Positions 1 through 64,000 of a DNA stretch of 64,000 bases are shown piece by piece. How positions within the stretch are numbered: position 1 is the first letter of the stretch; every line of letters begins with the position of its first letter. The DNA comes from Gemmatimonadota bacterium. Lineage in GTDB: Bacteria > Gemmatimonadota > Gemmatimonadetes > Gemmatimonadales > GWC2-71-9. Both the position numbers and the translations under genes were made by a program. The stretch lies in assembly GCA_041691295.1 (NCBI GenBank), contig JBEPVA010000002.1, forward strand, positions 4,271-68,270, in the 5' to 3' direction. The notes under the pieces were generated by a model. The model worked only from the letters and a program-made list of their open reading frames with translations, had not been told where the DNA came from and ran no database searches.

Positions 1-1490
1 ACGTAGGTCGAGGGATAGTCGGTGATCTGCTCCCGGATAATTCGACCGGTGTGTGGATCGATGCTCAGGGTCCGGCGGCCCGGCGTCGGTTCGGCCACCA
101 TCCGGAGGATTTCGCCGGAGCCAACGAACTCCACGTCGTAACTGTTCCGGATGGTATCGAGCGGCGCCGGATTCGACGCCAGCCCGCCCCGCCCCAGCAC
201 GCTCCAGATCGACGGATCTTCGCTGCCCAGCCGCCAGATCCCGACCCCCGCCACCCCGTTGGCCAGCGCGGTCCTGATCTGGTTGTACGCCGTGACCGCG
301 TCCAGATACCAGACGATGTGACGCGTGCCCGAATCGCTCCAGGCAAAGGTCGGGTTCCCGCTGACGGTATCGAGCGCCGGGTGAATGTTCCGGTCCCGTG
401 CGGCCTGGATCATCTCCTGAAAGTCGAGCAATTCGGCGGTTTCGGAGCTGTCGACCCAGTGATAGCCGTACTGTCCGACCGTGGCGATCACCTTTTCCCG
501 TGGCAGCGACCGCAGTGCCAGCGACAATGAGTGCTGGAACCACCCGTCACTGGCGATCGGGCCCGGCTCATCCGAGGCATCGTTCTCGTCATACAGCATG
601 ACGAAAACCCGGTCATTGAGCCTGGCGTACTCCGCAATCGGCCAGGTAGCATCATCCACCGGCAGGCACTGCGTGAGCAGCCGGCCACTGGGCGCCAGGG
701 CGGCCCTCAGCTCACCCAGAAACGCCAGGATCTTCGGGTGCATCCTGGCCGGGATCTGTTCGAAGTCGATCGTCACGCCGGCCAGGTTGTACTGGTCCAG
801 CATGGCCACCAGGTCGGCGATCGCCTTTTTGCGGATCCGCGGATTGTCCACCAGGTGGGCCACGGCCTTGGCCTCGAAGTCTTCGCCGGTGTAGTTGGTG
901 ATCATGGCAAAGACCTGCGGATGATTGGCCGCGCCAGCCGCCAGGGCCAGCACCCGGCGGTCCACCTGGTAGGTGAACGGCACCGTGTCGGCGCCCCGGC
1001 CCAGCAGCACCCATTCCGCCACTACCCAGTCGAGACTGTCGATCCGCTGGCGCAACGAGACCAGTGAGTTGTCGTCCCAGTTGACGTAGAACCCCGCCAC
1101 GATCGGATCGGCGGGAGACCGGGCCGCCAGGGCCGAGTCGTACCGGATCCGGGGCCGGACAATGGACATCTGCGAATAGTGCCGAGCCGGCGGGGCAGGA
1201 TGTTTCTCGAGTTCGGCGAACAGCCGCTGGCGGCTGAGCAGCCGTTCCCGTTCGGCCCGGGCCGAGATCACCCGGCGGGGTGCCACTCTCCCGCTCCGAG
1301 CGACCCGGCCGAGGGAGTCGTTTGCCGTCTGCAGCAGCGGAAGATCGGGAAGCAGTGGCGGGATCAGGACCGTGATGGCGGCGATCACGAACAGCAGCGT
1401 GGTCACCACGCCGGCCACGAGCGCGCCTCGACGCAATCGCCGCCAGCGCCGGCCGGATTCATCGTAGAAGATCGGTTCCTGCGCCTGCAT
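1..1490 (-). CDS. GH18-like (chitinase-fold) glycosyl hydrolase domain membrane protein, N-terminal part; gene runs off the window start
   Basis: Absent from the ORF track because it has no stop in the window. My reverse-complement read from ATG at 1490 stays open to position 3. It reads MQAQEPIFYDESGRRWRRLRRGALVAGVVTTLLFVIAAITVLI (TM anchor) and later LAGVTIDFEQIP, which fits the GH18 DxxDxDxE catalytic strand. Confidence 0.7.
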   Translation of the reverse strand, partial: MQAQEPIFYDESGRRWRRLRRGALVAGVVTTLLFVIAAITVLIPPLLPDLPLLQTANDSLGRVARSGRVAPRRVISARAERERLLSRQRLFAELEKHPAPPARHYSQMSIVRPRIRYDSALAARSPADPIVAGFYVNWDDNSLVSLRQRIDSLDWVVAEWVLLGRGADTVPFTYQVDRRVLALAAGAANHPQVFAMITNYTGEDFEAKAVAHLVDNPRIRKKAIADLVAMLDQYNLAGVTIDFEQIPARMHPKILAFLGELRAALAPSGRLLTQCLPVDDATWPIAEYARLNDRVFVMLYDENDASDEPGPIASDGWFQHSLSLALRSLPREKVIATVGQYGYHWVDSSETAELLDFQEMIQAARDRNIHPALDTVSGNPTFAWSDSGTRHIVWYLDAVTAYNQIRTALANGVAGVGIWRLGSEDPSIWSVLGRGGLASNPAPLDTIRNSYDVEFVGSGEILRMVAEPTPGRRTLSIDPHTGRIIREQITDYPSTY

Positions 1491-1492
1491 GT

Positions 1493-1885
1493 TCAGCCCT
1501 TCAGCAGTACGGCGACGGCGCCGGCGGATAGCTCGGAATGCGTGAGCGAAAGGTGCAGTGTGAGTGGCCCGTGACGCCGGACCAGTTCGGCCGCGGCCCC
1601 GTGCAGTTTCATGGTCGGCCGGCCACCGGAATCCCGCATGACCTCGAGTTGCAGCCAGGACACTCCGGCCGCGTCGGGCAGCGACTGCAGCGCCTTGAAC
1701 CCGGCCTCCTTGGCCGCGATCCGGGCCGCGAAGTGGGTAGCGGGGCGGGCCATCGAGGCCACGTACTCGATTTCCTCGACCGTGAGCATCCGGCGCATGG
1801 CGCGATCACCGAACCGGTGGAGCATTTCCTCCGCCCGCGCCACGTCGACCAGATCGATCCCGATGCCGATTACTTCGCCGGCCAT
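1493..1885 (-). CDS. acpS: holo-[acyl-carrier-protein] synthase (4'-phosphopantetheinyl transferase)
   Basis: ORF 1493..1951. The conserved AcpS N-terminus starts at the internal Met (MAGEVIGIGIDLVDVARAEEML...). ATG at 1885 directly abuts the upstream gene stop (1887-1889). Contains ...FAARIAAKEAGFKAL... Confidence 0.85.
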   Translation of the reverse strand: MAGEVIGIGIDLVDVARAEEMLHRFGDRAMRRMLTVEEIEYVASMARPATHFAARIAAKEAGFKALQSLPDAAGVSWLQLEVMRDSGGRPTMKLHGAAAELVRRHGPLTLHLSLTHSELSAGAVAVLLKG

Positions 1886-1886
1886 C

Positions 1887-2603
1887 TCAGAACCGATCCC
1901 AGAACCAGGACACCGCGCCGGTGAGCGGCGCGGGCGCCGCCACATATCCACCGAGTACCAGGCCGACCCAGATCGCCAGCAGGTACAGCACCACGGTCGT
2001 CAGCCAGAACGGCCAGCTCGGCCTGACCCAGTGGCGGATCGTGGCGATTTCGCCGGACCAGAGCGGCGCCTCCCGGGCCAGCGCCTCCTCGAGTTCGCGC
2101 CAGGCGCTCTCCTGCCGCCGAGCCGCGGCGGCCACCGCTTCGAGCCACTCAGTTCCGATTCCGCTGGACGCGGCCGGTGACGCGGACAGGAGGCGACGAA
2201 TGCGCTCGAGTTCCTCGAGTGCCGTCAGCAGACTGGCGCCGCCTTCGCCCAGCCGAGCGGTGAGCGCCCGGCGGTCCGCCTCGGTCATCAGGAACCGGTC
2301 AAGCCGCTGCTTCGGCAATCGGCTCGCGGTGGCGGCCTGGCGCAGTTGGCCTTCCACCACGGTGACCACGCGTGCCGCCACCGACTTCAGGGTCTCCTGC
2401 CATGCCTCTGACCACCCGGCCGCAGTCAGCACCTCCGGCGCGGAGTCTCCGGCCATCCGGGCCGAGCCGGCCAGCTTGAACAACCTGGTGGCGAGCGCCA
2501 GTCGGAGGTCATCCACCGCCAGCCACGCGGCCGGCCTGGCTCTGGGCGCTGCGGCCAGGCGGCCGAGGTAGGGCCCGAGCTCCGGTAGTGCGAGCGTCAT
2601 CAT
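1887..2603 (-). CDS. hypothetical helical protein with C-terminal transmembrane anchor
   Basis: 238 aa ORF with Ala/Leu/Arg/Glu-rich helical sequence and a C-terminal hydrophobic segment (WPFWLTTVVLYLLAIWVGLVLGG). Its start overlaps the stop of the HAD gene (2600-2603). No family recognised. Confidence 0.55.
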   Translation of the reverse strand: MMTLALPELGPYLGRLAAAPRARPAAWLAVDDLRLALATRLFKLAGSARMAGDSAPEVLTAAGWSEAWQETLKSVAARVVTVVEGQLRQAATASRLPKQRLDRFLMTEADRRALTARLGEGGASLLTALEELERIRRLLSASPAASSGIGTEWLEAVAAAARRQESAWRELEEALAREAPLWSGEIATIRHWVRPSWPFWLTTVVLYLLAIWVGLVLGGYVAAPAPLTGAVSWFWDRF

Positions 2604-3295
2604 TCCAGGATGGCTGTCATGACACGATCAGTCTGGCTCAGGTCTTCAAAGGCGGCGTAGGCGCCGGCCGCCAGCAGTTCGGCGGTGGAGTAGGATCCGG
2701 TGGCCACGGCGATAGCCCGGGCTCCCACGCTGCGGCCACAGGTCACATCCGCGGGCGTGTCACCGATGATCACGATCTCTTCCCCGGCCGGGCGGCGACC
2801 GAAATGCAGCTCGGCCCGTGCTACCGCGATCGGCGGCAATTCGGGTCGGGCGGCCGCGTCCGAGCCGTACGCGCCCAGCAGGAAGCGATTGTGTGCGATG
2901 CCAGCCGCTCGAAGCTTGAGTTCGGCACCGCGCGAGATATTGCCGGTGAGCAGCCCGAGGACCACGCTCGGTTCCGCCTCGAGGCGTTCGATCAGGTCGT
3001 GGATGCCGGGCAGGACCCGGGTCCGGTGGCCGTGGGTTTCCAGTTCCAGTTCGAGCAGACCGGCGTAGCGGGCGCAGAGCAGATCGATACGCTCGCGGGT
3101 GGGGGCAGGGCAACCGGCGCCGACCAGCATTTCGTGGACGATCTGCGGATCGGTTTTGCCATCGAACCGGATCCCGTCGAACCCCGCGACGTCAGCCACT
3201 TCGGGAGTCAGTGCCGCCACGATGGCCCGCTTTCCGGCTCCGGCGGAGAGCAGAATGGTGCCATCGATATCGAGCAGGACGAGTCGGCGCTTCAC
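2600..3295 (-). CDS. HAD-superfamily hydrolase (phosphoglycolate phosphatase-like)
   Basis: MKRRLVLLDIDGTIL (DxDGT motif I), later ...LLTGN... and ...IIGDTPADV (motif IV). Confidence 0.8.
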   Translation of the reverse strand: MKRRLVLLDIDGTILLSAGAGKRAIVAALTPEVADVAGFDGIRFDGKTDPQIVHEMLVGAGCPAPTRERIDLLCARYAGLLELELETHGHRTRVLPGIHDLIERLEAEPSVVLGLLTGNISRGAELKLRAAGIAHNRFLLGAYGSDAAARPELPPIAVARAELHFGRRPAGEEIVIIGDTPADVTCGRSVGARAIAVATGSYSTAELLAAGAYAAFEDLSQTDRVMTAILE

Positions 3296-4101
3296 GGGCG
3301 GGCCAGCCGCCGCCGGGCCACCTGGCGTTCTCGTAGCATGAAGGCTCGGCTGCCGGGTTGGGACGGTTCACGGACGAAGCCGCCGCAAGCCACGGAGCTG
3401 TGAATCAATTCCTCTTCCGGTCCGGCAATGGCAACGTGGGTGATTCGATCGGAGCCCTCCGTGAAGAAGAGCAGGTCATCGACCGCTTCGTTTCCCGGCT
3501 CGACGGGCACGCCTTCGGTGGCCTGGACCCGGGCGTCACGGCTGAGCTGGATCCCGCGGGCCAGGCAGAGCGTCTGCAGCAGCCCGGAGCAATCGACTCC
3601 CCAGGGAGTCACTCCGCCCCACTGATAGGGTGTGCCGGCGAAGACGGCCACTGCCGTGCGCCAGAGCGGCTCCGCCGAATGGCGCGCGGTGAGAACAGAC
3701 CGGGGAGTAATCTGTCCGGCGAGAATCGTGGCTTTGCGGCCATCGGGAAGGACCACCTTGGCATCCCGCAGTTCCAGTCGGGCACGGACCGGCAGCTTGA
3801 GGCGTACCGCAGGCGCGGAATCGGTCGCGGCCACTTCGACCACCGCACCCTCACTCCAGGCGCTGGCCCTGTGGCTCCAGTCCTCGACCGCTTCGACGTC
3901 AGCTTCGATCAGATAGCCCCGGTGGACCCAGCCTTCGTAGTGATCGCCGGCCAGCCGGACCCGGCGCCAGTCATCGCGCTGTTCGAGGACCCGGCCGGTT
4001 TCGCCCAGGACGAGCTGGGTGACCTGTTCGCTGCGAAGCGAGGGTGCAGCGGTGACCGGCGTCGTGGCGGCGCGGCCGATGATGGCGGTCGAGGCGGTCA
4101 T
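3292..4101 (-). CDS. NlpC/P60 (C40) peptidoglycan endopeptidase with N-terminal SH3-like region
   Basis: GTPYQWGGVTPWGVDCSGLLQTLCLARGI ... DRITHVAIA gives the catalytic Cys/His pattern of NlpC/P60. There is a 4-nt ATGA overlap with the upstream small gene. Confidence 0.85.
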   Translation of the reverse strand: MTASTAIIGRAATTPVTAAPSLRSEQVTQLVLGETGRVLEQRDDWRRVRLAGDHYEGWVHRGYLIEADVEAVEDWSHRASAWSEGAVVEVAATDSAPAVRLKLPVRARLELRDAKVVLPDGRKATILAGQITPRSVLTARHSAEPLWRTAVAVFAGTPYQWGGVTPWGVDCSGLLQTLCLARGIQLSRDARVQATEGVPVEPGNEAVDDLLFFTEGSDRITHVAIAGPEEELIHSSVACGGFVREPSQPGSRAFMLRERQVARRRLARP

Positions 4102-4298
4102 GTCCCGGGCGGCGGGGCACCCGAGCCGTCGCCGTCAGGATGGCTCGCGGCGCAGCTGCGGCAGCGAACGACTCCGCGGAAGGTGCAGACCAGACAGATG
4201 AAGGTGCCACAGCCGCGACAGGGATAGCCCTCGGACGCGCGCTCCTCGCGGCCGCAGGCCCGGCAGAGCATGGCGTCGTGTTCTTTCAGTTCTGCCAT
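4098..4298 (-). CDS. small cysteine-rich zinc-ribbon protein (four CxxC pairs)
   Basis: 66 aa: ...LCRACG...PCRGCG..ICLVCT...RCRSCA... GC-rich third codon positions. The stop overlaps the start of the NlpC/P60 gene (ATGA at 4098-4101). First gene of the operon. Confidence 0.6.
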   Translation of the reverse strand: MAELKEHDAMLCRACGREERASEGYPCRGCGTFICLVCTFRGVVRCRSCAASHPDGDGSGAPPPGT

Positions 4299-4312
4299 GG
4301 CCCCATGCCTCT

Positions 4313-4389
4313 GGAAGGTGAGAGGTGAGCGGTAAGAGGTGAGAGGGAACTGCCTCGGGCATCCCCTCTCCCATCTGCCATCTTCTCTC
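4313..4389. repeat. phased heptamer element: (GAGAGGT-like)x5, two spacer units, (TCCCNTC-like)x4
   Basis: GGAAGGT GAGAGGT GAGCGGT AAGAGGT GAGAGGG | AACTGCC TCGGGCA | TCCCCTC TCCCATC TGCCATC TTCTCTC, all in one 7-nt register. Fills the spacer between the zinc-ribbon gene start and the ntrC-like stop. Confidence 0.85.
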
Positions 4390-4391
4390 TC

Positions 4392-5738
4392 CTACAATGG
4401 AATCGCATACCGTTTGATCTTGTTGATCAGGGTCGCCCGGGAGATGGCCAGCTCCTGCGCCGCCCTGGTCCGGTTGCCATTGTGGTAGCGCAGGGTCCGT
4501 TCGATGTGGCCCCGCTCCAGCTCATCGACGGTCATCGGGGTGTGGCGCCGGTCACCGAAGCCGGGGCGGGCCCGGAACTCCGATGGCAAATGCTCTACTC
4601 CAACCGCCGCCTGGCCGTTGGCCAGGATCAGGGACCGTTCGATCACGTTGCGCATCTCGCGCACATTCCCCGGCCAGGCATAGCTCAGCAGCCGCTCCAG
4701 CGCCTCGGACCCGATCGCGGCCGGGCCGCCCGTGACGTGGCGTTGCAGGTCGTTGAGCAGGCGGTTGATCAGCAGCAGCTTGTCCTCACGGGTCCGGTCG
4801 CGGAGCGGCGGCAGCTCGATCGGCATCACGTTGAGCCGGTACTGCAGGTCTTCCCGGAACCGGCCGGCTTCGACGTCAGCCGCGAGGTTCCTGGTCGTGG
4901 CGGCGATCAGCCTGACATCGACCTCGACCTCACGGGTGCCACCGACCCGACGGAAGCTGCGGGTCTCGAGGGCCTTGAGCAGCTTGGGCTGCAGTTCCAG
5001 CGGTAGATCGCCAACCTCTTGCAGGTAGACCGTGCCGCCATCGGCAATCTCGAACAGCCCACGGCGCCGTTCCATGGCCCCTTCCACGGCTCCCTTTTCC
5101 GCGCCAAACAGCTCCGCATCAAGGGTACCAACCGGCAGTCCCCAGCAGGACAGCTGCACGAACGGATGGCCCGAACGCGGGCTCAGCCGGTGCAGCAGCG
5201 ATGCCAGCCAGCTTTTGCCGACACCCGGCTCACCGCGGAGCAGCACGGTGGTCCGTTCGTTCTGGGCCAGGAGCCCGAGCTGGCGCTGGAGATCCCGCAT
5301 CGCTGGTGAGGTGCCGAGCGCTTCGAGGCCATCGGTAGGCAGGGTGTTGAGCAGCAGCCGTTCGTTGAGCCGGCGGAGCCGGACCTTGTCGGCCACCCGG
5401 GCGGTCGCCGCCACCAGGTGCGCCATGTCCACCGGTTTGGAGAGGAAGTTCTCGGCACCAAGTTGCATCGCCTTGACGGCGGTGGCAACATCGGCGGCGC
5501 CGGTCAGCAGGATGACCGCGGCATTCCGTTCCTTCAACCGTTCCAGCACCTCGAGTCCGTCCATTCCCGGCAGCCGGAGATCCAGCACCACGACTTCCGG
5601 TCTGAGCCGGTCATAGGTGGCCAGTCCGTCCTCACCGCTCAGTTCGCGGGACACCTCGTAGCCCAGCTGCTCGAAATATCCTCCGAGCGAGCGCAGGACA
5701 TCCGCGTCATCATCGATCAGCAGTACCGAATCAGCCAT
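4392..5738 (-). CDS. sigma54-dependent response regulator (NtrC family: REC + AAA+ + HTH)
   Basis: N-terminal REC (LLIDDDADVL...VVLDLRLPGMDG), Walker A GEPGVGKSWLA, and a C-terminal Fis-type HTH (RTRAAQELAISRATLINKIKRY). Confidence 0.9.
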   Translation of the reverse strand: MADSVLLIDDDADVLRSLGGYFEQLGYEVSRELSGEDGLATYDRLRPEVVVLDLRLPGMDGLEVLERLKERNAAVILLTGAADVATAVKAMQLGAENFLSKPVDMAHLVAATARVADKVRLRRLNERLLLNTLPTDGLEALGTSPAMRDLQRQLGLLAQNERTTVLLRGEPGVGKSWLASLLHRLSPRSGHPFVQLSCWGLPVGTLDAELFGAEKGAVEGAMERRRGLFEIADGGTVYLQEVGDLPLELQPKLLKALETRSFRRVGGTREVEVDVRLIAATTRNLAADVEAGRFREDLQYRLNVMPIELPPLRDRTREDKLLLINRLLNDLQRHVTGGPAAIGSEALERLLSYAWPGNVREMRNVIERSLILANGQAAVGVEHLPSEFRARPGFGDRRHTPMTVDELERGHIERTLRYHNGNRTRAAQELAISRATLINKIKRYAIPL

Positions 5739-8007
5739 TGATCACCTTCCCCGGGGCGCCGGTGCGGGGCAGCTCAAACCAGAAAGCCGCTCCGCCGGTC
5801 GCGAGATTCTTGACCTGGATGTCGCCACCGTGCGCCCGGATGATACCGTGGGATATCGAAAGTCCCAAACCGGTGCCTTCACCCACGCCCTTGGTGGTAA
5901 AGAACGGTTCGAAAATCTTGGGCAGGACATCCGGCGCAATGCCGGTGCCCGAGTCGCACACCTCGCAACCCACCACCCGGTCGGTGGACCAGGTCCGGAT
6001 CACCCCTTCACCGCCGCCCCGTCCCGCCATCGACTGGGTGGCGTTGAGCAGCAAGTTGGTCAGCACCTGCTGCAGCTGTTCGGCATCACCCGGCACTTCG
6101 GGGAGCCGGTCGTCCAGATCGAGCGACCAGCGCGCCCCTTCGGTGGCCCGGGGTGTTCCGGCCAGGGCGTTGCGAATGACCTGGTTGAGATCGGTCTCGC
6201 TGCGCTTGAGTGGCCGCTGCCGGGCAAAGGTCAGCAACTCGGTGACGATGCGAGCGGCCCGGACCGCTTCCCGCCGGATCGAATCGGCCACGCTGGCGGT
6301 ATCCTGGCTGGCGGCCGGGTCGAGTGACAGCGCCTGGGCCAGGGCCGCGATCCCGGCCAGGGGGTTGTTCAACTCGTGAGCGACCCCGGAGACCAGCTGG
6401 CCCAGGGCCGCCAGCTTTTCGGAATGGGTGACCCGCTCCCGCAGCTTGACTTCGTCGGTCACATCCCGGGCGATCAGCAGCACCGAGCGGTCGTTGCCCG
6501 CTTCATCGTAGGCCACCGCTACCGCATCGGCTACCCGGCTGCTGCCGTCGAGCCGGGCGACGTGAAAGGTGAAGGCCCGGGTTTCGCCCCGGAAGCTGGC
6601 GGCCAGGTGAGCCTCGACCTGGAACAGCTCGTCGGGCTGGATGAAATCTCCCACCCGCCGGCCCCGATCCCGCCGGCCCAGCTCGGCCAATCCCACCGCG
6701 GCGTGATTGACCGACTGGAAGCGGTAATCGCGGCTGACCGTGAAGATGGCCAGTGGTGCGGCCGCGAACAGGGCCCGGAACCGGGCCTCGGAGCGGCGCA
6801 GCGCTTCGCTTGAATGCCGCTCGCGGGTGACATCCCGGATCACCGCGACGGTACCGGTCCGGGTGCCCCGCTCCTCGAGCGGCGCCTGTGAAACGGCAGC
6901 GTACCTGGGACCATCGGCGTGAGCCACCGTCGCGGTGTACCGCGCCAGCGGCGGTGATTCCTCGCTGGGACGGTCGTCCGGCGGCAGCAGGGTATCGAGC
7001 AGCTGGCCATGCAACTCAGCGCTGGTCCGGTCAAACAGTTCGCAGGCCGTCCGATTGGCAAAGACCAGGTGTCCGTCGGGATCCGCTATGACGATGGCGT
7101 CCTCGGCGGTCTGGACCAGCCGGGTGAACCGCTCCTCGAGCTGGACCAGCGCCGTGAGATCCTCGACTGCGACCACCAGTCCGCCCATCGGCCTTGGGGT
7201 GGCGGTGACCACCAGATGACGGCCATCCCGGCCCTCGAGCGGCTGGCTGACCCGCATGTTGGTCGCAATGGCCTGGAGCAGCGGATCGTCGGCCGGCGAG
7301 GGCCACGCCGGAAACAGGCTCCTGATATTGAGGCCCGGCAGCGCGGTGACCGGAACGCCGGCCAGGTCGGCCAGGAAGCGATTGCCCCGGCTGACGTGGC
7401 CAGTGGCCTCGACCAGGGCCAGGCCGCTGCCGGTCCCGTCAAAGGCCGACTGCCATTCCCGCTTGATCCTCGACACCTGGTCGAGCAGCCGGCTCTTGCC
7501 GATGGCCAGCGCCGCGATCTCCGCATAGGCCGAGGCGATGCCGCGTTCATCCGGCGGATAGGCGCGGGGCTGATCGTGATACAGTGCGATCGACCCGATC
7601 ACTTCGCCGGCGAAACGGAGCGGGAGTGCCGCCAGCGCCGCGATCCCTTCCCGGGCCGCCTCCAGCTTGAGCGGATGGTCGGGGTCGGCGGCGATATCGG
7701 TCACGAAATACGGCTCGCCGGCCTGGACCGCCGCAGCCACCGACGGATAATCGCGCAGCCGGCTTACTGCCGTCTGGATGTATCCCGACGAGAGCCCGAT
7801 CGAGAAGCGGCACTCGACCGCGCCGCGAGGCCGGTCGAAGATGAAGACCGCCGCCCGCTCCGCCTCGAACACTCGCAGCCCCTCGAGGGCGCTGGCCTGC
7901 ATCGCGCCTTCGGCGTCCTCGGATTCGGTGAAGCGGTGGGCCAGCCGCCCCAGCGCCTCGACCTGCGCCAGCCGGCGGGTCAGTTGTTCGGGGCTGGCGA
8001 CCGTCAT
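5731..8007 (-). CDS. sensor histidine kinase with GAF and PAS domains
   Basis: 758 aa. H-box VAHELNNPLAGI. HATPase N/G boxes (NLLLNATQSM, GTGLGLSISHGII). Upstream GAF/PAS-like segments. 8-nt overlap with the response regulator gene. Confidence 0.9.
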   Translation of the reverse strand: MTVASPEQLTRRLAQVEALGRLAHRFTESEDAEGAMQASALEGLRVFEAERAAVFIFDRPRGAVECRFSIGLSSGYIQTAVSRLRDYPSVAAAVQAGEPYFVTDIAADPDHPLKLEAAREGIAALAALPLRFAGEVIGSIALYHDQPRAYPPDERGIASAYAEIAALAIGKSRLLDQVSRIKREWQSAFDGTGSGLALVEATGHVSRGNRFLADLAGVPVTALPGLNIRSLFPAWPSPADDPLLQAIATNMRVSQPLEGRDGRHLVVTATPRPMGGLVVAVEDLTALVQLEERFTRLVQTAEDAIVIADPDGHLVFANRTACELFDRTSAELHGQLLDTLLPPDDRPSEESPPLARYTATVAHADGPRYAAVSQAPLEERGTRTGTVAVIRDVTRERHSSEALRRSEARFRALFAAAPLAIFTVSRDYRFQSVNHAAVGLAELGRRDRGRRVGDFIQPDELFQVEAHLAASFRGETRAFTFHVARLDGSSRVADAVAVAYDEAGNDRSVLLIARDVTDEVKLRERVTHSEKLAALGQLVSGVAHELNNPLAGIAALAQALSLDPAASQDTASVADSIRREAVRAARIVTELLTFARQRPLKRSETDLNQVIRNALAGTPRATEGARWSLDLDDRLPEVPGDAEQLQQVLTNLLLNATQSMAGRGGGEGVIRTWSTDRVVGCEVCDSGTGIAPDVLPKIFEPFFTTKGVGEGTGLGLSISHGIIRAHGGDIQVKNLATGGAAFWFELPRTGAPGKVING

Positions 8008-8906
8008 GGAATGCAGACGTCCAGCGCCAGGGGAACCACGGTGACCACCAGCGGAGTGCTGCCGGCCACGTCACCATCGATCTGGACCGGCTCGGGTACG
8101 GCCGCTTCGACCCGGATTTCCCGTCCCCGCGCGTGGGCCACGAAGCCGCCATCGGCATCGAGCGTATGGTGCTCGCGGAGCAGGTCCAGGATGGCGCGCA
8201 CGCCGCCGAAGAAGCCGTTGCCGCTCATCAGGATCAGGTCGAGCAGGCCATCATCGAAGGAAATGTCCCGCTTCAGCTTGACGATCGGCGGGATGATCTC
8301 CCTGCAGTTGGCGATCATCGCAATGGTGGCCGGCACTTCGAGCACCACCCCGTCCACGGTGATCCGGTGCGGCACCCGCTTGATCTTCGGAATCAGCCGG
8401 AACGTGGTGGCCACGTAGGCGCCGAACCCCCAGCGCCGCTTGAATTCCGGCGGAGTTCCTCCCATGACGCGGGCGTCGTACCCCGCCCCGCACGCCACCG
8501 CGAAGTAGTGCACGCCGTCGGGCCGTTCGACCCGGCCCAGGTCGATCCGCCGCTTCCTGCCCGCCAGCAGTACCCGGGCCGCTTTGACCGGATCCGAAGG
8601 GATCCGAAGGTTGCCGGCGAGCAGATTGCCGGTGCCACCCGGAATGGCACAGATCCGGGTATCCGATCCGACCGCGGCGCCGGCCGCCTGCATGATGGTA
8701 CCGTCCCCGCCGAGGACCACGATCGCCTCGACTCGTTCCCGCACCGCGGCCTCGGCCAGCAGGCTGGCGGCGCCCGGACCGGTGGTCCGTTCCAGATCCA
8801 CCGCCCAACCGCCACCAGTGAGGGTCTCGACCACCGCCCGCTCGGCGGACTCCTTCATGCGCGAGGCGGCGGGGTTGGCGATCAGCAGGGCCCGAGGCGC
8901 GCTCAA
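8004..8906 (-). CDS. diacylglycerol kinase family lipid kinase (YegS/DAGK-like)
   Basis: LLIANPAASR... and the VVLGGDGTIMQAA (GGDGT) motif. Overlaps both the TamB stop and the kinase start by 4 nt. Confidence 0.85.
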   Translation of the reverse strand: MSAPRALLIANPAASRMKESAERAVVETLTGGGWAVDLERTTGPGAASLLAEAAVRERVEAIVVLGGDGTIMQAAGAAVGSDTRICAIPGGTGNLLAGNLRIPSDPVKAARVLLAGRKRRIDLGRVERPDGVHYFAVACGAGYDARVMGGTPPEFKRRWGFGAYVATTFRLIPKIKRVPHRITVDGVVLEVPATIAMIANCREIIPPIVKLKRDISFDDGLLDLILMSGNGFFGGVRAILDLLREHHTLDADGGFVAHARGREIRVEAAVPEPVQIDGDVAGSTPLVVTVVPLALDVCIP

Positions 8907-11900
8907 TGCTCCCGCTCCCAGATCAGGTCGACACCGAACTGGTAGCGACCCCGGTCCTGAAGGCTCCGCAGCGTGAGCAGGTCGGTACAGCTGGCCACTG
9001 GCTCCAGGGTCGCGCTCAAACGGAATTCTCGGCTCAGTCGATACTCCACGTCAGGGTAGAAGCGGGTCTGGTTGGTGCAGACATCGGCGTGCACCGTCAC
9101 GAAGAACGAATGTCCGATCCGCCAGCCAGCCGCCAACTGGGCCACCTGGGAGGCGCCGTTCTGGGTGGCGGCGCCCGGACGAGAGATGCTGCCTGGCCGG
9201 ATTTCGATGTAGTCGATCGGCAGTCGCAGGTCGGTGACCAGGGTGCGCTGCAGCTCACTCGACAGCGCACTGGAAAGATACGACATCGCCGAGGTGACGG
9301 CGGTCTGGTCGGCGCTGGCCCCCGCCTCGCCGGAGGAGATCGAGCTCCGGCCGAACATCAGGTAGCTGACCAGTTCGGTCGTGCTCAGGGCGCCGCGGGA
9401 GGCGTCGGTGGTCAGCTCCAGCTTGGGTGCCAGCATCGTGCCGGTGATGTGAGCAATCACCGGCAGCTCCTCGTTGCCGCTGACATTGTCGGTGGTGTGG
9501 ACCACATGCCGGGCCGTAATGTCGAGGTCGGCATTGAGGCTGGGGTTGCCGTAGTACTGCACCGTGCCGTGTTCGACGCTGAAATCGCGGATCACCGGGC
9601 CGACCCGGAGCTGGTAGCTCCCCCGCACGGTGGACAGGGTGCCATCGACCCGGTAGTTGGCCCGCTGTTTGTTGACCAGCAGGCTGCCTTCAAGCTGGAC
9701 GTTGGCTTCGCTCGAGCGCAGCCAGAACGATTCGCCCATGGTCACCCGGAGATCCTGGATGGTCAGCGAATCGAGGAACCGCTTCATGAACGTGTTGCCC
9801 AGCCGGGCCGTGCGCAGCTGCTCGAGGTCGATCAGCGAGCTGTCGCCCGGGTTCTCGAGATCCACCACCCGCTTGTTGATCAGGTCCGCGAAGTAATAGG
9901 CCCCTTCATTGGCCGTGACCCGGCCGGAGATGGTGGGCAGCAGCGGCGAACCGGTGATCTTCAGGTCACCGGACGCGTTGAGGCTGGCCACGCCGCGGAT
10001 ATCCATCGCCTGAAAATTGTCGGGCTTGAGCGTCAGGTTGAGCAGCGGGTGCGTGAGCTTCTCCAGCCGCAGCCCGCCGGTGACTTCCAGGCTGCCCTTG
10101 CCGCCATTGAGCCGGAATGACTCCAGGCTGATCGAATCGCCGTGGAAAATCGCCTTGCCGGTGATGTTGTCGTAGCGGACTCCCAGCCCCGGCAGGTTGG
10201 CCCCGACTCCGCGCAGGGCCAGCGTCCCGGACAGTGCCGGCGCGTCCCAGGTGCCACCCAGTTCGGCATCGACCGCCAGCGAGCCGGTGACCTGACGGAC
10301 CGCGCGGGTGACCGCCTCGAGTATCGTCAGGTCCGTACTGTCGGAGTGGGCCCGGATCAGGATCGGACCCGGCAGCTGCCGCTTGGCCACCTTGTGCAGC
10401 GCCAGATCGAGTGGCAGCGCCGCCTCGAGCTGCATGATCGAGGCGCCGGTCTTCCAGACATCCAGGTTGGCCTTGAGCTTCTGGTCGGTGTAGAGCACCG
10501 ATCCCTGGATGAACGGAGTGGAGAAATCCCCCAGCCCGACATCAGCCAGGGCCAGCCCGCCGTGAATTTCCGGCTTGGCCGCCGTACCGGTGAGCTCGAG
10601 ATTGAGCGAGAAGGTGCCGTGGACCTGGGTGGTATCCCACTGCAGCATGGCGTACACATCCCGGATCGGGACGCTCGCCGCTGACAGCCGCAACTGACCA
10701 CCCGCCGCGCGCGGCAGCAGGCCGCCGATCCTGAGTTCGCCGGCGCCATCCTCGGCCTCGAACCGCATCGGGGATACGGCGACCACCGAATCGCCGACCA
10801 GCGCCCGGGACGGCGCGACCAGCCGCCAGCTGTGGTCGGGCAGCACCGCCCGCAGCGAGTCGAGCACCACGAGGTAGCCCAGTGGCAGGCGCTGCATGGT
10901 GCCGGTCGAACTGGCCCGGCCCAGCCGGCCGATGTCGACGCTGCCGCCCCAGCCCAGCGAGTCGGTGAACCCGGCTGCGTGGAGATCGGCGTTGTGCAGC
11001 GACCATTGCCCGATACTGAGTGAGTCGAACACCACCGCGACGGCGCTCCGGGGGCGGACCCCGCCAATCCACGCCAGGTCGATCGAATCGGCCGGCGACC
11101 GCAGGCTGCGCCAGGACAGGTCGCGGACTTCCAGCTGGGCACGGGCGTCCAGCGAATCGAACGAGCCACGGAGCCGCACCAGGCCGCTGGCCGTTCCGTC
11201 GAGCGGATGGGCCCTGGCCACGCTGTCGCTGGCCTCGCCGAGCAGCAGGGTGGCCACGGTATCGAACGGGGTGAGTCGCGCGGCGGCCAGTTGCAGCGTC
11301 AGTTCACCGTCCTGATCGCGGTGCCAGCCCAGTTCACCCCGGCCATCGAGCCGGCCATCCTGCCAGACGGCGGTGAGGGTGTCGAACACCAGCCGGCCGC
11401 CGGTGGCGTCCACCGCCACGGCCATGCTGTCGAAGGCAAAGGCATCGATGCTGCCGGGAGAGAGTCTGGCGTCGAGCCTTCCCTCCGGTGGGACCAGTGA
11501 ATCGATCACCCCATTGACCTTGAGCGTGCCCGCCAGCGCCGTGCTCGGTCCCTTGCCCAGCAATTGGGGCAGGTCGACATGATCGAAGACCACAGTCAGG
11601 CTCTCGGCGCCAAGCCGGGGCGGCAGCACCGTGAGGCCACCGTCCGCCTTGATGTGACCGACCTGGCCTTCGACCTCGGCGTGAGTCTGGAGGTGGGCCA
11701 GCGGTCCCTGCAGCTTAACCGGACCGTGGATTTCGCCGCGGGCGGTCATCCCGGGAAAGCTGCCGCGGATCCCGTCGAACGAGAGCGGATTCAGCAGGCC
11801 CTCGACGTCGAATACCACGTCATCCTTGCGAGTATCGAGCCCCAGCTTGCCCTCGACCGTGCTGACCGGCCGCTCGCCGTCCTGGTGATCCATGGTGCCG

Positions 11901-13339
11901 TTGAACATCACGTTGCGCAGGCTGCCGTTGACGCTGCCCGATGCGGCCACCCGTCCGTTGAGCGGCACCGCCGGCGCCAGCCGACGCACCGTGCGCAGGT
12001 CGATATCGCTGGAGTCGACCTCCACCTCGTCGAAGTACAGCCCGGCATCCCCGCCCAGCCGCACTCGGCCCTTCATGGCGATTTCGGTTTCGGCCGGCGC
12101 CGGCACCCTGGCATCCTCGAACAGCCAGTTGACGTCGATCGCCATGTCGGTGAGATAACCATCGCCACGGGTGGGGCCGGTCAGCTTTCCCTCGAACGGC
12201 AGGTCCGGCACGAATGGCTTCATCACCGACAGATCGAGATGGTCGAGATCCAGATCCATGCCCTTGAAGCCGAGTCCCCGCTTCTGGTCCACCAGCAGGG
12301 TGACCTTGCCCTTGAGCGCGCCGGGCGCACCGCTGAGCGCGAGGTCGCTGAGCTGGTAATCGGTTTTGGTATCACTTTCCGACTTGGCGACCACCTTGCC
12401 CTTGCCGGCCAGCGGCGGCAGCCCCGGATTGATCCAGAGCAGGTCGTTGAGATTGAGCCGCGCTGCGTTGAAGCGGAAGTCGAACAGGATCGGGCCACGC
12501 GGCCAGGTCACGGTGCCGCCACCCTGCACCCGGGTGTCAGGCAGCGCGGCGTGAGCGGCGGTGAACTGCAGGCTGTCTCCCGCGGTCCATCCGTGGGCCA
12601 CGAGATGCGTGATGGTCAGCGCTGGATCGCTGATCCGGGTGGCCAGCGTATCGATCTCGAACGCAAAGGGCTCGTGCTTCGGAGTGGTGAGCCGCAACTT
12701 CGGGAAGTGCGCGGTGAGCGGCACGAACCGGATCACCTTCTTCAAGCCGTCGGGGCTGGGATCGATTTCCCGGCCCGGATGCGCCCGGTCCGCCGCCAGC
12801 GCCGCCGCAATTCCCGACGGGGTGTGCACGCTATCAGGCGCCGACCACGGCATCGAGAGGACGAGATTGGCCTGGCGTACCCAAACGTCGTGAAATTCGA
12901 CCAGTGGGCCGGGCTTGCCGCTGGGCGGACCTTCGCTGAGCTTGAGCACCTCTTCGTAATTCATCCGACCGTTGGCCCGCTTGGTCAGGTGCACGGTGGG
13001 GCTGTCGAGCTCGACCCGGGTCAGCACCAGGTTCCTGGCCAGCAGGGTGGAGAGATTATAGGTCACCCGCAGCCGGGGAAACTGGGCCAGCAGCGCGCCT
13101 GAGGTGTCACGTACCACCACATTGCGCAGCGTCAGCGAGCGCAGGATCGAACCGGAGACCGCGCCGATCTGGAATTGGCCGCGAAGATTCCGGCTCAGCC
13201 GGTCGCCGATGACCCGGGCCAGCACGCCCCGGCCGGGCCCGCTGAACAACAGCACCATCACCACCGCCAGGACGATGGGCAGGCTGCTGATGAACAGCGC
13301 AAGGAAGAGGCGGCCAGTGTGCTTGAGGAATCGGCGCAT
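8903..13339 (-). CDS. tamB: TamB-like translocation and assembly module protein (AsmA-like/DUF490 family)
   Basis: 1478 aa. N-terminal TM anchor (LFLALFISSLPIVLAVVMVLLF), a very long beta-rich body, and a TamB-like C-terminal region. The start (13339) directly abuts the stop of the Omp85 gene (13340). Confidence 0.8.
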   Translation of the reverse strand: MRRFLKHTGRLFLALFISSLPIVLAVVMVLLFSGPGRGVLARVIGDRLSRNLRGQFQIGAVSGSILRSLTLRNVVVRDTSGALLAQFPRLRVTYNLSTLLARNLVLTRVELDSPTVHLTKRANGRMNYEEVLKLSEGPPSGKPGPLVEFHDVWVRQANLVLSMPWSAPDSVHTPSGIAAALAADRAHPGREIDPSPDGLKKVIRFVPLTAHFPKLRLTTPKHEPFAFEIDTLATRISDPALTITHLVAHGWTAGDSLQFTAAHAALPDTRVQGGGTVTWPRGPILFDFRFNAARLNLNDLLWINPGLPPLAGKGKVVAKSESDTKTDYQLSDLALSGAPGALKGKVTLLVDQKRGLGFKGMDLDLDHLDLSVMKPFVPDLPFEGKLTGPTRGDGYLTDMAIDVNWLFEDARVPAPAETEIAMKGRVRLGGDAGLYFDEVEVDSSDIDLRTVRRLAPAVPLNGRVAASGSVNGSLRNVMFNGTMDHQDGERPVSTVEGKLGLDTRKDDVVFDVEGLLNPLSFDGIRGSFPGMTARGEIHGPVKLQGPLAHLQTHAEVEGQVGHIKADGGLTVLPPRLGAESLTVVFDHVDLPQLLGKGPSTALAGTLKVNGVIDSLVPPEGRLDARLSPGSIDAFAFDSMAVAVDATGGRLVFDTLTAVWQDGRLDGRGELGWHRDQDGELTLQLAAARLTPFDTVATLLLGEASDSVARAHPLDGTASGLVRLRGSFDSLDARAQLEVRDLSWRSLRSPADSIDLAWIGGVRPRSAVAVVFDSLSIGQWSLHNADLHAAGFTDSLGWGGSVDIGRLGRASSTGTMQRLPLGYLVVLDSLRAVLPDHSWRLVAPSRALVGDSVVAVSPMRFEAEDGAGELRIGGLLPRAAGGQLRLSAASVPIRDVYAMLQWDTTQVHGTFSLNLELTGTAAKPEIHGGLALADVGLGDFSTPFIQGSVLYTDQKLKANLDVWKTGASIMQLEAALPLDLALHKVAKRQLPGPILIRAHSDSTDLTILEAVTRAVRQVTGSLAVDAELGGTWDAPALSGTLALRGVGANLPGLGVRYDNITGKAIFHGDSISLESFRLNGGKGSLEVTGGLRLEKLTHPLLNLTLKPDNFQAMDIRGVASLNASGDLKITGSPLLPTISGRVTANEGAYYFADLINKRVVDLENPGDSSLIDLEQLRTARLGNTFMKRFLDSLTIQDLRVTMGESFWLRSSEANVQLEGSLLVNKQRANYRVDGTLSTVRGSYQLRVGPVIRDFSVEHGTVQYYGNPSLNADLDITARHVVHTTDNVSGNEELPVIAHITGTMLAPKLELTTDASRGALSTTELVSYLMFGRSSISSGEAGASADQTAVTSAMSYLSSALSSELQRTLVTDLRLPIDYIEIRPGSISRPGAATQNGASQVAQLAAGWRIGHSFFVTVHADVCTNQTRFYPDVEYRLSREFRLSATLEPVASCTDLLTLRSLQDRGRYQFGVDLIWEREH

Positions 13340-15472
13340 CTAGAAGGGCTGCCCCACGGCAAAGTGCAGATTCCACCCGCTGCCGCGGGGCTTGGAGTAC
13401 GCCGATTTCACCAGCCGGATATTGCCCTGGCTGTCCTGCAGGTAGAGCGGGCCCGGCGTACCGGGATAGCTATTGTAGGCCAGGTCAAGACGGATCGGCC
13501 CGATCGGGGTGCCGAATCGGAGTCCGACCCCCGGCGTGATCCGGAACTGGGCGGGGGCCAGGTCGGTCTTACCGCGCTGGTACAGGATCCCGCCGTCGAC
13601 AAACCCCGCCAGCCGCAGCCGCGAGGAAAGCAGCGGCGACGGCACCCGGATCTCGACATTGGCAACCCCGAGCGTGTTCCCGCCCGTCGGCGAAAAGGTG
13701 CTCCGAATGGTGCCGTCGCTGATCTTCTGTTCCAGCGACGGAGTCAGCACGGCGCTGTCGGTGTAGGCCACGTAGACCAGCGGGCCCAGGCCGTTCACAT
13801 CGTAGCCCCGCACATCGTTGGGCCCGCCGGCATAGAACCGCTGCTCGGGCGGCACGAATTCCGTCGCGGTGCCGTTGACGTCGACCTTGGGTGAAAACAG
13901 CATCCCGCCCCGCAACCGCCAGCTGAGTGTCACGTCCCGGGTCAGCGCCCGGTACCACGCTGCATCGGCCTGCACCCGGACGAACTGCTGCAACTTGGAG
14001 GATCCGATGATCGGCGAGCTGTACCCGAGCTCGAGCGAATAGGCACGGCCGCGGCTGGGATCGACTGGATTGTTGGTCTGGATCGAGCTGATGACCCCGG
14101 TGAGCTCCGCCCCCAGCCGCCCCTGGGACAACAGCAGCCGGTCCTGCGGGGTGCAGGCGTTGAAGAAGGCGCAGTAGTTTCCCGGAGTCGCGTAGGTCCG
14201 GCCGAATGAGGCCCGGTAGGTCAGCGAGATCGGCAGCCGCGGCTCCGGCAGGTACGTGGCCCGGACCGCGGCACCGATTTCATCCCGGCGATAGACCTGA
14301 AACTGGCTGCGCCGCTCGCCGAAGAACGAGAAGGTCCCCTCGGTGCGGGACGAGAAGAACCGGGGCTGACCCACGGTGGCGGTGACGTTGTAGTTGGCCA
14401 CACTCGATCCGACCGAGTCGGCCTTAAGGGTGGAGCAGATCGAATTCTTCAGACCAAAATTGAACGGAGTCCCCACCCCGATCTTCGACAGGCTGGCGCT
14501 GAGATCGAACTGGCGGCCGCTGTGAAACAGGTTCCGGTCGGTGTAGCCGGCGCCCAGCCGGAAGCAGTCCTCGGTGGCGTACCCGATCTGGCCCCGGTAC
14601 TTGAACCGCCGCCCTTCGCTGACGGTCACCACCAGTGGCACCACCGAATCGTCGGGCTGGAACCCGGCTGAATCGATCTGCACCGACACGGTGCGGAACA
14701 ACTGGGTGCGGGCCAGCCGATGCTGGCTCTCGTCGAGATCCTGCTGGTCGAACGATTCGCCCCGGTCGACCACCAGCATCTGCCGGATGAAGGTGGTATC
14801 GACGTTGACCTTGCCGGCCACCGTAATCCCGCCGTACACCGCTCCCCGCCCCGGCAGTGCATCCAGCGACACCTGCACCGTCCTGGCCACCTTGTCGATC
14901 GAAAAGTTGCGCAGCACATCGGCCGACGGGTGACCGTGGTTCCGCAGCCGGGCCACCAGGGTGTCGGCACTGGCCTGGAACAGGAACCGGTCGAACGACC
15001 GGCCGATCCGGAGCGGCAGGTCCTGGGTCAGCTTCCTGGCGTCGGGCAGCGAGTCGAGTCCGGTGACGGCCAGCGAAGTGACCACGACCGGCGGACCCTC
15101 GGTAATCTTGAAGGTGACGCTGACTTCCTTCGGCTTGCGGATCACGACGGTGTCGACCTTCACCTCGAGAAATCCGCTCTGCTTGTACAGCAGCCCGATC
15201 CGCAGCACGTCTCGGCGGAACTCGGTTTCGTCGAACACCCGCTTTTGACCGAGGCCGATCCAGCGCACCAGCTTGCTGCGGGCAAACCAGGCCGAGTTGG
15301 TGGTGGCGATGGCGGAACTCAGGGCGTCGCTGGTGAGAGACTTGTTGCCGGTGAATTTGAGTCCCCTGACGATCCGATCGGGTTCCTGCGCCGAGGCGGA
15401 CCGGACCCCCGTCACGATCAGGAGGAGTCCGGCCAGCGCCGTGCTCAGATGGAGACGGCCGATCAGGGGCAT
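13340..15472 (-). CDS. Omp85-family outer membrane protein assembly factor (BamA/TamA-like) with POTRA domains
   Basis: Signal peptide MPLIGRLHLSTALAGLLLIVTGVRSASAQ. The track's TTG at 15505 is the maximal extension. POTRA-like IVRGLKFTGNKSLTSDAL. C-terminal beta-barrel ending ...HFAVGQPF (terminal Phe beta-signal). Confidence 0.85.
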   Translation of the reverse strand: MPLIGRLHLSTALAGLLLIVTGVRSASAQEPDRIVRGLKFTGNKSLTSDALSSAIATTNSAWFARSKLVRWIGLGQKRVFDETEFRRDVLRIGLLYKQSGFLEVKVDTVVIRKPKEVSVTFKITEGPPVVVTSLAVTGLDSLPDARKLTQDLPLRIGRSFDRFLFQASADTLVARLRNHGHPSADVLRNFSIDKVARTVQVSLDALPGRGAVYGGITVAGKVNVDTTFIRQMLVVDRGESFDQQDLDESQHRLARTQLFRTVSVQIDSAGFQPDDSVVPLVVTVSEGRRFKYRGQIGYATEDCFRLGAGYTDRNLFHSGRQFDLSASLSKIGVGTPFNFGLKNSICSTLKADSVGSSVANYNVTATVGQPRFFSSRTEGTFSFFGERRSQFQVYRRDEIGAAVRATYLPEPRLPISLTYRASFGRTYATPGNYCAFFNACTPQDRLLLSQGRLGAELTGVISSIQTNNPVDPSRGRAYSLELGYSSPIIGSSKLQQFVRVQADAAWYRALTRDVTLSWRLRGGMLFSPKVDVNGTATEFVPPEQRFYAGGPNDVRGYDVNGLGPLVYVAYTDSAVLTPSLEQKISDGTIRSTFSPTGGNTLGVANVEIRVPSPLLSSRLRLAGFVDGGILYQRGKTDLAPAQFRITPGVGLRFGTPIGPIRLDLAYNSYPGTPGPLYLQDSQGNIRLVKSAYSKPRGSGWNLHFAVGQPF

Positions 15473-15538
15473 GAGGGCAGCAGGCGAGACCTGAATTCCA
15501 GACAAGAGCGCCGGGCCGACAGAGCCCGGCGGCGTTGA

Positions 15539-15567
15539 TTGACGATGCGGTCCAAGTGACGTAGTTT
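15539..15567 (+). promoter_or_regulatory. sigma70-type promoter candidate for the ABC substrate-binding gene: TTGACG -17 nt- TAGTTT
   Basis: Read directly: TTGACG 15539-15544, a 17-nt spacer, TAGTTT 15562-15567. Lies in the divergent Omp85/SBP intergenic region. Confidence 0.35.
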
Positions 15568-15630
15568 CGCAGAGTTACGAGTCAGAGTCAACGAGGCGGA
15601 ACCGTATTCCCGCCGCCGCCCGCGCCCCCC

Positions 15631-17163
15631 TTGCCCCGCTTGCAGTATCTCGCCCTCCTGGGGCTCCTGGCCTGCACCGCTCCGGAAAATCCCCGGACGC
15701 TGAATTACTACTTCTACTACGATCCCAGATCGCTCGATCCGGCCCTCTCCACCGATGTCCCCACCGGCGAAGTCATCACGACCCTGTTCGATAATGTGAC
15801 GCAGTTCGACGCCGACGGGCATCTGCAGCCGGGCCTCGCCACCCGGTGGGAGAACGACCCCAGCGGGCTGCATTACACCTTTCATATCCGCTCGGGGGTC
15901 CAGTTTCACAACGGCCGGCCGCTCACCGCCGCTTCGATCCGTGACAGTTATCTCCGGGCCCTCGATCCAAAATTGAAAGGCGGACGGGCGTGGCCTCTAT
16001 TCCCGATTGCAGGCGCCAAAGCCCATTCAGCCGGGGATTCAACCGCCCGGGTCGGCATCGCGGTGCCGGATGACACCACGCTGGTCCTGACCCTCGAGGC
16101 GCCGCTCAACATCTTTCCCAAGCTGCTGGCCATGCCGGTCACGGCCATCGTGGCCACGCCGGCGGCCGCTGATTTCGATCAGCATCCGATTGGCAGCGGC
16201 CCGTGGCGGCTGGTTCGCTGGAATCACGACGACGCGCTGGTGCTGGCGCGGAACGAGCACTACTGGGGCAAGATCCCCGACGCCGATACGCTGCGGATCC
16301 GGATCATTCCCGAAGCCCTCACCCAGGCCGCCGAGTATGAATCGGGGCACCTCACGGTGGTCGAAGTTCCCTTCGGCGAGACCCGGCTCTGGGAAAAGCG
16401 CCGTCCAGCGGAGCTGCAGCGGAGGAGCGCCCTGAGACCGCTGTACGTCGCGATCAACACGACCCACGGTCCGCTCAAGGACGTACGGGTGCGGCAGGCG
16501 CTCAATCATGCCATCGACATCCCGACGATCCTGGCCAACCTGGCAGGCGGTCGGGGCAGTCTGGCGGCGGGCTCGGTCCCGCCGGGGATCGAGGGGTACG
16601 ATTCGACCCGGGTGCGCTACGCCTACGACTCGGCACTAGCCAGACGGATGCTGGCCGAGGCCGGCTATCCCAACGGCTTCTCGATCAAGCTGTGGCGGTC
16701 GGCGCGGCCGGAGTACGCGCGCATCGTCCAGGCCATGCAGCAGGACCTCGCAGCGGTCGGCATCAATGCCGAGATCGTCCAGCGCGATGCCTCGAGTGCC
16801 CGGTCGGCCGCCCGCAAGGGCGAAGCCGATCTTTTTCTAACCGACTGGTACGGCGATTACCCCGACGCCGAGAATTTCAATTACCCGTTGTTCTATTCGG
16901 GCAATCGGGGACCGGGCGGCAACCTGGCGTTTCTGGCCGACAGCGGCCTCGACAGCCTGATCCTCCGGGCCCGCAGCACCGTCGATTCCATCGAGAAGGT
17001 GCGTCTCGACCGGATCATTGATCAGCGGGTGTTTGACCTGGCGCCCTGGATCTTCTGCTGGTTTCCGGTCGATCTCTGGGCCCAGCGTCCCGAGTACACC
17101 GGTTGGCGCATCCCGGCGATCTTCAACGGCCAGCGCTGGCAGAACGCGCACCACACCCCATGA
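15631..17163 (+). CDS. ABC transporter substrate-binding lipoprotein (peptide/nickel family 5, DppA/OppA-like)
   Basis: 510 aa with N-terminal lipobox LLGLLAC and family-5 SBP-like sequence (..LDPALSTDVPTGEVITTLFDNV.., ..PWRLVRWNHDDALVLARNEHYWG..). The start codon is uncertain (TTG). Confidence 0.8.
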   Translation: MPRLQYLALLGLLACTAPENPRTLNYYFYYDPRSLDPALSTDVPTGEVITTLFDNVTQFDADGHLQPGLATRWENDPSGLHYTFHIRSGVQFHNGRPLTAASIRDSYLRALDPKLKGGRAWPLFPIAGAKAHSAGDSTARVGIAVPDDTTLVLTLEAPLNIFPKLLAMPVTAIVATPAAADFDQHPIGSGPWRLVRWNHDDALVLARNEHYWGKIPDADTLRIRIIPEALTQAAEYESGHLTVVEVPFGETRLWEKRRPAELQRRSALRPLYVAINTTHGPLKDVRVRQALNHAIDIPTILANLAGGRGSLAAGSVPPGIEGYDSTRVRYAYDSALARRMLAEAGYPNGFSIKLWRSARPEYARIVQAMQQDLAAVGINAEIVQRDASSARSAARKGEADLFLTDWYGDYPDAENFNYPLFYSGNRGPGGNLAFLADSGLDSLILRARSTVDSIEKVRLDRIIDQRVFDLAPWIFCWFPVDLWAQRPEYTGWRIPAIFNGQRWQNAHHTP

Positions 17164-18080
17164 TCCGCTGGCTGGTGATCCGGCTGCTGCTGCTGATCCC
17201 GACCTTGTTCGGGGTGCTGGTCGTGGCCTTCCTGCTGCTCTACGTGGCCCCCGGGGATCCGGTGCAGGCCATGGTCGGCGAGCGGGCCGACAGCGCCACG
17301 ATTGCCCAGCTCCGAGCCGATCTCCGGCTCGATGACCCTCTGCCACTACAATTCGGCCACTACCTCGGCGGGGTGCTCAAGGGAGACCTGGGCCGGTCCT
17401 ACATCACCAACCGGTCGATCCGCCAGGATCTGTTCGAGCGGTTTCCCGCCACCCTCAAGCTGGCGCTGGCGGCGATGCTGTTCGCTACCACGACCGGCGT
17501 GCTGGTCGGGGTGTACGGCGCCTGGCGGCCCGGTGGACTGGCGGACCGCCTGCTGACCTTCGGCGCCTATCTTGGGGTTTCGTTCCCGGTGTACTGGGTG
17601 GCGCTGGTACTGATCCTGGTCTTTGCGGTCACCCTGCGCTGGTTCCCGCCCTCGGGTTCAGCCACACTCGCCGCGCTGGTGCTGCCGGCGATTACCCTGG
17701 GGATGCGTTCGGTGGCCTTCATTGCCAGGACCACCCGGGCGGCCATGCAGGAGATCCTCAGCAGCGACTTCGTGCGGACCGCGCGGGCGCAGGGATTGTC
17801 CGAGTCCACGGTGGTACTGTCACGGGGACTCCGGAATGCCCTGCTGCCGATGATCACGGTGATCGGCCTCGACTTCGGCAGCTACCTCACGGGCTCGATC
17901 CTGACCGAGACGATCTTCGGCTGGCCGGGTGTCGGCCGCTACGTACTCACCGCCATCGACAAGCGTGACCTGCCAGCCGTCCAGGGCAGCATCCTGTTTC
18001 TCAGTCTGGTCTTCGTGCTGGTCAACCTCCTGACGGACCTGGCGTATGCAAAAGCGGATCCTCGAGTGTCTCTTGAGTAA
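17160..18080 (+). CDS. ABC transporter permease (DppB/OppB-like)
   Basis: MIRWLVIRLLLLIPTLFGVLVVAFLLLYVAPGDPV is the typical DppB N-terminus. ATG 17160 overlaps the SBP stop (ATGA). EAA-loop-like ...FVRTARAQGLSESTVV.. Confidence 0.85.
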   Translation: MIRWLVIRLLLLIPTLFGVLVVAFLLLYVAPGDPVQAMVGERADSATIAQLRADLRLDDPLPLQFGHYLGGVLKGDLGRSYITNRSIRQDLFERFPATLKLALAAMLFATTTGVLVGVYGAWRPGGLADRLLTFGAYLGVSFPVYWVALVLILVFAVTLRWFPPSGSATLAALVLPAITLGMRSVAFIARTTRAAMQEILSSDFVRTARAQGLSESTVVLSRGLRNALLPMITVIGLDFGSYLTGSILTETIFGWPGVGRYVLTAIDKRDLPAVQGSILFLSLVFVLVNLLTDLAYAKADPRVSLE

Positions 18081-19674
18081 GTCGCCGGAACGACGGACCG
18101 TCGGACCGACGGTAGGATTGTCAGGCAGGCAACGGATTCACTCGCCCGCCTTGCCCGCCTCGGCCGTCCTGCCCTTCTCATCCGTCCTATCCGTCCTGCC
18201 CGTCTTATCCGTCCTGTTCGTCCTGCTGGCCACCACACTCCAGGCCCAGTCCAGGACCCTCGCCAAGCGCCTCGATTCCATCCTCGACGCGCCTGGCTTC
18301 AATCACCAGATCTGGGGCATCGCGCTGGTCGACAAGGGCGGCAAGCTGCTCTACGGCCGCAATGCCGACCGGCTGTTCATTCCAGCCAGCAACACCAAGC
18401 TGGTCGTCACCAGCAATGCCGTCGCTCGTCTGTCTCCCGACTTCAAGGTCAAGACCAGCCTCTACGCCACCGGCCCCCTCTCGGCTGGCGTTCTGGCGGG
18501 CGACCTGGTCCTCTACGGCCGCGGCGACCCGACCTGGAGCCGCCGCTGCTACGGCCTCGACACCACGGTGGCCGGCAACTGCGACACCGATCAGTTCGCC
18601 AAATTCCGCCAGCTGGCCACCGACCTCCGCACCGCCGGTGTGCGCGAAGTGCTCGGTGACCTGGTCGGTGATGGCAGCTACTTCGAGCCCCAGCTGATCA
18701 GCGGAGAGTGGTCGGCCTACGACCTCAACTGGTGGTACGCCGCGCCGGTCTCGGGACTCGGATTCAACGACAACAGCGTTGACCTGCACTGGAAGCCGGG
18801 TGCCAGCGAGGGCCAGCCCGCCGAGGTCGTCATGGATCCCGACCTCGGCGACCTGACCCTGGAAAACCGCAGTCGTACAGTCTCGGTCGGCGGCCAGACC
18901 ACCCTCGACTTCTTCCGCACCGCCGGTACCCTCGGTCTCTGGGCGGAAGGAGATGTGGCGCTCGACAACCGCGGCGGCACCGAGTCGTTCGCACTGCCGG
19001 ACCCCGCCATCTTTGCCGCCCGCGCCCTCCGCCAGGTGCTGGGCCAGGCGGGCATCACGATTCGCGGCACGGTGCGCTCCACTACCGATTCACTGCGGTA
19101 CCGCGCGGCCCGGGGCACCCCGCCACTGGCGGAAGTCGAATCCCGCCCCCTCAAGGAGTGGATCTTTCCGATCCTCAACACCAGCCAAAACTGGTTTGCC
19201 GAAATGCTGCTCAAGCAGCTGGGGCGCCAGTTCGGGGCCGCCGGTTCGTGGCAGAGCGGTACCGCGGTTGAACGGCGCTTCCTGATCGATTCGATGGGGG
19301 TGGACTCGGCCCAGATCTCGCTGGCCGACGGCTCGGGCTTGTCGGCCGACAACCTGGTGTCACCGCTGGCCTTTACCAGGGTGCTCAACTACATCCGGCG
19401 CAATCCGCACTTCGAGGTCTTCACCGCCGGTTTACCGCGTGCCGGACAGCCAGGCAGCCTGCGCAACCGCTTCAAGGGCACGGCCCTCGAGGGCCGAGTG
19501 GCGGCCAAGACCGGCACCATCAGCCTGGCCAGTACGCTGTCGGGCTACATCTTCACCGCGACCGGCGATACCCTCGTCTTCTCGATCCAGGCCAATCACC
19601 ACACCGCCACCGACCATGATATGAGGGCCCAGATCGACAGTCTGGTCGTGGCCATGGCGCGCCCGGCGCAATGA
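18046..19674 (+). CDS. dacB: D-alanyl-D-alanine carboxypeptidase/endopeptidase (PBP4, peptidase S13)
   Basis: ...LFIPASNTKLVV (SxxK), ...ADGSGLS..., ...AKTGTISLASTLSGYIF (KTG). The start is uncertain: ATG 18046 overlaps the permease by 35 nt, and an in-frame TTG at 18118 is an alternative. The signal-peptide region is encoded by nonamer repeats. Confidence 0.8.
   Translation: MQKRILECLLSKSPERRTVGPTVGLSGRQRIHSPALPASAVLPFSSVLSVLPVLSVLFVLLATTLQAQSRTLAKRLDSILDAPGFNHQIWGIALVDKGGKLLYGRNADRLFIPASNTKLVVTSNAVARLSPDFKVKTSLYATGPLSAGVLAGDLVLYGRGDPTWSRRCYGLDTTVAGNCDTDQFAKFRQLATDLRTAGVREVLGDLVGDGSYFEPQLISGEWSAYDLNWWYAAPVSGLGFNDNSVDLHWKPGASEGQPAEVVMDPDLGDLTLENRSRTVSVGGQTTLDFFRTAGTLGLWAEGDVALDNRGGTESFALPDPAIFAARALRQVLGQAGITIRGTVRSTTDSLRYRAARGTPPLAEVESRPLKEWIFPILNTSQNWFAEMLLKQLGRQFGAAGSWQSGTAVERRFLIDSMGVDSAQISLADGSGLSADNLVSPLAFTRVLNYIRRNPHFEVFTAGLPRAGQPGSLRNRFKGTALEGRVAAKTGTISLASTLSGYIFTATGDTLVFSIQANHHTATDHDMRAQIDSLVVAMARPAQ
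18087..18226. repeat. bipartite element: (GGACCGNC)x4 octamers ... (CCGTCCTNN)x7 nonamers, overlapping the dacB 5' end
   Basis: GGAACGAC GGACCGTC GGACCGAC GGTAGGAT (18087-18118). CCGTCCTGC CCTTCTCAT CCGTCCTAT CCGTCCTGC CCGTCTTAT CCGTCCTGT TCGTCCTGC (18164-18226). Confidence 0.85.
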
Positions 19675-20996
19675 GTCAGCTTCACGCCCGGCTCGAACGG
19701 CTCCGGCGGCCGGCCCTGGCTGCCTACGGTGTCGTCATCCTCATCGCGACTCTCACTCCGTTCACGGTCGACACCGATCCGGCCCATATCCGTGGCCGCC
19801 TGGCCCGGGCGCTGGTGGTGAGCCTCAACCGGGCCGACATCATCGATGCCGCCCGCAACGTGGTGCTGTTCGCCGGGTGGGGTCTGGTCTGGATGGCGAC
19901 CAGCCCCCGCGGCGGCAACTGGCGCTCGGTCCGCCAGGCCACGATCTGGGGATTCCTGCTCAGCCTCAGTGTCGAACTGTGCCAGCTCGGGTCCAGCAAT
20001 CGGTTCGCGAGCATCAACGATGTTCTGACCAATACCGGCGGAAGCTTCCTCGGCGCCATCTGTTTCGCCGCGGTGGTCTACACCCTGTATGGCCACCGCG
20101 ACCGGAAATCCTACTTCGGGCTGCCCGCCATTCTGCTGGCGGCCAGCTATGGCGCCAGTGCCTTTCTCGAGGCACTGGTCCCGCTCTTCCGGGACGACCA
20201 CGGCACCGTGCATGGAGGGCTGCTGACCCGGACGGCGATCATCCTCGCCGGATTCCGGTGGGATTCGATCCGGGATATTCCATGGGAGGACCTGTTCCTG
20301 TTCGCGCCGGCCGGCGTGCTGGCCGTGGTCGCGCTGGTGGAATCGGGCCGGTCCCATCGGGACGCTGCCTATCGAAGTGGCATTGCGGGCGCCATGCTCT
20401 GTCTGATGGCAGAACTGCTCCACGCCCCGCTCGGCATCCCGATTCTGCTGGGCTCGCTCCTGGCCCACATCGCCGGAGTCGGGCTCGGAGCCTGGGCCAC
20501 CGGGCGCTGGCTGGGCAGCTTCTCGCAGAATGTGCGTGGAGTGGATCGCCCGCGAATTCTGCTGTCTTGCTATGCAATCGTCCTGACGCTCTGGGCCTGG
20601 CGGCCCTTTCTGCCGGAATTCGATCCGGCCCAGTATGCCCGGAAGCTCCACGACCCGTGGTGGATCCCGCTGGCTCTCACCGAGCGGTGGAACGACTTCT
20701 TCTCGGTCGTGGATGTCTCGGTGCCGTTCTTCCTCGCCGTGCCACTCGGCGCCTTGCTGGCCGTCTGGCCCCTGCATCGAGTAGGGGCGCTGCGCACCGC
20801 ACTGCCGGGGATCTATCTGGCGCTGGTGCTCGAGGCCGGCCAGCTCTTTGTAGTCGGTCGCGAGCCGGACATCACCGATTTCCTGGTGGCGGCCGCCGGT
20901 GTGGCCATGGGGTGGCTCTGCCTGAGGCGGGCGGGGTTCCAGCCCTACGGTGAATTACTCAAGGCCCCGGCTCCGGCGCCAGCCGCATCCCGATGA
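19671..20996 (+). CDS. polytopic membrane protein with two VanZ-like domains
   Basis: 441 aa. Two copies of a VanZ-like pattern (..ADIIDAARNVVLFAGWGLVW.. ..ELCQLGSSNRFASINDVLTNTGGSFLG.. and ..LEAGQLFVVGREPDITDFLVAAAGVAMGWL). ATGA overlap with dacB. Confidence 0.6.
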   Translation: MSQLHARLERLRRPALAAYGVVILIATLTPFTVDTDPAHIRGRLARALVVSLNRADIIDAARNVVLFAGWGLVWMATSPRGGNWRSVRQATIWGFLLSLSVELCQLGSSNRFASINDVLTNTGGSFLGAICFAAVVYTLYGHRDRKSYFGLPAILLAASYGASAFLEALVPLFRDDHGTVHGGLLTRTAIILAGFRWDSIRDIPWEDLFLFAPAGVLAVVALVESGRSHRDAAYRSGIAGAMLCLMAELLHAPLGIPILLGSLLAHIAGVGLGAWATGRWLGSFSQNVRGVDRPRILLSCYAIVLTLWAWRPFLPEFDPAQYARKLHDPWWIPLALTERWNDFFSVVDVSVPFFLAVPLGALLAVWPLHRVGALRTALPGIYLALVLEAGQLFVVGREPDITDFLVAAAGVAMGWLCLRRAGFQPYGELLKAPAPAPAASR

Positions 20997-21493
20997 TTCT
21001 GCTGCTGGTGCGGCACGCACACGCCGGCGAGCGCGACTCGATGCAGTGGCCCGACGACACCCAGCGGCCGCTGACCCGACGCGGGCGCGAGGGGGCTCGC
21101 CGGATGGCGCGGCGGCTGCGCGAACAACGATTGATCCCCACCCTGATCCTGGCCTCGCCGTGGTGCCGGGCCTGGCAATCGGCCGAACTGCTGGCCGCCT
21201 TCAGTGATGCCAAGGCGCTGCCGGTCGAACTCGGCGCACTGGCGATGACCCCCGCCATCGCCCCGATCGCCAGAGCCATCGGGCCGCAGGACACGGCAGC
21301 CATCGTCGCGCTGGTCGGACACGAACCGTGGCTGGGACAACTGGCGTCGCTGCTGCTGGTGGGGCGTCGGGAAGCGCTGGCGGTCGATTTTCCCAAGGCG
21401 GGAGTGCTCGGCCTCGAGATCGGGGAACTCAGCCGTGGCCAGGCGCAGCTGCGCTTCTTTCTGCGGCCGAAACAGGAAAAGCGCGGCGATTGA
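20993..21493 (+). CDS. sixA: phosphohistidine phosphatase SixA-like (histidine phosphatase superfamily)
   Basis: MILLLVRHAHAG (RHG-type motif), ..LASPWCRAWQSAE.., ..LVGHEPWLG.. ATGA overlap with the upstream gene. Confidence 0.75.
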   Translation: MILLLVRHAHAGERDSMQWPDDTQRPLTRRGREGARRMARRLREQRLIPTLILASPWCRAWQSAELLAAFSDAKALPVELGALAMTPAIAPIARAIGPQDTAAIVALVGHEPWLGQLASLLLVGRREALAVDFPKAGVLGLEIGELSRGQAQLRFFLRPKQEKRGD

Positions 21494-22391
21494 CCTGGAA
21501 GTCGAAGACGTCCGGCCTGCTGTAGTGGCCGCTGACGTCGAGCGTCATGGCCTGCTGGCGGATTGCGGTCAGGTCGATATCGGCCAGCAGGATTTTTTCT
21601 TCGTTGAAGCAGGGACCGGCCAGGATTTTCCCATCGGGCCCGATGATCGCGCTGCCCCCCGTGAGCAGCAGCTTCTCCGGCGGCCCCTGGTACTTGGCCG
21701 CAATCGTCAGATCCTTCGGCAGCTCGTCCAGCCGCAGCAGGCTCCCCACCGCCAGCACGAAGCAGCGACCTTCAAAGGCATAGTGACGGCTGGCGACCAG
21801 GTGCATGTCAGGCACGGCCGGCCACAGCGCCACGTGAATGTCCTCGTGCTCGTCATGCATGGCCTGGCGGGTCAGCGGCATCCAGTGTTCCCAGCAGATC
21901 AGGGCGCCCACCCGCCCAAGGGCCGTGATCGGCGCCCGCAAACCGGCGCCATCGCCCTGCCCCCAGATCAGTCGTTCCGAATAGGTGGGGATCAGCTTGC
22001 GGTGACGGTTGAGCAGGGCGCCGTCGGGTCCGAAGGTCAGCGCTGCATTGAATAGCGTGCGTCCGGCGCGTTCATGGGCCCCGACTACCAGCACCACACC
22101 GTGCGCACGGGCGATTTCCGCCATACGGGTGGCCGCGGGACTCGGAAACTCAACCGCGTTGTCCATCAGCCGGACGAAGACATCACGGGCGGCGGCATCT
22201 CCCCAGACTGCGGCCCCCTCACACATATCGAGCCAGGCCGGATACCCCGGCAGCCAGCTCTCGCCAAAGGCGACTAGCCGCGCCCCCTGACTCGCCGCCT
22301 CGGCGGTCAGTTCGGACAGCCGGTCCAGTGACGCATCGAGATTGAGGAAGACCGGCGCGGCCTGGACCGCGGCGACACGAACTGTGGACAT
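21429..22391 (-). CDS. nitrilase / carbon-nitrogen hydrolase family protein
   Basis: MSTVRVAAVQAAPVFL..., ..VAFGESWLPGYP.., catalytic Cys context ..GALICWEHWMP.. The 3' end overlaps the sixA 3' end convergently. Confidence 0.85.
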   Translation of the reverse strand: MSTVRVAAVQAAPVFLNLDASLDRLSELTAEAASQGARLVAFGESWLPGYPAWLDMCEGAAVWGDAAARDVFVRLMDNAVEFPSPAATRMAEIARAHGVVLVVGAHERAGRTLFNAALTFGPDGALLNRHRKLIPTYSERLIWGQGDGAGLRAPITALGRVGALICWEHWMPLTRQAMHDEHEDIHVALWPAVPDMHLVASRHYAFEGRCFVLAVGSLLRLDELPKDLTIAAKYQGPPEKLLLTGGSAIIGPDGKILAGPCFNEEKILLADIDLTAIRQQAMTLDVSGHYSRPDVFDFQVNRRAFPVSAAERSAAAPGHG

Positions 22392-22411
22392 GCGGGTCAC
22401 CTCCGAGTGCT

Positions 22412-22467
22412 GGTGGTTCCGGGTTTCAGGTTCCAGGTTCCAGGTTCCAGGTTCCAGGTTCCAAAGG
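22412..22467. repeat. tandem heptamer array (CCAGGTT)n, 4 perfect plus flanking degenerate units
   Basis: GGTGGTT CCGGGTT TCAGGTT CCAGGTT CCAGGTT CCAGGTT CCAGGTT CCAAAGG, in the divergent nitrilase/fprA region. Confidence 0.9.
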
Positions 22468-22531
22468 TTGTGCTGCTGGTCGATTGATCGCTAGTCTGAC
22501 GGATCATCCCGGCCTCCCTCCTCCGTTCACT

Positions 22532-22587
22532 TTTCGCCATTTGCCTTTCGCCGCTCCCCTCTCCCATCGCCCGTCTCCCTTCTATCT
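22532..22587. repeat. pyrimidine-rich phased heptamers immediately upstream of fprA
   Basis: TTTCGCC ATTTGCC TTTCGCC GCTCCCC TCTCCCA TCGCCCG TCTCCCT TCTATCT. Shares CCCCTCTCCCATC with the element at 4362. Confidence 0.75.
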
Positions 22588-22595
22588 TATGCCCC

Positions 22596-23990
22596 ATGTC
22601 CATTCCCAGTCCGGCCCCTCTCCGGGTCGCCATCGTCGGCTCCGGGCCGTCCGGCTTCTTTTCCATCGAGCACCTGCAGCGCAGGCTGCCCGGTGTGAGC
22701 ATCGACCTGTTCGACCGCCTGCCAACGCCGTTTGGCCTGGTCCGCGGCGGAGTGGCGCCCGACCACCAGAAGATCAAGGCGGTCACCCGGGTCTACGAAA
22801 AGCTGGCGGCCCAACCGGGCTTCCGATTCTTCGGCAATGTCGAGATCGGGCGCGACCTTTTCCGCGACGAACTGCTGGCCCGCTACCACGCTGTCATCTA
22901 CGCCTTTGGCGCCCGGTCCGATCGGGCACTCGGCATCCCCGGTGAAGCGCTGGCCGGCAGTCATGCCGCCACCGAGTTCGTGGCCTGGTACAACGGTCAC
23001 CCCGATTTCCGTGATCGCCTCTTCGACTTGAGCCAGCCGGCAGTGGCGGTCATCGGGATGGGCAACGTCGCGGTCGATGTGGTCCGGATCCTGGCTCGCA
23101 CGCCGGAGGAGCTGGCCAGGACGGATATCGCAACCTACGCCCTCGAGGCGCTGGCCGAGAGCAAGGTGCGGGACATCTACATGATCGGCCGGCGGGGCCC
23201 GGTGCAGGCGGCGTTCACCAATCCCGAGGTCAAGGAACTGGGTGAACTCCCGGGCGCCGACGCGATCGTGTACCCTGAGGAGCTCGAGCTCGATCCGACC
23301 AGCGCGGAGATGGCCGCGGCCGGCGATCACACCATCGACCGCAATCTCCAGACGCTCCGAGCCATGGCGGCCCATGGCATCACCGGCAAGCCGAAACGGT
23401 TGCATATCCGTTTTCTGTTGAGCCCGGTGGCACTTGAAGGGAATGGCCGAGTCGAGCGGATCCAACTGGCCCGGAACCGCCTGGTGAAAGTCGCCGGTCA
23501 CGAGGTGAAGGCCGAGTCCAGCGGCGAAACCGAGGCCATCGATGCAGGACTGGTGTTCCGCTCGGTTGGCTATCGCGGGACGGGAATTCCAGGAGTTCCG
23601 GTCGACCCCAGGCGCGGCATTGTCTCCAACGCCGAAGGCCGGGTACTCTCGTCGACCGGCACTCCGGCCCGCGGCGAATACGTGGTCGGGTGGATCAAGC
23701 GGGGACCCAGCGGAGTCATCGGCACCAACAAGCCCGATGCCGTCGAGACGGTCGATCACCTGCTTGACGATCATGCGGCAGGACTGCTGAAAGACCCTTC
23801 CGAGGGCGTCTCGATCGACGAGTTACTGACCGCACGCAATGTTCGCGTCGTCGATTGGGCCGACTGGCGGGCCCTCGATGAGATCGAGCGCAGCCGAGGC
23901 TCGGCACTGGGGCGGCCGAGGGTCAAGTTCACCCGAATTTCCGAGATGCTGGCCGCCCTGGATGGCGCCGGCACCCCGACACACGCCTGA
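22596..23990 (+). CDS. fprA: ferredoxin--NADP+ reductase, FprA/adrenodoxin-reductase type
   Basis: RVAIVGSGPSGFF (FAD GxGxxG), ..FGLVRGGVAPDH.., second dinucleotide fold ..VAVIGMGNVAVDV.., ..GWIKRGPSGVIGTNK.. Confidence 0.85.
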   Translation: MSIPSPAPLRVAIVGSGPSGFFSIEHLQRRLPGVSIDLFDRLPTPFGLVRGGVAPDHQKIKAVTRVYEKLAAQPGFRFFGNVEIGRDLFRDELLARYHAVIYAFGARSDRALGIPGEALAGSHAATEFVAWYNGHPDFRDRLFDLSQPAVAVIGMGNVAVDVVRILARTPEELARTDIATYALEALAESKVRDIYMIGRRGPVQAAFTNPEVKELGELPGADAIVYPEELELDPTSAEMAAAGDHTIDRNLQTLRAMAAHGITGKPKRLHIRFLLSPVALEGNGRVERIQLARNRLVKVAGHEVKAESSGETEAIDAGLVFRSVGYRGTGIPGVPVDPRRGIVSNAEGRVLSSTGTPARGEYVVGWIKRGPSGVIGTNKPDAVETVDHLLDDHAAGLLKDPSEGVSIDELLTARNVRVVDWADWRALDEIERSRGSALGRPRVKFTRISEMLAALDGAGTPTHA

Positions 23991-23993
23991 CTC

Positions 23994-25154
23994 ATGCCCG
24001 TGACCCTGATCGACACCGCCCGCCTGACCCTGGCGCCGTTTACCCCGGAAGCCATCGACGCCCTCCTTCGTGGCGACCAGGCCCTGCTCCGCCAGCTGAC
24101 CAATGCCAACTTCCCGCTGCCACTGCGGCCGCCGCCGCTGATGGAATCGCTGCTGCCCCAGGTCAGGGATCAGGTCAGGGCCCAGCCCGACACGGCAGGT
24201 TGGTGGACCTGGCTCGCCATCCGTCGGGACACCCGCGATGTCGTTGGCGCGCTCGGCTTCGGTGGTCCGCCCGACGCTGAGGGTGCGGTCCTCCTGGGAT
24301 ATGCCACCTATGCCGAAGCTGACGGCCGCGGCTTCGGGTCCGAAGCAGTCGGAGCGCTCATTGCCTGGGCACTGGTAGAACCTGGCTGCCGACGGGTCTG
24401 CGCCAATATTCCGCCCGATAACACCGGTGCCCGCCGGGTGGCCGAAAAGGTCGGGATGCGGCTGGTCGGCAAGTTGTGGGACGAGGACATCGATGAGGTG
24501 CTGGTATACGCGGCCGGCAGCGGCGAGCCGGCCGGAGAACCGCCGCATCCGATGCCTCTTCCCGCCGGCTCCCCGACCCCGGCTCTTTCCGTGCCCGACA
24601 CCACCCACAACCGGATCTACACCAAGACTGGCGATCGGGGGGAGACCGGGCTGTTCGGCGGCGGGCGGGTGCCCAAGGATCATCCGCGGGTCTCGGCCTA
24701 TGGTGATGTCGACGAGCTCAACAGCGCGATCGGCGTCGCCCGGGCGGCACCACCCGCAACCCTGCACGACGAGCTGCTCCAGTCCATTCAACGCGACCTC
24801 TTTTCCATCGGTGGCCACCTGGCCACTCCCGATCCTGACCGGGTGCGCAAGGCGCTGGAAAAAGCCGAGCTCTCGGCCAGCCGCATCGCGGAGTTCGAGG
24901 CCGCCATGGACGCCGCCGACCGCGAGCTGCCGCCGCTGAGGGCATTCGTCCTGCCCGCCGGCACCCAGAAGGCTGCCGCACTGCACCTGGCCCGCACCAT
25001 CTGCCGTCGGGCCGAAAGAAATCTGGTCCACCTGTCGCATGAGGCCGCGGTGCCGGAGCTGTTCATCGTTTATCTCAACCGGCTGTCGGACCTGCTCTTC
25101 ACTCTGGCCCGGTTGGCCAATCGACGCAACGGCACCGGCGATGTGACCTGGTAG
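23994..25154 (+). CDS. fusion protein: N-terminal GNAT-like acetyltransferase domain + C-terminal PduO-type ATP:cob(I)alamin adenosyltransferase
   Basis: Residues ~1-175 are RimJ/RimL-like GNAT (..LTLAPFTPEA.., ..GRGFGSEAVGALIAWAL.., ..NTGARRVAEKVGM..), followed by a Pro-rich linker. Then IYTKTGDRGETGLFGGGRVPKDHPRVSAYGDVDELNS, the canonical PduO/MMAB N-terminus. Single open frame. An in-frame GTG at 24591 could give a separate PduO product. Confidence 0.75.
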   Translation: MPVTLIDTARLTLAPFTPEAIDALLRGDQALLRQLTNANFPLPLRPPPLMESLLPQVRDQVRAQPDTAGWWTWLAIRRDTRDVVGALGFGGPPDAEGAVLLGYATYAEADGRGFGSEAVGALIAWALVEPGCRRVCANIPPDNTGARRVAEKVGMRLVGKLWDEDIDEVLVYAAGSGEPAGEPPHPMPLPAGSPTPALSVPDTTHNRIYTKTGDRGETGLFGGGRVPKDHPRVSAYGDVDELNSAIGVARAAPPATLHDELLQSIQRDLFSIGGHLATPDPDRVRKALEKAELSASRIAEFEAAMDAADRELPPLRAFVLPAGTQKAAALHLARTICRRAERNLVHLSHEAAVPELFIVYLNRLSDLLFTLARLANRRNGTGDVTW

Positions 25155-25220
25155 GAAGACGGCGCAAGGAGGAAGGCGGAAGCGTGACAAAATGTTTTGC
25201 TCTCCTCCTTCCTCCCTCCT
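25151..25220. repeat. phased heptamer element: (GAAGGCG-like)x5 ... (CCYTCCT)x3
   Basis: GTAGGAA GACGGCG CAAGGAG GAAGGCG GAAGCGT | GACAAAA TGTTTTG | CTCTCCT CCTTCCT CCCTCCT in one register. GGAGGAAGG (25168-25176) is complementary to CCTTCCTCC (25207-25215). Confidence 0.8.
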
Positions 25221-25244
25221 GGTTCTTCGTTAGGTTGGACCCCC

Positions 25245-26384
25245 ATGCCGCCGATCACCGTCAATCACTCCCAGGGTTCGTACCAGGTTCACGTTGAGCC
25301 GGGATTGCTGCTGTCACTGCATTCGCTGCTGGTCGAACCGCTGGCGGGGCGGCGGCTGGCACTGATCACCGACGACACGGTGGCGGCCAGGTACGATGAA
25401 TGGACCAGCGCCACCACCGCCCACCGTGAACTGGGGGCCCGGGCCAGCGATGCCGGGATCCGCCTCAAGCCCAAGTTGCGACTGACCTTCCCGCCCGGCG
25501 AAAAATCCAAGACCCGCGAAACCTGGAGCCGGCTGTCCGACCAACTGCTGGCCGAAGGCTTCGACCGCAACAGCGCGATCGTGGCCCTGGGCGGTGGCGT
25601 GGTGGGTGACCTGGCCGGTTTCGTGGCGGCAACGTATCTCCGCGGATTGCCCTACGCGCAAGTGCCGACCACGCTGCTGGCCATGCTGGATGCCTCGGTC
25701 GGTGGCAAGGTGGCGGTGGACACTGCCCAGGGAAAGAACCTGATCGGCGCCTTTCATCCGCCGGCCATCGTGGTGGCCGATCCGCTGACGCTCCTGACCC
25801 TGCCCGAGCGCGAATACCGGGGAGGACTGGCCGAAGCGGTGAAGCACGGACTGATCGCGGATGCCAGCTATTTCGGCTGGATCGAAACCAGTGTCCGGCA
25901 GATCGGTGCCCGGGACCTGCGGGCCCTTGAGCGGCTGATCATCCGCAGCGTCGAGATCAAGGCCGCGGTGGTTGAGGCAGACGAGCACGAGCGGGGCCGC
26001 CGGGCGATTCTCAACGCCGGTCACACCGTCGCCCATGCCATCGAACAGGTCAGCGGCTACATCGTTCCACATGGTGAAGCGGTCTCGATCGGGCTGGTCG
26101 CGGAGTGCCGGCTGGCCGAGCAGCTCAGCATCCTGGCTGGAGGCACCGCGGACCGGGTGGCGGCGCTGCTGGCCAGATTGTCCCTCCCGATCTCGCTCCC
26201 GATACCCATGGCAGTGGCTGATCTGCTGCCGGCCATGGCCAGCGACAAGAAGAACCGAGACGGCCATATTCGGCTGGCCCTGCCCGCCACATTGGGGACC
26301 ATGCACCTCGGGTCCGGGCACTGGACCGTTCCGGTCGGTCCTGAGGATCTGGGGCCGGCACTTCGATCAATTGGAGCAACCTAA
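25245..26384 (+). CDS. aroB: 3-dehydroquinate synthase
   Basis: ..ALGGGVVGDLAGFVAATYLRGLPYAQVPTTLLAMLDASVGGKVAVD.., ..LNAGHTVAHAIE.. Start taken at ATG 25245 (MPPITVNH). Confidence 0.9.
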   Translation: MPPITVNHSQGSYQVHVEPGLLLSLHSLLVEPLAGRRLALITDDTVAARYDEWTSATTAHRELGARASDAGIRLKPKLRLTFPPGEKSKTRETWSRLSDQLLAEGFDRNSAIVALGGGVVGDLAGFVAATYLRGLPYAQVPTTLLAMLDASVGGKVAVDTAQGKNLIGAFHPPAIVVADPLTLLTLPEREYRGGLAEAVKHGLIADASYFGWIETSVRQIGARDLRALERLIIRSVEIKAAVVEADEHERGRRAILNAGHTVAHAIEQVSGYIVPHGEAVSIGLVAECRLAEQLSILAGGTADRVAALLARLSLPISLPIPMAVADLLPAMASDKKNRDGHIRLALPATLGTMHLGSGHWTVPVGPEDLGPALRSIGAT

Positions 26385-26386
26385 AC

Positions 26387-26409
26387 CATTGCAGCGCAAT
26401 GCTTTGTGT
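26387..26409 (+). terminator. weak hairpin plus T-rich tail after aroB
   Basis: CATTGC-AGC-GCAATG followed by CTTTGTGT. The stem is short (6 bp) with a 3-nt loop. Confidence 0.3.
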
Positions 26410-26478
26410 CTAGTCCTTCCGGCAAACTTACCCACAATTCATGTGGAAGGTCGACAACCACTGGAACTGCATAGCCAG

Positions 26479-26506
26479 TAACAATTTGTGATGTTGATAA
26501 CAATTT
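26479..26506 (+). promoter_or_regulatory. A/T-rich direct repeat TAACAATTT x2 just upstream of the -35 (UP-element-like or activator site)
   Basis: TAACAATTT at 26479-26487 and 26498-26506 (19-nt offset), ending 5 nt before the -35 hexamer. Confidence 0.4.
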
Positions 26507-26510
26507 TCGC

Positions 26511-26539
26511 TTGACCGCTTTTCCCCCATTTCCTATATT
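26511..26539 (+). promoter_or_regulatory. sigma70-type promoter candidate for the sigma factor gene: TTGACC -17 nt- TATATT
   Basis: TTGACC at 26511-26516, a 17-nt spacer, TATATT at 26534-26539. Located in a visibly lower-GC intergenic island about 70 nt upstream of ATG 26612. Confidence 0.6.
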
Positions 26540-26611
26540 GGCTCTCCTCTTTGCGGCAACATTACGCCGCATTCCCAAGACAATTGAGTTGGCCCGATCT
26601 CCTTCGCAGGG

Positions 26612-27511
26612 GTGGACATGGCTGCTACACGCGTGAGCAAGACCAAGGCGTTCTTCCGCCCTGTCGCCTCTGGCTCGTTCGATCAATACCTCCTCGACAT
26701 CCAGAAATTGCCCATGATCACCGACATTCGGGAGGAACGCCGATTGGCGCGCCTGGCCCAGGACGGTGATCCCAAGGCCGCCGAACGCCTGGTCACCGCC
26801 AATCTCCGGTTCGTGATCTCATACGTGAAGAAATACCAGGGGCACGGACTCGAACTCTCGGAACTGGTCGCCATCGGCAATGAAGGGCTGCTCAAGGCCG
26901 TCAGAAAATTTGATCCGGACCACGGCGTGAAATTCATTTCGTACGCGGTCTGGTGGGTCCGACAGGCCGTCCTCAAGGCCCTCGCCGAGCAGACCCGCAG
27001 CGTCCGCATCCCGCTCAATCAGAACAGCGCCCTCATCAAGATGTCCAAGGCTGAGTCGTTTCTGTCCCAGGAACTGGGCCGGGAACCGACCGACGCCGAG
27101 ATTGCGGTGGCTCTCAACGACAGCGTGGAGAACATCCGCTCGGCTCGCCGAATGACCTCGGCGGAGATGTCGCTCGACGCGCCAGTGGAACGGTCCGATC
27201 GGAATAGCGGCAATCTCGGGGAGCGGGTGGCCGGCGTGGCCGGGCACGACATCGAGGACCGCACCGATGCCGGGCTGACCCGAGAGTTCATCGACCGGCT
27301 GTTCGAGCGCTACCTTACGCCCCGGGAACGCAAGATTCTGTATCTCTACTATGGGCTGGAGGAGGGTTCGGAGGCGCTGACTCTTGAGCGGATCGGTGAA
27401 CTGTTGGGCGTCACCCGGGAGCGGATTCGCCAGATCCGGGAGCGCGCCTTTGAGAAGTTGCGCCAGTCGCCCGACGTCAAGGGTCTCAACGGGTCCTGGA
27501 TCGCCGCCTGA
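26612..27511 (+). CDS. RNA polymerase sigma-70 family factor, short RpoD-like (resembles the ~32 kDa primary sigma of Bacteroidota/FCB group)
   Basis: Regions 1.2-4 are present: ..DQYLLDIQKLPMIT.., ..ANLRFVISYVKKYQGHGLELSELVAIGNEGLLKAVRKFDPDHGVKFISYAVWWVRQAVLKAL.., ..RIPLNQ.., and C-terminal ..LTLERIGELLGVTRERIRQIRERAFEKLR. Confidence 0.85.
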   Translation: MDMAATRVSKTKAFFRPVASGSFDQYLLDIQKLPMITDIREERRLARLAQDGDPKAAERLVTANLRFVISYVKKYQGHGLELSELVAIGNEGLLKAVRKFDPDHGVKFISYAVWWVRQAVLKALAEQTRSVRIPLNQNSALIKMSKAESFLSQELGREPTDAEIAVALNDSVENIRSARRMTSAEMSLDAPVERSDRNSGNLGERVAGVAGHDIEDRTDAGLTREFIDRLFERYLTPRERKILYLYYGLEEGSEALTLERIGELLGVTRERIRQIRERAFEKLRQSPDVKGLNGSWIAA

Positions 27512-27547
27512 CCCGGTGGGGCGGCCCGAGCGGGATATATTCCCCGC

Positions 27548-28213
27548 ATGGCCGCCCCGCTTGCCATTTTCCCCCTGGACGTCGTTCTCTTCCCCGGCGC
27601 CCTGCTTCCACTCCACATCTTCGAGCCGCGGTATCGCCAGCTGCTGGCGGACTGCCTCGAACGGCAACAGCCGTTCGGATTGATCCAGCCCGCCCCTGAC
27701 GGCCACCGCCCTGTTCCGGGCGGCGTCGGTGGCCTGGCCCGCGTCGAGCATCACGAGCAGCTCACCGATGGGCGCAGTCACATCCTGGTCCAGGGCACCG
27801 GACGATTCCGCCTCGATCATTACCTGGATTCCGACCGGCTCTATCCGGTGGCCCGGTTCACTGGCGTGGTCGATCGACAGGACTCGGCTCCCTCGGCCGC
27901 CAGCCTGGCCGAGCTCCGCCTGATCGGCGAGCGCTACCGCCAGGTCGCGGCGGCGCTGCACGACATCACCACCAGCTCGGGACCCTGGTCCGATGATGCC
28001 GAGCTGCTCTCCTTTCAGGTGGCGGCCGAACTGGAGCTCAGCGGCTCGACGCAGTGGCGGCTGCTGGCGCTCGACCGCACCGATGCCCGAGTCACGCAGC
28101 TGCTGGAAATCGCCCCCAGCCTGCTGGACGAACTGACCCTGCGGGCCGCGATTCACGTCGGAGCGCAGAGCAACGGCAAGGGCCACCGCCTGCCATCTTC
28201 GGGACCGCAATGA
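27548..28213 (+). CDS. LON N-terminal (substrate-binding) domain protein
   Basis: FPLDVVLFPGALLPLHIFEPRYRQLL is the hallmark start of the LON/PUA-like domain. 221 aa, with no AAA or protease domain. Confidence 0.8.
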   Translation: MAAPLAIFPLDVVLFPGALLPLHIFEPRYRQLLADCLERQQPFGLIQPAPDGHRPVPGGVGGLARVEHHEQLTDGRSHILVQGTGRFRLDHYLDSDRLYPVARFTGVVDRQDSAPSAASLAELRLIGERYRQVAAALHDITTSSGPWSDDAELLSFQVAAELELSGSTQWRLLALDRTDARVTQLLEIAPSLLDELTLRAAIHVGAQSNGKGHRLPSSGPQ

Positions 28214-29628
28214 ACGTCGACGCGGTGGCGCAATCCTTGTCCGGCATCGTGGGGCCGCGGTGGGTCCGGACCCGGCGAGCGGAGCTGGCCACCTTTCGCG
28301 CCGATGGCCTGCCAACCCATGAGTCGACTCCGGGACTGGTGGTACTGCCGGCCAGCCGGGCCGAGGTGATTGCCGTAATGCGCCAACTGGATCACGACGG
28401 GGTCTCGTTCGTGGCGCGGGGTGCTGGCACCGGGCTGTCCGGCGGGGCGCTGGCCGATCCCTCCACGGTCCTGCTCTCGCTGACCCGGCTCAACCGGATC
28501 CTGGGTATCGACGCGGTCAATCGCCGCGCCCGGGTCGAGCCCGGCGTTGTGAATGCCCGGCTTTCCGAAGCGGCTGCCCCGCATGGATTGTTCTACGCGC
28601 CGGATCCCTCCAGCCAGACCGCCTGCACGCTCGGCGGCAACGTGGCCGAGAATGCCGGCGGACCGCACTGCCTCAAGTACGGCGTCACCACCAACCATGT
28701 CGTGGCGCTCGAGGTCGTGCTGACCGACGGCAGCGTGGTCAGGCTCGGGTCGGCCCAGGGCGAATGCTGGGGCCCTGACCTGGTCGGCCTGCTGGTCGGC
28801 AGTGAGGGGATGTTTGGTGTCGTCACCGAGATCACGGTGCGGCTCGAGCCGATTCCGGTCAGCGTGCGCACCATTGCCGCCGACTTCATGGCATTGCGCG
28901 CGGCCGGTGAAGCGGTGTCGGCGATCATCGCCTCGGGCGTGGTACCCGCCGCGCTCGAGATGATGGATCAGTCGTGCCTCAAGGCGGTCGAGGCATCGAT
29001 CTACGCCACCGGCGCTCCGACCGACATCGCGGCGCTGTTATTGGTTGAGCTGGACGGGCCGACCGAATCGGTTGCGGCGGAGAGCGCGCTGGTAGAGGCC
29101 ATGCTCCGGCGGCACGGCGCCCGCGACATCCGCGTAGCGGTCCAGGCGTTGGACCGGGCCCGGCTCTGGCAGGGCCGCAAGAAGGCCTTCGGCGCGCTGG
29201 GCCGGCTGGCGCCCGATCTGGTGGTGCAGGACGCCGTGGTACCGCGCTCCGCACTGCCGGATATCCTCGACCGGATTGCGGCGATCCGTGACCGGCTCGG
29301 ACTGCAGATCAGCAATGTGTTCCATGCCGGCGACGGCAATCTCCATCCCTGTATCAGCTTCGACCGCCGTGACCCGGAGCTCAGCCAACGGGTCGAGCTG
29401 GCCAGCCGCGAAATCATGACGGCCTGCCTCGACGCCGGCGGCAGCCTGACTGGCGAGCACGGTGTCGGTGCCGACAAGATGGCCTACATGCCGGCTGCGT
29501 TTACCTCCGCCACCCTGCACGCGATGCTCGACGTGAAGCGGGTGTTCGATCCCGGCGGGCGGGCCAACCCCGGCAAGGTATTTCCTACTCACGTCTGCCG
29601 TGAATGGCGGCGAGGACACGCCGCATGA
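28210..29628 (+). CDS. glcD: glycolate oxidase subunit GlcD (FAD-linked oxidase)
   Basis: ATG 28210 overlaps the upstream stop (ATGA). ..FVARGAGTGLSGGA.. FAD-binding PCMH motif, ..GSLTGEHGVGADK.. C-terminal motif. Confidence 0.85.
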   Translation: MNVDAVAQSLSGIVGPRWVRTRRAELATFRADGLPTHESTPGLVVLPASRAEVIAVMRQLDHDGVSFVARGAGTGLSGGALADPSTVLLSLTRLNRILGIDAVNRRARVEPGVVNARLSEAAAPHGLFYAPDPSSQTACTLGGNVAENAGGPHCLKYGVTTNHVVALEVVLTDGSVVRLGSAQGECWGPDLVGLLVGSEGMFGVVTEITVRLEPIPVSVRTIAADFMALRAAGEAVSAIIASGVVPAALEMMDQSCLKAVEASIYATGAPTDIAALLLVELDGPTESVAAESALVEAMLRRHGARDIRVAVQALDRARLWQGRKKAFGALGRLAPDLVVQDAVVPRSALPDILDRIAAIRDRLGLQISNVFHAGDGNLHPCISFDRRDPELSQRVELASREIMTACLDAGGSLTGEHGVGADKMAYMPAAFTSATLHAMLDVKRVFDPGGRANPGKVFPTHVCREWRRGHAA

Positions 29629-30842
29629 GCGCCGCGCTGATCGCCCGGCTGGGAGAAATTGCGGGTCCGGCTTCGGTCGAGAAGGATCCGCGGGGGCTGC
29701 CGCGGGTGGCGCCGGATTCCGAGGAGGCGCTGGCGCTGGTCTGTCGTGAGGCGCATGCCCAGGGCTGGCGAATCCGGATCGAAGGCCGCGGCAGCTGGCT
29801 GCCGGCCGATGCCCCGGCCGACTTTGCACTGAGTACCCGATCGCTCGACCGGATCGTGGCGGTCAGCGCGGCCAATCTCGTGGCCACCATCCAGGCCGGT
29901 GCCAGTTTCGAGCGGGTGCGACGCGCGCTGCACGATGCGGGGCTCTGGCTGGCTATCGATCCGCCCGGCAATCCCGAGCGGACTCTCGGCTCGGTCGTGG
30001 CCACCAGTACCGCCGGTCCGCTGCGGCAGGGATTCGGTCCGGTGCGCGATCACGTGCTCGGGCTGAACGTGGTGACTGGTGATGGCCGGGTGCTGCAGGC
30101 CGGCGGCCGGGTGGTCAAGAATGTGGCGGGCTACGACCTCACCAAGCTGCAGGTCGGCGGCTTCGGCGCCTTTGGCATCGTGACCACCCTCCACCTTCGA
30201 TTGCGCGCCCTGCTGCCGGCCGATGCCACGCTGCTGCTGGCCGGGGCCCGCGACCGGCTCACCCTCGTCGCGCGCGAGCTGGTGGCCACCGGCATCCCAT
30301 ACGCGGCGCTGGAACTCTTTTCTCCCGCGCTGGCGGCCGGCGCCGAGTGGACGCTCGCGGTCCGGCTGATGGGAGCGCCCGCGGCGATCGAGCCGGAAGC
30401 GGCCCGGCTGATCGGCAGCACCAGCAATTCGTGGCATCGCCTGGCGCCCGATCGGGCCACCAGCTTCTGGAGCCAGGCTTCGCGAGGCATCCTGGCCGGC
30501 GCGGTCACCCTCCGACTCGGCACCGTGCTCGATGGGCTGGATGAACTGCTCGACCTGTTGCATCAACAGATCGGCGAGGGACTGGTGTCGGCCGGCGCCG
30601 GCAGCGGCAGCGTGCGCTGGTCGGGAACGGCGGGCGCGGAGCGGATTCGCGAACTGCGGCGGCTGACCGCGGCCCGGGAAATTCCCCTGACGCTCGAACG
30701 GGCGCCGTGGGAATTGCGCCGGCGCCTGGGGCACTTCGGCGCGTACCGCGAGGGGGTAGGTCGGCTGGTCGGCCGGCTGCGCGAAGCGTTCGACCCCACC
30801 GAGCGGCTGCAGGTCGCGATCGAAGGGTCCGATGGCGACTGA
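29625..30842 (+). CDS. glcE: glycolate oxidase FAD-binding subunit GlcE
   Basis: FAD_binding_4-like sequence (..IEGRGSWL.., ..VKNVAGYDLTKL..). Positioned between glcD and glcF. ATGA overlap with glcD. Confidence 0.8.
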   Translation: MSAALIARLGEIAGPASVEKDPRGLPRVAPDSEEALALVCREAHAQGWRIRIEGRGSWLPADAPADFALSTRSLDRIVAVSAANLVATIQAGASFERVRRALHDAGLWLAIDPPGNPERTLGSVVATSTAGPLRQGFGPVRDHVLGLNVVTGDGRVLQAGGRVVKNVAGYDLTKLQVGGFGAFGIVTTLHLRLRALLPADATLLLAGARDRLTLVARELVATGIPYAALELFSPALAAGAEWTLAVRLMGAPAAIEPEAARLIGSTSNSWHRLAPDRATSFWSQASRGILAGAVTLRLGTVLDGLDELLDLLHQQIGEGLVSAGAGSGSVRWSGTAGAERIRELRRLTAAREIPLTLERAPWELRRRLGHFGAYREGVGRLVGRLREAFDPTERLQVAIEGSDGD

Positions 30843-32145
30843 GATCGAGCCGGCCCGGGGCTTCCGGGCGCTCGATCCCTGTGTCCACTGCGGATTCTGT
30901 CTCCCCGCCTGTCCGACATACCTCGCCACCGGTGATGAAGCCGACAGCCCGCGCGGGCGCATCGTGCTGATGCGTGCCCTCGAGCGGGGCGAACTACCCG
31001 CTGACGATCCCGCCCTCAATGAACATCTCGATGCCTGCCTCGGCTGCCGAGGCTGCGAGCCGGTCTGCCCGGCCGGGGTCGGCTACGGCCAGGGCATCGA
31101 AGCCGCGCGCACCCTGCTCGCCGCCCGCCGAGGGCTGCCGGTCAAGGCCCGGGCCGTGCTCGCCGTATTCAGGTACCGGTGGCTGTGGCGGCCGCTGCTC
31201 ACGATGGCGCGGTGGTTTCGGGAGACCGGCCTGGCCCGGAGACTCTCCGGCAGAGACCGGCTCGGATTCAGCATGGCAATGCTGGCCAGCTCACGTGAAG
31301 GATCGTCGGGCCGTTGGACCGTCGGACCATCGGAGGGTTCGCACTCAGCGATCGACCCGCCCGTCTCGTCCGTCTCGCCCGCCACATCCGTCTTACCCGT
31401 CCTACCCGTCTCGGCTACCGTCGCGCTGTTTACCGGCTGCGTGATGAATGAGTTGTTCGGTCACGTCCATGCCGCCACCCGGCGCACACTGCAGGCCAAT
31501 GGATACCGGGTCATCGAAGTGTCGGGCCAGGTCTGCTGCGGAGCGCTGCATGCCCATGCCGGTGATCATTCAGCCGCCGCCGCCCTGGCGCAACGCAACC
31601 TGGCCGCCTTCGACGGACAGGCCGACTTCATCGTGATCAACAGCGCCGGATGCGGCGCGCTGCTCAAGGAGTACGGCCACCTGGTCGAAGGAGCGGCGGC
31701 GACCGACTTCGGATCCCGGGTCAAGGACGTCTCCGAGCTGCTGGCCGAGCGGGGGCCGAGGATCGGCGCGGCGCTGGACATCGATGTCGCCTACGACGCA
31801 CCCTGTCACCTGCAGCACGCCCAGCACATCCAGTTCCCGCCGCTGGCGGTGCTCGGCGCAATTCGTGGCACCCGAGTGCGTCTGCTGTCCGGTTCCGACC
31901 GGTGCTGCGGCAGCGCCGGGATCTACTCGATGCTCGAGCCGGGGATGTCCCGTGCGGTCCTGGCCGACAAGATCGCGACCATCGCAGAGGCCGTACCACG
32001 GCCCTCGGTCGTGGCCACCGGCAACCCCGGGTGCCTGATGCAAATCGGGGCCGGGCTGATGGTCGATGGCCTGCCGATCGAAGCGCGGCATCCGGTGGAG
32101 CTGCTTGACGAGTCGTATCGGAGGGCAGGATTTTACCGGGCGTGA
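30832..32145 (+). CDS. glcF: glycolate oxidase iron-sulfur subunit GlcF (carries an in-frame repeat-derived insertion)
   Basis: CVHCGFCLPACPTY and CLGCRGCEPVCPAGV (2x 4Fe-4S motifs). Two CCG-type Cys-rich domains (..QVCCGA.., ..DRCCGSAG..). The linker region ..SSREGSSGRWTVGPSEGSHSAIDPPVSSVSPATSVLPVLPVSA.. is encoded by the repeat element at 31300-31414. Confidence 0.85.
   Translation: MATEIEPARGFRALDPCVHCGFCLPACPTYLATGDEADSPRGRIVLMRALERGELPADDPALNEHLDACLGCRGCEPVCPAGVGYGQGIEAARTLLAARRGLPVKARAVLAVFRYRWLWRPLLTMARWFRETGLARRLSGRDRLGFSMAMLASSREGSSGRWTVGPSEGSHSAIDPPVSSVSPATSVLPVLPVSATVALFTGCVMNELFGHVHAATRRTLQANGYRVIEVSGQVCCGALHAHAGDHSAAAALAQRNLAAFDGQADFIVINSAGCGALLKEYGHLVEGAAATDFGSRVKDVSELLAERGPRIGAALDIDVAYDAPCHLQHAQHIQFPPLAVLGAIRGTRVRLLSGSDRCCGSAGIYSMLEPGMSRAVLADKIATIAEAVPRPSVVATGNPGCLMQIGAGLMVDGLPIEARHPVELLDESYRRAGFYRA
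31300..31414. repeat. bipartite element inside glcF: (GGNCCNTC)x5 octamers ... (CCGTCYNNN)x6 nonamers
   Basis: GGATCGTC GGGCCGTT GGACCGTC GGACCATC GGAGGGTT (31300-31339). CCGTCTCGT CCGTCTCGC CCGCCACAT CCGTCTTAC CCGTCCTAC CCGTCTCGG (31361-31414). Confidence 0.85.
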
Positions 32146-32218
32146 GACGTGACAGGTGAGGGGTGACAGGGAACAACCCCCTCTTACTTTTTACCTCTCA
32201 CGCTCTGCTGGTTCCCCT
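32142..32218. repeat. phased heptamer element: (GTGASAS)x4 ... pyrimidine-rich heptamers
   Basis: GTGAGAC GTGACAG GTGAGGG GTGACAG GGAACAA CCCCCTC TTACTTT TTACCTC TCACGCT CTGCTGG TTCCCCT. Begins on the glcF TGA and runs to the next ATG. Confidence 0.8.
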
Positions 32219-32230
32219 TATGTTTCCCCC

Positions 32231-32893
32231 ATGCCTCAATCGATCCTGTTCGACTTCAACGGCGTCATCGCCGATGACGAGCGGCTGCACTGCGATGCCC
32301 TGATCGCGACCCTCGACACCCTCGGCTTTCCGCTCGACCGCGACACCTACTACCGGGATTATCTCGGATTCGATGACCGGGCGTGCTTCCGGCATGCCTT
32401 TGAGCGGATGGGTCGCCGGGTCGACGACCGATCGATCGAAGCGGTGATTGCGGCCAAGGGTGCCCGCTACGAGGCAGCCATGTCGGCCTCGATGGCGCTG
32501 GTCCCTGGTGCCATCGATTTTGTTCGGCGGGCCCACGCTGATGGGATCAGGCTGGCCATCGTCTCCGGTGCGCTGCGCCGGGAAATCGAGCTGGTGCTGG
32601 CGCATACCGGGCTGACGCCGTGCTTCTCGGCCATCGTGGCCGCCGAAGATGTGCCGGCGTGCAAACCGGATCCGGCGGGGTTCTGCCTCGGCCTGGTCCG
32701 TCTGGCGGCCGACCCGCGTCACACGGTCGTGATCGAGGATTCGCTGCCCGGGCTCAAGGCCGCTCGCGCCGCCGGACTGCGGTGCGCCATGCTGACCACG
32801 TCCCACCCGGTCAGCGAGCTGACCGGGGCCGACCTGATCTGGGACAACCTGTCCGGCCGCACCCCCTCGGAACTGCCGTGGGCCACAGCATGA
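32231..32893 (+). CDS. HAD-superfamily hydrolase (beta-phosphoglucomutase / phosphoglycolate phosphatase-like)
   Basis: MPQSILFDFNGVIADDE (DxN/DG motif I), ..IVSGALRREI.., ..KPDPAGF.., ..VVIEDSLPGLKAARAAG.. (motif IV). Confidence 0.8.
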   Translation: MPQSILFDFNGVIADDERLHCDALIATLDTLGFPLDRDTYYRDYLGFDDRACFRHAFERMGRRVDDRSIEAVIAAKGARYEAAMSASMALVPGAIDFVRRAHADGIRLAIVSGALRREIELVLAHTGLTPCFSAIVAAEDVPACKPDPAGFCLGLVRLAADPRHTVVIEDSLPGLKAARAAGLRCAMLTTSHPVSELTGADLIWDNLSGRTPSELPWATA

Positions 32894-33876
32894 TCTCCGG
32901 TCCGACCCTCGGCCGCGAGCACCTGCGCCGGCTGCGCCAGGACGCGGTGATGGTCGCCGCGCCGCTGTCGGTGCTGGGTATTGCCGGACCCAAGGCACTG
33001 GAGTGCCTGCAGGGATTGCTGACCAACGACCTGGCCAAGCCCGGTGCCGGCAGCATCACCTATGGCGCATTGTTGACCCCGAAGGGAATGCTGGTGGTCG
33101 ATGCCTGGGTCATTCGGCTCGCCGAGCAATTTGTCTGGCTCACTCCCTCAGCCAGGAAAGACCCCACCCTGGGCATTTTCCGGAAAAGCCTGCCGCCACG
33201 ATTGGCGTCGGCCGAGGACCAGAGTGCCGGTCGAACGGTCCTGGCCCTCTACGGCGCCCGGGCCATTGCGATGCTCGCTGACGCCGGGATCTCACCCGCG
33301 CCTGAGCCCGGAAGGGTGATCGAGACCGTGTTCGGTGGCTGGCCCCTGATCCTGGCCCGGCCTGCCATCGCCCCGTTTGCGGTCCTGATGATCGTGGGCA
33401 GTGAAGTGGTTGAATCGCTGACCAATCATCTGACCCGTTCCGGCATCAGCCTGGGCGATGAGACCGACGTCGAGGCGGCCCGCATCCTGGCCGGATGGCC
33501 GGCCCTCGGCAGCGAGGTCGATGAAAAGACGCTGCCGCAGGAAGTCCGCTACGACGAGAACGAGGGAGTGTCCTACACCAAGGGATGTTACGTCGGCCAG
33601 GAAACCGTGGCCCGGCTCCACTTTCGAGGCCACGCCAACCGCGAGTTGCGCGGACTGGTCTGGCAAGGTGGGCCGCCGCCTGCCTCCAGTGTGATCAGGC
33701 CGGATGGCAAGCCGGCCGGCGAAATTTCCTCAGTGCTCCAGCTGCCTGACCGCACCCTTGGCCTGATCAAGATCCGTCGTGAGGTCCTCGAGCAGGGTGT
33801 CACTGAGCTCGATGCGGGCGGCGCCACCGCTCGCCTGGTGTCACTACCATTCGCCACCAGCGACCTGACGGAATGA
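32890..33876 (+). CDS. ygfZ: YgfZ/GcvT-like folate-binding protein
   Basis: ATG 32890 overlaps the upstream stop. ..GPKALECLQGLLTNDL.. and the signature ..SYTKGCYVGQETVARLHFRGHANRELRGL.. Confidence 0.75.
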   Translation: MISGPTLGREHLRRLRQDAVMVAAPLSVLGIAGPKALECLQGLLTNDLAKPGAGSITYGALLTPKGMLVVDAWVIRLAEQFVWLTPSARKDPTLGIFRKSLPPRLASAEDQSAGRTVLALYGARAIAMLADAGISPAPEPGRVIETVFGGWPLILARPAIAPFAVLMIVGSEVVESLTNHLTRSGISLGDETDVEAARILAGWPALGSEVDEKTLPQEVRYDENEGVSYTKGCYVGQETVARLHFRGHANRELRGLVWQGGPPPASSVIRPDGKPAGEISSVLQLPDRTLGLIKIRREVLEQGVTELDAGGATARLVSLPFATSDLTE

Positions 33877-34862
33877 TCTTCGTCACCGGCGGCACCGGGC
33901 TGGTCGGCCGCCACCTGCTCGAAGCGCTCCGCTCTCGCGGCCTCCCCGTGCGGGCACTGGTCCGCAATTCCGCCTCCGCCGCACAGGTCCGAGCCCTCGG
34001 CGCCGTTCCCATGGAGGGAGAGGTCGAAGACCCCGCACTGTGGGCCAGGATCGGGGATTGCTCCGCAATCATTCATGCGGCCGCGCTGGTCACCACCGGA
34101 GCCACCTGGAGCCGGTACCAGGCGGTCAACGTCGACGCGACGAGAAGGGCCGCCGAGCGGGCCCGCCAGCTGGGCATCCCGATCGTGCTGATCTCGTCGG
34201 TCGCAGTGTATGGTCCGGCCGGGGATGGCGGAGGAGCCGAGTCGCTGGATGAAAATTATCCGTTCGGGCCGCTGGATGATCCGAACATCTACGCCCGGTC
34301 CAAGCGGCTGGGCGAGCTGGCGTTCTGGGAAGGAGCGGCGGGGAGCCGCGCGGTGGCGTTCCGGCCCTGCGTGATCTACGGCGAAGGGGATCGCCAGTTC
34401 CTGCCGCGGGTCATTCGAATGGCGCGATCGGGCGTTCTCCCGGTATTCGGCCACGACCCGCAGCCACTGGCGCTGGTCCATGCACGGCACATTGCCCAGG
34501 CCATCCTGCTCGGTCTCGACAGCAACAAGGGGTGGGGTCGCTCGTACAACCTGGTCGATCCGTGGCGGATGGTGGCGCCGGAGTTCATCGCCGCCATCGG
34601 ACGGGGCCTGAACCGGAAAGTGACCCCGGTCCGGATTCCGATGCCGCTGGCCCGGTTTGCCGCCCGGGCCGCCGATCTCGCAGTGGGACTGCTCCCGGGC
34701 AGCCTGCCTTCGAAGCCCTCCGGCATCGTTCGATACTGGCGCGGCACCAACCCCTACTCGGCGCGAGCTGTGGTCGCCGAGCTCGGCTGGAAGCCGGACA
34801 TTCCCCCCGAGCAGGGCATTCCCGCTGCCGTGAAGGCCATCGTGATGGCATCAGGGCACTGA
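33873..34862 (+). CDS. NAD-dependent epimerase/dehydratase (extended SDR)
   Basis: MIFVTGGTGLVGRHLL (GxxGxxG), ..YARSK.. (YxxxK). ATGA overlap with ygfZ. Confidence 0.8.
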   Translation: MIFVTGGTGLVGRHLLEALRSRGLPVRALVRNSASAAQVRALGAVPMEGEVEDPALWARIGDCSAIIHAAALVTTGATWSRYQAVNVDATRRAAERARQLGIPIVLISSVAVYGPAGDGGGAESLDENYPFGPLDDPNIYARSKRLGELAFWEGAAGSRAVAFRPCVIYGEGDRQFLPRVIRMARSGVLPVFGHDPQPLALVHARHIAQAILLGLDSNKGWGRSYNLVDPWRMVAPEFIAAIGRGLNRKVTPVRIPMPLARFAARAADLAVGLLPGSLPSKPSGIVRYWRGTNPYSARAVVAELGWKPDIPPEQGIPAAVKAIVMASGH

Positions 34863-34872
34863 CAATAGAAAG

Positions 34873-34892
34873 GCCCCGGGAAACCGGGGCCG
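34873..34892. terminator. bidirectional hairpin terminator between convergent SDR and lipoprotein genes
   Basis: GGCCCCGG-GAAA-CCGGGGCC, a perfect 8-bp GC stem. On the minus strand it is followed by TTTCTATT. Confidence 0.7.
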
Positions 34893-34915
34893 TTCGTGAC
34901 TGACCCCGCAGTGGA

Positions 34916-35110
34916 CTACATCTTCTTGGCGGTATCCCGGGCCATGGTCGAATCGGTCTTCTGCATGCCCTGCATGCCGCTATCATGCTTCATCATGCTC
35001 GCGGTGTCGGGCTTCATCATGGCAGTCGAGTCGACGGCGGGCACGGCCGCCTTTTTTTCGCCGCAGGCAGTCAGCGCCAGCACGGCACAGAACGTCACGA
35101 ACTTCTTCAT
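34916..35110 (-). CDS. small Met-rich lipoprotein
   Basis: MKKFVTFCAVLALTACGEKK (lipobox LTAC) preceded by a GAGGAG Shine-Dalgarno. The mature part contains 8 Met (..AMMKPDTASMMKHDSGMQGMQKTDSTM..). Confidence 0.6.
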   Translation of the reverse strand: MKKFVTFCAVLALTACGEKKAAVPAVDSTAMMKPDTASMMKHDSGMQGMQKTDSTMARDTAKKM

Positions 35111-35223
35111 CGTAGCTCCTCGAGGGTAGTGGGGTATCAACCTGCCGAGCGTCCGGCCAGAACTGGTTTCGGCTGGCGGCGAAATTACCCCAAAGTCCAT
35201 TGAAGTCAAGGAGTTGGCAATAG

Positions 35224-36660
35224 ATGACGCAGCCTAGAACGCTGGGAGAATTGAAGCAGAGCCGGTGGGCCGAGCCCGAGTTGCGCGGGCGGTCGGTGCG
35301 GGATGAACTCCGGGCCAACCTGCTGATCCGCCTGGAGCAGGGAAAGACGCTGTTCCCGGGCATCGTCGGGTACGAAGACAGCATCGTTCCGCAGCTGACC
35401 AATGCCCTGCTGGCCCGGCACCATTTCATCCTGCTCGGATTGCGTGGCCAGGCCAAGACCCGGCTGCTGCGCCAGCTGACCACACTGCTGGATGACGCGA
35501 TTCCAGCCATCGCCGGCAGTGAGGTCAACGACGACCCGTTTGCCCCGGTGTCCAAATTCGGCCGGGAGCGGATCGAGGAATGCGGCGATGCCACCGCCAT
35601 CACCTGGCTGCCCAGGCAGCAGCGGTATGTCGAGAAGCTGGCCACGCCTGACGTGACCATCGCCGACCTGATCGGCGATCTCGACCCGATCAAGGCCGCC
35701 CGCGGCGGTCATGTGCTGGCCGACGAGCTGACCATGCACTTCGGCCTGCTGCCCCGGGCCAATCGCGGAATTTTCGCGGTCAACGAGCTGCCTGACCTGA
35801 GCGGCAAGGTGCAGGTCGGCCTGTTCAACATCATGCAGGAGGGAGACGTCCAGATCAAAGGCTATCCCGTCCGGCTGCAGCTCGACGTCCTGCTGGCCTT
35901 TACCGCCAACCCCGAGGACTACACCGCGCGGGGCAAGATCATCACTCCGCTCAAGGACCGAATCGGGTCCGAGATTGTCACCCACTACCCCCGCACCGTT
36001 GACCTCGGCATGGCCATCACGGCGCAGGAGGCCTGGGTCAAGCGCGGCACCCGCAGCATCCTGGTGCCCGAAATTGTCCGGGAGACGGTGGAACGCATTG
36101 CCTTTGAGGCACGGGAAGACAAGCGGATCGATCGCCGGTCCGGGGTCAGCCAGCGGCTGCCGATTTCGGTGCTGGAACACGCCGTGTCGAGCGCCGAGCG
36201 CCGCAGCATCCTGTTCAAGGAGCCGGACGCCGTGGTCAGGATCGCGGATATTTACGCGGCGGTGCCGTCGATGACCGGCAAGCTCGAACTGGAATACGAG
36301 GGAGAGCTGCAGGGCGCCGACCCGATCGCGCGGGACCTGATCCGGCGGGCTGCCGGCGGAACGCTGTCGGAGCGGGTGGACGATCACCAGCTCGACGGAA
36401 TCGTGGCCTTTTTCGACCAGGGCGGCGCACTCAAGATCGCGGGAGATGAGCGGACCGAGCTCTGCCTGCGAGGCTTTACCGTGATCCCGGGGCTGCTCGA
36501 CGTGGTGCGGAAGAACAATCTGGCGCCGGGCGGATCACCGGGCGAAACCGTGGCAGGGGCGGAGCTGGTGCTTGAGGGATTGGCAGCCCAGAAACGGATT
36601 ACCCGGTCCGATGACCTCGGCTATACCAAGCTCAGGCGCGGCAGGGGGATGGAAAACTAG
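35224..36660 (+). CDS. ChlI/BchI-like AAA+ ATPase (Mg-chelatase subunit I family, non-chelatase context)
   Basis: ..FPGIVGYEDSIVPQLTNALLARHHFILLGLRGQAKTRLLRQL.. (Walker A GLRGQAKT), ..GIFAVNELPDL.. (Walker B-like). AAGGAG Shine-Dalgarno 10 nt upstream. Confidence 0.75.
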   Translation: MTQPRTLGELKQSRWAEPELRGRSVRDELRANLLIRLEQGKTLFPGIVGYEDSIVPQLTNALLARHHFILLGLRGQAKTRLLRQLTTLLDDAIPAIAGSEVNDDPFAPVSKFGRERIEECGDATAITWLPRQQRYVEKLATPDVTIADLIGDLDPIKAARGGHVLADELTMHFGLLPRANRGIFAVNELPDLSGKVQVGLFNIMQEGDVQIKGYPVRLQLDVLLAFTANPEDYTARGKIITPLKDRIGSEIVTHYPRTVDLGMAITAQEAWVKRGTRSILVPEIVRETVERIAFEAREDKRIDRRSGVSQRLPISVLEHAVSSAERRSILFKEPDAVVRIADIYAAVPSMTGKLELEYEGELQGADPIARDLIRRAAGGTLSERVDDHQLDGIVAFFDQGGALKIAGDERTELCLRGFTVIPGLLDVVRKNNLAPGGSPGETVAGAELVLEGLAAQKRITRSDDLGYTKLRRGRGMEN

Positions 36661-36778
36661 GAGAGAGGAGAGAGGAGAGAGGAGAGAGGATCGTGGCGGA
36701 ACAAAATCACCGGGAGTTCGACACGGCAAGTCGAGCTCCCTTTTGGTGTGCAGCGACCCCTCTCCTCTCTGCTCTCTG
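36660..36778. repeat. (GGAGAGA)x4 perfect heptamers, loop containing a terminator, then complementary CT-rich arm
   Basis: GGAGAGA x4 at 36660-36687. CCCCTCTCCTCTCTGCTCTCTG at 36757-36778. Confidence 0.85.
36712..36744 (+). terminator. rho-independent terminator after the ChlI-like ATPase gene
   Basis: GGGAGTTCGAC-ACGGCAA-GTCGAGCTCCC (one mismatch) followed by TTTT at 36741-36744. Confidence 0.7.
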
Positions 36779-36888
36779 CGCGGTTGCGATGGTCCGTCCC
36801 CAAGCATTCCTCTTGACTTCCGACAAAAGCCGCCGCATCCTCCTCTCGATATCCGACACTAGTCATCACTTCCGATCCGGTCTCGCCG

Positions 36889-37221
36889 ATGCCCCCGGTT
36901 CCAGCCGACGTCCTGCGCGGCACGCTTGATCTCCTGGTGCTCCGCACCCTGAGTCTCGGCCCGATGCACGGCTGGGGCATCAACCAGCGGATCCAGCAGA
37001 TCTCGAAAGGCGTCCTCGAGGCCAACCAGGGCTCGCTCTACCCCGCCCTGCAGCGCCTGGAGCAAAAGGGGTGGATCGACAGCGACTGGCAGACCACCGA
37101 GAACAATCGGCGGGCCCGCTACTACGAACTCACCAGCTCGGGGCGGAAGGCACTGCACCAGGAAACCGGTGAGTGGCGCCGGTATGTCGCGGCGGTCGAA
37201 CTGATTCTCGGAAACGGCTGA
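36889..37221 (+). CDS. PadR family transcriptional regulator
   Basis: ..LRGTLDLLVLRTLSLGPMHGWGINQRIQQISKGVLEANQGSLYPALQRLEQKGWI..RRARYYELTSSGRKAL.. is a canonical PadR winged helix. It sits directly upstream of the duplicated-FtsX permease, as in the acidobacterial PadR/ADOP pairing. Confidence 0.9.
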   Translation: MPPVPADVLRGTLDLLVLRTLSLGPMHGWGINQRIQQISKGVLEANQGSLYPALQRLEQKGWIDSDWQTTENNRRARYYELTSSGRKALHQETGEWRRYVAAVELILGNG

Positions 37222-37232
37222 CCGGAGGAACG

Positions 37233-39881
37233 ATGGGACGATTCCATGGCTGGCTCCGGAGGCTGGAGGCGCTGCTCCGTCCAGCCGCCGCCGACCGCCG
37301 GCTTCACGAAGAGATGCAATTCCACCTGGCCCGTGAAATCGAGAAGCACCTGGCGGCTGGCCTCTCCCCCGATGAGGCTCGCCGCCGGGCGCTGATCGAT
37401 TTCGGCGGAGTCACCCAGACCCTCGAGGCCCATCGTGGGGTGCGTCGAGGTATCTGGCTCGAGGAAATCCCGGGAGATGTCCGCCAGGCACTCCGGGCCC
37501 TGCGGCGGAGTCCCGTCTTTGCCGCCACGGCCATCCTCACGCTGGCCGTCGGAATCGGTGCCAACACCGCCATCTTCTCGGTGGTCCGCGCGGTCATTCT
37601 CCGCCCGCTGCCATTCCCTCATGCCGAACGCCTCGTCATGCTGTCGGAGGACAATCCCGAGAAGGGGTGGCACCGCGAGAGTGTGGCCCCGGCCAACTAT
37701 TTCGACTGGAAAGAGCGGGTCGCGGCCTTTGAGGATGCGGCCGCTTACACCCAGGGAGGGGGCTCGACGCTGAGCAGCAACGGCCAGGCCACCCAGATCC
37801 AGGTGCGCGGCGTCACTGGCAATTACTTCTCGGTGCTGGGCGTCGATGTTGAACGTGGCCGGACCCTCCACGAGGCCGAGACCTGGCAGCAGGGTCCCGG
37901 TGTCGCGGTGATCAGCCACCGGCTGTGGGCCGAAGCGCTCGGCGCTGATCCGTCAGTCATCGGACGAACCGTCACACTCGATGGCAGTCCGGTGCAGATC
38001 GTTGGGGTCATGCCGAGCAGCTTCGGCTTCGCGGCCGACTCGGTGGATCTCTGGCAGGCGATGGGCTGGGATCCTTCGGTCAGGAGCCAGGCGTTCTTCC
38101 GCCGGGCCCACTGGGTCAGGGTCATCGCGCGCCTGAAGCCCGGAGTCATGCCGGCCGCGGCGGACGCGCAATTCCAGACCGTCGTGCGCCAGCTGCAGGT
38201 CGAGAACCCCGTGATCAACCGAGCAATGGGGGCCGACCTGGTACCGCTCCAGGAATTCCTGATCGGGGACCTCAAGGCGCCGCTCCTGATCCTGCAGGGC
38301 GCGGTGGGGCTCCTGCTGCTCATCGCCTGTGCGAATGTGGCCAACCTGCTGCTGGCGCAGGCCGTCGGTCGGGAACGGGAGATGTCGCTTCGGCTTACCC
38401 TCGGCGCCCGCACCGGCCGACTGGTACGGCAGGCACTCACCGAGAGCGTGGTCCTCGCCTCGCTCGGCGGACTGGCCGGCCTGGCGCTCGGATGGTTGGG
38501 CACTCGGGCACTGGCCGCGCTGCAGCCTGGTGGCATGCTTCCGGTACGCTCGGTGCCAATGGATCTGGCGGTGCTGGCGTGGGTCATGATCCTGACCACA
38601 CTGACCGGGCTGACTTTCGGAATTGCGCCGGCGGTCTGGAGCGCCAGCCGGTTGCCCGCCGAGGTCCTCAAGGAGGGCGGCAAAGGCAGTACCGGGTCAC
38701 GCAGCAAGCGCTGGTCCGCCGCGCTGGTGGTGGCTGAGCTGGCGCTGGCACTGGTGCTCACGGCGGGGGCAGGGCTGCTGGTGCGGAGCTTCTGGCGGCT
38801 GCAGGGAATGGCGCCCGGGATTGATCCCGCCGGGGTGACCGCGATAGGCATTCGCCTGCCCTCAGGGTACGAAACCGCCGACAAGCAGATCGCTTTCTTC
38901 AACACCGTCATCGAGCGGGCTGGCGCGCTGCCGGGAGTGACCAATGCGGCTGCCGGCCTGGTGGCCCCACTCGGCGGCAACAGCTATACCAGCGATTTTC
39001 ATATCGGGGGACGCCCGCCTGAGGAGTACGGAACGGAAGTGGTCCGGGAAACCATCACATCGGACTACTTTCGGACCCTCGGCATTCCGCTTCGCGGCGG
39101 TCGATTCTTCACGCCCGCCGATCGGAAGGGATCGGCGCCAGTCACGATCATCAACCAGACTCTGGCCCGGCAGTATTTCCGCGGTCAGAATCCCGTCGGG
39201 CAGCTGATCACCTTCGACAAGACCCCGGATTCTTCTTCGGTCTGGCGCACGATTGTCGGCGTGGTGGGCGATGTCCGTCAGCGAGGACTGGCCCTCGAGC
39301 CCCAGGTCGAGGCCTACGAACCGATCGGCCAGCAGAGCAACAGTTACATGACCCTGCTGGTCCGCGCGCCGGGCTCCGCTGCGGAGGTGGTGCCAAATGT
39401 GCGCAAGCTGCTGGCCTCGCTCGACGCGTCGCTGGCGCCGGCACTCGTCGCGACACTGCCTGCTCTGGTCAGCCGCTCAATCGCGCGGCAGCGGTTCCTG
39501 ATGACCGTGTTGCTGGTCTTCGCGGCGACCGGACTGCTCCTGGCCATTGTGGGGGTCTACGGGGTCATGGCCCAGCTCGCGGCCCGGCGGACCAGGGAGA
39601 TGGGAATCCGGCTGGCGCTCGGCGCCCGGGCCACCCAGGTCCGCTGGCTGGTGCTGCGCCATGCGTTGGGGCTCCTGGCCGGCGGGTTGGGAGTCGGACT
39701 GGTGACCGCACTGATGGCCGCTCGTGCGATGAAGGCGCTGCTATATGGCGTGACACCGGCGGACCCGGGGACGTTCGGCGTCGTGACGGTGATGCTGGTG
39801 CTCACCGGTCTGCTCGCGTCATGGCTGCCGGCGCTGAAAGCCAGCCGGGCCGATCCGGCGACGACGCTTCGAGTGGAGTAG
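37233..39881 (+). CDS. duplicated FtsX/MacB-type permease without adjacent ATPase (ADOP-like orphan permease)
   Basis: N-terminus MGRFHGWLRRLEALLRPAAADRRLHEEMQFHLAREIE... is typical of ADOP proteins. Two MacB_PCD + FtsX modules. C-terminus ..SWLPALKASRADPATTLRVE. Confidence 0.85.
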   Translation: MGRFHGWLRRLEALLRPAAADRRLHEEMQFHLAREIEKHLAAGLSPDEARRRALIDFGGVTQTLEAHRGVRRGIWLEEIPGDVRQALRALRRSPVFAATAILTLAVGIGANTAIFSVVRAVILRPLPFPHAERLVMLSEDNPEKGWHRESVAPANYFDWKERVAAFEDAAAYTQGGGSTLSSNGQATQIQVRGVTGNYFSVLGVDVERGRTLHEAETWQQGPGVAVISHRLWAEALGADPSVIGRTVTLDGSPVQIVGVMPSSFGFAADSVDLWQAMGWDPSVRSQAFFRRAHWVRVIARLKPGVMPAAADAQFQTVVRQLQVENPVINRAMGADLVPLQEFLIGDLKAPLLILQGAVGLLLLIACANVANLLLAQAVGREREMSLRLTLGARTGRLVRQALTESVVLASLGGLAGLALGWLGTRALAALQPGGMLPVRSVPMDLAVLAWVMILTTLTGLTFGIAPAVWSASRLPAEVLKEGGKGSTGSRSKRWSAALVVAELALALVLTAGAGLLVRSFWRLQGMAPGIDPAGVTAIGIRLPSGYETADKQIAFFNTVIERAGALPGVTNAAAGLVAPLGGNSYTSDFHIGGRPPEEYGTEVVRETITSDYFRTLGIPLRGGRFFTPADRKGSAPVTIINQTLARQYFRGQNPVGQLITFDKTPDSSSVWRTIVGVVGDVRQRGLALEPQVEAYEPIGQQSNSYMTLLVRAPGSAAEVVPNVRKLLASLDASLAPALVATLPALVSRSIARQRFLMTVLLVFAATGLLLAIVGVYGVMAQLAARRTREMGIRLALGARATQVRWLVLRHALGLLAGGLGVGLVTALMAARAMKALLYGVTPADPGTFGVVTVMLVLTGLLASWLPALKASRADPATTLRVE

Positions 39882-39907
39882 GCGGGCGGGCCGAAGCGAC
39901 TGCGGCA

Positions 39908-40002
39908 CCTCATCCCGAGCGAAGCGAGGGACCTTGCCCGTCAAACCGGTACCAGGTTTGACCAGTCAGGTCCCTCACTCGCTTTGCTCGCTCGGGATGA
40001 GG
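39908..40002. repeat. REP-like nested palindromic element between convergent ADOP permease and cytidylate-kinase-like genes
   Basis: Outer arms CCTCATCCCGAGCGAAGCGAGGGACC (39908-39933) and GGTCCCTCACTCGCTTTGCTCGCTCGGGATGAGG (39969-40002). Inner perfect hairpin GTCAAACC-GGTACCA-GGTTTGAC (39940-39962). Confidence 0.75.
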
Positions 40003-40024
40003 TATCGAAGTCTCTCGTCTCACC

Positions 40025-40645
40025 TCACCACCCCATCGTCCGTGACCGCTGTACAATCACCTCGGCCGCGCCGCCGAAGCCGAGCAGTTCGGTGTTGAGC
40101 ACCATGTGATAGTGGATCGGATCGGCCCAGTCGCGGTTGTAGTACTCCCGGTGGTAACGGGATCGCTGATGGTCGACCTCATCGACCCGTTTGTCGGCGG
40201 CCGCCTGCTCGAGCTTTTCCCGCTCCATGATCTGGACCACGCGCCAGCTTTTCGGGGCCACTACGCGAACATGCAATCCGTCATGCCGCCGGGCCAGGAC
40301 CGCTGAGGCGGCCCGTCCAACCAGGACTACCCTGCCCTGTGAGGCGATCTCCCGGACCACCGCCTCCGTCACCTTCACAATTTCCGGCTCCGGCATCAGA
40401 GCCGCCTGATCGGGAGCGGGCAGGGCAAACTCCTGTGAGCTCACCGCCAGGGTCCGGGCCAGCCGCTCCACAAAACTCGGCACCCGCTCATCCCGGCTGG
40501 CCACCTCGGCGTGGGATAGCCCCGCCCGTTCCGCCACCAGGCTGATCAGTTCGTTGTCCACCAGGGACCACGCCAGCGCGTCCGCTACCCGCCGGGCGAT
40601 CTGGGCGCCACCGGCGCCGAACTGTCGGGAGATGGTGATTAACAT
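40025..40645 (-). CDS. cytidylate kinase-like family protein (P-loop NTPase)
   Basis: MLITISRQFGAGGAQIARRVADAL.. is the typical Cytidylate_kin2 N-terminus. Confidence 0.7.
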   Translation of the reverse strand: MLITISRQFGAGGAQIARRVADALAWSLVDNELISLVAERAGLSHAEVASRDERVPSFVERLARTLAVSSQEFALPAPDQAALMPEPEIVKVTEAVVREIASQGRVVLVGRAASAVLARRHDGLHVRVVAPKSWRVVQIMEREKLEQAAADKRVDEVDHQRSRYHREYYNRDWADPIHYHMVLNTELLGFGGAAEVIVQRSRTMGW

Positions 40646-40688
40646 GCCTTGACGATACCGGTGATAGGAGGAGTTCGTAAGAGTCGGA

Positions 40689-40806
40689 GATGGAAGACCG
40701 GAGATAGGAGACAGGAAATCGGAGGCAGAAAATATCGGCTGGGCGCCTGCAGCGTGGTGCCTGCCCCGCTGCCCCCAGCCCCCCAGCCCCCCAGCCCCCC
40801 TGCCCC
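40689..40806. repeat. (GAYNGGA)x7 purine heptamers followed by (CCCCCCAG)n octamers
   Basis: GATGGAA GACCGGA GATAGGA GACAGGA AATCGGA GGCAGAA AATATCG (40689-40737). GCCCCCAG CCCCCCAG CCCCCCAG CCCCCCTG CCCCC (40771-40806), ending at the MFS stop codon. Confidence 0.85.
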
Positions 40807-42021
40807 CTATCTCGCCAGTTCCACAATCCGCCTGGTCCCCACCAGCGTCACGACGATACAGATCACGCCGCCAAGGCCGACTGCCGTCGCGACGCCGAGG
40901 GTTTCGGCCACCCAGCCGACGAGGAGATTACCGATCGGTGCCAGGCCCAGGACCACCAGCGAGTAGAAGCCCATGACCCGGCCGCGCAGATGGTCGGGTG
41001 TCCTGGTCTGCAGCAGGGTATTGGTCATCACGTTATTGAGGATCATTCCGGCCCCGGCGGCGGCGAGCAGCACGACCGCCGACGGGAAATGCGCCACCAG
41101 ACCCAGGCAGGCCAGCGCCGCCCCGAACGCGAAGCCTGCCCAGCGAATGATCCCGGCGTTCTTCTTGTCGCCGGAGAGCGCGGCCATCGAGAGCGCGCCG
41201 CACGCCGCGCCGACACCAAGTGCCGACATCAGGCCGCTGTAGCCTGTAGCGCTGGCGTGGAGGACATCGCGGGCGTAGACCGGCAGCATGGTGACGAACG
41301 AAAAGCCGAAGATGCTGAAGGCGCCGGTCACGATCAGCAATGTCCGGGGCAATTCGGCCTGCCTGAGGTAGGTCAGGCCGCCGAGCAGGTCACGGTCCTG
41401 CTTCACTTCACGCGCCCCGGGCGCCACCGGCCGCATCTTGAACAGCGCTACCACCACGGCCAGGTAACTCAGGGAGTTGGCGAAGAAACAGGCCTTGAGT
41501 CCGACCCCCGCGATCAGCGCTGCCGCGATCAGCGGCCCCACGATCCGGGAGCTGTTGAACACCAGCGAGTTGAGCGCGATGGCATTCATGACGTCCGGCC
41601 GGTCGACCATTTCCATCAGGAAGGCCTGGCGGATCGGCACCTCGAAGGCGGTCAGGGTCCCCAGCGAAAAGGCCAGGACCATGAGCCAGTGCAGCGTGAT
41701 GATATTGAAGGCGGTGAGGGTGGCGAGGATCAGCGACTCGATCAGCATCAGGCTCTGCAGCAGGATCAGTGCCTTGCGCCTCGGCACCCGGTCGGCCAGG
41801 ACCCCGCCGTAGAGTGTGAACAGCAGAATCGGCAGCGACTCGAGAAAGGCCACCACCCCGACCAGCAGGGGGCGCGGTGAGAGCTGCACCACCAGCCACC
41901 CCTGCGCCACCACCTGCATCCAGGTGCCGCACAGCGACAGGAACTGGCCGGTCAGGAACAGCCGGAAGCTGGGAGAGCGAAGCGCGCCAAAGGCAGGGGG
42001 CCGGAGCGGGAGGGAGGACAC
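40807..42021 (-). CDS. MFS transporter (EntS/MFS_3-like)
   Basis: 404 aa, ~12 predicted hydrophobic helices. ..LTGQFLSLCGTWMQVVAQGWLV.. and ..GGVLADRVPRRK.. (MFS motif A-like). GTG start. Confidence 0.8.
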   Translation of the reverse strand: MSSLPLRPPAFGALRSPSFRLFLTGQFLSLCGTWMQVVAQGWLVVQLSPRPLLVGVVAFLESLPILLFTLYGGVLADRVPRRKALILLQSLMLIESLILATLTAFNIITLHWLMVLAFSLGTLTAFEVPIRQAFLMEMVDRPDVMNAIALNSLVFNSSRIVGPLIAAALIAGVGLKACFFANSLSYLAVVVALFKMRPVAPGAREVKQDRDLLGGLTYLRQAELPRTLLIVTGAFSIFGFSFVTMLPVYARDVLHASATGYSGLMSALGVGAACGALSMAALSGDKKNAGIIRWAGFAFGAALACLGLVAHFPSAVVLLAAAGAGMILNNVMTNTLLQTRTPDHLRGRVMGFYSLVVLGLAPIGNLLVGWVAETLGVATAVGLGGVICIVVTLVGTRRIVELAR

Positions 42022-42059
42022 GGGACAATGCTAGACGAGCGGTGGCACCGGGGGAAGTT

Positions 42060-42212
42060 GGGATGGCGGGATGGGGAGAAGTCGGGATGGGGGGAATGCT
42101 TGCGAAAAGACGCCGCACGGACGGCAATCCGAACCGGCTTCGGATCCTGGTGTATAGTTAGGAGAGTGGGATCGGGACGGAACGATTCCCCCCATCCCCT
42201 CATCCCCACATC
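42060..42212. repeat. octamer-phased G-rich arm / C-rich arm with a 14-bp perfect inverted repeat
   Basis: GGGATGG at 42060, 42068 and 42084. GGGATGGGGGGAAT (42084-42097) is the exact reverse complement of ATTCCCCCCATCCC (42185-42198). The right arm reads CCCCCCAT CCCCTCAT CCCCACAT. Confidence 0.85.
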
Positions 42213-42224
42213 CGAAATCGAAGC

Positions 42225-43496
42225 ATGCGATTTACCACCTACTCCAAATTCGTCCCCGGCTCCGCCGACGCGGTCAACCTCCAGTCGCTGCTCGACCAGC
42301 TGGGGGACTTTCTGCTGCAGTCCGGCTTCCAGGGCGGCGACCCCTACGGCGAGGACGACAGTCAGTCACTCGACAACCTGCGCGAGGCAATCCTCCAGGC
42401 CCTGATCGATTCCAAGCAGCTCACCCCCGAGATGCTGGCCTTCCTCCGCGGCGATTCCACCGGTGACCCGGCCCGCGACGAGGCCATCGGGCGAGCGCTG
42501 GCCAAGCTGCTCGATGAGCTGATTCAGCGGATGGTCGAGGAGGGGTTCCTCAACCTCACCGAGTCACAGGCTGCTCCGTCTCACCAGCCGATGTTCGGTC
42601 CCGGCGGTCAGGCCCGCTCCGCAGCCCGCGACGTCCAGTTCCAGTTGACCGACAAGGGAATCGATTTCCTCGGCTACCGCACCCTGAAACAGCTGCTCGG
42701 CAGCCTTGGCAAGTCGAGCTTCGGGGCCCACGACACTCCGCACCTGGCCACCGGGGTGGAGGCGGAAGCGGCCAGCCGCCCCTACGAGTTCGGCGACACC
42801 ATGAATCTCGATGCACCCGGCACACTGGGTCGGGCCCTGGCGCGGCAGGGGCTCAAGACTCCGCTCGAACTCGAGTATGGCGACCTGCTGGTCCACCAGG
42901 CGGACTACCGCTCGTCGGCGGCCACCGTCCTGATGCTCGACTGCTCCCACTCAATGATCCTCTACGGCGAGGACCGGTTCACCCCGGCCAAGAAGGTGGC
43001 GCTGGCCCTGACTCACCTGATCCACACCCAGTACCCCGGCGATTCGATCCGGGTAGTCCTGTTTCATGACGACGCCGAGGAGATTCCGCTCCGGGCCCTG
43101 GCCAAGGCCCAAGTGGGGCCGTTCCATACCAACACCGCGGCAGGCCTCAGGCTGGCCCGCAAGATCCTGCTGTCCCAGAGCAAGGACATGCGACAGATCA
43201 TCATGATCACCGATGGCAAGCCGTCAGCCATGCCACTGCCCGACGGCCGAGTCTACATCAACTCGGTGGGGCTCGACCCGGCCATCCTGAAAGTGACCTA
43301 CAATGAAGTGGCCGAATGCCGCCGCTCCGGCATCCAGATCAATACCTTCATGCTGGCGCGAGATCGGAGCCTGGTGGAGTTCGTGCGGAAGGTCAGCGAG
43401 ATCTGCCGGGGCAAGGCCTACTTCACCAGCCCCGTGACTCTGGGCCAGTTCATCCTGACTGATTTCATGAAGCGGCGGACGCGGAAGGTGAGTTAG
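42225..43496 (+). CDS. von Willebrand factor type A (vWA) domain protein with MIDAS motif
   Basis: C-terminal vWA: ..TVLMLDCSHSMI.. (DxSxS MIDAS), ..IIMITDGKPSA.. N-terminal acidic/helical region. Likely partner of the ChlI-like ATPase at 35224. Confidence 0.75.
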   Translation: MRFTTYSKFVPGSADAVNLQSLLDQLGDFLLQSGFQGGDPYGEDDSQSLDNLREAILQALIDSKQLTPEMLAFLRGDSTGDPARDEAIGRALAKLLDELIQRMVEEGFLNLTESQAAPSHQPMFGPGGQARSAARDVQFQLTDKGIDFLGYRTLKQLLGSLGKSSFGAHDTPHLATGVEAEAASRPYEFGDTMNLDAPGTLGRALARQGLKTPLELEYGDLLVHQADYRSSAATVLMLDCSHSMILYGEDRFTPAKKVALALTHLIHTQYPGDSIRVVLFHDDAEEIPLRALAKAQVGPFHTNTAAGLRLARKILLSQSKDMRQIIMITDGKPSAMPLPDGRVYINSVGLDPAILKVTYNEVAECRRSGIQINTFMLARDRSLVEFVRKVSEICRGKAYFTSPVTLGQFILTDFMKRRTRKVS

Positions 43497-43503
43497 GAAT
43501 CCA

Positions 43504-43620
43504 GAGGTCGGAGTTGGGGGTGGGAATCACACCGGATCCTTGGTCCCGGAAGCCAATTCTCCTTCGAGGACCTGACTCCTGACTCCCAACTCACGACTCC
43601 CGACTAACGACTAACGACCC
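43504..43620. repeat. (GAGKTSG)x3 ... (CTGACTC/ACGACTM)x7 heptamer element between convergent vWA and M48 genes
   Basis: GAGGTCG GAGTTGG GGGTGGG (43504-43524). CTGACTC CTGACTC CCAACTC ACGACTC CCGACTA ACGACTA ACGACCC (43572-43620). The arms are imperfectly complementary (shared GAGTTGGG). Confidence 0.85.
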
Positions 43621-45040
43621 GCTTGACCATCCGCCCCGCCGGCATCGTGGTCGAGCTGTCCACCCGGTTGATCAGGCTGAGCTCGGCCAGCGACACCACA
43701 CTGGGCGAGGACCGCTGCAACTCGCTCAGGGTGGTCGGCCGGGTCAGCTTCTCGATCTTGAGCCGCTTGGGCTGGATGTTGAGGACTGCGGGGTCAGTCA
43801 CCGGCCGGAAACTCCCCAGCGCGGACCGCAGCAGGTTCTGGTACTGGGGCCACTTGTCGGCCGTAGTGTATCCCACCAGCGCGTAGGTCTTCCCGTCATA
43901 GGACACGAATGATGCCCGCCCGCGGACCACTCCTTGTTCGCTGGTCTGCTGGAAGTCGCCCGAGACTGCCGGCTGCCCGCCGATCGACTCACGGGTCAGT
44001 GGCGTGGCGGTGATGCCCTGCCCCGCAAAGGCGGCCCGGGCGGCGGAATCCGGAGTGCCCTGCGCCAGGCTGATCTGCACCATGGCATCCTGGCCACTGC
44101 TGATGCCCATGACGCCGCTGGCCTGGTTCTGGGTCGGCCAGCCATCGGGAAAGGTGAACTGGAACCTGAAGTCGGGATGATAGAACACCGGGCCGACAAA
44201 ATATCCATCGCGGGGGTTTTCACCGTAAATCATTCCGTCGATGATCTTGAGATACACCTCCCGGCCGGCATACAGCGAATCGAAATTGACCTTGGTCTCG
44301 GCCAGTCGCTGTTCGGTAGCCTGGATGCGGTCCGCCGGCGCCGGATGGGTTGATTGCCAGTCCGGTACCTTGCTGCCGCCCGCCGCCTGGGTCACTCCAT
44401 CGAGGGTAATGAACACATCCTTCATGGCGCGGACATCGTATTTCGTCTTCAATGCGTACCTGAATCCCAGCATATCGGCTTGCGACTCATCCCCTCGGCT
44501 GTAACTGAGGAACAGCAGCTGGAGCCCCTGTTGTGCCACACCGGCATACTGTGAAAACGTCTTCGAGGCCAGGCTGCCGGCCACCAGTCCCACCTGGGCA
44601 ATCTCCTGCCGGGTGATCTGGCGGGCCGAATGGCGGGCGGTGACGTGGCCGGTCTCGTGGCCGATGACCGTGGCCAGCTCGGCCTCGGAATTCATGTCGG
44701 TCAGCAGGCCGCGGGTGACGAAGATGTAGCCGCCCGGCAGCGCAAAGGCGTTGACGCCCGGATCGTCGACCACGTGAAATTCCCATGGCAGCCCCGGCCG
44801 CTCGCCGGCGGCGGCCAGCTTGTGGCCGATCTGGCTGACGTAGCGCTGCACCGCATCGTCGGGATAGTAGGGCGTGGCCAGCGGCACCTGGGCGGCGGCG
44901 GCCTTCCCCATCTCGATTTCCTGCGACTCGGAAACCAGGCTTATCTCGTTCTGCCCGGTCGCCGGATTGGTGGCACACGATTCTATCAGGCACAGTCCGG
45001 CGACCAGGGTCGCGCGGCTGACAAATGTTTTCAGTTCCAT
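43604..45040 (-). CDS. M48 family zinc metallopeptidase (secreted/periplasmic)
   Basis: ..ELATVIGHETGHVTARH.. (HExxH) and an N-terminal hydrophobic signal-like segment from Met at 45040 (MELKTFVSRATLVAGLCLIESC). The last codons and stop lie inside a heptamer repeat. Confidence 0.8.
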   Translation of the reverse strand: MELKTFVSRATLVAGLCLIESCATNPATGQNEISLVSESQEIEMGKAAAAQVPLATPYYPDDAVQRYVSQIGHKLAAAGERPGLPWEFHVVDDPGVNAFALPGGYIFVTRGLLTDMNSEAELATVIGHETGHVTARHSARQITRQEIAQVGLVAGSLASKTFSQYAGVAQQGLQLLFLSYSRGDESQADMLGFRYALKTKYDVRAMKDVFITLDGVTQAAGGSKVPDWQSTHPAPADRIQATEQRLAETKVNFDSLYAGREVYLKIIDGMIYGENPRDGYFVGPVFYHPDFRFQFTFPDGWPTQNQASGVMGISSGQDAMVQISLAQGTPDSAARAAFAGQGITATPLTRESIGGQPAVSGDFQQTSEQGVVRGRASFVSYDGKTYALVGYTTADKWPQYQNLLRSALGSFRPVTDPAVLNIQPKRLKIEKLTRPTTLSELQRSSPSVVSLAELSLINRVDSSTTMPAGRMVKRVVSR

Positions 45041-45053
45041 CGGTACGCTCCCG

Positions 45054-45617
45054 CTATGCGTGAGGCCAGCGCCATCCGAACATGCCGGCTGTGAGGCAAC
45101 CATAGATCACGGCACCCAGCAGATCCTTCATGGCAACCGACCAGGGCCGTGCAAACCAGACCGAATGAGCAAAATTCCCGAAACCGTACGCCATCGAGCC
45201 CGCGATGGCGATCGGACAGAACACGGTCATGTACGCCGAACCGACCGGAAGCAGGCCGCAGGCCATCCATGCCAGGCCGAGCGAGGTGACCAGGCAGACC
45301 ACGAACCACTGTCCGAGCACCGGACCCATCGCGAATACACCGGGCGACCGCAGGATCAGCAGAGCGTTGGGCCCCTGGTTGTACTTGGCCACCATCTCGG
45401 CGCTCCCCATCAGCTTCATGTCGGCGCAGTACGGCACGACGTACTGCCCCGCCGGAGGCAAGTTCTTGAGCATTGCCGCCCTGAATCCCTCTTCGTCGGG
45501 CAGCTTGCCGAAATCATTCTTGTGCAGCGGAGTGACCATGTGGATCAGGGCGCTGGCAAAAAAGACCAGGACCGCCGACCCGATGATCGGAATCCAGAGC
45601 ATGCCGAGGGTTACCAT
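45054..45617 (-). CDS. hypothetical polytopic membrane protein
   Basis: 187 aa with several hydrophobic helices (MLWIPIIGSAVLVFFASALI.., ..VLGQWFVVCLVTSLGLAWMACGLL..). No family recognised. Confidence 0.55.
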   Translation of the reverse strand: MVTLGMLWIPIIGSAVLVFFASALIHMVTPLHKNDFGKLPDEEGFRAAMLKNLPPAGQYVVPYCADMKLMGSAEMVAKYNQGPNALLILRSPGVFAMGPVLGQWFVVCLVTSLGLAWMACGLLPVGSAYMTVFCPIAIAGSMAYGFGNFAHSVWFARPWSVAMKDLLGAVIYGCLTAGMFGWRWPHA

Positions 45618-45886
45618 GGGGTCAGGCCTCGAGGCTGAAGGGAAGAAAACGGAAGGGCAACGAACGAACGGAGAGACACCGATTGTCCCGTGGAACTGCC
45701 AGCATCACTGCATGGCGGCAGGACGGCTTGAAGCCGTGGCCACGGCGCGGATCGGTCCGCGATTTTCCGCGTCGTACCTGCGTACGCGGTCATCCGCGAT
45801 CAGTTCGGAGAGCGAGTGCGGAAACAGAGCAGAGCGGCGGCCATGGCCGGAAATTGGGCCCGGACCGGAATCACTGCAAGTGGCGC

Positions 45887-46438
45887 TTACGATTGAGTCC
45901 GCCGGGACAGCCACATCTGCCAGCAAAGCCAGAACCCGAGCCAGACACTGGCGAGGAAGACGATCATGCCGCCTGCTTTGACCAGCGCCGCGATCCTGGT
46001 ATCGCTCGACAGGGCGTTGAAGTGGTCGAGCAGCCAGTTCCAGTCATGCTCGGGGTCATCGCTGAATCCGACTAGCGGGAGCTCCTCGGCCCGTGCGTCC
46101 CCGATATAGACCGCCAGGTTGGCCATGCTCGACGCCAGCCAGGTCCCGCCGACGGCCACGCCGTAGAAATCGCCCTGGCGGTAGAGCATGACGGCCACAA
46201 GAATCGGAATGGCGAGTTGGGTAATGCTGCCGCCGGCGATCGTCAGTGTCTCCCCGAACGGCGAGAACAGGATGTGACCCATTTCATGGAAGCCGAGGGT
46301 CAGGCCGGAGTAGATGTGGTAGAACTCATAGTCCTGGAACTGCCGCCAGCCGGCCCAGGCCAAAAACAGCAGGAGCAGCAGCCGCAGTTCCGGCCGCCGC
46401 CCCTGACACCACGCCCTGGCTTCATTGAAACAGCTCAT
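45887..46438 (-). CDS. hypothetical membrane protein with HExxH motif (putative membrane-embedded metalloprotease-like)
   Basis: Start taken at the internal Met (MSCFNEARAW..) to avoid overlap with the S41 gene. ..LTLGFHEMGHILFSPFGE.. lies within or adjacent to hydrophobic helices. Confidence 0.5.
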   Translation of the reverse strand: MSCFNEARAWCQGRRPELRLLLLLFLAWAGWRQFQDYEFYHIYSGLTLGFHEMGHILFSPFGETLTIAGGSITQLAIPILVAVMLYRQGDFYGVAVGGTWLASSMANLAVYIGDARAEELPLVGFSDDPEHDWNWLLDHFNALSSDTRIAALVKAGGMIVFLASVWLGFWLCWQMWLSRRTQS

Positions 46439-46490
46439 CCAGTGATCATCCGCAGATTGCGCAGATTCCACCGATTGATCATGCCCGCGA

Positions 46491-46513
46491 GCGCCGATCG
46501 CCGAAATCGGCGC
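46491..46513 (-). terminator. hairpin downstream of ctpA (no U-tract)
   Basis: GCGCCGAT-7 nt-ATCGGCGC, a perfect 8-bp stem, 17 nt after the ctpA stop on the minus strand. Confidence 0.35.
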
Positions 46514-46529
46514 ACTCTGCGGATGGTTC

Positions 46530-48086
46530 CTAGGATCCCATCGCCAGAGCAAACAGCTCCGGCTGGGTATGCCCCCGCTGCGCCAGCGTCAGCGCCTCGC
46601 GCAGCTGGCGATCCTTGACCATGGCGTGGCGCGTTGCGGTTGAATCGCCAAACGCCACCCGCGCCACCCGCCATTCAATCAGCCGGTCGAGATAGCTGGC
46701 CCCAGCGTCATACACCGCCCGATCGACGGTGATCCCCTTGGCGGTCAGCCGCTTCCAGTAGTCCTCACGCCAGGCCGGCTGGTATGTAAAGTTCGGGGTC
46801 AATGAGGGCCGGAGCTGCGTGGCCATGTCGTACAGCACCAGGTACGCCTCCTGGCCGTGCGGCGCCAGGGCCAGCTGCAGCTTTCGCTCCGCATCAGTCA
46901 GGGTGTCGCCGCGGACGACCCGATCTGGAGTAATGCCACCACCGCCGTAGACCGGCCGGCCCGACTCTGAACGAAAGACTGGCCGAATACTGTCCGCCTT
47001 GGTGGAGTCGGCCGGGATTTCTTCGAGGCGCCCGTCTGCGCCCCGCCGCCGCGGACGCTGAATCGAGCGGCCACTCGGCGTGAGCCAGCGTCCGCTGGTC
47101 AGCTTGAGCAACCAGCCGCCCGACAATGGCATTGCGGTCTGGACCAGTCCCTTGCCATAGGAAATCGTCCCCAGCACCAGCGCCCGGTCATGATCTTGCA
47201 AGGCGCCCGCCACAATTTCCGTGGCTGAGGCGGACCCGCCGTCGACCAGTACAATGAGCGGAAGGTTGGGGGCCAGCGGCTGCTTTGGGGCCCGGTAGAT
47301 CTCGGGTGCCGGATCCCGGCTCTTCACTCGATAGATCTCTTCACCAGCGGGCAGGAAGAGGTTGGCCACCTGCACCGCCTGGTCGGTGTAGCCCCCGCCA
47401 TTGCCACGCATATCCAGGATCAGCGCCTTGGCGCCGGCTGCCAGCACCTTGCGCACCGCCGCCTCGGTCTCGTCGCCCGACTTCTCGGTGAACTGCTGCA
47501 GCGGCAGGTAGCCGACCCCGCCGTCGAGGACGATGGCGTACGGTGCTCCCGGAATCCGGACCACCGCACGCTCGAACTTGAGTTCCATCGGCTTGACCAT
47601 ACCAGCCCGATGGAAGGTGACTCTGACCGGAGTGCCGGGCGGTCCCTTCATGGCGGTGGTCACGTCCAGGAACTTCATCCCCGCGGTCGGCTTGCTGTCG
47701 ACGGCCATGATCTCGTCGCCCTCGAGCACCCCGCCCCGCTCACCGGGCGAATTGGGGAAGACTCGCATCACGGTGAAATGGGTCTCATGATCCTCAAGCA
47801 GCAATCCCACGCCGGCGTATCGTCCCGCGATCTGGACATTGAAATCGGCCAGATCCTTGGGGCTCACCAGTTCAGCGTAGGGATCACCGAGGCGATCGAC
47901 CAATCCGTAGGCCGCCTCCTGGTACAGCGAGTCGACGCTGGCGGAATCGACGTAGCGGCCGGCGACGGCGCCGAGCACCTGGCCGAACAGCCTGGCGCCA
48001 TCGGTGCTGGTCTGCTGGCCCGCCAGAACAGTGGCGGTGGCGAATGTCAGGAAAAGCGTCGACAGGGTCAGGCGGCGCGAAGGCAT
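46530..48086 (-). CDS. ctpA: S41 family C-terminal processing (tail-specific) peptidase with PDZ domain
   Basis: Signal peptide from MPSRRLTLSTLFLTFATATVLAGQ. PDZ-like ..VMRVFPNSPGERGGVLEGDEIMAVD.. Catalytic ..LVDGGSASATEIVAGALQDH.. (Ser) and ..GKGLVQT.. (Lys). Confidence 0.85.
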   Translation of the reverse strand: MPSRRLTLSTLFLTFATATVLAGQQTSTDGARLFGQVLGAVAGRYVDSASVDSLYQEAAYGLVDRLGDPYAELVSPKDLADFNVQIAGRYAGVGLLLEDHETHFTVMRVFPNSPGERGGVLEGDEIMAVDSKPTAGMKFLDVTTAMKGPPGTPVRVTFHRAGMVKPMELKFERAVVRIPGAPYAIVLDGGVGYLPLQQFTEKSGDETEAAVRKVLAAGAKALILDMRGNGGGYTDQAVQVANLFLPAGEEIYRVKSRDPAPEIYRAPKQPLAPNLPLIVLVDGGSASATEIVAGALQDHDRALVLGTISYGKGLVQTAMPLSGGWLLKLTSGRWLTPSGRSIQRPRRRGADGRLEEIPADSTKADSIRPVFRSESGRPVYGGGGITPDRVVRGDTLTDAERKLQLALAPHGQEAYLVLYDMATQLRPSLTPNFTYQPAWREDYWKRLTAKGITVDRAVYDAGASYLDRLIEWRVARVAFGDSTATRHAMVKDRQLREALTLAQRGHTQPELFALAMGS

Positions 48087-48095
48087 TGGCTCTGG

Positions 48096-48238
48096 TCCGG
48101 GATGAACGGGATTCGGGGGTCCAGCCTGCATGGCAATCTACGCAGAGCCGAGGCTCGATGTTCCAGCCGGGCAACGTCGGGAATTTCCGCAGTGCGCCTG
48201 GTGTCGCTGGTCACAGCCGGAACGCCGTTCATCCCGGA
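48096..48238. promoter_or_regulatory. 14-bp perfect inverted repeat pair TCCGGGATGAACGG / CCGTTCATCCCGGA separated by 115 nt in the divergent ctpA / hydrolase promoter region
   Basis: 48096-48109 is the exact reverse complement of 48225-48238. Confidence 0.5.
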
Positions 48239-48313
48239 TCGCTGGCCGGGGCGGGCCTTCTTCCCGACAATGGTGCCGGAACGGTGGTAGGGTCATCAAT
48301 CCGGGGAGGTCCC

Positions 48314-49384
48314 ATGTCGCGCCAGCAATCCTTCAGTGTCTTTGCCCTGCTTAGTCTCCTGCTGGCCGCTGGCTGTGCCAGGTTTGCCCGGGACACCCCG
48401 GCCTATCTCGACCGGGTCGAGGCGCCAACACCGCTGGCCGGCCGGATCGACTCGGCCATGACCGCGCTGGAGCGACAGGGCTTTGCCGGCACCGTGCTCG
48501 TCGCCCAGGGCACTCACATGGTCCTGTATCGGGGCTACGGCATTGCCGACGCCACCACTGGCACCCGGGCCTCCGCCCTGACGCGCTATCCGCTCGGCGC
48601 GGTGGCCAATCAGTTCACCGCGGCGGCGGTGCTGCAGCTGCAGTCGGCCGGCCGGCTCCGCGCCGGCGATCGGGTGGGTCAATTTGATCGTGAGGCCAGC
48701 GCCGAGTTGAGCGGTGCGACGCTGCATGAACTGCTCACCCGGAGCCGGGAGCCGCTCGAATACGCCACCACAACCGGACTGGCCGCTCCCGCCGCCTTCC
48801 GGGACAATGCTCCGCTGCTGGCACTGCCGCTGCAGGAGCAGTTCCGCGCTTCGGGAATGAGCTACGCCGAGCTCGAAAAGGTCGTGGCTGCCGCATCGGG
48901 TCAACCGTATGCCGACTATCGCCAGCAGCGGATCCTGGCGCCCAGCCGAATGGACCGGACGCTCGACGCGGCGTGGACCGGCCCCGCCGACCAGGTGGCG
49001 CTCGGCAACAGCTTCGGTCGGGAGACCACAATCAAGGCCTCAGGGTTGGTAGGCCCACTCTCCGATCTCTATCGCTGGCATCTGGCGCTCGAGGGAGAGG
49101 CACCGCTTGACGCCCGGGCCCGCGACGGGCTGATCACCCCGGGCAGCAATGGCTATGCACCGGGCTGGGTGGTCGGTGAGACCGCCGGTGGAGACGTGCT
49201 GCTGCAGCATGTGGGAGACACCGAAGGGTTCCAACTCTGGACAGCGTGGCTCCCCGAGAGCGACACCGTAATCCTTCTGGGCATCAACAGCGATATCGGC
49301 TGGCGCAACCTGGCCAGCGAGATGCTGCTCGGGCTGGTAGCGGGCAACCGCGGAGGGCCACCTCAACGGAGTGCCTCGCGGTAG
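48314..49384 (+). CDS. beta-lactamase-fold serine-hydrolase homologue, probable lipoprotein, catalytic SxxK apparently lost
   Basis: MSRQQSFSVFALLSLLLAAGC (lipobox-like), GGGAGG Shine-Dalgarno. Family-typical ..GYGIAD...YPLGAVANQFTAAAVLQLQSAGRL.. but with A-V-A-N where S-x-x-K is expected. Confidence 0.65.
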   Translation: MSRQQSFSVFALLSLLLAAGCARFARDTPAYLDRVEAPTPLAGRIDSAMTALERQGFAGTVLVAQGTHMVLYRGYGIADATTGTRASALTRYPLGAVANQFTAAAVLQLQSAGRLRAGDRVGQFDREASAELSGATLHELLTRSREPLEYATTTGLAAPAAFRDNAPLLALPLQEQFRASGMSYAELEKVVAAASGQPYADYRQQRILAPSRMDRTLDAAWTGPADQVALGNSFGRETTIKASGLVGPLSDLYRWHLALEGEAPLDARARDGLITPGSNGYAPGWVVGETAGGDVLLQHVGDTEGFQLWTAWLPESDTVILLGINSDIGWRNLASEMLLGLVAGNRGGPPQRSASR

Positions 49385-49414
49385 GTACCGCAAGCCGGGC
49401 AGCACGGCAGGCTT

Positions 49415-49440
49415 CGAAGGGGTGTCAACACGCCCCTTCG
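49415..49440 (+). terminator. hairpin downstream of the hydrolase gene (no U-tract)
   Basis: CGAAGGGGTGT-CAAC-ACGCCCCTTCG, an 11-bp stem including one G-U, 30 nt after the stop. Confidence 0.45.
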
Positions 49441-49479
49441 TCGCATGTGTGAATGATCTTCGGCTCGGGCGTCCTTAGC

Positions 49480-49488
49480 ACGCCGTTC
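49480..49488 (+). promoter_or_regulatory. ACGCCGTTC box (AlgR/LytTR-like core CCGTTC)
   Basis: The exact 9-mer also occurs at 48222-48230 and 49661-49669, all in intergenic DNA on the plus strand. Confidence 0.35.
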
Positions 49489-49550
49489 GGAAAGGGGCGG
49501 CATCGCCTGGTGGGAACCGGTTCCTCTCTTGCGGAACCCCCAGGAGGCTT

Positions 49551-49591
49551 CGGGGAGGCGGCACTTGCCGTCTCCCCGTTGCATTTGTGTG
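49551..49591 (+). terminator. strong rho-independent terminator-like hairpin inside the 370-nt intergenic region
   Basis: CGGGGAGGCGGC-ACTT-GCCGTCTCCCCG (12-bp stem, one G-U) followed by TTGCATTTGTGTG. Confidence 0.6.
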
Positions 49592-49660
49592 CACCCGGGC
49601 GCGCTCGCTCGTCATCGGTCGGACAGCATGCACATTCACGGCCGACTGGTCCCCGAAATG

Positions 49661-49669
49661 ACGCCGTTC
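49661..49669 (+). promoter_or_regulatory. ACGCCGTTC box (AlgR/LytTR-like core CCGTTC), 85 nt upstream of the LytS-type kinase start
   Basis: Exact 9-mer repeat of 49480-49488 and 48222-48230. Reads ACGCCGTTCGCC. Confidence 0.35.
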
Positions 49670-49753
49670 GCCCCTTCGAGACCCGGTGGCGCCCAGCCAC
49701 GAAACGCCGCCGCGCATCGGGGCGTATCGTTCTATCTCAGTCTCGTCGAGCCA

Positions 49754-50926
49754 ATGAACTCATTCAGCCGATGGATCGAAGGGCCCGGACCTTCGAGCGA
49801 GCACTGGCGCCGGGCCGGTATCACCGCGGCAATCATTGCGGGTGGTTGGACCACCTTTGGCGTGGTGTCATTCGGACAGGCGTGGCTGTACTACACCCTG
49901 CCCGGCGCCGGTCGGGAACCGCCCATCCACCTGTTCATGCTGGCCATGGGCAGTGCCTGGATCTGGGCGCTGCTCACCCCGCTGGCACTCTGGTGGTCTG
50001 CACGCGTGGTCAGGAGTCCAGCTCGCTGGGCCCGTATTCTTGGCCTCCACATACTGGCGGGAGTCGCCTTCATCGTGGTGTCGACCGGCCTGGAGCGCAG
50101 CCTTGCCACGCTGCTGCTCGGGACGCCGGGACCATCCTTTGCCCGCAGCCTGCTCTATCGGTTCGACAGCCGGTTCCTGGCGTATCTCATCATCGTGACC
50201 CTGGCCCAGGTCAGCCGCATCCTGACGCTGTCTCGCGACCGCCAGCTGGAATCGGCCCAGCTCGCCACTCAGCTGGCCCGGGCCGAGTTGCAGGTGCTCA
50301 AGATGCAACTGCAGCCGCACTTCCTGTTCAATGCCCTGAATGCTATTTCGGAGCTGGTGCACCAGGATCCCGGTACCGCCGATCGGCTGATCGGGCGACT
50401 GGGTCACCTGCTGAGGCTGTCGCTGGACCAGGCCGCTGGCCACCAGATGGTGCCGCTGCGACAGGAGCTCGAATTTCTGTGGGCTTACCTCGAGATCGAA
50501 CAGACCCGGTTCGGCACTCGGCTGGCCGTGGAAATCGTGGCCGGGCTCGAAGTGCTCGATGCCGCGGTGCCAACTTTGCTGCTACAGCCGCTAGTCGAGA
50601 ACGCCATCCGCCACGGCGCCGCCCAGCGTTCCGAGGGCGGCCGCGTCAGCCTGCGGGCTCGCCGGGACGAGGAGCGGCTGCGGATCGTGGTCGAGGACAA
50701 CGGTCCAGGGTTTCCCGAAGCCGAGTCGAGTTTGCCGGCCGGACTCGGACTGCGCAATACCCGTGAACGGCTGCGCCAGCTGTACGGCGCCGATCATCGC
50801 TTCCGCCTGGCCAACGCCCCAGAAGGCGGGGCGCGCCTGCTGCTTGAGGTACCGTTCCGCGAAATCAGCCAGGCCAATACCCCACTTCACCTCCGGGCGG
50901 TCCCGCGCCCGCCGGTCCGGCGATGA
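49754..50926 (+). CDS. LytS/YehU-type sensor histidine kinase
   Basis: N-terminal multi-TM region, then ..AELQVLKMQLQPHFLFNALNAISELV.. (His_kinase PF06580-type H-box) and HATPase (..NAIRHGA.., ..DNGPGF.., ..GLGLRNTRERL..). Confidence 0.85.
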   Translation: MNSFSRWIEGPGPSSEHWRRAGITAAIIAGGWTTFGVVSFGQAWLYYTLPGAGREPPIHLFMLAMGSAWIWALLTPLALWWSARVVRSPARWARILGLHILAGVAFIVVSTGLERSLATLLLGTPGPSFARSLLYRFDSRFLAYLIIVTLAQVSRILTLSRDRQLESAQLATQLARAELQVLKMQLQPHFLFNALNAISELVHQDPGTADRLIGRLGHLLRLSLDQAAGHQMVPLRQELEFLWAYLEIEQTRFGTRLAVEIVAGLEVLDAAVPTLLLQPLVENAIRHGAAQRSEGGRVSLRARRDEERLRIVVEDNGPGFPEAESSLPAGLGLRNTRERLRQLYGADHRFRLANAPEGGARLLLEVPFREISQANTPLHLRAVPRPPVRR

Positions 50927-51666
50927 ATCCGGTCAGTGTCATCGTCGCCGACGACGAGCCACTGGGGCGCCAGCGCATCGTCCGGCTCCTGGCCCGCGAA
51001 CCCGACGCCCAGATCGTGGCGGTTTGCGCCGACGGTCCCACCGCGCTCGCCGCGGTGCGCCGCTACAACCCGGACCTGCTCTTTCTCGATGTCCAGATGC
51101 CATCGCTGGACGGCTTCAGTGTGATTAAGCAGGCCAGCGCCGGCGGCCGCCCCGCGGTGGTCTTCGTCACGGCCCATGACCAGTATGCCCTGCAGGCCTT
51201 TGACGCCGATGCACTCGATTACCTCCTCAAGCCGTTTGACGAGGAGCGGTTTCACCGAGCCTACCTCCGGGCCCGCGAGCGGCTCAATCGGCCTCCGGAA
51301 AAGGAACCCACCCCGATCACGGAAGGAATGCATCCTGACCGGCTGGCCGTGAAGCGGGAGGGGGCGGTTTATTTCGTGAAGATCGCGGACGTCGACTGGG
51401 TCGAGGCGGCCAGCAACTATGTCCGCCTGCATACCGGGCAGGAAACGCACCTGCTGCGTGAATCGATGACCGGGATCGGAGCCCGGCTCGACCCCCGCCG
51501 CTTCCTGCGAATCCATCGGACCGCGATCGTCAACGTCGACCGGATCCGCGAACTGCAGCCGTGGTTCTCCGGCGAGTACATTGTGATTCTGCAAGACGGT
51601 ACCAAGTTGAAAGTGAGCCGAGGCTACCGGAATGTGGTCACCCAGTGGCTGGGCAAGGCATGCTGA
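50923..51666 (+). CDS. LytTR/AlgR-family response regulator
   Basis: REC (..VIVADDEPLGR.., ..LLFLDVQMPSLDG..) plus a C-terminal LytTR DNA-binding domain (..YFVKIADVDWVEAASNYVRLHTGQETHLLRESM..RIHRTAIVNVDRI..). Confidence 0.9.
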   Translation: MNPVSVIVADDEPLGRQRIVRLLAREPDAQIVAVCADGPTALAAVRRYNPDLLFLDVQMPSLDGFSVIKQASAGGRPAVVFVTAHDQYALQAFDADALDYLLKPFDEERFHRAYLRARERLNRPPEKEPTPITEGMHPDRLAVKREGAVYFVKIADVDWVEAASNYVRLHTGQETHLLRESMTGIGARLDPRRFLRIHRTAIVNVDRIRELQPWFSGEYIVILQDGTKLKVSRGYRNVVTQWLGKAC

Positions 51667-51688
51667 ACCCTCTGACGGAACAGGACCC

Positions 51689-52138
51689 ATGAACCGCCTT
51701 CGATTGTTCGTCATCGTCGCCCTCCTGGCCATGACCGGCCGGGCCACTCTCAACGCCCAGTCAGCTGCGCCACAACTGATGAAGGCTGACCGCGATTTTG
51801 CCACAGCCGTGGCGGCGCATGGCGTCGATGCCTGGGTGGCCGCCTTTGCGCCGGATGGGATCCAGATCGATGAGGCAGGAATTACCAGGGGCTCGGATGC
51901 CATCCGGCAGCTGATGGCCGGCGCCCTGGCCGACCCCAAGACCCTGCTCGACTGGCAGCCGGTGTCGGCCATCGCGGCGGGGTCGAATGATCTGGGGTAC
52001 ACCATCGGCAAGTGGCAGGTCCGGCTGCGCGCCAAGCGCGACAGCGTGCTGGCGCACGGGAACTATCTGACGGTCTGGAAGAAACAGCCCGACGGAAGCT
52101 GGAAGGCGGCGGTGGATATCGGGAATCCGGAGAAATAG
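51689..52138 (+). CDS. secreted DUF4440/SnoaL-like (NTF2-fold) protein
   Basis: Signal peptide MNRLRLFVIVALLAMTGRATLNA, then ..DRDFATAVAAHGVDAWVAAFAPDG.. ..YLTVWKKQPDGSWKAAVDIGN.. typical of DUF4440. Confidence 0.65.
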   Translation: MNRLRLFVIVALLAMTGRATLNAQSAAPQLMKADRDFATAVAAHGVDAWVAAFAPDGIQIDEAGITRGSDAIRQLMAGALADPKTLLDWQPVSAIAAGSNDLGYTIGKWQVRLRAKRDSVLAHGNYLTVWKKQPDGSWKAAVDIGNPEK

Positions 52139-52140
52139 AC

Positions 52141-52265
52141 GGACAGGCGGACAGGCGGACAGGCGGACAGGCGGACAGGCGGACAGGCGGACCGAAACTA
52201 ATTAACGGTTCGCCATCTCGTCGCTCGTCGCTCGTCGCTCGTCTCTCGTCTCTAGTCTCTCGTCT
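52141..52265. repeat. (GGACAGGC)x5 perfect octamers ... (TCGTCKC/TAGTCTS)x8 heptamers
   Basis: GGACAGGC x5 at 52141-52180. TCGTCGC x3, TCGTCTC x2, TAGTCTC, TCGTCTG, TAGTCTG at 52210-52265. Central AACGGTTCGCCATC. Confidence 0.9.
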
Positions 52266-52288
52266 GTAGTCTGCCTACCTTCTCACCC

Positions 52289-54055
52289 ATGCTCCCGTCC
52301 GACTCCGCTGTCCCGCTGGCCGGCAGCGGTGAGCCCGCCGCCGCTCTGCTGCAAGCCGCCATCACGGTCGGCCTGGCCGTTCTTTGTGCCCAGCTTTATC
52401 GCCGCTATCAGAAGCCCTACCTCCGCTGGTGGGCCGTGGCCTGGTCGCTGTACGCGCTGCGGTTGGCAGCCATCATCACCTTCCTCCGCACCGGTGGCAG
52501 GGGCTGGCTGTACTGGCACCAGGCCATCACCGGCTGGACGGCGCTGGTGCTGCTCTGGACGGCGCTGGTCTTCTCCCGACAGCCCCGCTGGCGATCATGG
52601 TATCTCATCCTCGTACTGTTCCCGCCGGCCTGGGCCTTCGTGGCGATCTACGGTCTCGATCGCTTCATGCTGGTCGCGGTGCCCGCGGTGGTCTTTCTCA
52701 GCATCGCCACCCTCTGGACCGGCTGGGTTTTCTATCGCGATCACCGCGATACCGGTTCCACCGGTTCAGCGATCCTGGCCGGCGCATTCTGTCTGTGGGG
52801 CTTGCACCATCTCGACTATCCGCTGCTCCGGGCCCGCGGGGCGCTCAATCCCTGGAGCTATTACCTCGATATCTGTTTCCTGCTCGCGGTCGCCACCGGT
52901 CTGCTGACCCTGGTGATCGAAGACGCCAGGCGCGGGCTGGCGGCGCTGTCGGCGCTGTCGGATGGATTGGCCGAGGCGGCCGATGGCAATCCGGTCGATG
53001 CGCTGCTGGCGGGTGCGGCTTCGTTGCGCGGGGTCCGCGGCAGCGCCATGTACAGCGGCGAGGAGCGGCGATTCGTGCGCGGCACCGGCGCCTGCGCCAG
53101 CTGGGTGGGGCAGGTTCCGGCCGGCGCCGCCGCCGATGCGGTCGACGAAGCGCTGGCGTCCGGGCGGCCCAAGCTGTCAGCCGGCTGGAGTGCCGCCGAT
53201 GCCCCGGGCGGCCCCTACCCCTGGGCCGCTGTACTGCCGGTACTCCAGGGGCAGGCTCCGGCTGGAGCACTGGTGATCGTGAGCGCGGCCCGCGATCCCT
53301 TCACCGCGGTGGATGAGCGGTTCCTCCGCGCCTTTGGCCGCCAGGCCGGCGCTGCGCTGGAGCGGGCCGATCTGGCCCTCCGTCTCCGCCAGCGCACCGC
53401 CGATCTCGAGCGCCTCTCGGCCCGGATGGTCCGCCAGCACGAGGAGGAACGGCGGCGGCTTTCCCTCGAACTCCACGACGAAACGGCCCAGGTCTTTGCG
53501 GCCGTGAAGATGCAACTTGGTGTGGCCCGCGAGCAGGCTGGACCGGAACTGGCCAGCCGGCTTGACCGCTCCCTCGAACTGGTCGATACCGGCCTGCACA
53601 GCATCCGACGGGTGACCGACAGCCTGCGGCCCGCCCTGCTCGATGACATCGGGCTGGTGCCAGCCCTGCGTTCCCTGGTGGCGGACTTCCGGGAGCAGAG
53701 CGGTCTCAGCATCGTGGTGCAGGTGCCCGACCACGCCCCTATCCTCAATGCCGATGCGGACGTCGCCCTGTTCAGGGCCCTGCAGGAAGGGCTGGCTAAC
53801 GTGGCCCGCCACGCCGCGGCCGAAGAAGTCCGGGTTGAACTCACGACCGATGGTACCGACGTGACCCTGCGCATCCGGGACGATGGCGTGGGTCTCGATC
53901 TCGGCGTCCTCGCCGGCAAGGCGCGGCAGGGACACGCCGGGTTGGTCGGGATGCGGGAACGGGTCGAGACGCTCGGTGGCGCCGTGGATATCGTCAGTGT
54001 GCCGGGCGGCGGGTTGCAACTCTCGATCCGGCTGCCGGAAGTGAGCGCCGCATGA
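52289..54055 (+). CDS. sensor histidine kinase, HisKA_3 (NarX/LiaS-type) with N-terminal multi-TM sensor and GAF-like domain
   Basis: Six or so N-terminal helices, then ..RRRLSLELHDETAQVF.. (HisKA_3 H-box), ..ALQEGLANVARHA.., ..DDGVGL.., ..GLVGMRERVETLGG.. Confidence 0.85.
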   Translation: MLPSDSAVPLAGSGEPAAALLQAAITVGLAVLCAQLYRRYQKPYLRWWAVAWSLYALRLAAIITFLRTGGRGWLYWHQAITGWTALVLLWTALVFSRQPRWRSWYLILVLFPPAWAFVAIYGLDRFMLVAVPAVVFLSIATLWTGWVFYRDHRDTGSTGSAILAGAFCLWGLHHLDYPLLRARGALNPWSYYLDICFLLAVATGLLTLVIEDARRGLAALSALSDGLAEAADGNPVDALLAGAASLRGVRGSAMYSGEERRFVRGTGACASWVGQVPAGAAADAVDEALASGRPKLSAGWSAADAPGGPYPWAAVLPVLQGQAPAGALVIVSAARDPFTAVDERFLRAFGRQAGAALERADLALRLRQRTADLERLSARMVRQHEEERRRLSLELHDETAQVFAAVKMQLGVAREQAGPELASRLDRSLELVDTGLHSIRRVTDSLRPALLDDIGLVPALRSLVADFREQSGLSIVVQVPDHAPILNADADVALFRALQEGLANVARHAAAEEVRVELTTDGTDVTLRIRDDGVGLDLGVLAGKARQGHAGLVGMRERVETLGGAVDIVSVPGGGLQLSIRLPEVSAA

Positions 54056-54705
54056 CCGCAGTCATTCGGGTGCTGGTGGCCGATGATCACAGCGTGGTGC
54101 GCGAGGGATTGCGCCATGTGCTGGCCGGCGCGCCGGGATTCGAAGTCGTGGCAGAAGCAGCCACCGCGGCCGAGGCCATTGCCCTGGCCGAACGACATAC
54201 GCCCGATGTGCTGGTATTGGATATTTCGATGCCCGGCGGGTCGGGGCTGGGCGTGGTCGAGGAGATTCGGCGACGACTGCCCGATGTCCGGATCCTGATG
54301 CTCAGTATTCATGACCAGCGCGAATACGTGGTCGAGAGTGTCCGGGCCGGCGCCCACGGGTACCTGCGCAAGGATTCCACCCCGGCCGAACTGCGGGCCG
54401 CGATCACGGCGGTGCATCGTGAGGGCGCCTACTTCAGTCCCTCCGTGGCCCGACACCTCGGCGCCGCCCTCCGGGGCGATGCCGGCACCGCAATCGAGAA
54501 CGCCGGGCCCACCCTGACCCCCCGCGAGCGCGAGGTCCTGGTCCGGGTCGCCCGCGGCCTGACCAACAAGGAAACCGCCGCCGAACTCGGCATCAGCACC
54601 CGCACTGTCGAAGCCCACCGCGACAGTCTGTCCCGCAAACTTGGCATCAAGACCGTGGCGGGGCTTACCCGTTACGTCATGGAACAGGAGATGGGGCAAT
54701 CGTAG
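54052..54705 (+). CDS. NarL/LuxR-family response regulator
   Basis: REC (..VLVADDHSVVREGL.., ..VLVLDISMPGGSG..) plus a LuxR HTH (..LTPREREVLVRVARGLTNKETAAELGISTRTVEAHR..). ATGA overlap with the kinase. Confidence 0.9.
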   Translation: MTAVIRVLVADDHSVVREGLRHVLAGAPGFEVVAEAATAAEAIALAERHTPDVLVLDISMPGGSGLGVVEEIRRRLPDVRILMLSIHDQREYVVESVRAGAHGYLRKDSTPAELRAAITAVHREGAYFSPSVARHLGAALRGDAGTAIENAGPTLTPREREVLVRVARGLTNKETAAELGISTRTVEAHRDSLSRKLGIKTVAGLTRYVMEQEMGQS

Positions 54706-54722
54706 TCCGCAGTCCGTAGTCC
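54702..54722. repeat. short heptamer array (GYAGTCC)x3 starting on the response-regulator stop codon
   Basis: GTAGTCC GCAGTCC GTAGTCC. The TAG stop is at 54703-54705. Confidence 0.7.
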
Positions 54723-54779
54723 TCCGATCTACCTACGTAGCACCCGCAATGGCGTCGCATGAATCGAATGCTAGAATCT

Positions 54780-54826
54780 GTCACTGGTCACGGCTCACGG
54801 GGGTCGGATGATTGAGGACCAGTGAC
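54780..54826. promoter_or_regulatory. 10-bp perfect inverted repeat GTCACTGGTC / GACCAGTGAC (27-nt spacer) upstream of membrane protein gene
   Basis: 54780-54789 and 54817-54826 are exact reverse complements. Additional GTCAC/GTGAC copies are adjacent. A TAGAAT -10-like hexamer lies just upstream (54771-54776). Confidence 0.4.
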
Positions 54827-54828
54827 TC

Positions 54829-55587
54829 GTGACCGCTGGCTCTCGGCACACCCTCCCATCACCTCGAAAAATGATGCCCGGCTTCATCTCCTACATCCCG
54901 ATCGCCACAACGATCCTCGCCCTGACGTTTTCGACACTGCTGTTCCGGCGGTTCCGGGAGCGCGGCGGGCTGCACCTGCTCTGGTGGGGAATCGGGACGT
55001 TGACCTACGCGATGGGGACGGTCGCCGAATCGCTGGTGACGCTGACCGGCTGGAGCGAGGCATTGTTCCGGACCTGGTACATCACGGGGGCGCTGCTGGG
55101 CGGCGCCCCGCTGGCCCAGGGCACGGTCTACCTCCTGCTGCCGAAACGGACGGCCCACGCCCTCGCCGCCATCCTGGTCACCACGGTCGGCGTGGCATCC
55201 CTCTGTGTGCTCCTGGCGCCGCTCAGATTCGACCTGGTCGAGCAGCACCGGCTGTCTGGTCAGGTGCTCGGGTGGCAATGGGTGCGGTGGTTCAGTCCGT
55301 TCATCAATACCTACGCCTTTTTCTTCCTGGTCGGGGGCGCCCTGACCTCGGCCGTGCGCTACGCCGACCGGCCCGACACCCGTCAGCGGTTCATTGGCAA
55401 TCTGCTGATCGCGCTGGGGGCACTGCTCCCCGGTATTGGCGGGACCTTCACCCGGTTCGGTCATACCGAGGTGCTGTACGTGACGGAGTTCGTGGGACTG
55501 TGGCTGATCTTTCTGGGATATCGCGCGGTCATCTACGACCCTGCCACACGGTCCGTCACTTCGCTCGGCCGCTCCGCCGCGGCCTGA
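54829..55587 (+). CDS. hypothetical polytopic membrane protein
   Basis: 252 aa with repeated hydrophobic helices (..ISYIPIATTILALTFSTLLF.., ..LLWWGIGTLTYAMGTV..). The start is uncertain (GTG 54829, or Met-Met at about 54871). No family recognised. Confidence 0.5.
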   Translation: MTAGSRHTLPSPRKMMPGFISYIPIATTILALTFSTLLFRRFRERGGLHLLWWGIGTLTYAMGTVAESLVTLTGWSEALFRTWYITGALLGGAPLAQGTVYLLLPKRTAHALAAILVTTVGVASLCVLLAPLRFDLVEQHRLSGQVLGWQWVRWFSPFINTYAFFFLVGGALTSAVRYADRPDTRQRFIGNLLIALGALLPGIGGTFTRFGHTEVLYVTEFVGLWLIFLGYRAVIYDPATRSVTSLGRSAAA

Positions 55588-57086
55588 TCGGCGGGGCTTG
55601 CCAGCCCGCCTCTGACCCCGCCGCCCTTCAGGCCGATTGCGTCCGACAATCGGCTTGCCAGCCACTCCGCTGACCGCAGGTCACGCAGCCCGCTCGCGGC
55701 ACTCCGGCTGCTGCCGTCAGCCAGTGTCAGTTGCAGATCGTAGTAGGCCTTGTTGCCGGCGGTCATTCCCACCTTCGGGCTGATCTGGCGGATCTCCCTC
55801 GGCGTGTAACGACTGGTTCCGGCCCAGGGACCGACTCCCGATACCACTGTCAGTCCGCTCGAATCCGCACTGAGGGTGGCGTGCCCGAGCCATGCCCACA
55901 GCACCATCCAGAGCAGCAGTAGTTCGAAGCCTCCAAACACAATGCGAAAGAGCACTGGTGCGTGCGCCGAGAAGAGCGCGGCGACCACCCCACTCCAGAT
56001 CAGGGTGAACCCGGTGATACCGGCTGCCACCCCGATGTTGCGGGCCATCGGAAAATCCACTTCGATCGCGGTCAGCCGCTCGACGATACGGAACGGCGCA
56101 TTGGCGGGCGGCCGGTACTCCGCGATTTCCTGCTGTTCCCTGACCACCAGCTCGGCGGGCGCGGTCTGATCGCTCTCGGCGGTGCGAAAGACCGGCACCT
56201 CGAAGCTGGCGTCATAGTCCACGCCGGGCAGGGCCGCGGAGGCTTCGAGCTGCCAGACCACCTTGTTGCGGGAATCCGATTCGTCGGTGGCAAGCGCGTC
56301 GGCGGGAATGCTGATCACGAACGGGATCGTGGCGGAGTCGGAATCCCGGCCAACTCCGGGAATCTGTTGTTCGTCCTGCCAGAGGATCGTGGTGGTGGTC
56401 GACGTGTTCTTTCCATTGCGACGGACCACCACCCGCGAACAGGTCAGCGTCAGCGTGACCCCTTCGGTCGCCTCAAAGGCGTGAGGCACCCGGATCCGGC
56501 CGGCGATTTCCCGCCCGATCGACGCCGGCACCGCCACCAGCTCGAGCACCGAGCGGCCGAACCGATGGGCCCGCATCGAGGCGTGAATGGCGCCCGCCAG
56601 CAGACCCAGTCCGATCAGCGGGAACAGCAGAATCAGCCACGCCGCCTTCTGCTCAGAGTGAATGCCCTGGCTGACGAACGCGATCGAGACCGGCAATGCG
56701 ATCAGGTTCCACAACAGGGCGAATATCCAGAGCCCCATCGAGGCGTAACGGTTGCGGTCTTCGACCCGGCGGCTGGCCCAGTCTTCACGCCAGAGCCAGG
56801 GCTGACCGGGAGCGGCCGCAACCCTGGCGGCTTTTTGATCAGCGAGCTTGCGGGCCTTGCTGCTCGCGATGATCAGCCCGACCCCGACTGTGGTGAACAT
56901 CAGCCCCGCGATTCCAGGACCGATGGACTCGGTCAGTCGGCCCTGCGCGGCCAGGCGGATGCCCTGAACCAGGGCAATGATTCCGCCTGCCGCGAATGGC
57001 AGCGCAAACAGGAGCATGCACCCCTGGGTCAGTAGCGGCGAGGCACCGTTCGTCGCGGCCGAGCGGGTCTGGGTCGGAAAGGTCAT
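55533..57086 (-). CDS. hypothetical membrane protein (517 aa) translationally coupled to rhodanese
   Basis: True start taken at ATG 57086 (MTFPTQTRS..), which overlaps the rhodanese stop (ATGA). The upstream 181 codons of track ORF 55533..57629 overlap sseA in another frame. Several TM pairs flank a soluble beta-rich middle part. Confidence 0.55.
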   Translation of the reverse strand: MTFPTQTRSAATNGASPLLTQGCMLLFALPFAAGGIIALVQGIRLAAQGRLTESIGPGIAGLMFTTVGVGLIIASSKARKLADQKAARVAAAPGQPWLWREDWASRRVEDRNRYASMGLWIFALLWNLIALPVSIAFVSQGIHSEQKAAWLILLFPLIGLGLLAGAIHASMRAHRFGRSVLELVAVPASIGREIAGRIRVPHAFEATEGVTLTLTCSRVVVRRNGKNTSTTTTILWQDEQQIPGVGRDSDSATIPFVISIPADALATDESDSRNKVVWQLEASAALPGVDYDASFEVPVFRTAESDQTAPAELVVREQQEIAEYRPPANAPFRIVERLTAIEVDFPMARNIGVAAGITGFTLIWSGVVAALFSAHAPVLFRIVFGGFELLLLWMVLWAWLGHATLSADSSGLTVVSGVGPWAGTSRYTPREIRQISPKVGMTAGNKAYYDLQLTLADGSSRSAASGLRDLRSAEWLASRLSDAIGLKGGGVRGGLASPADQAAAERPSEVTDRVAGS

Positions 57087-57955
57087 GGCGGCGAGGCCGG
57101 CCCGGTTTCGACCGGCGTATCCTCGCGGGCGCCCCACTCCGACCAACTCCCATCGTATACTGATACCGATTCGGCGCCGAGCTGCTCCAGGGCCAGCGCC
57201 AGGGCGCAGGCGCTCACGCCCGAGCCGCAACTGAGAATGACGGGCCGTCCCACATCGATCCCGGCGGCCGAGAAGCGCCGTCGCAGTTCCGCTGCGGGCA
57301 GCAGGCGGCCGTCGGGGCCAACCAGTTCCTGGTGTGGCAGGTTCCGGCTGCCTGGCAGGTGACCGCCTCGCAGTCCGGGCCGAGGTTCGGGCGCTGTGCC
57401 TTCGAACCGCCCTTGCGAGCGAGCGTCGACGATCTGGACCGCGCCGGAATGAACCGCCTGCCGGATAGCCGCAAGGTCCCGCACCGCGCAACCGTTGCGC
57501 TGGGCGCGGAACCGTCCCGGCGGGAGTGTCTGTGGTCCTGATTCGACAGGACGGCCTTCGCGCAGCCAGCGCTGGAATCCGCCATCCAGCACCGTGGTCC
57601 GTTCGTGCCCGAAGGTTCGCAGCATCCACCAGGCTCGTCCGGCGCTCACGTTGGTGCCTGAGCTGTCGTAGACCACAATAAGATCGTCGTCCGACACCCC
57701 GAGCGCTTCCATCCTGGCGCTGAACTGCCGTGCTGACGGCAGCATGTGAGGCAGCGGCGTGTCCGGATCGCTGCTGGCGTCATGATCGAAGAACAATGCG
57801 CCGGGGATATGCGCCGCCAGGAATTCGGCGCCGGGATCACGTCCAGCCTGGGGGAGGTACCACGACGCGTCGAGGACCCGAACGCCAGGCTCGGTGAGCC
57901 AGCTGGCAAGACGGTCCGGATCGGTCAATGTGGGGATGGAGGATGGCAGGGCCAT
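57083..57955 (-). CDS. sseA: 3-mercaptopyruvate/thiosulfate sulfurtransferase (tandem rhodanese)
   Basis: ..VRVLDASWYLP...HIPGALFFD.. and the active-site loop ..VILSCGSGVSAC.. (CG[ST]GV[ST]A). Confidence 0.85.
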   Translation of the reverse strand: MALPSSIPTLTDPDRLASWLTEPGVRVLDASWYLPQAGRDPGAEFLAAHIPGALFFDHDASSDPDTPLPHMLPSARQFSARMEALGVSDDDLIVVYDSSGTNVSAGRAWWMLRTFGHERTTVLDGGFQRWLREGRPVESGPQTLPPGRFRAQRNGCAVRDLAAIRQAVHSGAVQIVDARSQGRFEGTAPEPRPGLRGGHLPGSRNLPHQELVGPDGRLLPAAELRRRFSAAGIDVGRPVILSCGSGVSACALALALEQLGAESVSVYDGSWSEWGAREDTPVETGPASPP

Positions 57956-57970
57956 CCCCTATTCTACTGT

Positions 57971-59596
57971 GTGCCCACCGCCGCGCCCAGCCGTCTGACC
58001 CATCTGCTGCTCCTGATTCTCGCCGTCGGCGCCCTGGCGGTGGTGCTGGCTGTGCTGCCGTATCGCACCTTCGAGCTCGATCGTTTCTTCATTCCGAAGG
58101 AAGTGGTGCTACACAACACTGCGTTGCTGGCCGGGCTGGTCGCCTGTATCGGGCTGCGCCAGCTAAGGTTGTCCGCGGCGGATGATGTGCTGCTCGCCTT
58201 TTTTGCCCTCTCGCTATTGTCCGGATTGCTCGCCGGCAACGGCTGGCTCGCCTTTCGTGGCATCAGCATCACCCTCTCCAGCCTCGTCGTGTTCTGGACC
58301 TGCCGCCGCCTTGCCTCGAACGGGCTGGGTCGGCCGATGGTGGCCATCCTGGTCATCGGCACCCTGGTCGGCGCCGGCACCGCGCTGCTGCAGGCCTACG
58401 GGCTCAGCAGCGACATGTTCAGCCTCAGTCGAGCGCCGGGCGGCACCTTCGGCAACCGGAATTTCATGGCGCACCTGGCCGCCATCGGCCTGCCGCTGGT
58501 CGTGGCCCTCACGCTCCAGACCCGCAATCGAATCGCGGGGCTCGCCGGGGCGGCCGCGGTGCTGGTCCTCACCGGTGCCGTGGTCATCACCCGGAGCCGG
58601 GCCGCCTGGCTCGGCATGGCCTCCTCGATGGTGTTCTTCGCGATCGCGGGACTGTGGATCGGCGGGTTGGCCCGGGATCCACAGATTCGGCGGCGGCTCG
58701 GGATGCTGGGGGCCGGTGCGTTCCTCGGGGCGGCGCTCGCGCTGGCCCTGCCCAACAGCCTCAACTGGCGCTCCGATTCGCCCTACCTCGAAACCCTGCA
58801 TGACGTGGCCAACTATAAGGAAGGGAGTGGCAAGGGACGACTGCTGCAGTATGAGAACACCCTGCGGATGTCACTGGCCCATCCGATCCTCGGTGTGGGC
58901 CCGGGCAACTGGGCGGTGAGCTACCCGCGCTATGCGCCAAAGCGCGATCCATCACTCGATCAGGATGACGGGATGGCGTCGAATCCATGGCCCAGCAGTG
59001 ACTGGATGACTTTCCTGTCGGAACGCGGGATATTCGCCACGGCGTGCCTGCTGCTGGCGCTGCTCGGCCTGGGCATCCGCAGCTGGCGCCGGTGGCAGAG
59101 CAGTCCGCTCAAGGTCGACAATCTGCAGATCCTGGCCCTGCCCGCAGTGCTGCTCGCGGCCGTGACCTGCGGCGCCTTTGACGCGGTACTGGTTCTCCCG
59201 ATTCCGGCGCTGTATGTCTGGGCCGCGGCCGGAGTGCTCTCGCCAGTGGAGCCAGGGGCCGGCCGGGTGGTCGAGCTGTCGGGGCGGCGGCGAGTCTGGC
59301 TGGTGGGAAGCTTCGCGGTGTTCGGCGTGGCGGCAGCGGTGCGGAGCGGAATGCAGGCCGCCGCCATGGGTGCCTACGAGCAGGCCTGGAAGATCGGTGA
59401 TGCGGAACGGGCGGCCAGGCTCGATCCCGGCAGCTACCGGATCCGGATGTTTCTGGCCCAGCGCTACTACAGCCGCGGTGACTGCGTCCGCACCCGGCTG
59501 CACGCCAGCAGGGCCCACGACCTCTTCCCGGAGGCGCCTCGGCCCAAGCGGCTGCTGGCCGCCTGCGGCGCGCCCCGATCGTCAGGCGACCACTGA
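57971..59596 (+). CDS. O-antigen ligase (Wzy_C)-like polytopic membrane protein with C-terminal TPR-like tail
   Basis: Many TM helices and the Wzy_C-like ..VITRSRAAWLGMASSMVFFAIAGL.. The start is uncertain: an in-frame GTG at 57971 is chosen because upstream codons overlap sseA. Confidence 0.65.
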   Translation: MPTAAPSRLTHLLLLILAVGALAVVLAVLPYRTFELDRFFIPKEVVLHNTALLAGLVACIGLRQLRLSAADDVLLAFFALSLLSGLLAGNGWLAFRGISITLSSLVVFWTCRRLASNGLGRPMVAILVIGTLVGAGTALLQAYGLSSDMFSLSRAPGGTFGNRNFMAHLAAIGLPLVVALTLQTRNRIAGLAGAAAVLVLTGAVVITRSRAAWLGMASSMVFFAIAGLWIGGLARDPQIRRRLGMLGAGAFLGAALALALPNSLNWRSDSPYLETLHDVANYKEGSGKGRLLQYENTLRMSLAHPILGVGPGNWAVSYPRYAPKRDPSLDQDDGMASNPWPSSDWMTFLSERGIFATACLLLALLGLGIRSWRRWQSSPLKVDNLQILALPAVLLAAVTCGAFDAVLVLPIPALYVWAAAGVLSPVEPGAGRVVELSGRRRVWLVGSFAVFGVAAAVRSGMQAAAMGAYEQAWKIGDAERAARLDPGSYRIRMFLAQRYYSRGDCVRTRLHASRAHDLFPEAPRPKRLLAACGAPRSSGDH

Positions 59597-59613
59597 TGCG
59601 GTCGATGCGAAGA

Positions 59614-59643
59614 GGGCCGGATTCGCGTTCGCGATACCGGCCC
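59614..59643. terminator. hairpin between convergent O-antigen-ligase-like and yceI genes
   Basis: GGGCCGG..TCGCG-TT-CGCGA..CCGGCCC: a 7-bp outer stem plus a 5-bp inner stem with a 2x2 internal loop. Confidence 0.5.
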
Positions 59644-59686
59644 CCGAGCACCGCTTCGTCGGTCCCCCCGCCCGCTGCCCCTCTCG

Positions 59687-60271
59687 TTACTGACGATTCT
59701 CCTCGATCGAAATACTGACCTCGACATCATCCCCCAGCATCACGCCCCCGCCTTCGACCGCCCGATTCCAGGTGATGCCAAAATCGATCCGATTGATCGT
59801 GGTCGCCGCCTCGAATCCGACCTTGCCGCCGGCGGCGCCGAGGTAGCTGCCTGTGAGCACTACCGGCTTGGTCACACCACGCATGGTGAGATCACCGGTG
59901 ATGGTGACGGTTGGGCCACTGACTTCGACCCTGGTGCTCTTGAAGGTGATCTCGGGAAAGCTGTCCACCGCGAAGAACCGGGCCGAGCGCAGATCGGCAT
60001 CGCGCCGATCGTTGGCCGTCGTGATGCTGGCTGACTTGATCACAACCGCCACGCTGCCGGTTGACCAGTCTCCGGGATCACCGGTGATGGTGCCGCTCCA
60101 TTCGCCAAACCGGCCCCGCACCTTGGTCACGAAGTGACGGATCCGGAAGCTCACCTCGGAGTGGTTCATGTCGATCGACCACGCTGCGGGGTCCGTTTGA
60201 ACCGTGCGCCGGGCGGCAACGGGGCGAACCGGTGCCGTGCCCAGTACCACCGCCAGCAATACTGCCAGCAT
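59687..60271 (-). CDS. yceI: YceI family (polyisoprenoid-binding) periplasmic protein
   Basis: ..DMNHSEVSFRIRHFVTKVRGRFGEWSGTI.. and ..VTITGDLTMRGVTKPVVL.. are classic YceI motifs. N-terminal signal peptide. Confidence 0.85.
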   Translation of the reverse strand: MLAVLLAVVLGTAPVRPVAARRTVQTDPAAWSIDMNHSEVSFRIRHFVTKVRGRFGEWSGTITGDPGDWSTGSVAVVIKSASITTANDRRDADLRSARFFAVDSFPEITFKSTRVEVSGPTVTITGDLTMRGVTKPVVLTGSYLGAAGGKVGFEAATTINRIDFGITWNRAVEGGGVMLGDDVEVSISIEENRQ

Positions 60272-60549
60272 CAGGTATCCTCCGAGAGAAATCGTTCAGC
60301 CAGCTGTTCCATTCGATCGTTGTGCCGGGCCCGGGCCTGCTCCAGCAGCCGCTGGACGTGGGGCCACAGCCGCGGTTCACCCCAGCGGTATCCCGTCGCC
60401 GCCTCGGCGCTGGGGGAATCGCCCTGGTTGGCCCCCTCGAGCAGGGCCAGCGCCGCCGCATCGTCGTAGGCCGGATCATCTCGGTCAGGCAGCGAATACC
60501 GCGGCGCAGGGCCGTCGGCGGCGTCTTCGTTGACGAAGGCTCGGGACAT
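60271..60549 (-). CDS. hypothetical small acidic protein
   Basis: 92 aa, MSRAFVNEDAADGPAPRYSLPDRDDP... Its stop abuts the yceI start. No family confidently recognised. Confidence 0.45.
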   Translation of the reverse strand: MSRAFVNEDAADGPAPRYSLPDRDDPAYDDAAALALLEGANQGDSPSAEAATGYRWGEPRLWPHVQRLLEQARARHNDRMEQLAERFLSEDT

Positions 60550-60565
60550 GGTGCGCCTTGCGCAC

Positions 60566-60628
60566 AGCCATCAGCTGTCAGCCTCTAGCCGTTAGCTAAC
60601 GGCCAACGACTAACGGCTAACGACTGCC
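60566..60628. repeat. nine phased heptamers (AGCNNNC / GRCTAAC) with a central 16-nt perfect palindrome
   Basis: AGCCATC AGCTGTC AGCCTCT AGCCGTT AGCTAAC GGCCAAC GACTAAC GGCTAAC GACTGCC. GCCGTTAGCTAACGGC is a perfect palindrome. The array overlaps the serC stop. Confidence 0.85.
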
Positions 60629-61705
60629 TTTCTCGAATTCCCGGATGAAACCCACCAACGCCTCCACCCCCGCACTCGGCATCGCGTTGTAGAGACTCGC
60701 CCGCATCCCGCCAGCATTGCGATGACCCTTGAGGCCGTCCAGCCCGCGCTTGGTGGCTTCGGCGATGAACCGGTTCTCGGTCGCTTCGTCCGGGCCCCGG
60801 AAGCAGACATTCATCAGCGACCGGCTGCCCGCATCGGCCGGCGCGCTGAACATCCTGCTTTCATCCAGCGCGTCATACAGCAGCTTGGCCTTGGCCTCAT
60901 TCCGGTCGGCCATAGCGGCCAGTCCACCAGTTTCCTTGATCCACGTGAGCACCAGTCCGATGACATAGATCGCGAAGGTCGGCGGGGTGTTGTACATCGA
61001 GCGGTCGGCCGCAAAGGTCCGGTACTGCAGCATCGTCGGCAACGTCTTGGGTGCCCGCTCGACCAGGTCCTTCCGGATAATGACCAGCACCACTCCCGCG
61101 GGCCCGAGATTCTTCTGGGAGCCGGCGTAGATCAGGCCGTACTTCCGGATAGCCAGGGGGCGGCTGTAGATGTCGCTCGAGGCGTCGCAGATCAGCGGCA
61201 CGCCCGACGGCGGGGCCGGTTCATTCCGCCACTGGGTGCCGTAGATCGTGTTGTTGCTGGTGTAATGGACATAGGCCGGATCGGCCGAGTAGCGAATCTC
61301 CGAGGCGGCCGGAATCCGGGTGAACTTGGAGCCCTTGCCGGTGGCCGCCTCGTGGGTGGCGCCGAGCAGCTGGGCTTCCTTGATCGCCTTTTCGGACCAG
61401 ACGCCAGTGTTGATGTAGTCGGCGGTCCGGCCGGCCGGCAGGATATTCATCGGCACCATCGAGAACTGCAGCGAGGCGCCTCCCTGCACGAACAGCACCT
61501 CGTAGTTATCGGGAATGCCGGACAATTCTCGGCAGCTGGCGATGGTCTCGTCCAGGATCCGGTCGAACACCTTGCCGCGATGGCTGTGCTCGAGGATGCC
61601 AATGCCGCTGCCGGCGATGTTCCAGATATCCTGCCGGGCCTGCGTGAGCACCGGCTCCGGAAGGACGGCGGGGCCGGCGCAGAAATTGAAAATGCGATCT
61701 GCCAT
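60617..61705 (-). CDS. serC: phosphoserine aminotransferase
   Basis: MADRIFNFCAGPAVLPEPVL.., ..FVQGGASLQF.., ..YAGSQKNLGPAG.. (PLP Lys context). Confidence 0.9.
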   Translation of the reverse strand: MADRIFNFCAGPAVLPEPVLTQARQDIWNIAGSGIGILEHSHRGKVFDRILDETIASCRELSGIPDNYEVLFVQGGASLQFSMVPMNILPAGRTADYINTGVWSEKAIKEAQLLGATHEAATGKGSKFTRIPAASEIRYSADPAYVHYTSNNTIYGTQWRNEPAPPSGVPLICDASSDIYSRPLAIRKYGLIYAGSQKNLGPAGVVLVIIRKDLVERAPKTLPTMLQYRTFAADRSMYNTPPTFAIYVIGLVLTWIKETGGLAAMADRNEAKAKLLYDALDESRMFSAPADAGSRSLMNVCFRGPDEATENRFIAEATKRGLDGLKGHRNAGGMRASLYNAMPSAGVEALVGFIREFEKGSR

Positions 61706-61741
61706 GGATGGTTCGCTGGTTAGGGTAGTAACGCGACCGAG

Positions 61742-62953
61742 CTACGTCTGGATGGCGGTCAACTCGACCGAGATGACGTTGGGATTGCCGTTGCGGATGG
61801 CGGCCATCGCGGCCTCGGTGGGCGCGCCGTCGAGGTGGACCCGCACGATGGTGGCCTGGGCACCGTGATACAGGATGCTCTCGACTTCCTCGACGTTGAT
61901 GCTCGAATCGGCCAGCACCCGGAACACGTCGGCCAGCACGCCCGGCTTGTTCTGGTGCCGGATCGAGAGGATGTGACTGGCGGCGCTCCGGGCCAGGCGG
62001 TTGACGCAGTTGGGGACCTCGCCGCGCTCGCGGTACGCCTGCACGATCCGGAGGACTTCGTGCGCGATGGCCACCTGTGCCTGCTCGGTGCTGGCCCCGA
62101 CATGGTGCGACCCGTACACCCCTGGCGCCCTGGCAACGGCACTGTCGAAGTCGGCCTTGCTGCCGGCCGGCTCATTCTGGAAGACGTCGAGCCCGGCCCT
62201 GATGCCCCTCGATTGAAGGGCCGCCAGCAGCGCAGCCTCATCGACCACCGAGCCGCGGCTGGTGTTGATCAGGTAGGCCCCCGGCTTGAGGGCCGCCAGG
62301 AATTCGGCGTTGACCATGTTCCTGGTCTCGGCCGTCGAGGCCACGTGAATCGAGACCGCATCGCTGACCCGGGCGACATCGATCGGGGTTTGGGCATAGC
62401 TGATGCCCAGCCGTTCCGCTTCCGCCACCGTCAGATTCCGCGACCAGGCCACCACGCGCATCCCGAATGACCTGGCCCGCACGGCCACTTCCCGCCCGAT
62501 CTGCCCCAGCCCGACGATGCCGAGGGTCCGGCCGGCCAGGCCGCGAGCCTTGGAGTACTCGCCCTTGTTCCACTTTCCGGCCCGCAGCTCGATCGTCTGA
62601 TCGGCCACCCGGCGGTCACATTCCAGCAGCAGCGCCATCACCAGCTCCGCCACCGCAATCGAATTCTTGCCGGGGCAGTTGGTCACGAAGATCCCGCGGG
62701 CCGAGGCCGCAGCCACATCGATCGTGTCGATCCCGGCGCCTGCCCGGATGACCATGGCCAGCCCCATTCCTGCCGCCAGCGCATCGGCCGTGACTTTCTT
62801 GCCCCGCACGATCAGGATCGCGGGATCGACCTCCCGGATAAGGGCCGGCAGGTCCTCCGCCTTCACGTCGGGATTGAGGGTGACGGTGCAGCCCAGTTCC
62901 TTGAGCCCGTCGAGGCCGACCTTCTCGAATTTGTCAGCGATGAGAACGTTCAT
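61742..62953 (-). CDS. serA: D-3-phosphoglycerate dehydrogenase with C-terminal ACT domain
   Basis: ..LGIVGLGQIGREVA.. (NAD GxGxxG), ..NTSRGSVVDEAAL.., ..HVGASTEQAQ.., ACT-like ..HILSIRHQNKPGVLADVFRVLADSSINVEEV.. Confidence 0.9.
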   Translation of the reverse strand: MNVLIADKFEKVGLDGLKELGCTVTLNPDVKAEDLPALIREVDPAILIVRGKKVTADALAAGMGLAMVIRAGAGIDTIDVAAASARGIFVTNCPGKNSIAVAELVMALLLECDRRVADQTIELRAGKWNKGEYSKARGLAGRTLGIVGLGQIGREVAVRARSFGMRVVAWSRNLTVAEAERLGISYAQTPIDVARVSDAVSIHVASTAETRNMVNAEFLAALKPGAYLINTSRGSVVDEAALLAALQSRGIRAGLDVFQNEPAGSKADFDSAVARAPGVYGSHHVGASTEQAQVAIAHEVLRIVQAYRERGEVPNCVNRLARSAASHILSIRHQNKPGVLADVFRVLADSSINVEEVESILYHGAQATIVRVHLDGAPTEAAMAAIRNGNPNVISVELTAIQT

Positions 62954-62989
62954 TGGAGATTCATTGGGAGTTCGTGGCTATGGGGCCAA

Positions 62990-63053
62990 AGGTCGAGGGT
63001 CGAAGGTCGAGAACAGCTCGGAGTGTGTGCGGAGGCCACTCGACCCTCGACCT
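62990..63053. repeat. (GGTCGAR)x3 ... (TCGACCY)x2 heptamer element with a 14-bp perfect inverted repeat
   Basis: AGGTCGAGGGTCGA (62990-63003) is the exact reverse complement of TCGACCCTCGACCT (63040-63053). Both arms are in one 7-nt register (offset 49 nt). The right arm overlaps the DUF1015 stop. Confidence 0.9.
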
Positions 63054-64000
63054 ACATCGTATGTACAAACAGTCCACTCTTCAGCTTCGGCTCGAACCAG
63101 GTGCTCTTGGGCGGCATGATCGCGCCCGCATCAGAGACCGCCATCAACTGCTCCAGCGAGGTCGGGTAGAGCGAGATCCCGACCGCCATCTCACCCGAGT
63201 CAACCCGCCGCTCCAGCTCGGCGGTGCCCCGGATTCCACCCACGAAATCGAGCCGGGCATCGGTCCGAGGATCGCCGACGCCGAGAATCGGGGTCAGCAC
63301 CAGATTCTGCAGCAGCGACACGTCAAGCGACCCGATCGGGTCGGTCGGTTCGACCCTGGCCGGATCAATGGTCAACCGGTGCCAACAGCGGGCAAGATAA
63401 AAGGCCATCGAGCCGGATGTCGGGGGAACTGGTTGGCGGGTCTCGGTCAACTGGCCCAGGCTGGACAGCCGCGCCAGAAACGCCTCCGGCGTCTGGCCGT
63501 TCAGGTCCTTGACTACCCGGTTGTAGGCCAGGATCCTGAGTTCCGACGCGGGAAAGAGCACCGCCAGGAACCAGTTGTATTCCTCGTTTCCGGTGTGGTG
63601 AGGATTGCTGGCCCGACGCTCCTGCCCGGTTCGCCATGCGCTGGCCGAACGGTGATGCCCGTCAGCCACGTAGGCCAGCGGAATGGCGCTGAACGCCGAG
63701 ACCCAGGCGGCCGGATCCGGCACCCGCCAAACGGTGTGGGTCACCCCGTCATCCGAAGTGAAATCAACCAGCGGTTCCGAACTCATTCCGACGCTGGTTA
63801 GTCGCGCCACCGCCGCCTGATCGCGGTAGGTGAGAAAGACCGGCTCCGCATGCGCGTTCAGGGTAAGGACGTGGCGGGTACGGTCGTCTTCCTTGTCCTG
63901 CCTGGTCTTTTCATGTTTCCGAATGATGTCATGCTCATAGTCGTCGATGTGGACGCACCCGACGACCCCCGTCTGGGCCCGTCCCCGCCACACCTGGCGG
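63052..64000 (-). CDS. DUF1015 family protein, C-terminal part (gene runs off window end)
   Basis: ..HEKTRQDKEDDRTRHV.., ..VADGHHRSASAW.. are typical of DUF1015. The frame remains open to position 64000, so the listed Met is not the real start. Confidence 0.75.
   Translation of the reverse strand, partial: RQVWRGRAQTGVVGCVHIDDYEHDIIRKHEKTRQDKEDDRTRHVLTLNAHAEPVFLTYRDQAAVARLTSVGMSSEPLVDFTSDDGVTHTVWRVPDPAAWVSAFSAIPLAYVADGHHRSASAWRTGQERRASNPHHTGNEEYNWFLAVLFPASELRILAYNRVVKDLNGQTPEAFLARLSSLGQLTETRQPVPPTSGSMAFYLARCWHRLTIDPARVEPTDPIGSLDVSLLQNLVLTPILGVGDPRTDARLDFVGGIRGTAELERRVDSGEMAVGISLYPTSLEQLMAVSDAGAIMPPKSTWFEPKLKSGLFVHTM

Follow-up and report, generated by a model that had tools for sequence, protein, structure and literature searches.

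We identified tandem arrays of 7- and 8-nt units in the intergenic spacers of a Gemmatimonadales soil bacterium, and these are best read as members, in some cases decayed, of a widespread Gemmatimonadales class of small palindromic repeat. The window, by which we mean the whole 64,000-nt stretch analysed, comprises 59,463 coding bases and 4,537 non-coding bases; 29 spacers were analysed. Tandem Repeats Finder (TRF) detected arrays of period 7, 8 or 9 at all of the loci listed in the original prediction. Arrays of period 7 and period 8 cover 384 and 178 of the non-coding bases, and 41 and 55 of the coding bases, respectively. They occur in 11 of the 29 spacers, compared with 0.30 expected from dinucleotide shuffles and 0.63 from 25-nt block shuffles (100 shuffles of each type; highest shuffled count 3), and cover 522 spacer bases against 5-13 expected. 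The spacer autocorrelation is highest at lag 7 (z=7.6) and lag 14 (z=7.1), with a further peak at lag 8 (z=3.1). This enrichment and periodicity uphold the predicted recurrent, non-random architecture; the claim that it fills almost every sizeable spacer was overstated, as about 40% of spacers of at least 30 nt contain an array. The predicted order of a purine arm followed by a pyrimidine arm was borne out: the left half is purine-richer in 22 of the 29 spacers and, where the halves differ by more than 0.1, 19 are left-richer and 2 right-richer. The order is symmetric under reverse complementation and is a single property, namely that the G-rich arm comes first, rather than a gene-oriented design.

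The window contains the following features:

4316..4346: left arm, AGGTGAG x4.4 (TRF); on the minus strand, a C-rich arm 5' of the ATG (4298) of a 66-aa zinc-ribbon ORF
4362..4391: right arm, TCCCATC x3.1 plus TTCTCTCTC; on the minus strand G-rich and adjoining the stop (4392) of a sigma-54 response-regulator gene
18086..18112: G-rich arm, CGGACCGA x3.4, beginning 5 nt past the stop of an ABC permease (18080)
18164..18226, plus strand: C-rich arm, TCCGTCCTG x5, with a 27-nt super-unit x2.3
22415..22463: GGTTCCA x7, purine-neutral, in a divergent spacer beside the GTG start of a CN-hydrolase gene
22510..22591: pyrimidine-rich, weakly periodic leader tract 5' of the ATG at 22596
25153..25182: purine-rich arm of AGGAAGA/GGCGGAA units, overlapping a GNAT-adenosyltransferase stop codon
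25199..25222: pyrimidine-rich arm, CTCTCCTCCTTCCTCCCTCCTGG, 22 nt 5' of the aroB ATG (25245)
31300..31334, plus strand: G-rich arm, GGACCGTC x4.4, in frame in the linker of a GlcF-like iron-sulfur protein (ORF 30832-32145)
31358..31413, plus strand: C-rich arm of 9-nt units, CCGTCTCGT / CCGTCCTAC, in frame in the same linker
32149..32170: G-rich arm, GTGACAG/GTGAGGG x3.1, beginning 3 nt past the GlcF stop
32178..32205: pyrimidine-rich partner arm, 5' of a HAD hydrolase gene
36659..36690: AGGAGAG x4.6, 100% match, pure purine, beginning within the TAG stop of gene 35251-36660
36712..36740, plus strand: canonical terminator-like hairpin and T-tract, lying in the centre between the arms at 36659 and 36757
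36757..36779: C-rich partner arm, CCCCTCTCCTCTCTGCTCTCTGC, with 90% complementarity to 36659..36690 in several registers
40685..40734: purine-rich arm of 7/14-nt units, GGAGATAGAAGAC; on the minus strand, the pyrimidine-rich leader of a cytidylate-kinase-like gene
40763..40807: CCCCCAGC x4.5 (96%); on the minus strand GCTGGGGG, adjoining an MFS transporter stop
42050..42104: G-rich arm of GGGATGGC units in a divergent spacer, its complement in the MFS gene leader
42178..42213: C-rich arm of TCCCCACA units in the leader of a VWA-domain gene, holding the perfect core ATTCCCCCCATCCC
43505..43525: G-rich arm after the VWA gene stop, in a convergent spacer
43574..43618: GACTCCC / ACTAACG arrays x4.3-4.6; on the minus strand G-rich and overlapping an M48 peptidase stop
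52140..52192: CGGACAGG x6.6, 100% match, beginning 1 nt past the TAG stop of a DUF4440 gene
52216..52272: TCTCGTC x8.1 (88-90%), ending 16 nt 5' of a histidine-kinase ATG
54704..54722: AGTCCGC x2.7, including the TAG stop of a LuxR-type response-regulator gene; no partner arm
60571..60625: palindrome of GCTAACG/CCGTTAG units, overlapping a class-V aminotransferase stop
62990..63011: GGTCGAG x3 arm; on the minus strand, a C-rich arm 5' of a 2-hydroxyacid dehydrogenase / ACT-domain (serA-like) gene
63037..63053: CTCGACCCTCGAC arm, adjoining and overlapping a DUF1015 gene stop, with a perfect 14-nt inverted repeat to 62990-63003

Most of these loci are intergenic, as had been proposed; the exceptions are 31300-31413, in frame in the GlcF-like ORF, and 18164-18226. 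Read directly, the frame of the latter gives AVLPFSSVLSVLPVLSVLFVLL, the signal-peptide hydrophobic core of an S13 D-Ala-D-Ala carboxypeptidase whose Pfam match begins at residue 72, and we predict that this arm is translated. The bipartite plan had been given as the common one, and two loci depart from it: 54704, a single 2.7-copy array and the weakest of the loci, and 60571-60625, a near-neutral palindrome rather than a purine arm with a pyrimidine partner. Complementarity between arms is mixed, consistent with the variability first noted, and element fold z-scores range from -6.5 to +1.8 (-6.5 for 60571..60625 on the minus strand, -5.3 for the whole element 36659-36779, -3.4 for the 32149 hairpin on the plus strand and -3.1 for the 43505 element). 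The perfect 14-nt inverted repeat anticipated at 62990-63003/63040-63053 is present, and that at 42084/42185 (14 bp) is read as a core, GGGATGGGGGGAAT/ATTCCCCCCATCCC, within a 36-nt pair of 78% complementarity (42069-42104/42178-42213). The partners at 52139, 40646 and 22401 are not complementary; array 52216..52272 lacks complementarity to its left arm 52140..52192, and 40763..40807, G-quadruplex-capable by sequence, has none to its partner arm. We found no support for the proposed locking of both arms in a single 7-nt register, as the phases between arms and their reverse-complemented partners are evenly distributed across 68 pairs (counts for 7-mers 6, 7, 7, 10, 6, 5 and 9). An unbroken register is itself uninformative, because every period-7 array fits every 7-nt grid.

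The arrays recur in a comparison set of 160 related contigs (~2 Mb), the genes of which were called with a crude codon-score caller. Period-7/8 arrays were detected in 52 of 81 sources and in 42 of 80 metagenome contigs, and none were detected in outgroup loci L070-L080 (~170 kb, GC up to 0.70). Counts of non-coding arrays for periods of 5, 6, 7, 8, 9, 10 and 11 nt are 1, 0, 69, 50, 15, 5 and 0, respectively. The relatives carry a cleaner form of about four units, a centre of ~25 nt and about four reverse-complement units; paired elements have a median centre of 25 nt and a median of 4.1 copies per arm, a mode near four units that sits close to the TRF detection threshold. Neighbouring arrays of the same period are reverse-complementary (at most 1 mismatch per unit) in 34/44 and 34/40 cases in two sets, and the G-rich arm comes first in 47 versus 5 and 38 versus 5 pairs in two sets (85/95 unequal-skew pairs in total). 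That the arrays are assembly artefacts of simple repeats has a negligible probability. The short-read Logan contig L081, which derives from the same run, does end inside the arrays at 36662 and 40794 (the latter within 40763..40807), so that exact copy numbers in the window rest on the assembly. However, more than 90 independent assemblies, among them contigs of 0.3-1.8 Mb, show the architecture, L001 retains orthologous arrays, intragenic copies stay in frame, and the whole spacer 4299-4391 is identical in the independent Logan contig L082.

The elements group into families by sequence, and members of a family lie at unrelated sites. Within the window, 18081 and 31290 are related copies of one element, the arm 18086..18112 being homologous to that at 31300. 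Among the relatives, the elements at 7070 and 8218 of L027 have arms and centre in common and unrelated flanks, and a 75-nt element is common to the GlcF linker of L037, L052 and L053 and the glcD-glcE spacer of L039. In one genome a single unit also recurs in several spacers, and families of several copies, alike in the centre but with flanks unrelated to each other, were seen on a small scale. These copies refute the original view of an architecture rather than a dispersed sequence. Its observation that the unit differs from locus to locus mostly holds in the window, where most unit sequences are found at a single locus.

Occupancy varies among orthologous sites: some hold an element and others lack one. 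Contig L091 is filled and L090 empty, with flanks ~88% identical; 3 contigs have the element in the VWA gene and ~45 have an empty site there; and the L027 7070 site is empty in L009, L017 and L013. These filled and empty sites are clean, with intermediates absent, and no unambiguous target-site duplication was detected at them. Both arms, and nearby copies in the same genome, co-vary between genomes: an arm and its partner differ at 0.75 of every 7 positions, two sites within one genome at 1.1 and one site across different genomes at 2.05. A single orthologous site, for example, carries both GGCGGGAA/TTCCCGCC and GACGGGAA/TCCCGTCG.

Units have also been gained and lost between the window and L001, which has GGTTCCG x10.7 at the place orthologous to 22415..22463, arrays CCTTTCG x4.1 and CTCCCCT x5.3 in its version of tract 22510..22591, and lacks 18 nt (two units) at the GlcF-linker C-rich arm 31358..31413. 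Such changes, together with the marked bias towards periods 7 and 8 and the mostly locus-specific units of the window, would fit pure slippage in situ, in which unconstrained DNA grows 7/8-nt arrays and hairpin-templated repair mirrors them with no copying between sites; slippage was proposed for heptamers by Mrazek, as cited in PMC4692102. We nevertheless consider this quite improbable as a full account, given near-identical elements with non-repetitive centres and a shared variant unit at non-homologous sites, the clean filled and empty sites, and the units reused at several spacers of one genome. The slippage-generated filler first suggested accounts for half the story, and locus-specific units and non-complementary pairs indicate that much in the window could be local slippage on decayed elements.

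The median distance from the start of an arm is 2 nt to stop codons and 25 nt to start codons. Tandem and convergent spacers contain an array in 31% of cases each and divergent spacers in 12%, and where the spacer is convergent the G-rich arm lies beside the stop in 24 cases versus 0. The apparent rule of G-rich after stops and C-rich before starts is a geometric result of the G-first polarity and not a gene-oriented design. Copies with the reading frame kept were identified in GlcF, two Kgd linkers and the VWA protein.

The elements might instead be RNA hairpins selected at gene ends as bidirectional terminators, 3'-end protectors or insulators in a high-GC genome with few hairpin-plus-U-tract terminators, an explanation we regard as unlikely. 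Its logic for the G-first order is that pyrimidine-rich RNA on a purine-rich DNA template would form the weakest hybrid under the polymerase as the hairpin closes, in either direction of transcription. The close stop contact, arrays 2.5 times rarer in divergent spacers and the G-rich arms beside convergent stops agree with it, as do the very stable predicted hairpins (-40 to -150 kcal/mol), the scarcity of convincing canonical terminator-like sites in spacers (only two within 40 kb) and the canonical terminators that form some centres between arms. However, many copies lie in frame within ORFs, where a terminator would harm, at odds with the suggested terminator role if taken alone. The sense strand is favoured neither by fold energy (sense versus antisense 10 vs 15, p=0.28) nor by G.U wobble (arm mismatches are transitions, with sense-strand G.T and A.C equal at 7 vs 7), and we found no selection specific to sense-strand RNA. 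Furthermore, L001 keeps the arms matching the 25153/25199 pair ~650 nt apart around an inserted 174-aa ORF, several arm pairs in the window are unable to pair, and genomes differ in whether a given orthologous spacer is occupied.

Regulation of neighbouring genes by non-B DNA (G-quadruplex, i-motif or H-DNA triplex), as proposed for the Xanthomonas and Nostoc repeats, is highly improbable. Textbook G-quadruplex motifs occur at 40763-40807 (minus strand) and 42050-42095, 36659-36690 is a pure purine mirror tract, and the typical ~4 units per arm is the number stressed by Rehm et al.; yet that mode lies near the TRF threshold, at least four tracts of three or more G occur in only 26% of 136 arms and a purine content of 90% or more in only 10%, and units such as GCTATCG, TCGGCTA and GCGGAAT fit neither structure. 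G-quadruplex or H-DNA potential is limited to a minority of arms, and the suggested H-DNA role fits only these. We likewise give very little credence to landing pads for proteins or ribosomes, such as C-rich leader repeats recruiting ribosomal protein S1 in a lineage whose translation initiates without a Shine-Dalgarno sequence, a reading similar to that given for the TAACTGA repeats of Beggiatoa (PMC4679880). Leaders are C-rich overall (C 0.40 and G 0.27 at -30..-13; C 0.54 at -1), a Shine-Dalgarno-like motif is found in only 19% of genes and the C-rich arms lie at the noted median distance from start codons. However, this C-richness is general rather than array-linked, half of each element lies past stops or within ORFs, and unit sequences vary by locus and genome and so offer no single binding site.

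On balance, we lean towards REPIN-like or selfish palindromic minisatellites whose upkeep would take place at the DNA level, with RNA hairpin effects secondary. An element comprises ~4 tandem 7- or 8-nt (sometimes 9-nt) units, a centre of ~25 nt, sometimes longer with its own hairpin or terminator, and ~4 reverse-complement units, the G-rich arm being 5' whichever strand is read. Replication slippage may add and remove units, hairpin-templated or copy-to-copy conversion may uphold arm complementarity, and some machinery may copy whole elements to new sites. They would persist only at places tolerant of variation, namely just past stops, in leaders, in in-frame interdomain linkers and in a signal peptide. 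Because a transcribed element forms a long hairpin directly 3' of a stop, REP-like effects are likely; altered termination, 3'-end stability and ribosome release would probably be side effects, not the reason for existence. Against our preferred reading, no mobilising enzyme was found, the genes annotated in the window being ordinary housekeeping genes, and no clear target-site duplication was seen; close stop contact and divergent-spacer depletion would also fit selection for a 3'-end role. The model makes the G-first polarity heritable but does not explain it.

The closest known repeats are the G-rich heptamers of Xanthomonas (GGGAATC) and Nostoc (GGGGA(C/T)T), whose function was reported as unknown (Rehm et al. 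2015, PLoS One, PMC4692102). Each Xanthomonas genome has 70-75 ‘convergent’ inverted GGGAATC pairs, one array per strand (PMC4692102), which we read as G-rich arm first. The bipartite plan and polarity had already been described for the Xanthomonas repeats; the original prediction knew of no precedent for bipartite arrays, and such an annotation in part existed. The Xanthomonas and Nostoc arrays are likewise tandem heptamers, mostly of ~4 units and intergenic, that often contact or overlap the stop codon and differ in length among related species, with 7-11% intragenic (PMC4692102). Xanthomonas has one dominant unit per genome, always with a G3-4 tract, whereas each Gemmatimonadales genome has many different units, periods of 8 and 9 nt accompany that of 7 nt, and only 26% of arms have G-quadruplex-capable sequence. 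Further features of the Gemmatimonadales elements are copies of entire elements that include a conserved centre, sites both filled and empty, arms that co-vary and a systematic in-frame presence in protein linkers.

The STRR heptamers of heterocystous cyanobacteria (Calothrix/Nostoc), reportedly described by Mazel et al. in 1990 and correctly named beforehand as a relevant precedent, are also tandem heptanucleotide arrays scattered through the non-coding DNA of one lineage, but are defined by a few fixed consensus heptamers and belong to a different phylum. To our knowledge, they have not been described as inverted pairs, and the window unit closest to them, CCCCCAGC, is an octamer. STRR heptamers are also mentioned in PMC4692102. 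REP and REPIN elements, mobilised by RAYT transposases, resemble ours in being described as two inverted copies and a spacer that form a long hairpin, with hundreds of extragenic copies, genome-specific families and vertical persistence (Bertels and Rainey 2011, PMC3116915, PMC3337134). Each REP arm is a 20-40-nt imperfect palindrome rather than a tandem array, REPINs are extragenic, whereas the Gemmatimonadales elements also lie in frame in ORFs, and the REPIN system is defined by a RAYT gene, of which none was found among the genes annotated in the window. REPs, too, lie directly past stop codons, and influence mRNA stability, termination and translation.

Rickettsia palindromic elements are said (Ogata et al. 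2000) to be selfish, in frame in protein genes and translated at tolerant positions. They share with the Gemmatimonadales elements palindromic repeats in frame within coding genes, but are 100-150-bp, single-family elements of another lineage without tandem short-unit arms, and we know of no G-first rule for them. The TAACTGA direct heptamers of Beggiatoaceae, cyanobacteria and Bacteroidetes also form 2-6-copy arrays in leaders, a few nt 5' of starts, in genomes with few Shine-Dalgarno sites (MacGregor 2015, PMC4679880). They differ in having one fixed, AT-rich unit confined to leaders, with inversion almost absent (one indirect repeat in 170 sets; PMC4679880).

The window has a GC content of 63-70% and holds ordinary chromosomal genes, identified with Pfam as two-component regulators, TamB/BamA-like proteins, an ABC transporter, glycolate oxidase subunits, aroB and serine-pathway genes. 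A codon log-odds model, fitted to the window itself, was used for gene calling and left 29 spacers of at least 30 nt; the gene calls for relatives are crude. Tandem Repeats Finder (TRF) found arrays of period 7, 8 or 9 at every locus given in the original prediction. By TRF, period-7 arrays cover 8.5% and period-8 arrays 3.9% of the non-coding window, versus less than 0.1% of coding bases, a per-base enrichment of more than 50-fold. A period-7 or period-8 array is present in 11 of the 29 spacers, where 100 dinucleotide shuffles gave 0.30 and 100 shuffles of 25-nt blocks, which preserve local purine/pyrimidine skew, gave 0.63 (maximum 3 with either method). Autocorrelation of the spacers peaked at lag 7 (z=7.6), lag 14 (z=7.1) and lag 8 (z=3.1). 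The proposed purine-then-pyrimidine polarity was also borne out: the left half is purine-richer in 22 of 29 spacers, and in 19 versus 2 where the difference exceeds 0.1. Other parts of the description had been drawn too broadly. Arrays, said to build almost every sizeable spacer, occupy only about 40% of those of 30 nt or more; the intergenic location stands except at two coding loci (31300-31413 and 18164-18226), and the bipartite plan except at 54704 and 60571-60625. The unbroken 7-nt register ascribed to paired arms is empty as worded, and a register lock between arms is rejected, because arms show no preferred phase relative to their reverse-complemented partners: the phase is uniform over 68 pairs.

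Window 36662-40794 and 2741-7109 are each matched at 100% identity by a Logan short-read contig of run SRR27874556 (L081 and L082, respectively), and the element at 4299-4391 is reproduced exactly by L082. L081 begins and terminates within arrays, so arrays fragment short-read assemblies and the copy numbers of the window are not independently confirmed. Exact-protein look-ups for strain variants (four proteins) returned only same-run contigs identical to the window, or nothing, and a metagenome scan for close strains found none nearer than 73% protein identity. The close relatives found by searching with the aroB product were all Gemmatimonadota/Gemmatimonadales MAGs. The best of these, L001, shares 94% protein and about 86-91% DNA identity with the window, and gene order is kept across the order.

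The arrays have a consistent form in relatives. Among non-coding arrays of at least 2.8 copies in the window and 80 genome loci (1.25 Mb in total), 69 have a period of 7 nt, 50 of 8 nt and 15 of 9 nt, with one at 5 nt, five at 10 nt and none at 6 or 11 nt. A second, independent set, comprising 80 metagenome contigs that total 0.81 Mb and were retrieved via a different gene, holds 100 arrays of period 7 and 28 of period 8. Neighbouring arrays of the same period are usually reverse-complementary: 34 of 44 such pairs in the genome set, at no more than one mismatch per unit, and 34 of 40 in the metagenome set. None of the 44 genome-set pairs was a direct repeat at that threshold. The G-rich arm precedes the C-rich arm (G-first) in 47 versus 5 pairs of the genome set and 38 of 43 of the metagenome set, or 85 of 95 pooled. 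Pooled arms have a median of 4.1 copies (3-5 in 79%) and flank a centre with a median length of 25 nt (IQR 16-43). The window alone contains at least 12 different units, and the MAG of an uncultured Gemmatimonas sp. (L061) has ten arrays of period 7. No arrays were found in about 170 kb of outgroup loci (lower-GC Gemmatimonadota, Acidobacteriota with GC up to 0.70, and Anaerolineales), and some Gemmatimonadales are likewise array-free (array-free lineages include L003, L006, L033-35 and the L070-72 types); high GC is therefore insufficient to make arrays. We conclude that the feature is real, lineage-wide and previously described only in part.

In array-bearing sources, an array is present in 31% of spacers between tandem genes and 31% between convergent genes, compared with 12% between divergent genes. 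Measured from a neighbouring stop codon, the median distance to the beginning of the arm is 2 nt (range -7 to 16, n=22); for arms beside a start codon the median distance is 25 nt. Unpaired arrays adjoining stops are G-rich on the sense strand in 24 versus 2 cases, and those adjoining starts are C-rich in 13 versus 2. The purine-then-pyrimidine order reads the same on both strands, and therefore places G-rich sense sequence after stops and C-rich sequence before starts in any gene arrangement. The stop/start rule thus carries no gene-orientation information, and the primitive fact is the G-first order. A general G-richness after stops was ruled out as the cause of the pattern, as it is absent where there is no array. 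Arms as back-up stop codons were also discounted: a stop triplet occurs in 14 of 65 units in sense and 10 of 65 in antisense, with no enrichment.

Leaders in this lineage are C-rich. In 384 genes of the window and L001-L069, the relative genome loci, C is 0.40 versus 0.27 for G at -30 to -13 and reaches 0.54 at -1, often as CCCC-ATG. A Shine-Dalgarno-like motif at -18 to -4 was found in only 19% of these genes, and translation initiation seems largely independent of Shine-Dalgarno pairing. The window shows the same feature:

22596, 25245, 32231 and 52289 (examples): C-rich leaders, upstream of most first genes

The elements are also found inside genes, in frame:

Window 31300-31413, + strand: linker element of a GlcF-like protein, in frame
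L101 (metagenome contig) 11980-15582, with orthologues in L089, L090, L103, L105, L107, L116 and L150: Kgd/SucA-like 2-oxoglutarate dehydrogenase ORF, elements about 780 nt apart, in frame

The GlcF linker ranges from 66 to 195 nt across relatives, and 29 of 30 compared genomes keep it in frame. In many genomes it holds an array pair of another unit, including GCGGAAT, GTCAACG, GGTGGAG, GGGGTTG, GGGCAGN and GGGTCAGG. The Kgd/SucA-like ORF (1,200 aa) has two linkers, each with one element, in at least eight contigs; both elements use a genome-specific unit variant and encode Gly/Glu/Arg-rich then Pro/Ser-rich linkers. About 45 contigs have an uninterrupted copy of the VWA-domain gene orthologous to window 42225-43496; in three further contigs the gene contains an insertion that keeps the frame (+69, +78 and +87 nt). 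At window 18164-18226, the array is in frame with the hydrophobic core of an S13 peptidase signal peptide; the Pfam match starts at residue 72 of the long ORF, and from the reading frame we predict that the array is translated as signal peptide. The GlcD ORF reads through a whole element in L038 (14768-14839), L039 (13709-13788) and L052 (5978-6064), with the stop 10-12 nt past it; these copies appear to be translated as a C-terminal tail and not to follow the stop. The in-frame copies show that the repeats are a source of variation in the linkers and signal peptides of core metabolic enzymes. The arrays also break short-read assemblies and mislead gene callers over start codons, and in MAGs of this major soil phylum they can cause a linker to be taken for a spacer.

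The two arms of an element vary together. In the Kgd elements, comparison of an arm with its reverse-complemented partner gives 0.75 differences per 7 positions, versus 1.1 per 7 between the two sites of one genome and 2.05 per 7 at the same site across genomes. Similarly, the VWA insertion arms GGCGGGAA/TTCCCGCC of one contig are matched by GACGGGAA/TCCCGTCG in another. Selection on sense-strand RNA was rejected as the explanation, because neither fold energy nor mismatch type is biased: the sense strand folds more strongly in 10 and more weakly in 15 of 25 co-oriented contexts (Wilcoxon p=0.28), and the single arm mismatches, which are transitions, give G.T and A.C equally on the sense strand (7 versus 7). 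Complementarity is thus kept symmetrically, which fits DNA-level conversion or a bidirectional function better than selection on a single transcript. G-quadruplex or H-DNA formation was dismissed as a general explanation, given that only a minority of the 136 arms qualify: 26% could form a three-tetrad G-quadruplex (at least four runs of G3 or longer) and 10% are at least 90% purine.

Rfam covariance models gave no match at the gathering score in the whole window. The window has few canonical terminator-like sites; one is the centre of the element at 36659-36779, the only window element with the intrinsic-terminator form (a GC-rich hairpin and a direct U-tract). TTTT or AAAA is present in 5 of 59 centres, and arms end C-rich, without T-tracts. 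Thirteen of the 59 centres are self-folding (z below -2), among them several classic terminators and one REP-like palindrome, and arms therefore often flank a pre-existing hairpin. With arms so close to stop codons, a selected role at gene 3' ends is a serious rival, yet we consider it unlikely, as a termination device is unexpected at the GlcF, Kgd, VWA and signal-peptide positions.

Several other repeats and spacers were noted in the window. Two convergent genes are separated by a nearly perfect palindrome of 143 nt at 39882-40024 (fold z=-7.8 and -9.0). The motif at its core, CCYGAGCRNAGCGARGG, occurs 14 times in 9 of the retrieved loci; one copy is within a GlcF linker (L045) and another is central to an array pair (L017 10905). 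The palindrome looks like a second, REP-like dispersed repeat family of Gemmatimonadales. The short divergent spacer at 57929-57970 is nearly all one hairpin, GGGGATGGAGGATGGCAGGGCCATCCCC, with the G-rich side first; its unit is of the GGGATGG type, as at 42060, and is the complement of the unit at 4362. A comparatively AT-rich spacer of 248 nt without arrays (26385-26632) contains TTGACC-17-TATATT at 26511-26539, the sole strong match to a sigma-70-type promoter within 40 kb. The longest spacer (49385-49861, 477 nt) is also without arrays and has a hairpin with a T-rich tail at 49551-49578 and no Rfam match; it could be the site of an unannotated small gene or RNA.

The elements form dispersed families, beyond local slippage. 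At L027 7070 and 8218, 1.1 kb apart, both arms and the non-repetitive centre are common and the flanks are unrelated. Three MAGs carry a 75-nt element (GCGGAAT x4, a centre with TCGCGCGTC, ATTCCGC x4) in the GlcF linker, and a fourth MAG has it in the glcD-glcE spacer, with the variant third unit TCGGAAT in all copies. In the window, the elements at 18086-18226 and 31300-31413 are alignable across arms and centre with 73% column identity. Across the relatives, one unit is often reused at several spacers of one genome (for example, L048, L008, L019 and L027). Orthologous sites can be cleanly filled or empty, as in L091 versus L090, where the flanks are about 88% identical. In the cleanest filled/empty pair, AATT flanks both sides, but AATT also belongs to the unit and is therefore an ambiguous sign of target-site duplication. 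Slippage is also at work, as indicated by whole-unit differences between L001 and the window (18 nt in the GlcF linker; extra GGTTCCG units). The arms upstream of aroB are 16 nt apart in the window and about 650 nt apart in L001, showing that arms can persist without pairing; the difference reflects either insertion into the element centre in L001 or deletion in the window lineage. A 174-aa ORF, predicted to encode a membrane protein (L001 2904-3428), lies exactly between the purine and pyrimidine arms orthologous to window 25153-25182 and 25199-25222, respectively.

Taken together, the elements are best read as a selfish or neutral palindromic minisatellite family, a reading we consider modestly probable. 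Such elements would be maintained by slippage, arm-to-arm conversion and site-to-site copying, would be tolerated in unconstrained DNA and, where transcribed, may form REP-like hairpins as a by-product. More tentatively, and as a lesser possibility, they may constitute a distinct self-propagating palindromic minisatellite, in which a dedicated DNA-level mechanism (an enzyme, or a lineage-specific replication/repair pathway) writes heptamer/octamer arms, keeps their complementarity, imposes the Xanthomonas-like G-first polarity and routinely remodels proteins via translated linkers or signal-peptide parts.

Over-representation of heptamer repeats in bacterial genomes has been on record since 2007; we found no paper on such repeats in Gemmatimonadetes. 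The STRR sequences of heterocystous cyanobacteria are heptamers of fixed consensus (e.g. CCCCAGT); here the host is Gemmatimonadales, and none of the window units is identical to an STRR consensus. The elements resemble REPINs in form and genome ecology, having two inverted copies, a spacer and multi-copy families with unrelated flanks. However, the arms of REPINs are REPs, imperfect palindromes of 20-40 nt, whereas the arms described here are direct tandem arrays of 7-9-nt units, and REPINs are strictly extragenic, unlike the in-frame copies in GlcF, Kgd, the VWA protein and one signal-peptide arm. REPINs depend on a RAYT (Y1 transposase) gene; our comparison on this point covers 64 kb of genome, and no transposase was found among 30 Pfam-scanned window proteins.

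The closest counterpart is found in Xanthomonas, and the original view that no bipartite precedent exists does not hold: the GGGAATC pairs share both architecture and polarity (PMC4692102). Most of these arrays have about four units, 89-93% are intergenic, they often touch a stop codon, and each genome has 70-75 'convergent' inverted pairs (Rehm et al. 2015, PMC4692102). Both systems have tandem 7-nt units in two or more copies, mostly intergenic, that are G-rich in sense after stops and in antisense upstream of ORFs and form convergent pairs. In Gemmatimonadales period 7 leads, period 8 is second and 9-nt periods also occur, each genome has many units, and G-quadruplex potential is weak, unlike the single genome-wide, G-quadruplex-capable G3-4 unit of the Xanthomonas/Nostoc type. 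Beyond Rehm et al. 2015, our data add explicit evidence of element families, filled and empty sites, arm co-variation and systematic in-frame residence in proteins. The independent occurrence of the same G-first polarity in Xanthomonas suggests a mechanistic cause, and this polarity is the most interesting question left by our analysis. Gemmatimonadales are a second independent heptamer-repeat lineage with richer data (many units, filled/empty sites and intragenic copies), and comparison can now address the copying agent, the upkeep of arm complementarity and the reason for the G-first order.

Follow-up and report, generated by a model that had tools for sequence, protein, structure and literature searches.

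The closest described counterpart of the locus reported here is the tamA-tamB pair (ytfM-ytfN) of Escherichia coli and other Proteobacteria, in which the gene for a three-POTRA Omp85 protein lies directly upstream of tamB, whose product is anchored in the inner membrane and has DUF490 as its C-terminal domain. The E. coli operon goes on with ytfP, and yegS is found elsewhere. TamB has been described as a phospholipid conduit (PMC8593681, PMC8912898, PMC13119328) and is counted among the AsmA-like proteins, which have been linked to the delivery of phospholipids to the outer membrane (PMC8593681, PMC8912898, PMC11014939, PMC13119328). The route by which phospholipids reach the outer membrane, and the way in which it is balanced, is an open and active question for which TamB is one of the main conduit candidates. 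The soluble lipid kinase DgkB, with structures from Bacillus and Staphylococcus (PDB 2qv7, 3s40, 3t5p), recycles diacylglycerol (DAG) to phosphatidic acid and depends on a membrane partner, which in S. aureus is GdpS, the protein that brings it to the membrane (PMC11962490). Among regulators of the NtrC type, VpsR, TyrR, HupR, PhhR and NtrX carry a recognisable AAA+ Sigma54_activat domain with a varied GAFTGA loop and in some cases a non-consensus Walker motif, and they work with sigma-70 RNA polymerase or as repressors; such atypical enhancer-binding proteins without GAFTGA and Walker B residues are a precedent for the use of sigma-70 (PMC6158489).

In a 64,000-nucleotide stretch of DNA from a soil Gemmatimonadales bacterium, which is referred to as a whole as the window, a TamA-like gene and tamB are followed by a gene for a soluble lipid kinase. 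The preliminary description of this DNA had not recognised the arrangement as a described system, and a literature search likewise found no paper on a TamB-kinase link.

Gene layout in the window

Five minus-strand genes, each overlapping or abutting the next, encode the TamA-like Omp85 protein, TamB, the lipid kinase, a histidine kinase (HK) and a response regulator (RR) (Table 1). The coordinates and junctions first given for these genes were borne out by the open reading frames and the sequence, and every one of the five domain identities was backed by Pfam. The ATG at 15472 was used as the start of the Omp85 gene, where it yields a signal peptide; the longest open reading frame would begin at 15505. 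As read from the sequence, the tamB ATG follows immediately on the TAG stop of the Omp85 gene, the TGA stop of tamB and the TTG start of the lipid kinase gene share TTGA, with GGGAG/GGAG close upstream of this start, the lipid kinase and HK genes overlap in ATGA, and the HK and RR genes overlap by 8 nt. Judged by these junctions, the tamA-like, tamB and lipid kinase genes are translationally coupled in the window, and the coupling of tamB to a lipid kinase gene is a difference from the E. coli operon. Consensus scans found no promoter-like or terminator-like site at any gene junction, and the numbers of promoter-like (2 vs 1.2 expected) and terminator-like sites (7 vs 5.0 expected) were at chance level. 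A predicted terminator-like hairpin lies 37-59 nt upstream of the Omp85 start.

Table 1. Features of the five-gene run and of the genes behind it (positions in the window)
Feature	Position	Strand	Basis or remark
G+C-rich hairpin with T-rich tail, in leader	15509..15531	(-)	terminator-like match, 9 pairs, 8 of them G-C
Omp85 (TamA-like), 710 aa	13340..15472	(-)	ORF, Pfam
TamB, 1478 aa	8903..13339	(-)	ORF, Pfam
Soluble DgkB/BmrU-like lipid kinase, 300 aa	8004..8906	(-)	ORF, Pfam
Cytoplasmic GAF-PAS-PAS histidine kinase (HK), 758 aa	5731..8007	(-)	ORF, Pfam
NtrC-family response regulator (RR), 448 aa	4392..5738	(-)	ORF, Pfam
Mini-protein, 66 aa, four CxxC pairs	4098..4298	(-)	constant downstream end of variable slot
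NlpC/P60-SH3 peptidase	3292-4101	(-)	Pfam
HAD hydrolase	2600-3295	(-)	Pfam
Membrane-anchored unknown	1887-2603	(-)	Pfam

The co-directional chain runs on past the RR gene; after 93 nt it continues with the 8-Cys mini-protein, the NlpC/P60 peptidase, the HAD hydrolase and the membrane-anchored unknown. The order of the last three was repeated in 80 related loci, and they showed no linkage to TamB outside the order Gemmatimonadales. The chain also holds the unrelated UvrA, HAD and AcpS genes, and in so compact a genome adjacency may not signify a shared pathway.

The TamA-like protein, TamB and the lipid kinase

The Omp85 protein matched the Pfam Omp85 domain (E 3.3e-36) and three POTRA stretches. 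In its AlphaFold model (mean pLDDT 84.5), POTRA folds at about residues 33-125, 129-207 and 211-287, each beta-alpha-alpha-beta-beta, precede a 16-strand barrel with long loops at about 290-710. The preliminary description had placed the protein between TamA and BamA in size and had asked for a count of its POTRA domains; with three by both Pfam and the model, and a barrel about 100 aa larger than that of E. coli TamA, it is instead of the TamA type. A separate BamA-like full-length Omp85 (open frame 808 aa) is encoded elsewhere in the genome (G000:C92), and a BamA-like Omp85 of about 810-850 aa was present in all 10 genomes checked. The window protein scored below the NCBIfam cut-offs for BamA (TIGR03303, the top model; 219, cut-off 297), TamA (equivalog NF047950; 108 bits, cut-off 625) and TamL (NF052279; 95 bits, cut-off 400). 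A TamL-like identity was rejected, since the signal peptide is without a Cys lipobox.

TamB matched TamB/DUF490 (PF04357) at residues 1079-1446 (E 6.9e-52, 177 bits vs a cut-off of 22.4), and its N-terminus gave a weak DUF748/YhdP-like match. One hydrophobic segment alone was found, at about residues 8-45, and it is the predicted N-terminal anchor in the inner membrane, ahead of a long, putatively periplasmic region. The score against the proteobacterial equivalog NF047952 was 106.3 bits (cut-off 825), and from these matches the protein is classed as a distant member of the TamB family and not as an equivalog. Both TAM proteins of the window thus differ from those of E. coli in lying far under the NCBIfam TamA/TamB equivalog cut-offs. 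No other PF04357 match and no AsmA (PF05170) match was found in the genome.

The lipid kinase matched DAGK_cat (PF00781; E 5.7e-24, 84.5 bits, cut-off 23.6) and YegS_C (PF19279; E 3.6e-14, 53.3 bits, cut-off 27). When a profile of its orthologues was compared with the PDB, Bacillus DAG kinase/BmrU was matched at E about 8e-45, S. aureus DgkB at 9e-40 and YegS at 1e-27, with further matches to sphingosine kinase and to AGK in the TIM22 complex (7cgp); the single sequence matched the Bacillus homologues modestly (77.8 bits, E 8.9e-21). The motifs GGDGT, GGTGN, DDGxLD and DG[DE] were invariant across 19 orthologues and have aligned counterparts in Bacillus DAG kinase/BmrU. No clear transmembrane segment was detected in the kinase, in which one 19-mer near residue 280 was marginally hydrophobic. 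We therefore classify it, on its sequence, as a DgkB/BmrU-like soluble lipid kinase with all catalytic motifs intact. With DgkB it shares the fold family (DAGK_cat and a YegS_C beta-sandwich), a full-length alignment including GGDGT, GGTxN, DDGxLD and DGE, and solubility, whereas its genomic partner is TamB and not a GGDEF protein, and its substrate is putative. The window host, moreover, is a diderm, for which we know of no lipoteichoic acid pathway. A second DAGK_cat paralogue in the genome (G000:C252) could be a housekeeping DAG kinase, which would speak against a recycling role for the kinase of the window.

Conservation of the core and the variable slot behind it

Linkage was surveyed within the phylum, in a sample of 151 Gemmatimonadota genomes. 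Throughout the order the three core genes were neighbours, and at the level of the class the association was looser. TamB adjoined the kinase in 27 of 30 loci of relatives, the other three loci starting inside the kinase, and in 79 of 80 Gemmatimonadales loci, which were all those where the contig permits. Among the matches listed for the 151-genome sample, 66 of the 72 genomes of the same family had TamB next to the kinase; three of the remaining six show the adjacency in their loci, and at least one is at a contig end. The two matched stretches were 6-21 nt apart in 46 of the 66 genomes of this family that were scored. Adjacency was also seen in both genomes of the sister family and in at least eight genomes of a third family, which are only part of that family; in one of its genera (G031, G035, G078) the kinase lies elsewhere. 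Four other families of the class have the order Omp85, TamB, HtpX, kinase, UvrA, where an HtpX protease gene intervenes; at the TamB identity of about 25% seen there, Omp85, TamB and the kinase were the only ones of ten neighbours tested to stay together, and the other seven were not nearby. One family keeps HtpX-kinase-UvrA with TamB 54 kb off. The kinase is absent altogether from one further genus, and it is also missing from one family of the class and from three sampled families of other classes. Second TAM copies, where genomes have them, are without the kinase, which keeps with one particular TamB orthologue. With these relocations and losses the linkage is not universal; they and the kinase-free copies count against the explanation favoured below. 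The preliminary description would have taken absence of the linkage from related genomes as a sign of chance juxtaposition; because the TamA-like/TamB/kinase arrangement is repeated in more than 100 related genomes, it is not due to chance.

The region between the kinase and the mini-protein is a variable slot. Among 95 genomes sampled it was empty in 14, held about one gene in 51 and had the spacing of the window in about 7. RRs of the same orthologous group occupy the slot in most of the order, while an HK stands between kinase and RR in about 21-22 of 80 loci, i.e. about a quarter. In HK-less loci the spacer between kinase and RR is mostly 60-220 nt and RR and mini-protein are closely packed, which ties the RR to the downstream genes. 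By this distribution, HK and RR are later, lineage-specific inserts and not part of the core. The mini-protein, with 22 invariant columns in 30 orthologues, was present in 100 of the 106 Gemmatimonadales genomes in the sample; the rest of the phylum gave only one marginal match (E 3.7e-4). It lies directly behind the kinase in the 14 genomes with an empty slot and directly behind TamB in genomes whose kinase is missing or has moved. Since it keeps its place behind TamB even without the kinase, the mini-protein is not bound to the latter.

The HK contains GAF, two PAS_4 stretches, HisKA and HATPase_c (Pfam), its H-box HELNNPL and its G1/G2 boxes are intact, and no hydrophobic segment was found in it. 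The RR has the NtrC architecture (Response_reg, Sigma54_activat at E 5.7e-55, AAA_lid_14 and HTH_8), and its nearest solved relative is Aquifex NtrC1 (E 6e-85). In the alignment to NtrC1, GAVEGA replaces GAFTGA (F to V, T to E) and the Walker B sequence is LQEVGD vs LDEIGE, with Gln for Asp. The receiver Asp is retained, as are Walker A and the RFREDL arginine region. The GAFTGA loop was degenerate in all 16 tabulated HK-linked RR orthologues. The search for sigma-54 promoters (GG-N10-GC) that had been suggested gave no site conserved ahead of the Omp85 gene or within the kinase-RR and RR-mini-protein spacers, and around the operon of the window no site between genes, the Omp85 leader included, reached 9 of 11 consensus positions. 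Because of the GAVEGA loop, the Walker B Gln and the lack of a conserved sigma-54 promoter nearby, the RR is probably an atypical, sigma-54-independent DNA-binding regulator, comparable to VpsR and its like; it differs from these in being known from sequence alone. In sister genera, RR orthologues keep GAFTDA, with F and T retained, and sigma-54 use may be possible there. A domain-level label of sigma-54 regulator can thus mislead, as the contact loop has decayed here and the regulators are changeable inserts.

Explanations of the TamB-kinase linkage

We favour, with moderate confidence, the explanation that the locus represents the TAM (translocation and assembly module) operon as it occurs in Gemmatimonadales, with a kinase that couples DAG recycling to the TamB lipid supply and with regulators that are inserts. 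The old core would consist of tamA-like, tamB and the soluble DgkB-like lipid kinase. TamB would sit with its anchor in the inner membrane, dock onto the TamA-like barrel and, as in E. coli, pass phospholipid on to the outer membrane; on the cytoplasmic side of the inner membrane, the kinase would convert DAG left from envelope head-group transfers back to phosphatidic acid. Co-expression would hold lipid recycling in step with outer-membrane growth, and the RR of the window would act as an atypical regulator independent of sigma-54. That a lipid enzyme has stayed translationally coupled to tamB across wide evolutionary distances is a genetic hint that lipid recycling is coordinated with TamB function, and it makes the kinase a concrete, testable candidate for a TamB partner; the main limit is that the carriers of the kinase are mostly uncultured soil Gemmatimonadales.

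Gene order might also have been inherited without shared function, with a general housekeeping kinase that happens to follow tamB in a region of dense genes and slow rearrangement, and with coupling as a by-product of compact architecture. This is a serious possibility, if a rather unlikely one. The functionally unrelated genes of the chain, UvrA behind the kinase in other orders, the family in which the kinase stays with HtpX and UvrA apart from TamB, and the genus in which the kinase alone has moved all fit it; the persistence of just Omp85, TamB and the kinase out of ten neighbours, the short distances between TamB and kinase matches within the family, and the fidelity of the kinase to one TamB orthologue and not to second TAM copies argue against it. 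It is very improbable that all five genes are regulated as a single module, with a signal received by the PAS/GAF kinase and a sigma-54 activator and the TamAB-kinase genes expressed in response from a sigma-54 promoter. The five genes do overlap or abut in this genome, rpoN is present in it, the Sigma54_activat match is strong and same-group RRs fill the slot in most of the order. However, the degenerate loops and Walker B Gln, the absence of a conserved GG-N10-GC from the Omp85 upstream region and the spacers, the roughly three quarters of relatives without HK, the 14 genomes with an empty slot, and the packing of the RR with the mini-protein across a wide spacer from the kinase in HK-less loci are at odds with such control. 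The dedicated sigma-54 two-component system of the preliminary description is accordingly not supported; of its regulated lipid-handling module, the conserved coupling of TamA-like, TamB and lipid kinase stood and the two-component system did not belong to the core.

The kinase could, with low probability, act on a lipid other than DAG (phosphatidylglycerol, a ceramide/sphingoid base or monoacylglycerol) or have a mainly structural role beside TamB. YegS reportedly uses phosphatidylglycerol as a substrate, and mitochondrial acylglycerol kinase AGK has a structural role inside the TIM22 insertase. DAGK_cat substrates are diverse, YegS, sphingosine kinase and AGK are among the PDB matches, and the kinase fell below every NCBIfam equivalog and subfamily cut-off, including that of the best model NF002033 (146, cut-off 293) and of TIGR00147 (99.6 bits, cut-off 118.65). 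Its nearest solved relatives by a wide margin, however, are DAG kinases of the DgkB type, and the conservation of all catalytic motifs argues against a purely structural role. No DgkA (PF01219) was found in the 10 Gemmatimonadota genomes searched, where control searches were positive, and a DAG kinase is therefore needed in them.

A further reading, which we consider unlikely, is that TamB and the DgkB-like kinase are joined in a physical and functional unit. The kinase would be brought to the mouth of the lipid bridge by the end of TamB that lies at the inner membrane, perhaps together with the mini-protein, in a manner resembling the recruitment of DgkB by GdpS in S. aureus. Phosphorylation of DAG would then take place at the points of lipid entry or exit on the bridge, as a chemical checkpoint on the lipid species bound for the outer membrane. 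Foldseek gave no significant fold match for the mini-protein (PHD, C1, RING and ZZ folds all at E above 0.3), and weak C1_2 matches in 16 of 30 mini-proteins were below the Pfam cut-off (best E 7.6e-5); in both respects it differs from the C1 domains that accompany DAGK_cat in eukaryotic diacylglycerol kinases. The likeness to these enzymes is that a DAGK_cat kinase travels with a small Cys-rich module of the double-zinc cross-brace kind, here as directly adjacent genes in 14 genomes.

Layout of the coupled genes

The five minus-strand reading frames were found at the coordinates claimed in the preliminary description, and the domain calls of all five genes were backed by Pfam. The junctions it reported were recovered in the sequence: the Omp85 stop codon TAG (13342-13340) is directly followed by the tamB ATG at 13339, the tamB stop codon TGA and the kinase start share the sequence TTGA, the kinase and the histidine kinase (HK) overlap in the sequence ATGA, and the HK and the regulator overlap by 8 nt. 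The kinase start codon is TTG, and GGGAG/GGAG lies a few bases before it. In consensus scans, sites resembling promoters or terminators were no more frequent than expected by chance, and the junctions had none. The genes are coupled in the window. Past the regulator, the same-strand chain continues after a 93-nt gap.

Features of the chain and its leader in the window
Feature	Position	Strand	Remarks
G+C-rich hairpin, 9 pairs, T-rich tail	15509-15531	minus	in the leader, immediately 5' of the start codon of Omp85
Omp85	13340-15472	minus	
TamB	8903-13339	minus	
Lipid kinase	8004-8906	minus	
GAF-PAS-PAS histidine kinase	5731-8007	minus	
NtrC-family response regulator	4392-5738	minus	decayed motifs at residues about 224-246
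Mini-protein, 66 aa, four CxxC pairs	4098-4298	minus	first gene past the gap
SH3-NlpC/P60 peptidase		minus	second gene past the gap
HAD hydrolase		minus	third gene past the gap
Membrane-anchored unknown		minus	fourth gene past the gap

No gene on this strand ends upstream of the hairpin, which may therefore represent a leader or attenuator structure.

Translation from the ATG at 15472 gives an Omp85 protein of 710 aa with the signal peptide MPLIGRLHLSTALAGLLLIVTGVRSASA. The POTRA count asked for in the preliminary description was obtained from an AlphaFold model built from 35 orthologues (mean pLDDT 84.5), which contains three POTRA units (residues ~33-125, 129-207 and 211-287) and a barrel of 16 strands (~290-710), indicating TamA-type architecture. 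A size intermediate between TamA and BamA, as had been suggested, is thus not how this protein is best described; its extra length is due to an enlarged barrel and to an insert in POTRA1. A second full-length Omp85 (808-aa frame), presumably BamA, is encoded on a different contig of the window's genome, and a separate full-length Omp85 was found in all ten relatives checked. TamB has one hydrophobic anchor, at its N terminus, and is the sole PF04357 match in the window's genome. Five genomes of the window's family were searched for AsmA (PF05170), and none gave a match.

Conservation of the TamB-kinase adjacency

The linkage of TamB and the lipid kinase was borne out by the proposed survey of TamB neighbourhoods, carried out within Gemmatimonadota. 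In 30 loci, which come from the window's genome and 29 relatives in its own and a sister family, the kinase lies directly downstream of TamB wherever the contig allows. TamB was likewise directly upstream of the kinase in 80 Gemmatimonadales loci, contig permitting, the full order being Omp85, TamB, kinase, optional HK, regulator, mini-protein, NlpC/P60, HAD and the unknown. When 151 evenly drawn genomes of the phylum were searched with a kinase profile and the Pfam TamB model, same-strand adjacency was found in 66 of 72 own-family genomes among the matches listed, and the gap between the two matched stretches was only 6-21 nt in 46 of these 66. As for the remaining six genomes, three show the adjacency in the loci and at least one lies at a contig end. 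Both sister-family genomes and at least eight genomes of the third family of the order keep it. Within this third family, the kinase is located elsewhere in one genus (L113, L114 and G078), and in another genus, represented by single-contig genomes of 4.6-5.3 Mb, this kinase is missing altogether.

Four other families of the class have the order Omp85, TamB, HtpX-type M48 protease, kinase and UvrA, with none of the seven other window query genes nearby. Omp85, TamB and the kinase are thus the only query genes still together where TamB is ~25% identical. One further family retains the HtpX-kinase-UvrA block with TamB 54 kb away. Loci L121-L127, from other families of the class, show this conserved block, which belongs to other orders. 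No kinase orthologue was found in one family of the class and three sampled families of other classes, all of which have TamB. When the kinase and distant orthologues served as queries in two large homology searches, the best 120 matches contained only Gemmatimonadota, and a contig scan of related loci matched only Gemmatimonadales. The TamB-kinase adjacency is conserved.

Long open frames among the genome matches had suggested fusions of TamB and kinase. At the G024 locus, the one checked, the reading frames of the two genes differ, and no fusion was found. Second TAM (translocation and assembly module) copies in these genomes have no lipid kinase beside them. Some Gemmatimonadales genomes (G033, G141 and G165; loci L135, L136 and L137) carry such a second, kinase-free TAM-like pair, and in L137 TamB precedes Omp85, the reverse of the usual order.

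The regulator slot and the mini-protein

The two-component system had been regarded as part of the module. This did not hold, since the HK stands between kinase and regulator in only about 21-22 of 80 loci and the region between kinase and mini-protein is empty in part of the genomes. With the mini-protein as marker, the kinase-to-mini-protein distance was determined for 95 kinase-bearing Gemmatimonadales genomes. It was under 0.4 kb in 14 genomes (slot empty) and 0.4-2.1 kb, mostly about 1.4-1.5 kb, in 51, corresponding to about one gene, which is the regulator wherever loci show it. Distances of 2.1-3.2 kb were found in 8 genomes, 3.2-5.2 kb in 14 (seven of them at about 3.7 kb, the spacing of the window with HK and regulator) and over 5.2 kb in 2; in 6 genomes the distance was unresolved. 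The HK and regulator are a variable insert. In HK-less loci the spacer between kinase and regulator is mostly 60-220 nt, and regulator and mini-protein are separated in most loci by only about 15-20 nt, which ties the regulator no less closely to the genes downstream than to the TAM genes.

The HK is a cytoplasmic protein whose H, G1 and G2 boxes are intact. The regulator has an intact receiver Asp, Walker A and arginine-finger region. In an alignment with Aquifex NtrC1, its GAFTGA loop is replaced by GAVEGA and the Walker B motif LDEIGE by LQEVGD. Across loci, regulators without HK mostly carry GAFTDA, and the loop of HK-linked types is degenerate in 16 of 16 tabulated. The window regulator resembles VpsR, TyrR, HupR, PhhR and NtrX. 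These are known as atypical enhancer-binding proteins, and VpsR works with sigma-70 polymerase (PMC6158489).

Sigma-54 promoters were not recovered at the operon. The genome has rpoN. Regular-expression and match-count scans of the 260 nt upstream of Omp85 and of the kinase-regulator and regulator-mini-protein spacers, in up to 76 loci, and of the window and the whole genome, gave no conserved GG-N10-GC at the operon, and the window leader has none. The GG-N10-GC match TGGGAGAGGGGATGC in the window's regulator-mini-protein spacer is not conserved and was treated as chance. An internal promoter at the spacer motif GACTGTTTAATTTCTGG was also rejected, this motif being found once, in one genome, among 60 genera and being absent from the window's genome. 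In L040, L041, L042, L059 and other loci, AT-rich GACTGTTTAATTTCTGG is conserved immediately past the stop codon of the kinase, with CATGGCGCG in front of it.

Of 106 Gemmatimonadales genomes sampled, 100 encode the mini-protein, which has eight cysteines; the rest of the phylum gave one marginal match only (E 3.7e-4). Its core, DAMxCRACGREERASEGYPCxxCGTFICLxCxFRGVxxCxxC, is almost invariant. It consistently closes the variable regulator slot on the downstream side, and immediately follows TamB in genomes whose kinase is relocated or absent (G031, G035, G078 and G113). A specific assignment as a C1 domain was not supported: half of the orthologues gave C1_2 matches in Pfam, all below threshold, and no significant match was found among PDB sequences or by Foldseek. 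The model shows a cross-brace double-zinc module of a generic kind.

A candidate sigma-54-dependent structured RNA was observed in 27 of the 151 phylum genomes, from seven sister genera (for example L078:15855-16036, minus strand; also L063, L074, L077, L079, L081, L086, L092, L098 and L104). It is encoded on the opposite strand, convergent with the chain, some 5-8 kb past the mini-protein. A link to the regulator was rejected, since presence of the RNA did not follow the state of the GAFTGA loop and the window's genome lacks the RNA. It had no match in Rfam. The element measures about 180 nt from its near-consensus sigma-54 promoter (TGGCAC-N5-TTGC) to its intrinsic terminator. Between the two, a variable 5' hairpin precedes a highly conserved core (GUGGUAGGUCGAAGAAGGGUGGAGCGG...) whose long closing helix (11 bp) shows compensatory changes.

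The lipid kinase and its possible role

No clear transmembrane segment was seen in the lipid kinase. In a search with a profile built from its orthologues, the leading matches were Bacillus DAG kinase/BmrU (E about 8e-45) and DgkB of S. aureus (9e-40), with YegS (1e-27) and sphingosine kinase well behind. The kinase scored below every NCBIfam curated cut-off, marking it as a divergent family member. Its catalytic motifs are intact, and GGDGT, GGTGN, DDGxLD and, near the C terminus, DG[DE] show no variation among the orthologues. DgkA (PF01219) was absent from ten Gemmatimonadota genomes, while control genomes gave matches.

In E. coli, TamB, YhdP and YdbH are redundant and jointly essential for phospholipid supply to the outer membrane (PMC8593681, PMC8912898). 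The DUF490 domain of TamB and TamA together form a hybrid barrel, with a channel that is lipophilic (PMC13119328). Diacylglycerol is recycled by soluble DgkB, which in S. aureus depends on a partner protein to bring it to the membrane (PMC11962490). The kinase could convert envelope-derived diacylglycerol to phosphatidic acid at the inner membrane, and co-expression with the TAM genes would keep this recycling in step with outer-membrane growth. Direct contact between TamB and the kinase is possible. Nothing linking TamB to a DAG or lipid kinase or to YegS was found in the papers searched, and a TAM review mentions no kinase.

Elsewhere in the window's genome, at G000:C252:2950-3834, lies another DAGK_cat paralogue, a distant one with 29% identity, and paralogues similar to it are widespread in the class.

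Follow-up and report, generated by a model that had tools for sequence, protein, structure and literature searches.

In-frame paired tandem repeats in the interdomain linker of a Gemmatimonadota GlcF, with a sibling element at dacB

Short repeats of several described kinds bear on the element reported here. REP and BIME sequences are short structured repeats at the gene ends of operons, and REPs are linked to RAYT transposases. Rickettsia palindromic elements (RPEs) are small repeats which, in the account of them given in PMC10969869 (citing Ogata et al.), are inserted in frame into protein-coding genes. Xanthomonas genomes carry 70–75 convergent pairs of the heptamer GGGAATC each, located near stop codons or upstream of ORFs between genes of the same direction and varying in length among related genomes while keeping their type, and Nostoc carries GGGGA(T/C)T repeats (Rehm et al., 2015; PMC4692102). 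Among the long simple sequence repeats (SSRs) of 5–11 nt in prokaryotes, heptamers are the commonest, units with a length divisible by three are the most frequent in coding regions, and slippage has been proposed, at least as this work is summarized in PMC4679880 (Mrazek et al., 2007). Our literature search returned nothing relevant on repeat elements in Gemmatimonadetes or Gemmatimonadota, and Rfam 15 gave zero family matches at gathering score anywhere in the window, that is, the whole 64-kb stretch of DNA analysed here, from a Gemmatimonadota soil bacterium. Within this window, we describe a segment of glcF (31300–31413) that is likely, judging from its sequence and that of its relatives, to be a tolerated, translated member of a dispersed family of paired SSRs that changes by slippage.

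The host gene, glcF (30832–32145; like all features below, on the + strand), was identified from the ORF list, Pfam and the names of its homologues (glycolate oxidase iron-sulfur subunit), and encodes a glycolate oxidase/dehydrogenase iron-sulfur subunit of 437 aa. It is the final gene of a glcD–glcE–glcF run whose order is the same in E. coli glcDEF and in relatives, the two upstream ORFs (28186–29628, glcD-like; 29604–30842, glcE-like) containing FAD_binding_4 and FAD-oxidase_C domains. Pfam places a 4Fe-4S dicluster domain at residues 14–83 (Fer4_8, E 2.7e-14) and a CCG domain in two stretches from residue 197 (E 1.4e-25), while PDB matches relate HdrC to residues 13–116 and HdrB to the protein from residue 197, and the Cys motifs are invariant across 38 aligned GlcF homologues. 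With a 2x[4Fe-4S] ferredoxin-like part, two CCG domains and a position after glcD and glcE, the protein is a GlcF.

A linker of 42 aa (S154–A195; 31291–31416), delimited by the anchors of an 84-locus alignment, PDB matches and AlphaFold2, joins the HdrC-like ferredoxin module to the HdrB-like CCG module, and the element occupies codons 157–194 of the 437, within this linker. It reads ..SREGSSGRWTVGPSEGSHSAIDPPVSSVSPATSVLPVLPVSA.., in agreement with the initial annotation, which had placed this peptide between the ferredoxin part and the first CCG domain. The 42 aa compare with about 19 aa in many Gemmatimonadaceae of the same alignment, and across the Gemmatimonadota the linker ranges from 18 to 62 aa and is hypervariable in sequence; in outgroups it has 19–26 aa, mostly 19–23, and the repeat segment is absent. 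E. coli GlcF, at 407 aa, is 30 aa shorter, and the 30-aa alignment gap maps to the linker, so that a short linker elsewhere, as stated in the initial annotation, is borne out, and distant GlcF proteins carry no homologous segment. AlphaFold2 models residues 154–194 as coil, with pLDDT of 44–57 in the linker and below 50 at residues 167–182; the linker is thus predicted to be a disordered loop, as had been expected of a surface segment. In each of the 84 loci, that of the window and the 83 related ones alike, an unbroken open frame crosses the linker, and a single frame of this kind, apparently read straight through the repeat, is a feature of MITE- and RPE-type elements.

Little in the linker appears to be held in place at the level of the protein. 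Relative to the relative at 90% GlcF identity, nucleotide differences per codon position are 0.11/0.22/0.19 in the linker and 0.05/0.02/0.25 in the remaining glcF, and the closest relative shares 69% of the amino acids in the linker and 93% in the remaining GlcF, a substitution pattern showing a linker that is, by this measure, without protein-level constraint and without codon-position bias. We also considered the linker as a leftover intergenic spacer from a gene fusion, and rejected this reading because the gene is already fused in the outgroup phyla, where the linker is a plain one of 19 aa.

Arrays called with Tandem Repeats Finder (TRF) resolve the element into the layout of paired SSRs, with head-to-tail units in two neighbouring arrays, one of period 8 and one of period 9. 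The first arm (31300–31334) consists of (GGACCGTC)x4.4, with a period of 8, and is translated as GSSGRWTVGPSE. It is followed by a spacer (31335–31357; GGTTCGCACTCAGCGATCGACCC), and then by a pyrimidine-rich second arm (31358–31413; TRF period 9/18) in which the core CCGTC is followed by 4 nt and which is translated as PPVSSVSPATSVLPVLPVS. The element was initially annotated as intergenic in type, and its kind is indeed mostly intergenic, but the window copy departs from the typical intergenic build because its first arm repeats every 8 nt and is not rich in purines (fractions of 0.52 and then 0.27). Its unit GGACCGTC contains no run of more than two G. Paired SSRs have a second array that is the reverse complement of the first and an intergenic location near a start or stop, and are rare in coding sequence; in contrast, the arms of the glcF copy share the direct core CCGTC, are not inverted copies of each other, and lie inside a gene. 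Folding of 31290–31425 revealed no excess structure (z +1.2), and an RNA hairpin in the window copy was rejected on two such values (z +1.18 and +1.23); the complementarity by which the intergenic copies form stems was either lost from the glcF element or never present in it. The window copy has neither terminal inverted repeats nor a palindromic body, and inspection by eye of the linker borders (31291/31416) revealed no direct repeat that would suggest a target-site duplication.

A sibling of this element lies at dacB, which encodes a PBP4-type D-Ala-D-Ala carboxypeptidase (18118–19674). The TTG start at 18118 was inferred from a homologue (P0121) beginning MSGRSRIHSP.., and in the ORF opening at 18046 Pfam Peptidase_S13 begins at residue 72; the upstream ORF, a BPD_transp_1 ABC permease, ends at 18080. 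The first arm of the sibling (18086–18112; CGGACCGA/GGACCGTC, TRF period 8) lies between the permease stop and the dacB start, and the second (18164–18226; CCGTCCTNN, TRF period 9/18/27) is translated into the signal peptide of DacB, as its hydrophobic core (..SSVLSVLPVLSVLFVLL..). The kinship that the initial annotation proposed between the two segments holds: the 13-mer GGACCGTCGGACC occurs exactly only at 18095 (18095–18107) and 31316, and a 16-mer of the glcF element matches at 18200 in 15 of 16 positions. Moreover, all six 16-mer matches with up to three mismatches fall inside the glcF and dacB elements (0.49 expected), and the two elements align locally with a score of 56, against a maximum of 31 over 2945 random windows, with 42 of 53 positions identical in the second arm and weak gapped collinearity in the spacer. 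Judged by these matches, the two segments are members of one DNA-level repeat family, and they are the two clearly related copies within the 64-kb window.

The initial annotation proposed aligning orthologues to test for a lineage-specific insertion, and the alignment speaks against one confined to this genome. Orthologous elements are present in relatives at 72–90% GlcF identity (L001–L003 and L084–L086), the linkers being identical in the three independent assemblies of the 90% relative (L001–L003), the second arm of L001 differing from that of the window by one 18-nt (two-unit) deletion, and the second-arm 19-mer CTCGTCCGTCTCGCCCGCC recurring exactly in the 75%-identical relative (L085). 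Unit-sized indels are seen at dacB as well, where the second arm differs by 9 and 18 nt from that of L210, a locus of the same assembly as L001 (GCA_039930765.1). At least five deep Gemmatimonadales lineages have paired-repeat elements with different units at the same glcF site, and the insertion is, on this distribution, old and shared and not private to the window genome. In 10 relatives the linker forms a strong in-frame hairpin, again with different units (–35 to –77 kcal/mol, z –2.6 to –9.2), in lineages that are mutually only 54–79% identical; these z-scores use a mononucleotide shuffle and are hence somewhat generous, and the top ten stand far from the rest. In three orthologues, compensatory changes are seen at 5 of the 18 consensus pairs. 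That paired elements have persisted at one site, with complementarity maintained through compensatory changes, could mean selection at the RNA or DNA level in these relatives. The window copy and its closest relatives are without excess structure (z +1.2, +2.0, –0.4 and 0.0).

On the spread of units within genomes, 12-mers common to each GlcF linker and its own locus say little, as the flanks cover only 3 kb. At the peptide level, the linker and the stretch upstream of glcF encode the same peptides in three cases (P0056, P0035, P0096), and the peptide GGQADRRTGG is contained in both a GlcF (P0004) and a DacB (P0125). The contig of the latter (L214) ends 5 kb past dacB, before glcF, and informs on the layout of the dacB leader only, which is the same period-8 plus period-9 layout as in the window. 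The one contig with both dacB and glcF (L212) has a GlcF linker of 22 aa without an element.

The reading frame leaves a mark on these repeats, though not an absolute one. Periods divisible by three are found in 22 of 29 coding arrays versus 17 of 62 non-coding arrays (Fisher p = 2.6e-5), such that the enrichment anticipated in the initial annotation is real, but its stronger form, that only frame-preserving variants survive inside ORFs, fails on the glcF element itself, whose period-8 first arm is inside the ORF; arrays of period 7, 8 and 10 are also contained in the GlcF linkers of relatives. A frame-preserving period is enriched in ORFs and is not a rule. The same annotation held that the pyrimidine arm had been re-phased to 9 nt in glcF. 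However, the glcF orthologue L085 already shows a period of 9 nt, and in four lineages the dacB leader element has this period as its regular form, which there codes for the (S/T-V-L)n signal-peptide core; N-terminal (S/T-V-L)n is seen in many Gemmatimonadales DacB homologues. Comparison of these sequences indicates that re-phasing within glcF is probably not what gave rise to the 9-nt period.

Other elements in the window share the build of the glcF copy to varying degrees. The intergenic element at 52140–52272, which folds at z –2.1 to –2.4, combines (CGGACAGG)x6.6 (TRF period 8, 52140–52192), a spacer and (TCTCGTC)x7–8 (TRF period 7, 52216–52272). Its proposed kinship with the glcF element stands as regards build and the CGGAC core but not as homology, the local alignment score of 20–22 being non-significant over a background of 16 +/- 2.6, and on sequence the likeness seems limited to these two features. 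Its unit GCGGACAG is also used by the glcF orthologue L085 and by the dacB leaders L211 and L214. Directly after the glcF stop, a separate paired heptamer hairpin (32147–32210; GTGACAG/GTGAGGG .. CTCTTAC/CTCTCAC; fold z –3.45) precedes a HAD hydrolase gene that starts at 32231, with HAD domains from there, and relatives have elements with other units at this position. Most window elements use their own unit, with no common consensus, and those with purine-then-pyrimidine arms number five versus none in the reverse order. Most intergenic pairs tested in the window fold at z –2.0 to –6.0, with two weaker at –1.2 and –1.7. In metagenomes, arrays of the GGACCGTC type are present in many contigs; about half of the matches in our pattern scan were chance matches in GC-rich coding DNA, and we kept only the 52 distinct stretches with at least three GGAC units at period 8, about 10 of which have an inverted (GTCCGACN)n second arm.

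How such DNA came to be in a conserved metabolic gene allows more than one explanation. A discrete mobile element, similar to a MITE or an RPE, might have jumped into glcF from a master such as the dacB-leader copy and survived in frame, as the arm-by-arm collinearity of the glcF and dacB elements of one genome, the same-unit elements at two loci per genome in several lineages, and the dispersal of related octamer hairpins over many metagenome contigs would suggest. Yet the window copy has neither terminal inverted repeats nor a visible target-site duplication, most window elements use their own unit in place of a common consensus, and a search that was not systematic revealed no linked transposase. 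Because relatives at 72–90% identity carry the orthologous glcF element in gradually diverging form, no recent jump is needed, and we regard this origin as unlikely. Likeness to the dacB element might instead reflect no DNA element at all but selection for Ser/Val/Leu/Pro-rich peptides written in the same preferred codons of a GC-rich genome. The second arms do read in the same frame per unit (TCC GTC CTA/CCC GTC CTA, giving S/P-V-L), and the (S/T-V-L)n motif of DacB homologues is a recurrent, presumably selected signal-peptide core. Such a core would be useless in a cytoplasmic Fe-S subunit, however, and the exact 13-mer lies in the first arm at dacB, upstream of the start codon and untranslated; the absence of protein-level constraint in the glcF linker, a period-8 array that cannot mirror a peptide repeat, and outgroup linkers without such a segment make this account very improbable. 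Still harder to credit is an error of assembly or a spurious frameshift in a metagenome-assembled genome: repetitive DNA is easily mis-assembled and the window GlcF protein comes from a single record (one member, one contig), but the frame is the same on both sides with flanks conserved in frame, the identical orthologous element of the 90% relative was assembled three times independently, and dozens of unrelated assemblies contain in-frame elements of a comparable kind.

A role for the in-frame stem-loop as RNA requires closer consideration, either as a ribosome pause between the Fe-S modules that assists folding or cluster insertion, or as an mRNA processing or stabilizing site. The ten relatives with stable, linker-wide in-frame hairpins argue for such a role, as does the retention of complementarity despite the change of units (L015, L018 and L020 included); in the window, folding of the intergenic copies exceeds that of shuffled sequences, and in four of six co-directional cases it is better on the transcribed strand than on the other. 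Against it, the window copy and its closest relatives show no excess structure, and many Gemmatimonadota and all outgroups manage with a plain 19-aa linker. The GlcF-linker hairpins have few G-U pairs and no sense-strand preference, and therefore symmetry at the DNA level fits as well as selection on RNA; templated correction in quasi-palindromes could also hold the arms complementary without selection. For the glcF element, we consider an RNA role decidedly unlikely, slightly more so than a mobile origin.

We favour instead the reading of the glcF segment as a tolerated, translated paired SSR. The general plan would be an octamer array (core CGGAC), a spacer and a pyrimidine-rich array (core CCGTC), in elements that seem common in the Gemmatimonadales lineage and mostly intergenic or across gene starts. 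The glcF copy lies in the HdrC/HdrB tether, which is predicted to be disordered and would be the single portion of GlcF to accept nearly any sequence, and where its read-through would yield a 42-aa spacer replacing an ancestral one of about 19 aa. Replication slippage, which we infer as the source of change, would then alter the element by whole units, and selection would purge only those variants that disrupt the frame or introduce a stop codon. Exchange with sibling elements of the same genome probably also contributes, and for the enzyme the element probably does nothing specific, being presumably neutral. As to exchange, the loci that bear on it (L085 versus L211 and L214) come from different metagenomes and may belong to different organisms.

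Set beside the described systems, the glcF element shares features with each. As with the RPEs, to the extent that the cited account describes them, a repeat of non-coding type is present in frame in a conserved metabolic gene, at a fold-compatible position and as part of a multi-copy family. RPEs as portrayed there, however, are about 150 bp long, with a family consensus and a conserved peptide, in a reduced intracellular genome, whereas here units of 7–10 nt vary by locus and lineage, the window copy of glcF lacks palindromic arms, unit slippage would drive change, and the host is a free-living, GC-rich Gemmatimonadota. With the Xanthomonas pairs, the window elements share tandem units of about 7 nt in which a G-rich array precedes its C-rich counterpart, the polarity being the same (5 vs 0), but those pairs use one consensus unit per genome and are reportedly under-represented in coding DNA, whereas here units differ per locus, most are without GGG runs, and copies are embedded in the glcF linker and the dacB signal peptide. 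The coding trend towards 3n periods (22/29 vs 17/62) is that of prokaryotic SSRs and cyanobacterial STRRs; these, in the summary cited above, are usually single direct arrays, and that summary does not describe a paired build, recurrence at one site across an order or covariation of arms. Like REP/BIME sequences, the elements include short structured repeats at operon gene ends where a post-stop stem-loop is possible (e.g. 32147–32210), but REPs are by definition extragenic and follow one consensus across a species, while here there is no common consensus and a copy is intragenic. By this comparison, in-frame paired arrays of 7–10-nt units would represent a third kind of in-frame repeat, beside Rickettsia palindromic elements and mobile inverted-repeat elements.

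A considerably broader proposal, which we put forward as speculative and rather unlikely, would be that the Gemmatimonadales possess a self-homogenizing family of paired-repeat hairpins that serves as a source of coding sequence, exchanging units, colonizing linkers, leaders and C-terminal tails, providing a signal-peptide core through its 9-nt arm and, in relatives, a pause or processing site through the glcF hairpin. On the more restricted reading favoured here, repeat DNA of non-coding type has been turned into part of a protein in a bacterium that is free-living and GC-rich. Such elements lengthen proteins, make their lengths variable and mislead gene callers into false N- or C-terminal extensions, and they are likely to be hot spots of assembly and length errors in metagenome-assembled genomes. 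The GlcF linker is a natural experiment in how variable a tether can be (18–62 aa, of any composition), in how hairpins within a coding sequence are tolerated or used, and in repeat homogenization. Finally, the dacB sibling points to repeat arms as a source of functional signal-peptide cores, which, if confirmed, would be a route to the birth of leader peptides.

The glcF gene in the window (66.5% GC, with its closest protein relatives among Gemmatimonadota/Gemmatimonadales metagenome-assembled genomes) is preceded by glcD-like and glcE-like genes and occupies 30832–32145 on the forward strand, encoding 437 aa with a 4Fe-4S dicluster domain at residues 14–83 and CCG domains from residue 197. 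PDB sequence matches give its architecture as an HdrC-like module (residues 13–116) and an HdrB-like module from residue 197, joined by a 42-aa linker, S154–A195 (nt 31291–31416, forward strand), whose bounds were set by conserved anchors across 84 GlcF loci. An in-frame repeat element within this linker is confirmed: Tandem Repeats Finder returns a first arm of (GGACCGTC)x4.4 at period 8 (31300–31334) and a second arm at period 9/18 (31358–31413), lying, as the initial annotation had it, between the ferredoxin part and the first CCG domain. Also borne out was its statement that the linker is short elsewhere and E. coli GlcF some 30 aa shorter, the E. coli protein having 407 aa and its 30-aa alignment gap falling in the linker. 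Outgroup linkers (Acidobacteriota, Chloroflexota, NC10, Bacillota) are 19–26 aa long, mostly 19–23, and those of many Gemmatimonadaceae are 19 aa with a recurring ..Y.P.G.G.RG pattern; Gemmatimonadota as a whole range over 18–62 aa, and the frame stays open through the linker in 84/84 loci. In an AlphaFold2 model (38 input homologues; mean pLDDT 84) the expected loop, residues 154–194, is coil with low pLDDT (block means 55, 44 and 57; below 50 at residues 167–182), and so the segment is predicted to be a disordered tether at the module boundary.

The interpretation first placed on this element was partly supported. Its kinship with the element at the start of dacB (18086–18226) stands: the 13-mer GGACCGTCGGACC occurs exactly at 18095 and 31316 only, the six matches to the second-arm 16-mer at up to three mismatches all fall inside the glcF and dacB elements (0.49 expected), and local alignment of the two scores 56 (42/53 identical) against a maximum of 31 over 2945 random windows. 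The two share the same build, a gapped alignment being collinear through first arm, spacer and second arm (Tandem Repeats Finder places the dacB arms at 18086–18112, period 8, and 18164–18226, period 9/18/27). A proposed relationship to the intergenic element at 52140–52272 (arms by the same program at 52140–52192, period 8, and 52216–52272, period 7) found no significant support in the alignment (score 20–22; background 16 ± 2.6).

At dacB, the first arm is placed between the upstream stop (18080) and a TTG start at 18118, the latter inferred from the annotated start of the homologue P0121, and the second arm encodes a hydrophobic core, ..SSVLSVLPVLSVLFVLL.., that precedes the Peptidase_S13 domain. 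A 9-nt tandem repeat, SVLSVLPVLSVL, thus spells out the putative DacB signal-peptide core, and the 8-nt repeat lies just upstream, 5′ untranslated. The layout of a period-8 upstream arm and a period-9 coding arm also occurs at dacB in the related loci L210 (1460–1610), L211 (930–1090) and L214 (10017–10109), making four lineages with the window; indels in the dacB leaders relative to the window are of 9 and 18 nt, and many DacB homologues of Gemmatimonadales have an (S/T-V-L)n N-terminus.

The glcF element is an insertion relative to the outgroups, though neither recent nor unique. The suggested lineage specificity thus holds against outgroups, but the segment is not private, being common to L001–L003 and L084–L086. 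The former are three independent assemblies of a 90%-identical relative with identical linkers, in which the same element has lost two units (18 nt) of its second arm in a single deletion. The latter (72–75% GlcF identity) carry a recognisably orthologous element with first-arm core CGGAC; in L085 the second arm has the 19-mer CTCGTCCGTCTCGCCCGCC and the 9-nt period in common with the window, and the first arm is (GCGGACAG)x3, the same unit as the window's intergenic 52140 array. Against the 90%-identical relative, differences per codon position are 0.11/0.22/0.19 in the linker, without codon-position bias, and 0.05/0.02/0.25 in the rest of glcF; amino-acid identity drops from 93% over that remainder to 69% in the linker. 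These figures indicate that the linker drifts and the rest of the enzyme is under purifying selection.

The pyrimidine arm had been described as re-phased to 9 nt in glcF, but this period is already common to L001, L085 and the dacB leaders and is therefore probably inherited; since indels are of 9 and 18 nt, it lets the array change length without breaking the frame. We counted arrays of period 6–12 and at least 2.5 copies from the window and the GlcF loci, sorted into coding and non-coding by whether a frame stayed open and by flanking GC at third codon positions. The period was divisible by three in 22/29 coding arrays vs 17/62 non-coding arrays (odds ratio 8.3, Fisher p = 2.6e-5), periods 7 and 8 dominate the non-coding class, and the trend is also seen in octamer-selected metagenome loci. 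The claim that only frame-preserving periods survive in open reading frames therefore describes an enrichment but not a rule, as four of the seven coding exceptions are GlcF linkers, including the element's own period-8 first arm. Such enrichment in coding repeats is already established for prokaryotic SSRs (Mrazek et al. 2007, as related in PMC4679880).

Reading the linker DNA in all GlcF loci revealed purine-rich tandem units, a short loop and complementary pyrimidine-rich units, all in frame, with units GGGAGGGATG (L032, period 10), ATGGAAAG (L020, period 8), GGAACGC (L018, period 7), GGCGGATC (L016, period 8), GGCGGGAG (L087, period 8) and GAGAGGTCG (L088, period 9), and likewise in L015, L009, L008 and L005. 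Ten linkers are far more stable than their shuffles (z −2.6 to −9.2; −35 to −77 kcal/mol), and the proteins bearing them are mutually only 54–79% identical outside the linker; given this divergence, and with the window's own clade, linker elements are present in at least five deep lineages.

The main rival to a neutral reading is that the repeats form a working RNA stem inside glcF. For the relatives this stays viable. L015, L018 and L020 form a clade in which each locus has a different unit (TGCGGAAT, CGCGGAAC, GATGGAAA) and keeps its own complementary arm, and both-sided changes occur in 5/18 consensus pairs. In relatives, complementarity may be kept either by templated correction within the palindrome or by selection on the stem. 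The window's own copy, however, lends the stem no support, excess structure being absent from its clade (z +1.0 in the window, +2.0 in L001, and −0.4, −0.4 and 0.0 in L084–L086). Most likely the window's copy is neutral, a translated passenger that would be tolerated in an unconstrained tether and would change by slippage, with selection acting on frame and stops only; whichever sense frame is read, units of this element family are free of stops. The copy may also be refreshed from sibling copies.

Several shared sequences are suggestive of exchange or duplication between repeat copies. The unit GGACCGNC occurs in both glcF and dacB in the window lineage, and GCGGACAG in both genes in more distant lineages (glcF in L085, dacB in L211 and L214), though these loci may come from different organisms. 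The peptide GGQADRRTGG is found in both GlcF P0004 and DacB P0125, and in P0056, P0035 and P0096 the linker peptides (TAERRNGGT..AVPPFRR, or RRYG..AVG) are encoded a second time in the stretch annotated as an N-terminal extension of GlcF. The sole contig with both dacB and glcF has a glcF lacking the element. Together the shared units and peptides give hints of homogenisation of repeats within genomes.

Long annotated GlcF N-terminal 'extensions' in P0035, P0056, P0096 and P0107 are translated upstream repeat elements (columns 1–70 of the GlcF homologue alignment A1), and gene callers appear to run into such elements. In deep Gemmatimonadota including Longimicrobiales (L040, L041, L060, L062, L065), linkers of 36–62 aa are low-complexity and G/A/P/R/S-rich, with neither the paired-repeat build nor excess RNA structure, which looks like a separate route of linker expansion at the same GlcF site.

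At least six further paired-repeat elements, each with its own unit, occur in the window. Intergenic ones at 4316–4383, 25153–25220, 36659–36779, 42050–42213 and 52140–52272 run from a purine-rich 7–8-nt array to a pyrimidine-rich one, a paired heptamer hairpin (32147–32210) fills the gap from the glcF stop to the next gene's start, and a seventh, intergenic pair (40685–40807) has non-complementary arms. Under a strict purine/pyrimidine filter five pairs in the window are purine-then-pyrimidine and none the reverse; most of the paired elements fold at z −2.0 to −6.0, and no Rfam family matches any of them. Of six pairs flanked by genes of the same direction, four fold better on the transcribed strand than on its complement. 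L084, L086 and L088 also have a hairpin just after the glcF stop, made of other units (GAGCAGG/CTGCTCC; GGTGAGA/TCTCACC), and in L084 and L086 its first arm is translated as a GlcF C-terminal tail, ..SEQGAGSREQ. Single, unpaired heptamer arrays lie near gene ends at 22415–22463 ((GGTTCCA)x7), 43574–43618 (GACTCCC/ACTAACG) and 60595–60622 ((GCTAACG)x4). Starts after a pyrimidine arm (32218–32233, 52275–52291, 25232–25247) are preceded by a C/T-rich stretch, e.g. TTTCCCCCATG or CTTCTCACCCATG, as are the downstream gene starts in L084 and L088, and no Shine–Dalgarno motif is visible before the starts at these three window sites or in L084 and L088; Shine–Dalgarno-like words (AGGAG, GGTGA, GGAGG) abound in the purine arms that follow the stop codon before.

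Scanning metagenomes for the first-arm pattern gave many chance matches and 52 distinct stretches in which GGAC recurs at least three times at period 8. In about ten of these the second arm is an inverted (GTCCGACN)n, likewise at period 8; they are placed either before a start codon or on both sides of a signal-peptide hydrophobic core. Unrelated genes have hairpins built as (GTCGGACN)4–loop–(GTCCGACN)4 (L110, L144, L148 and L172; also L103, L109, L166 and L205); in four the loop encodes a signal-peptide hydrophobic core, sometimes with the start codon within the loop, and others lie just upstream of a start codon.

In behaviour, the glcF element resembles the Rickettsia palindromic elements, described in PMC10969869 as in-frame insertions in metabolic genes, and in anatomy the G-rich heptamer repeats of Xanthomonas, whose convergent pairs are found close to stop codons and are reported to be under-represented in coding sequence (PMC4692102). 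However, it lacks both a palindromic body and a shared consensus and is not intergenic, and because defining features of each system are thus missing we file it outside them; full-text literature searches found no description of repeat elements of this paired kind in Gemmatimonadota. The wider pattern of in-frame hairpin repeats recurring in one linker across the order, a repeat arm apparently serving as a signal-peptide core and hints of homogenisation within genomes is not ordinary, and merits a dedicated census.
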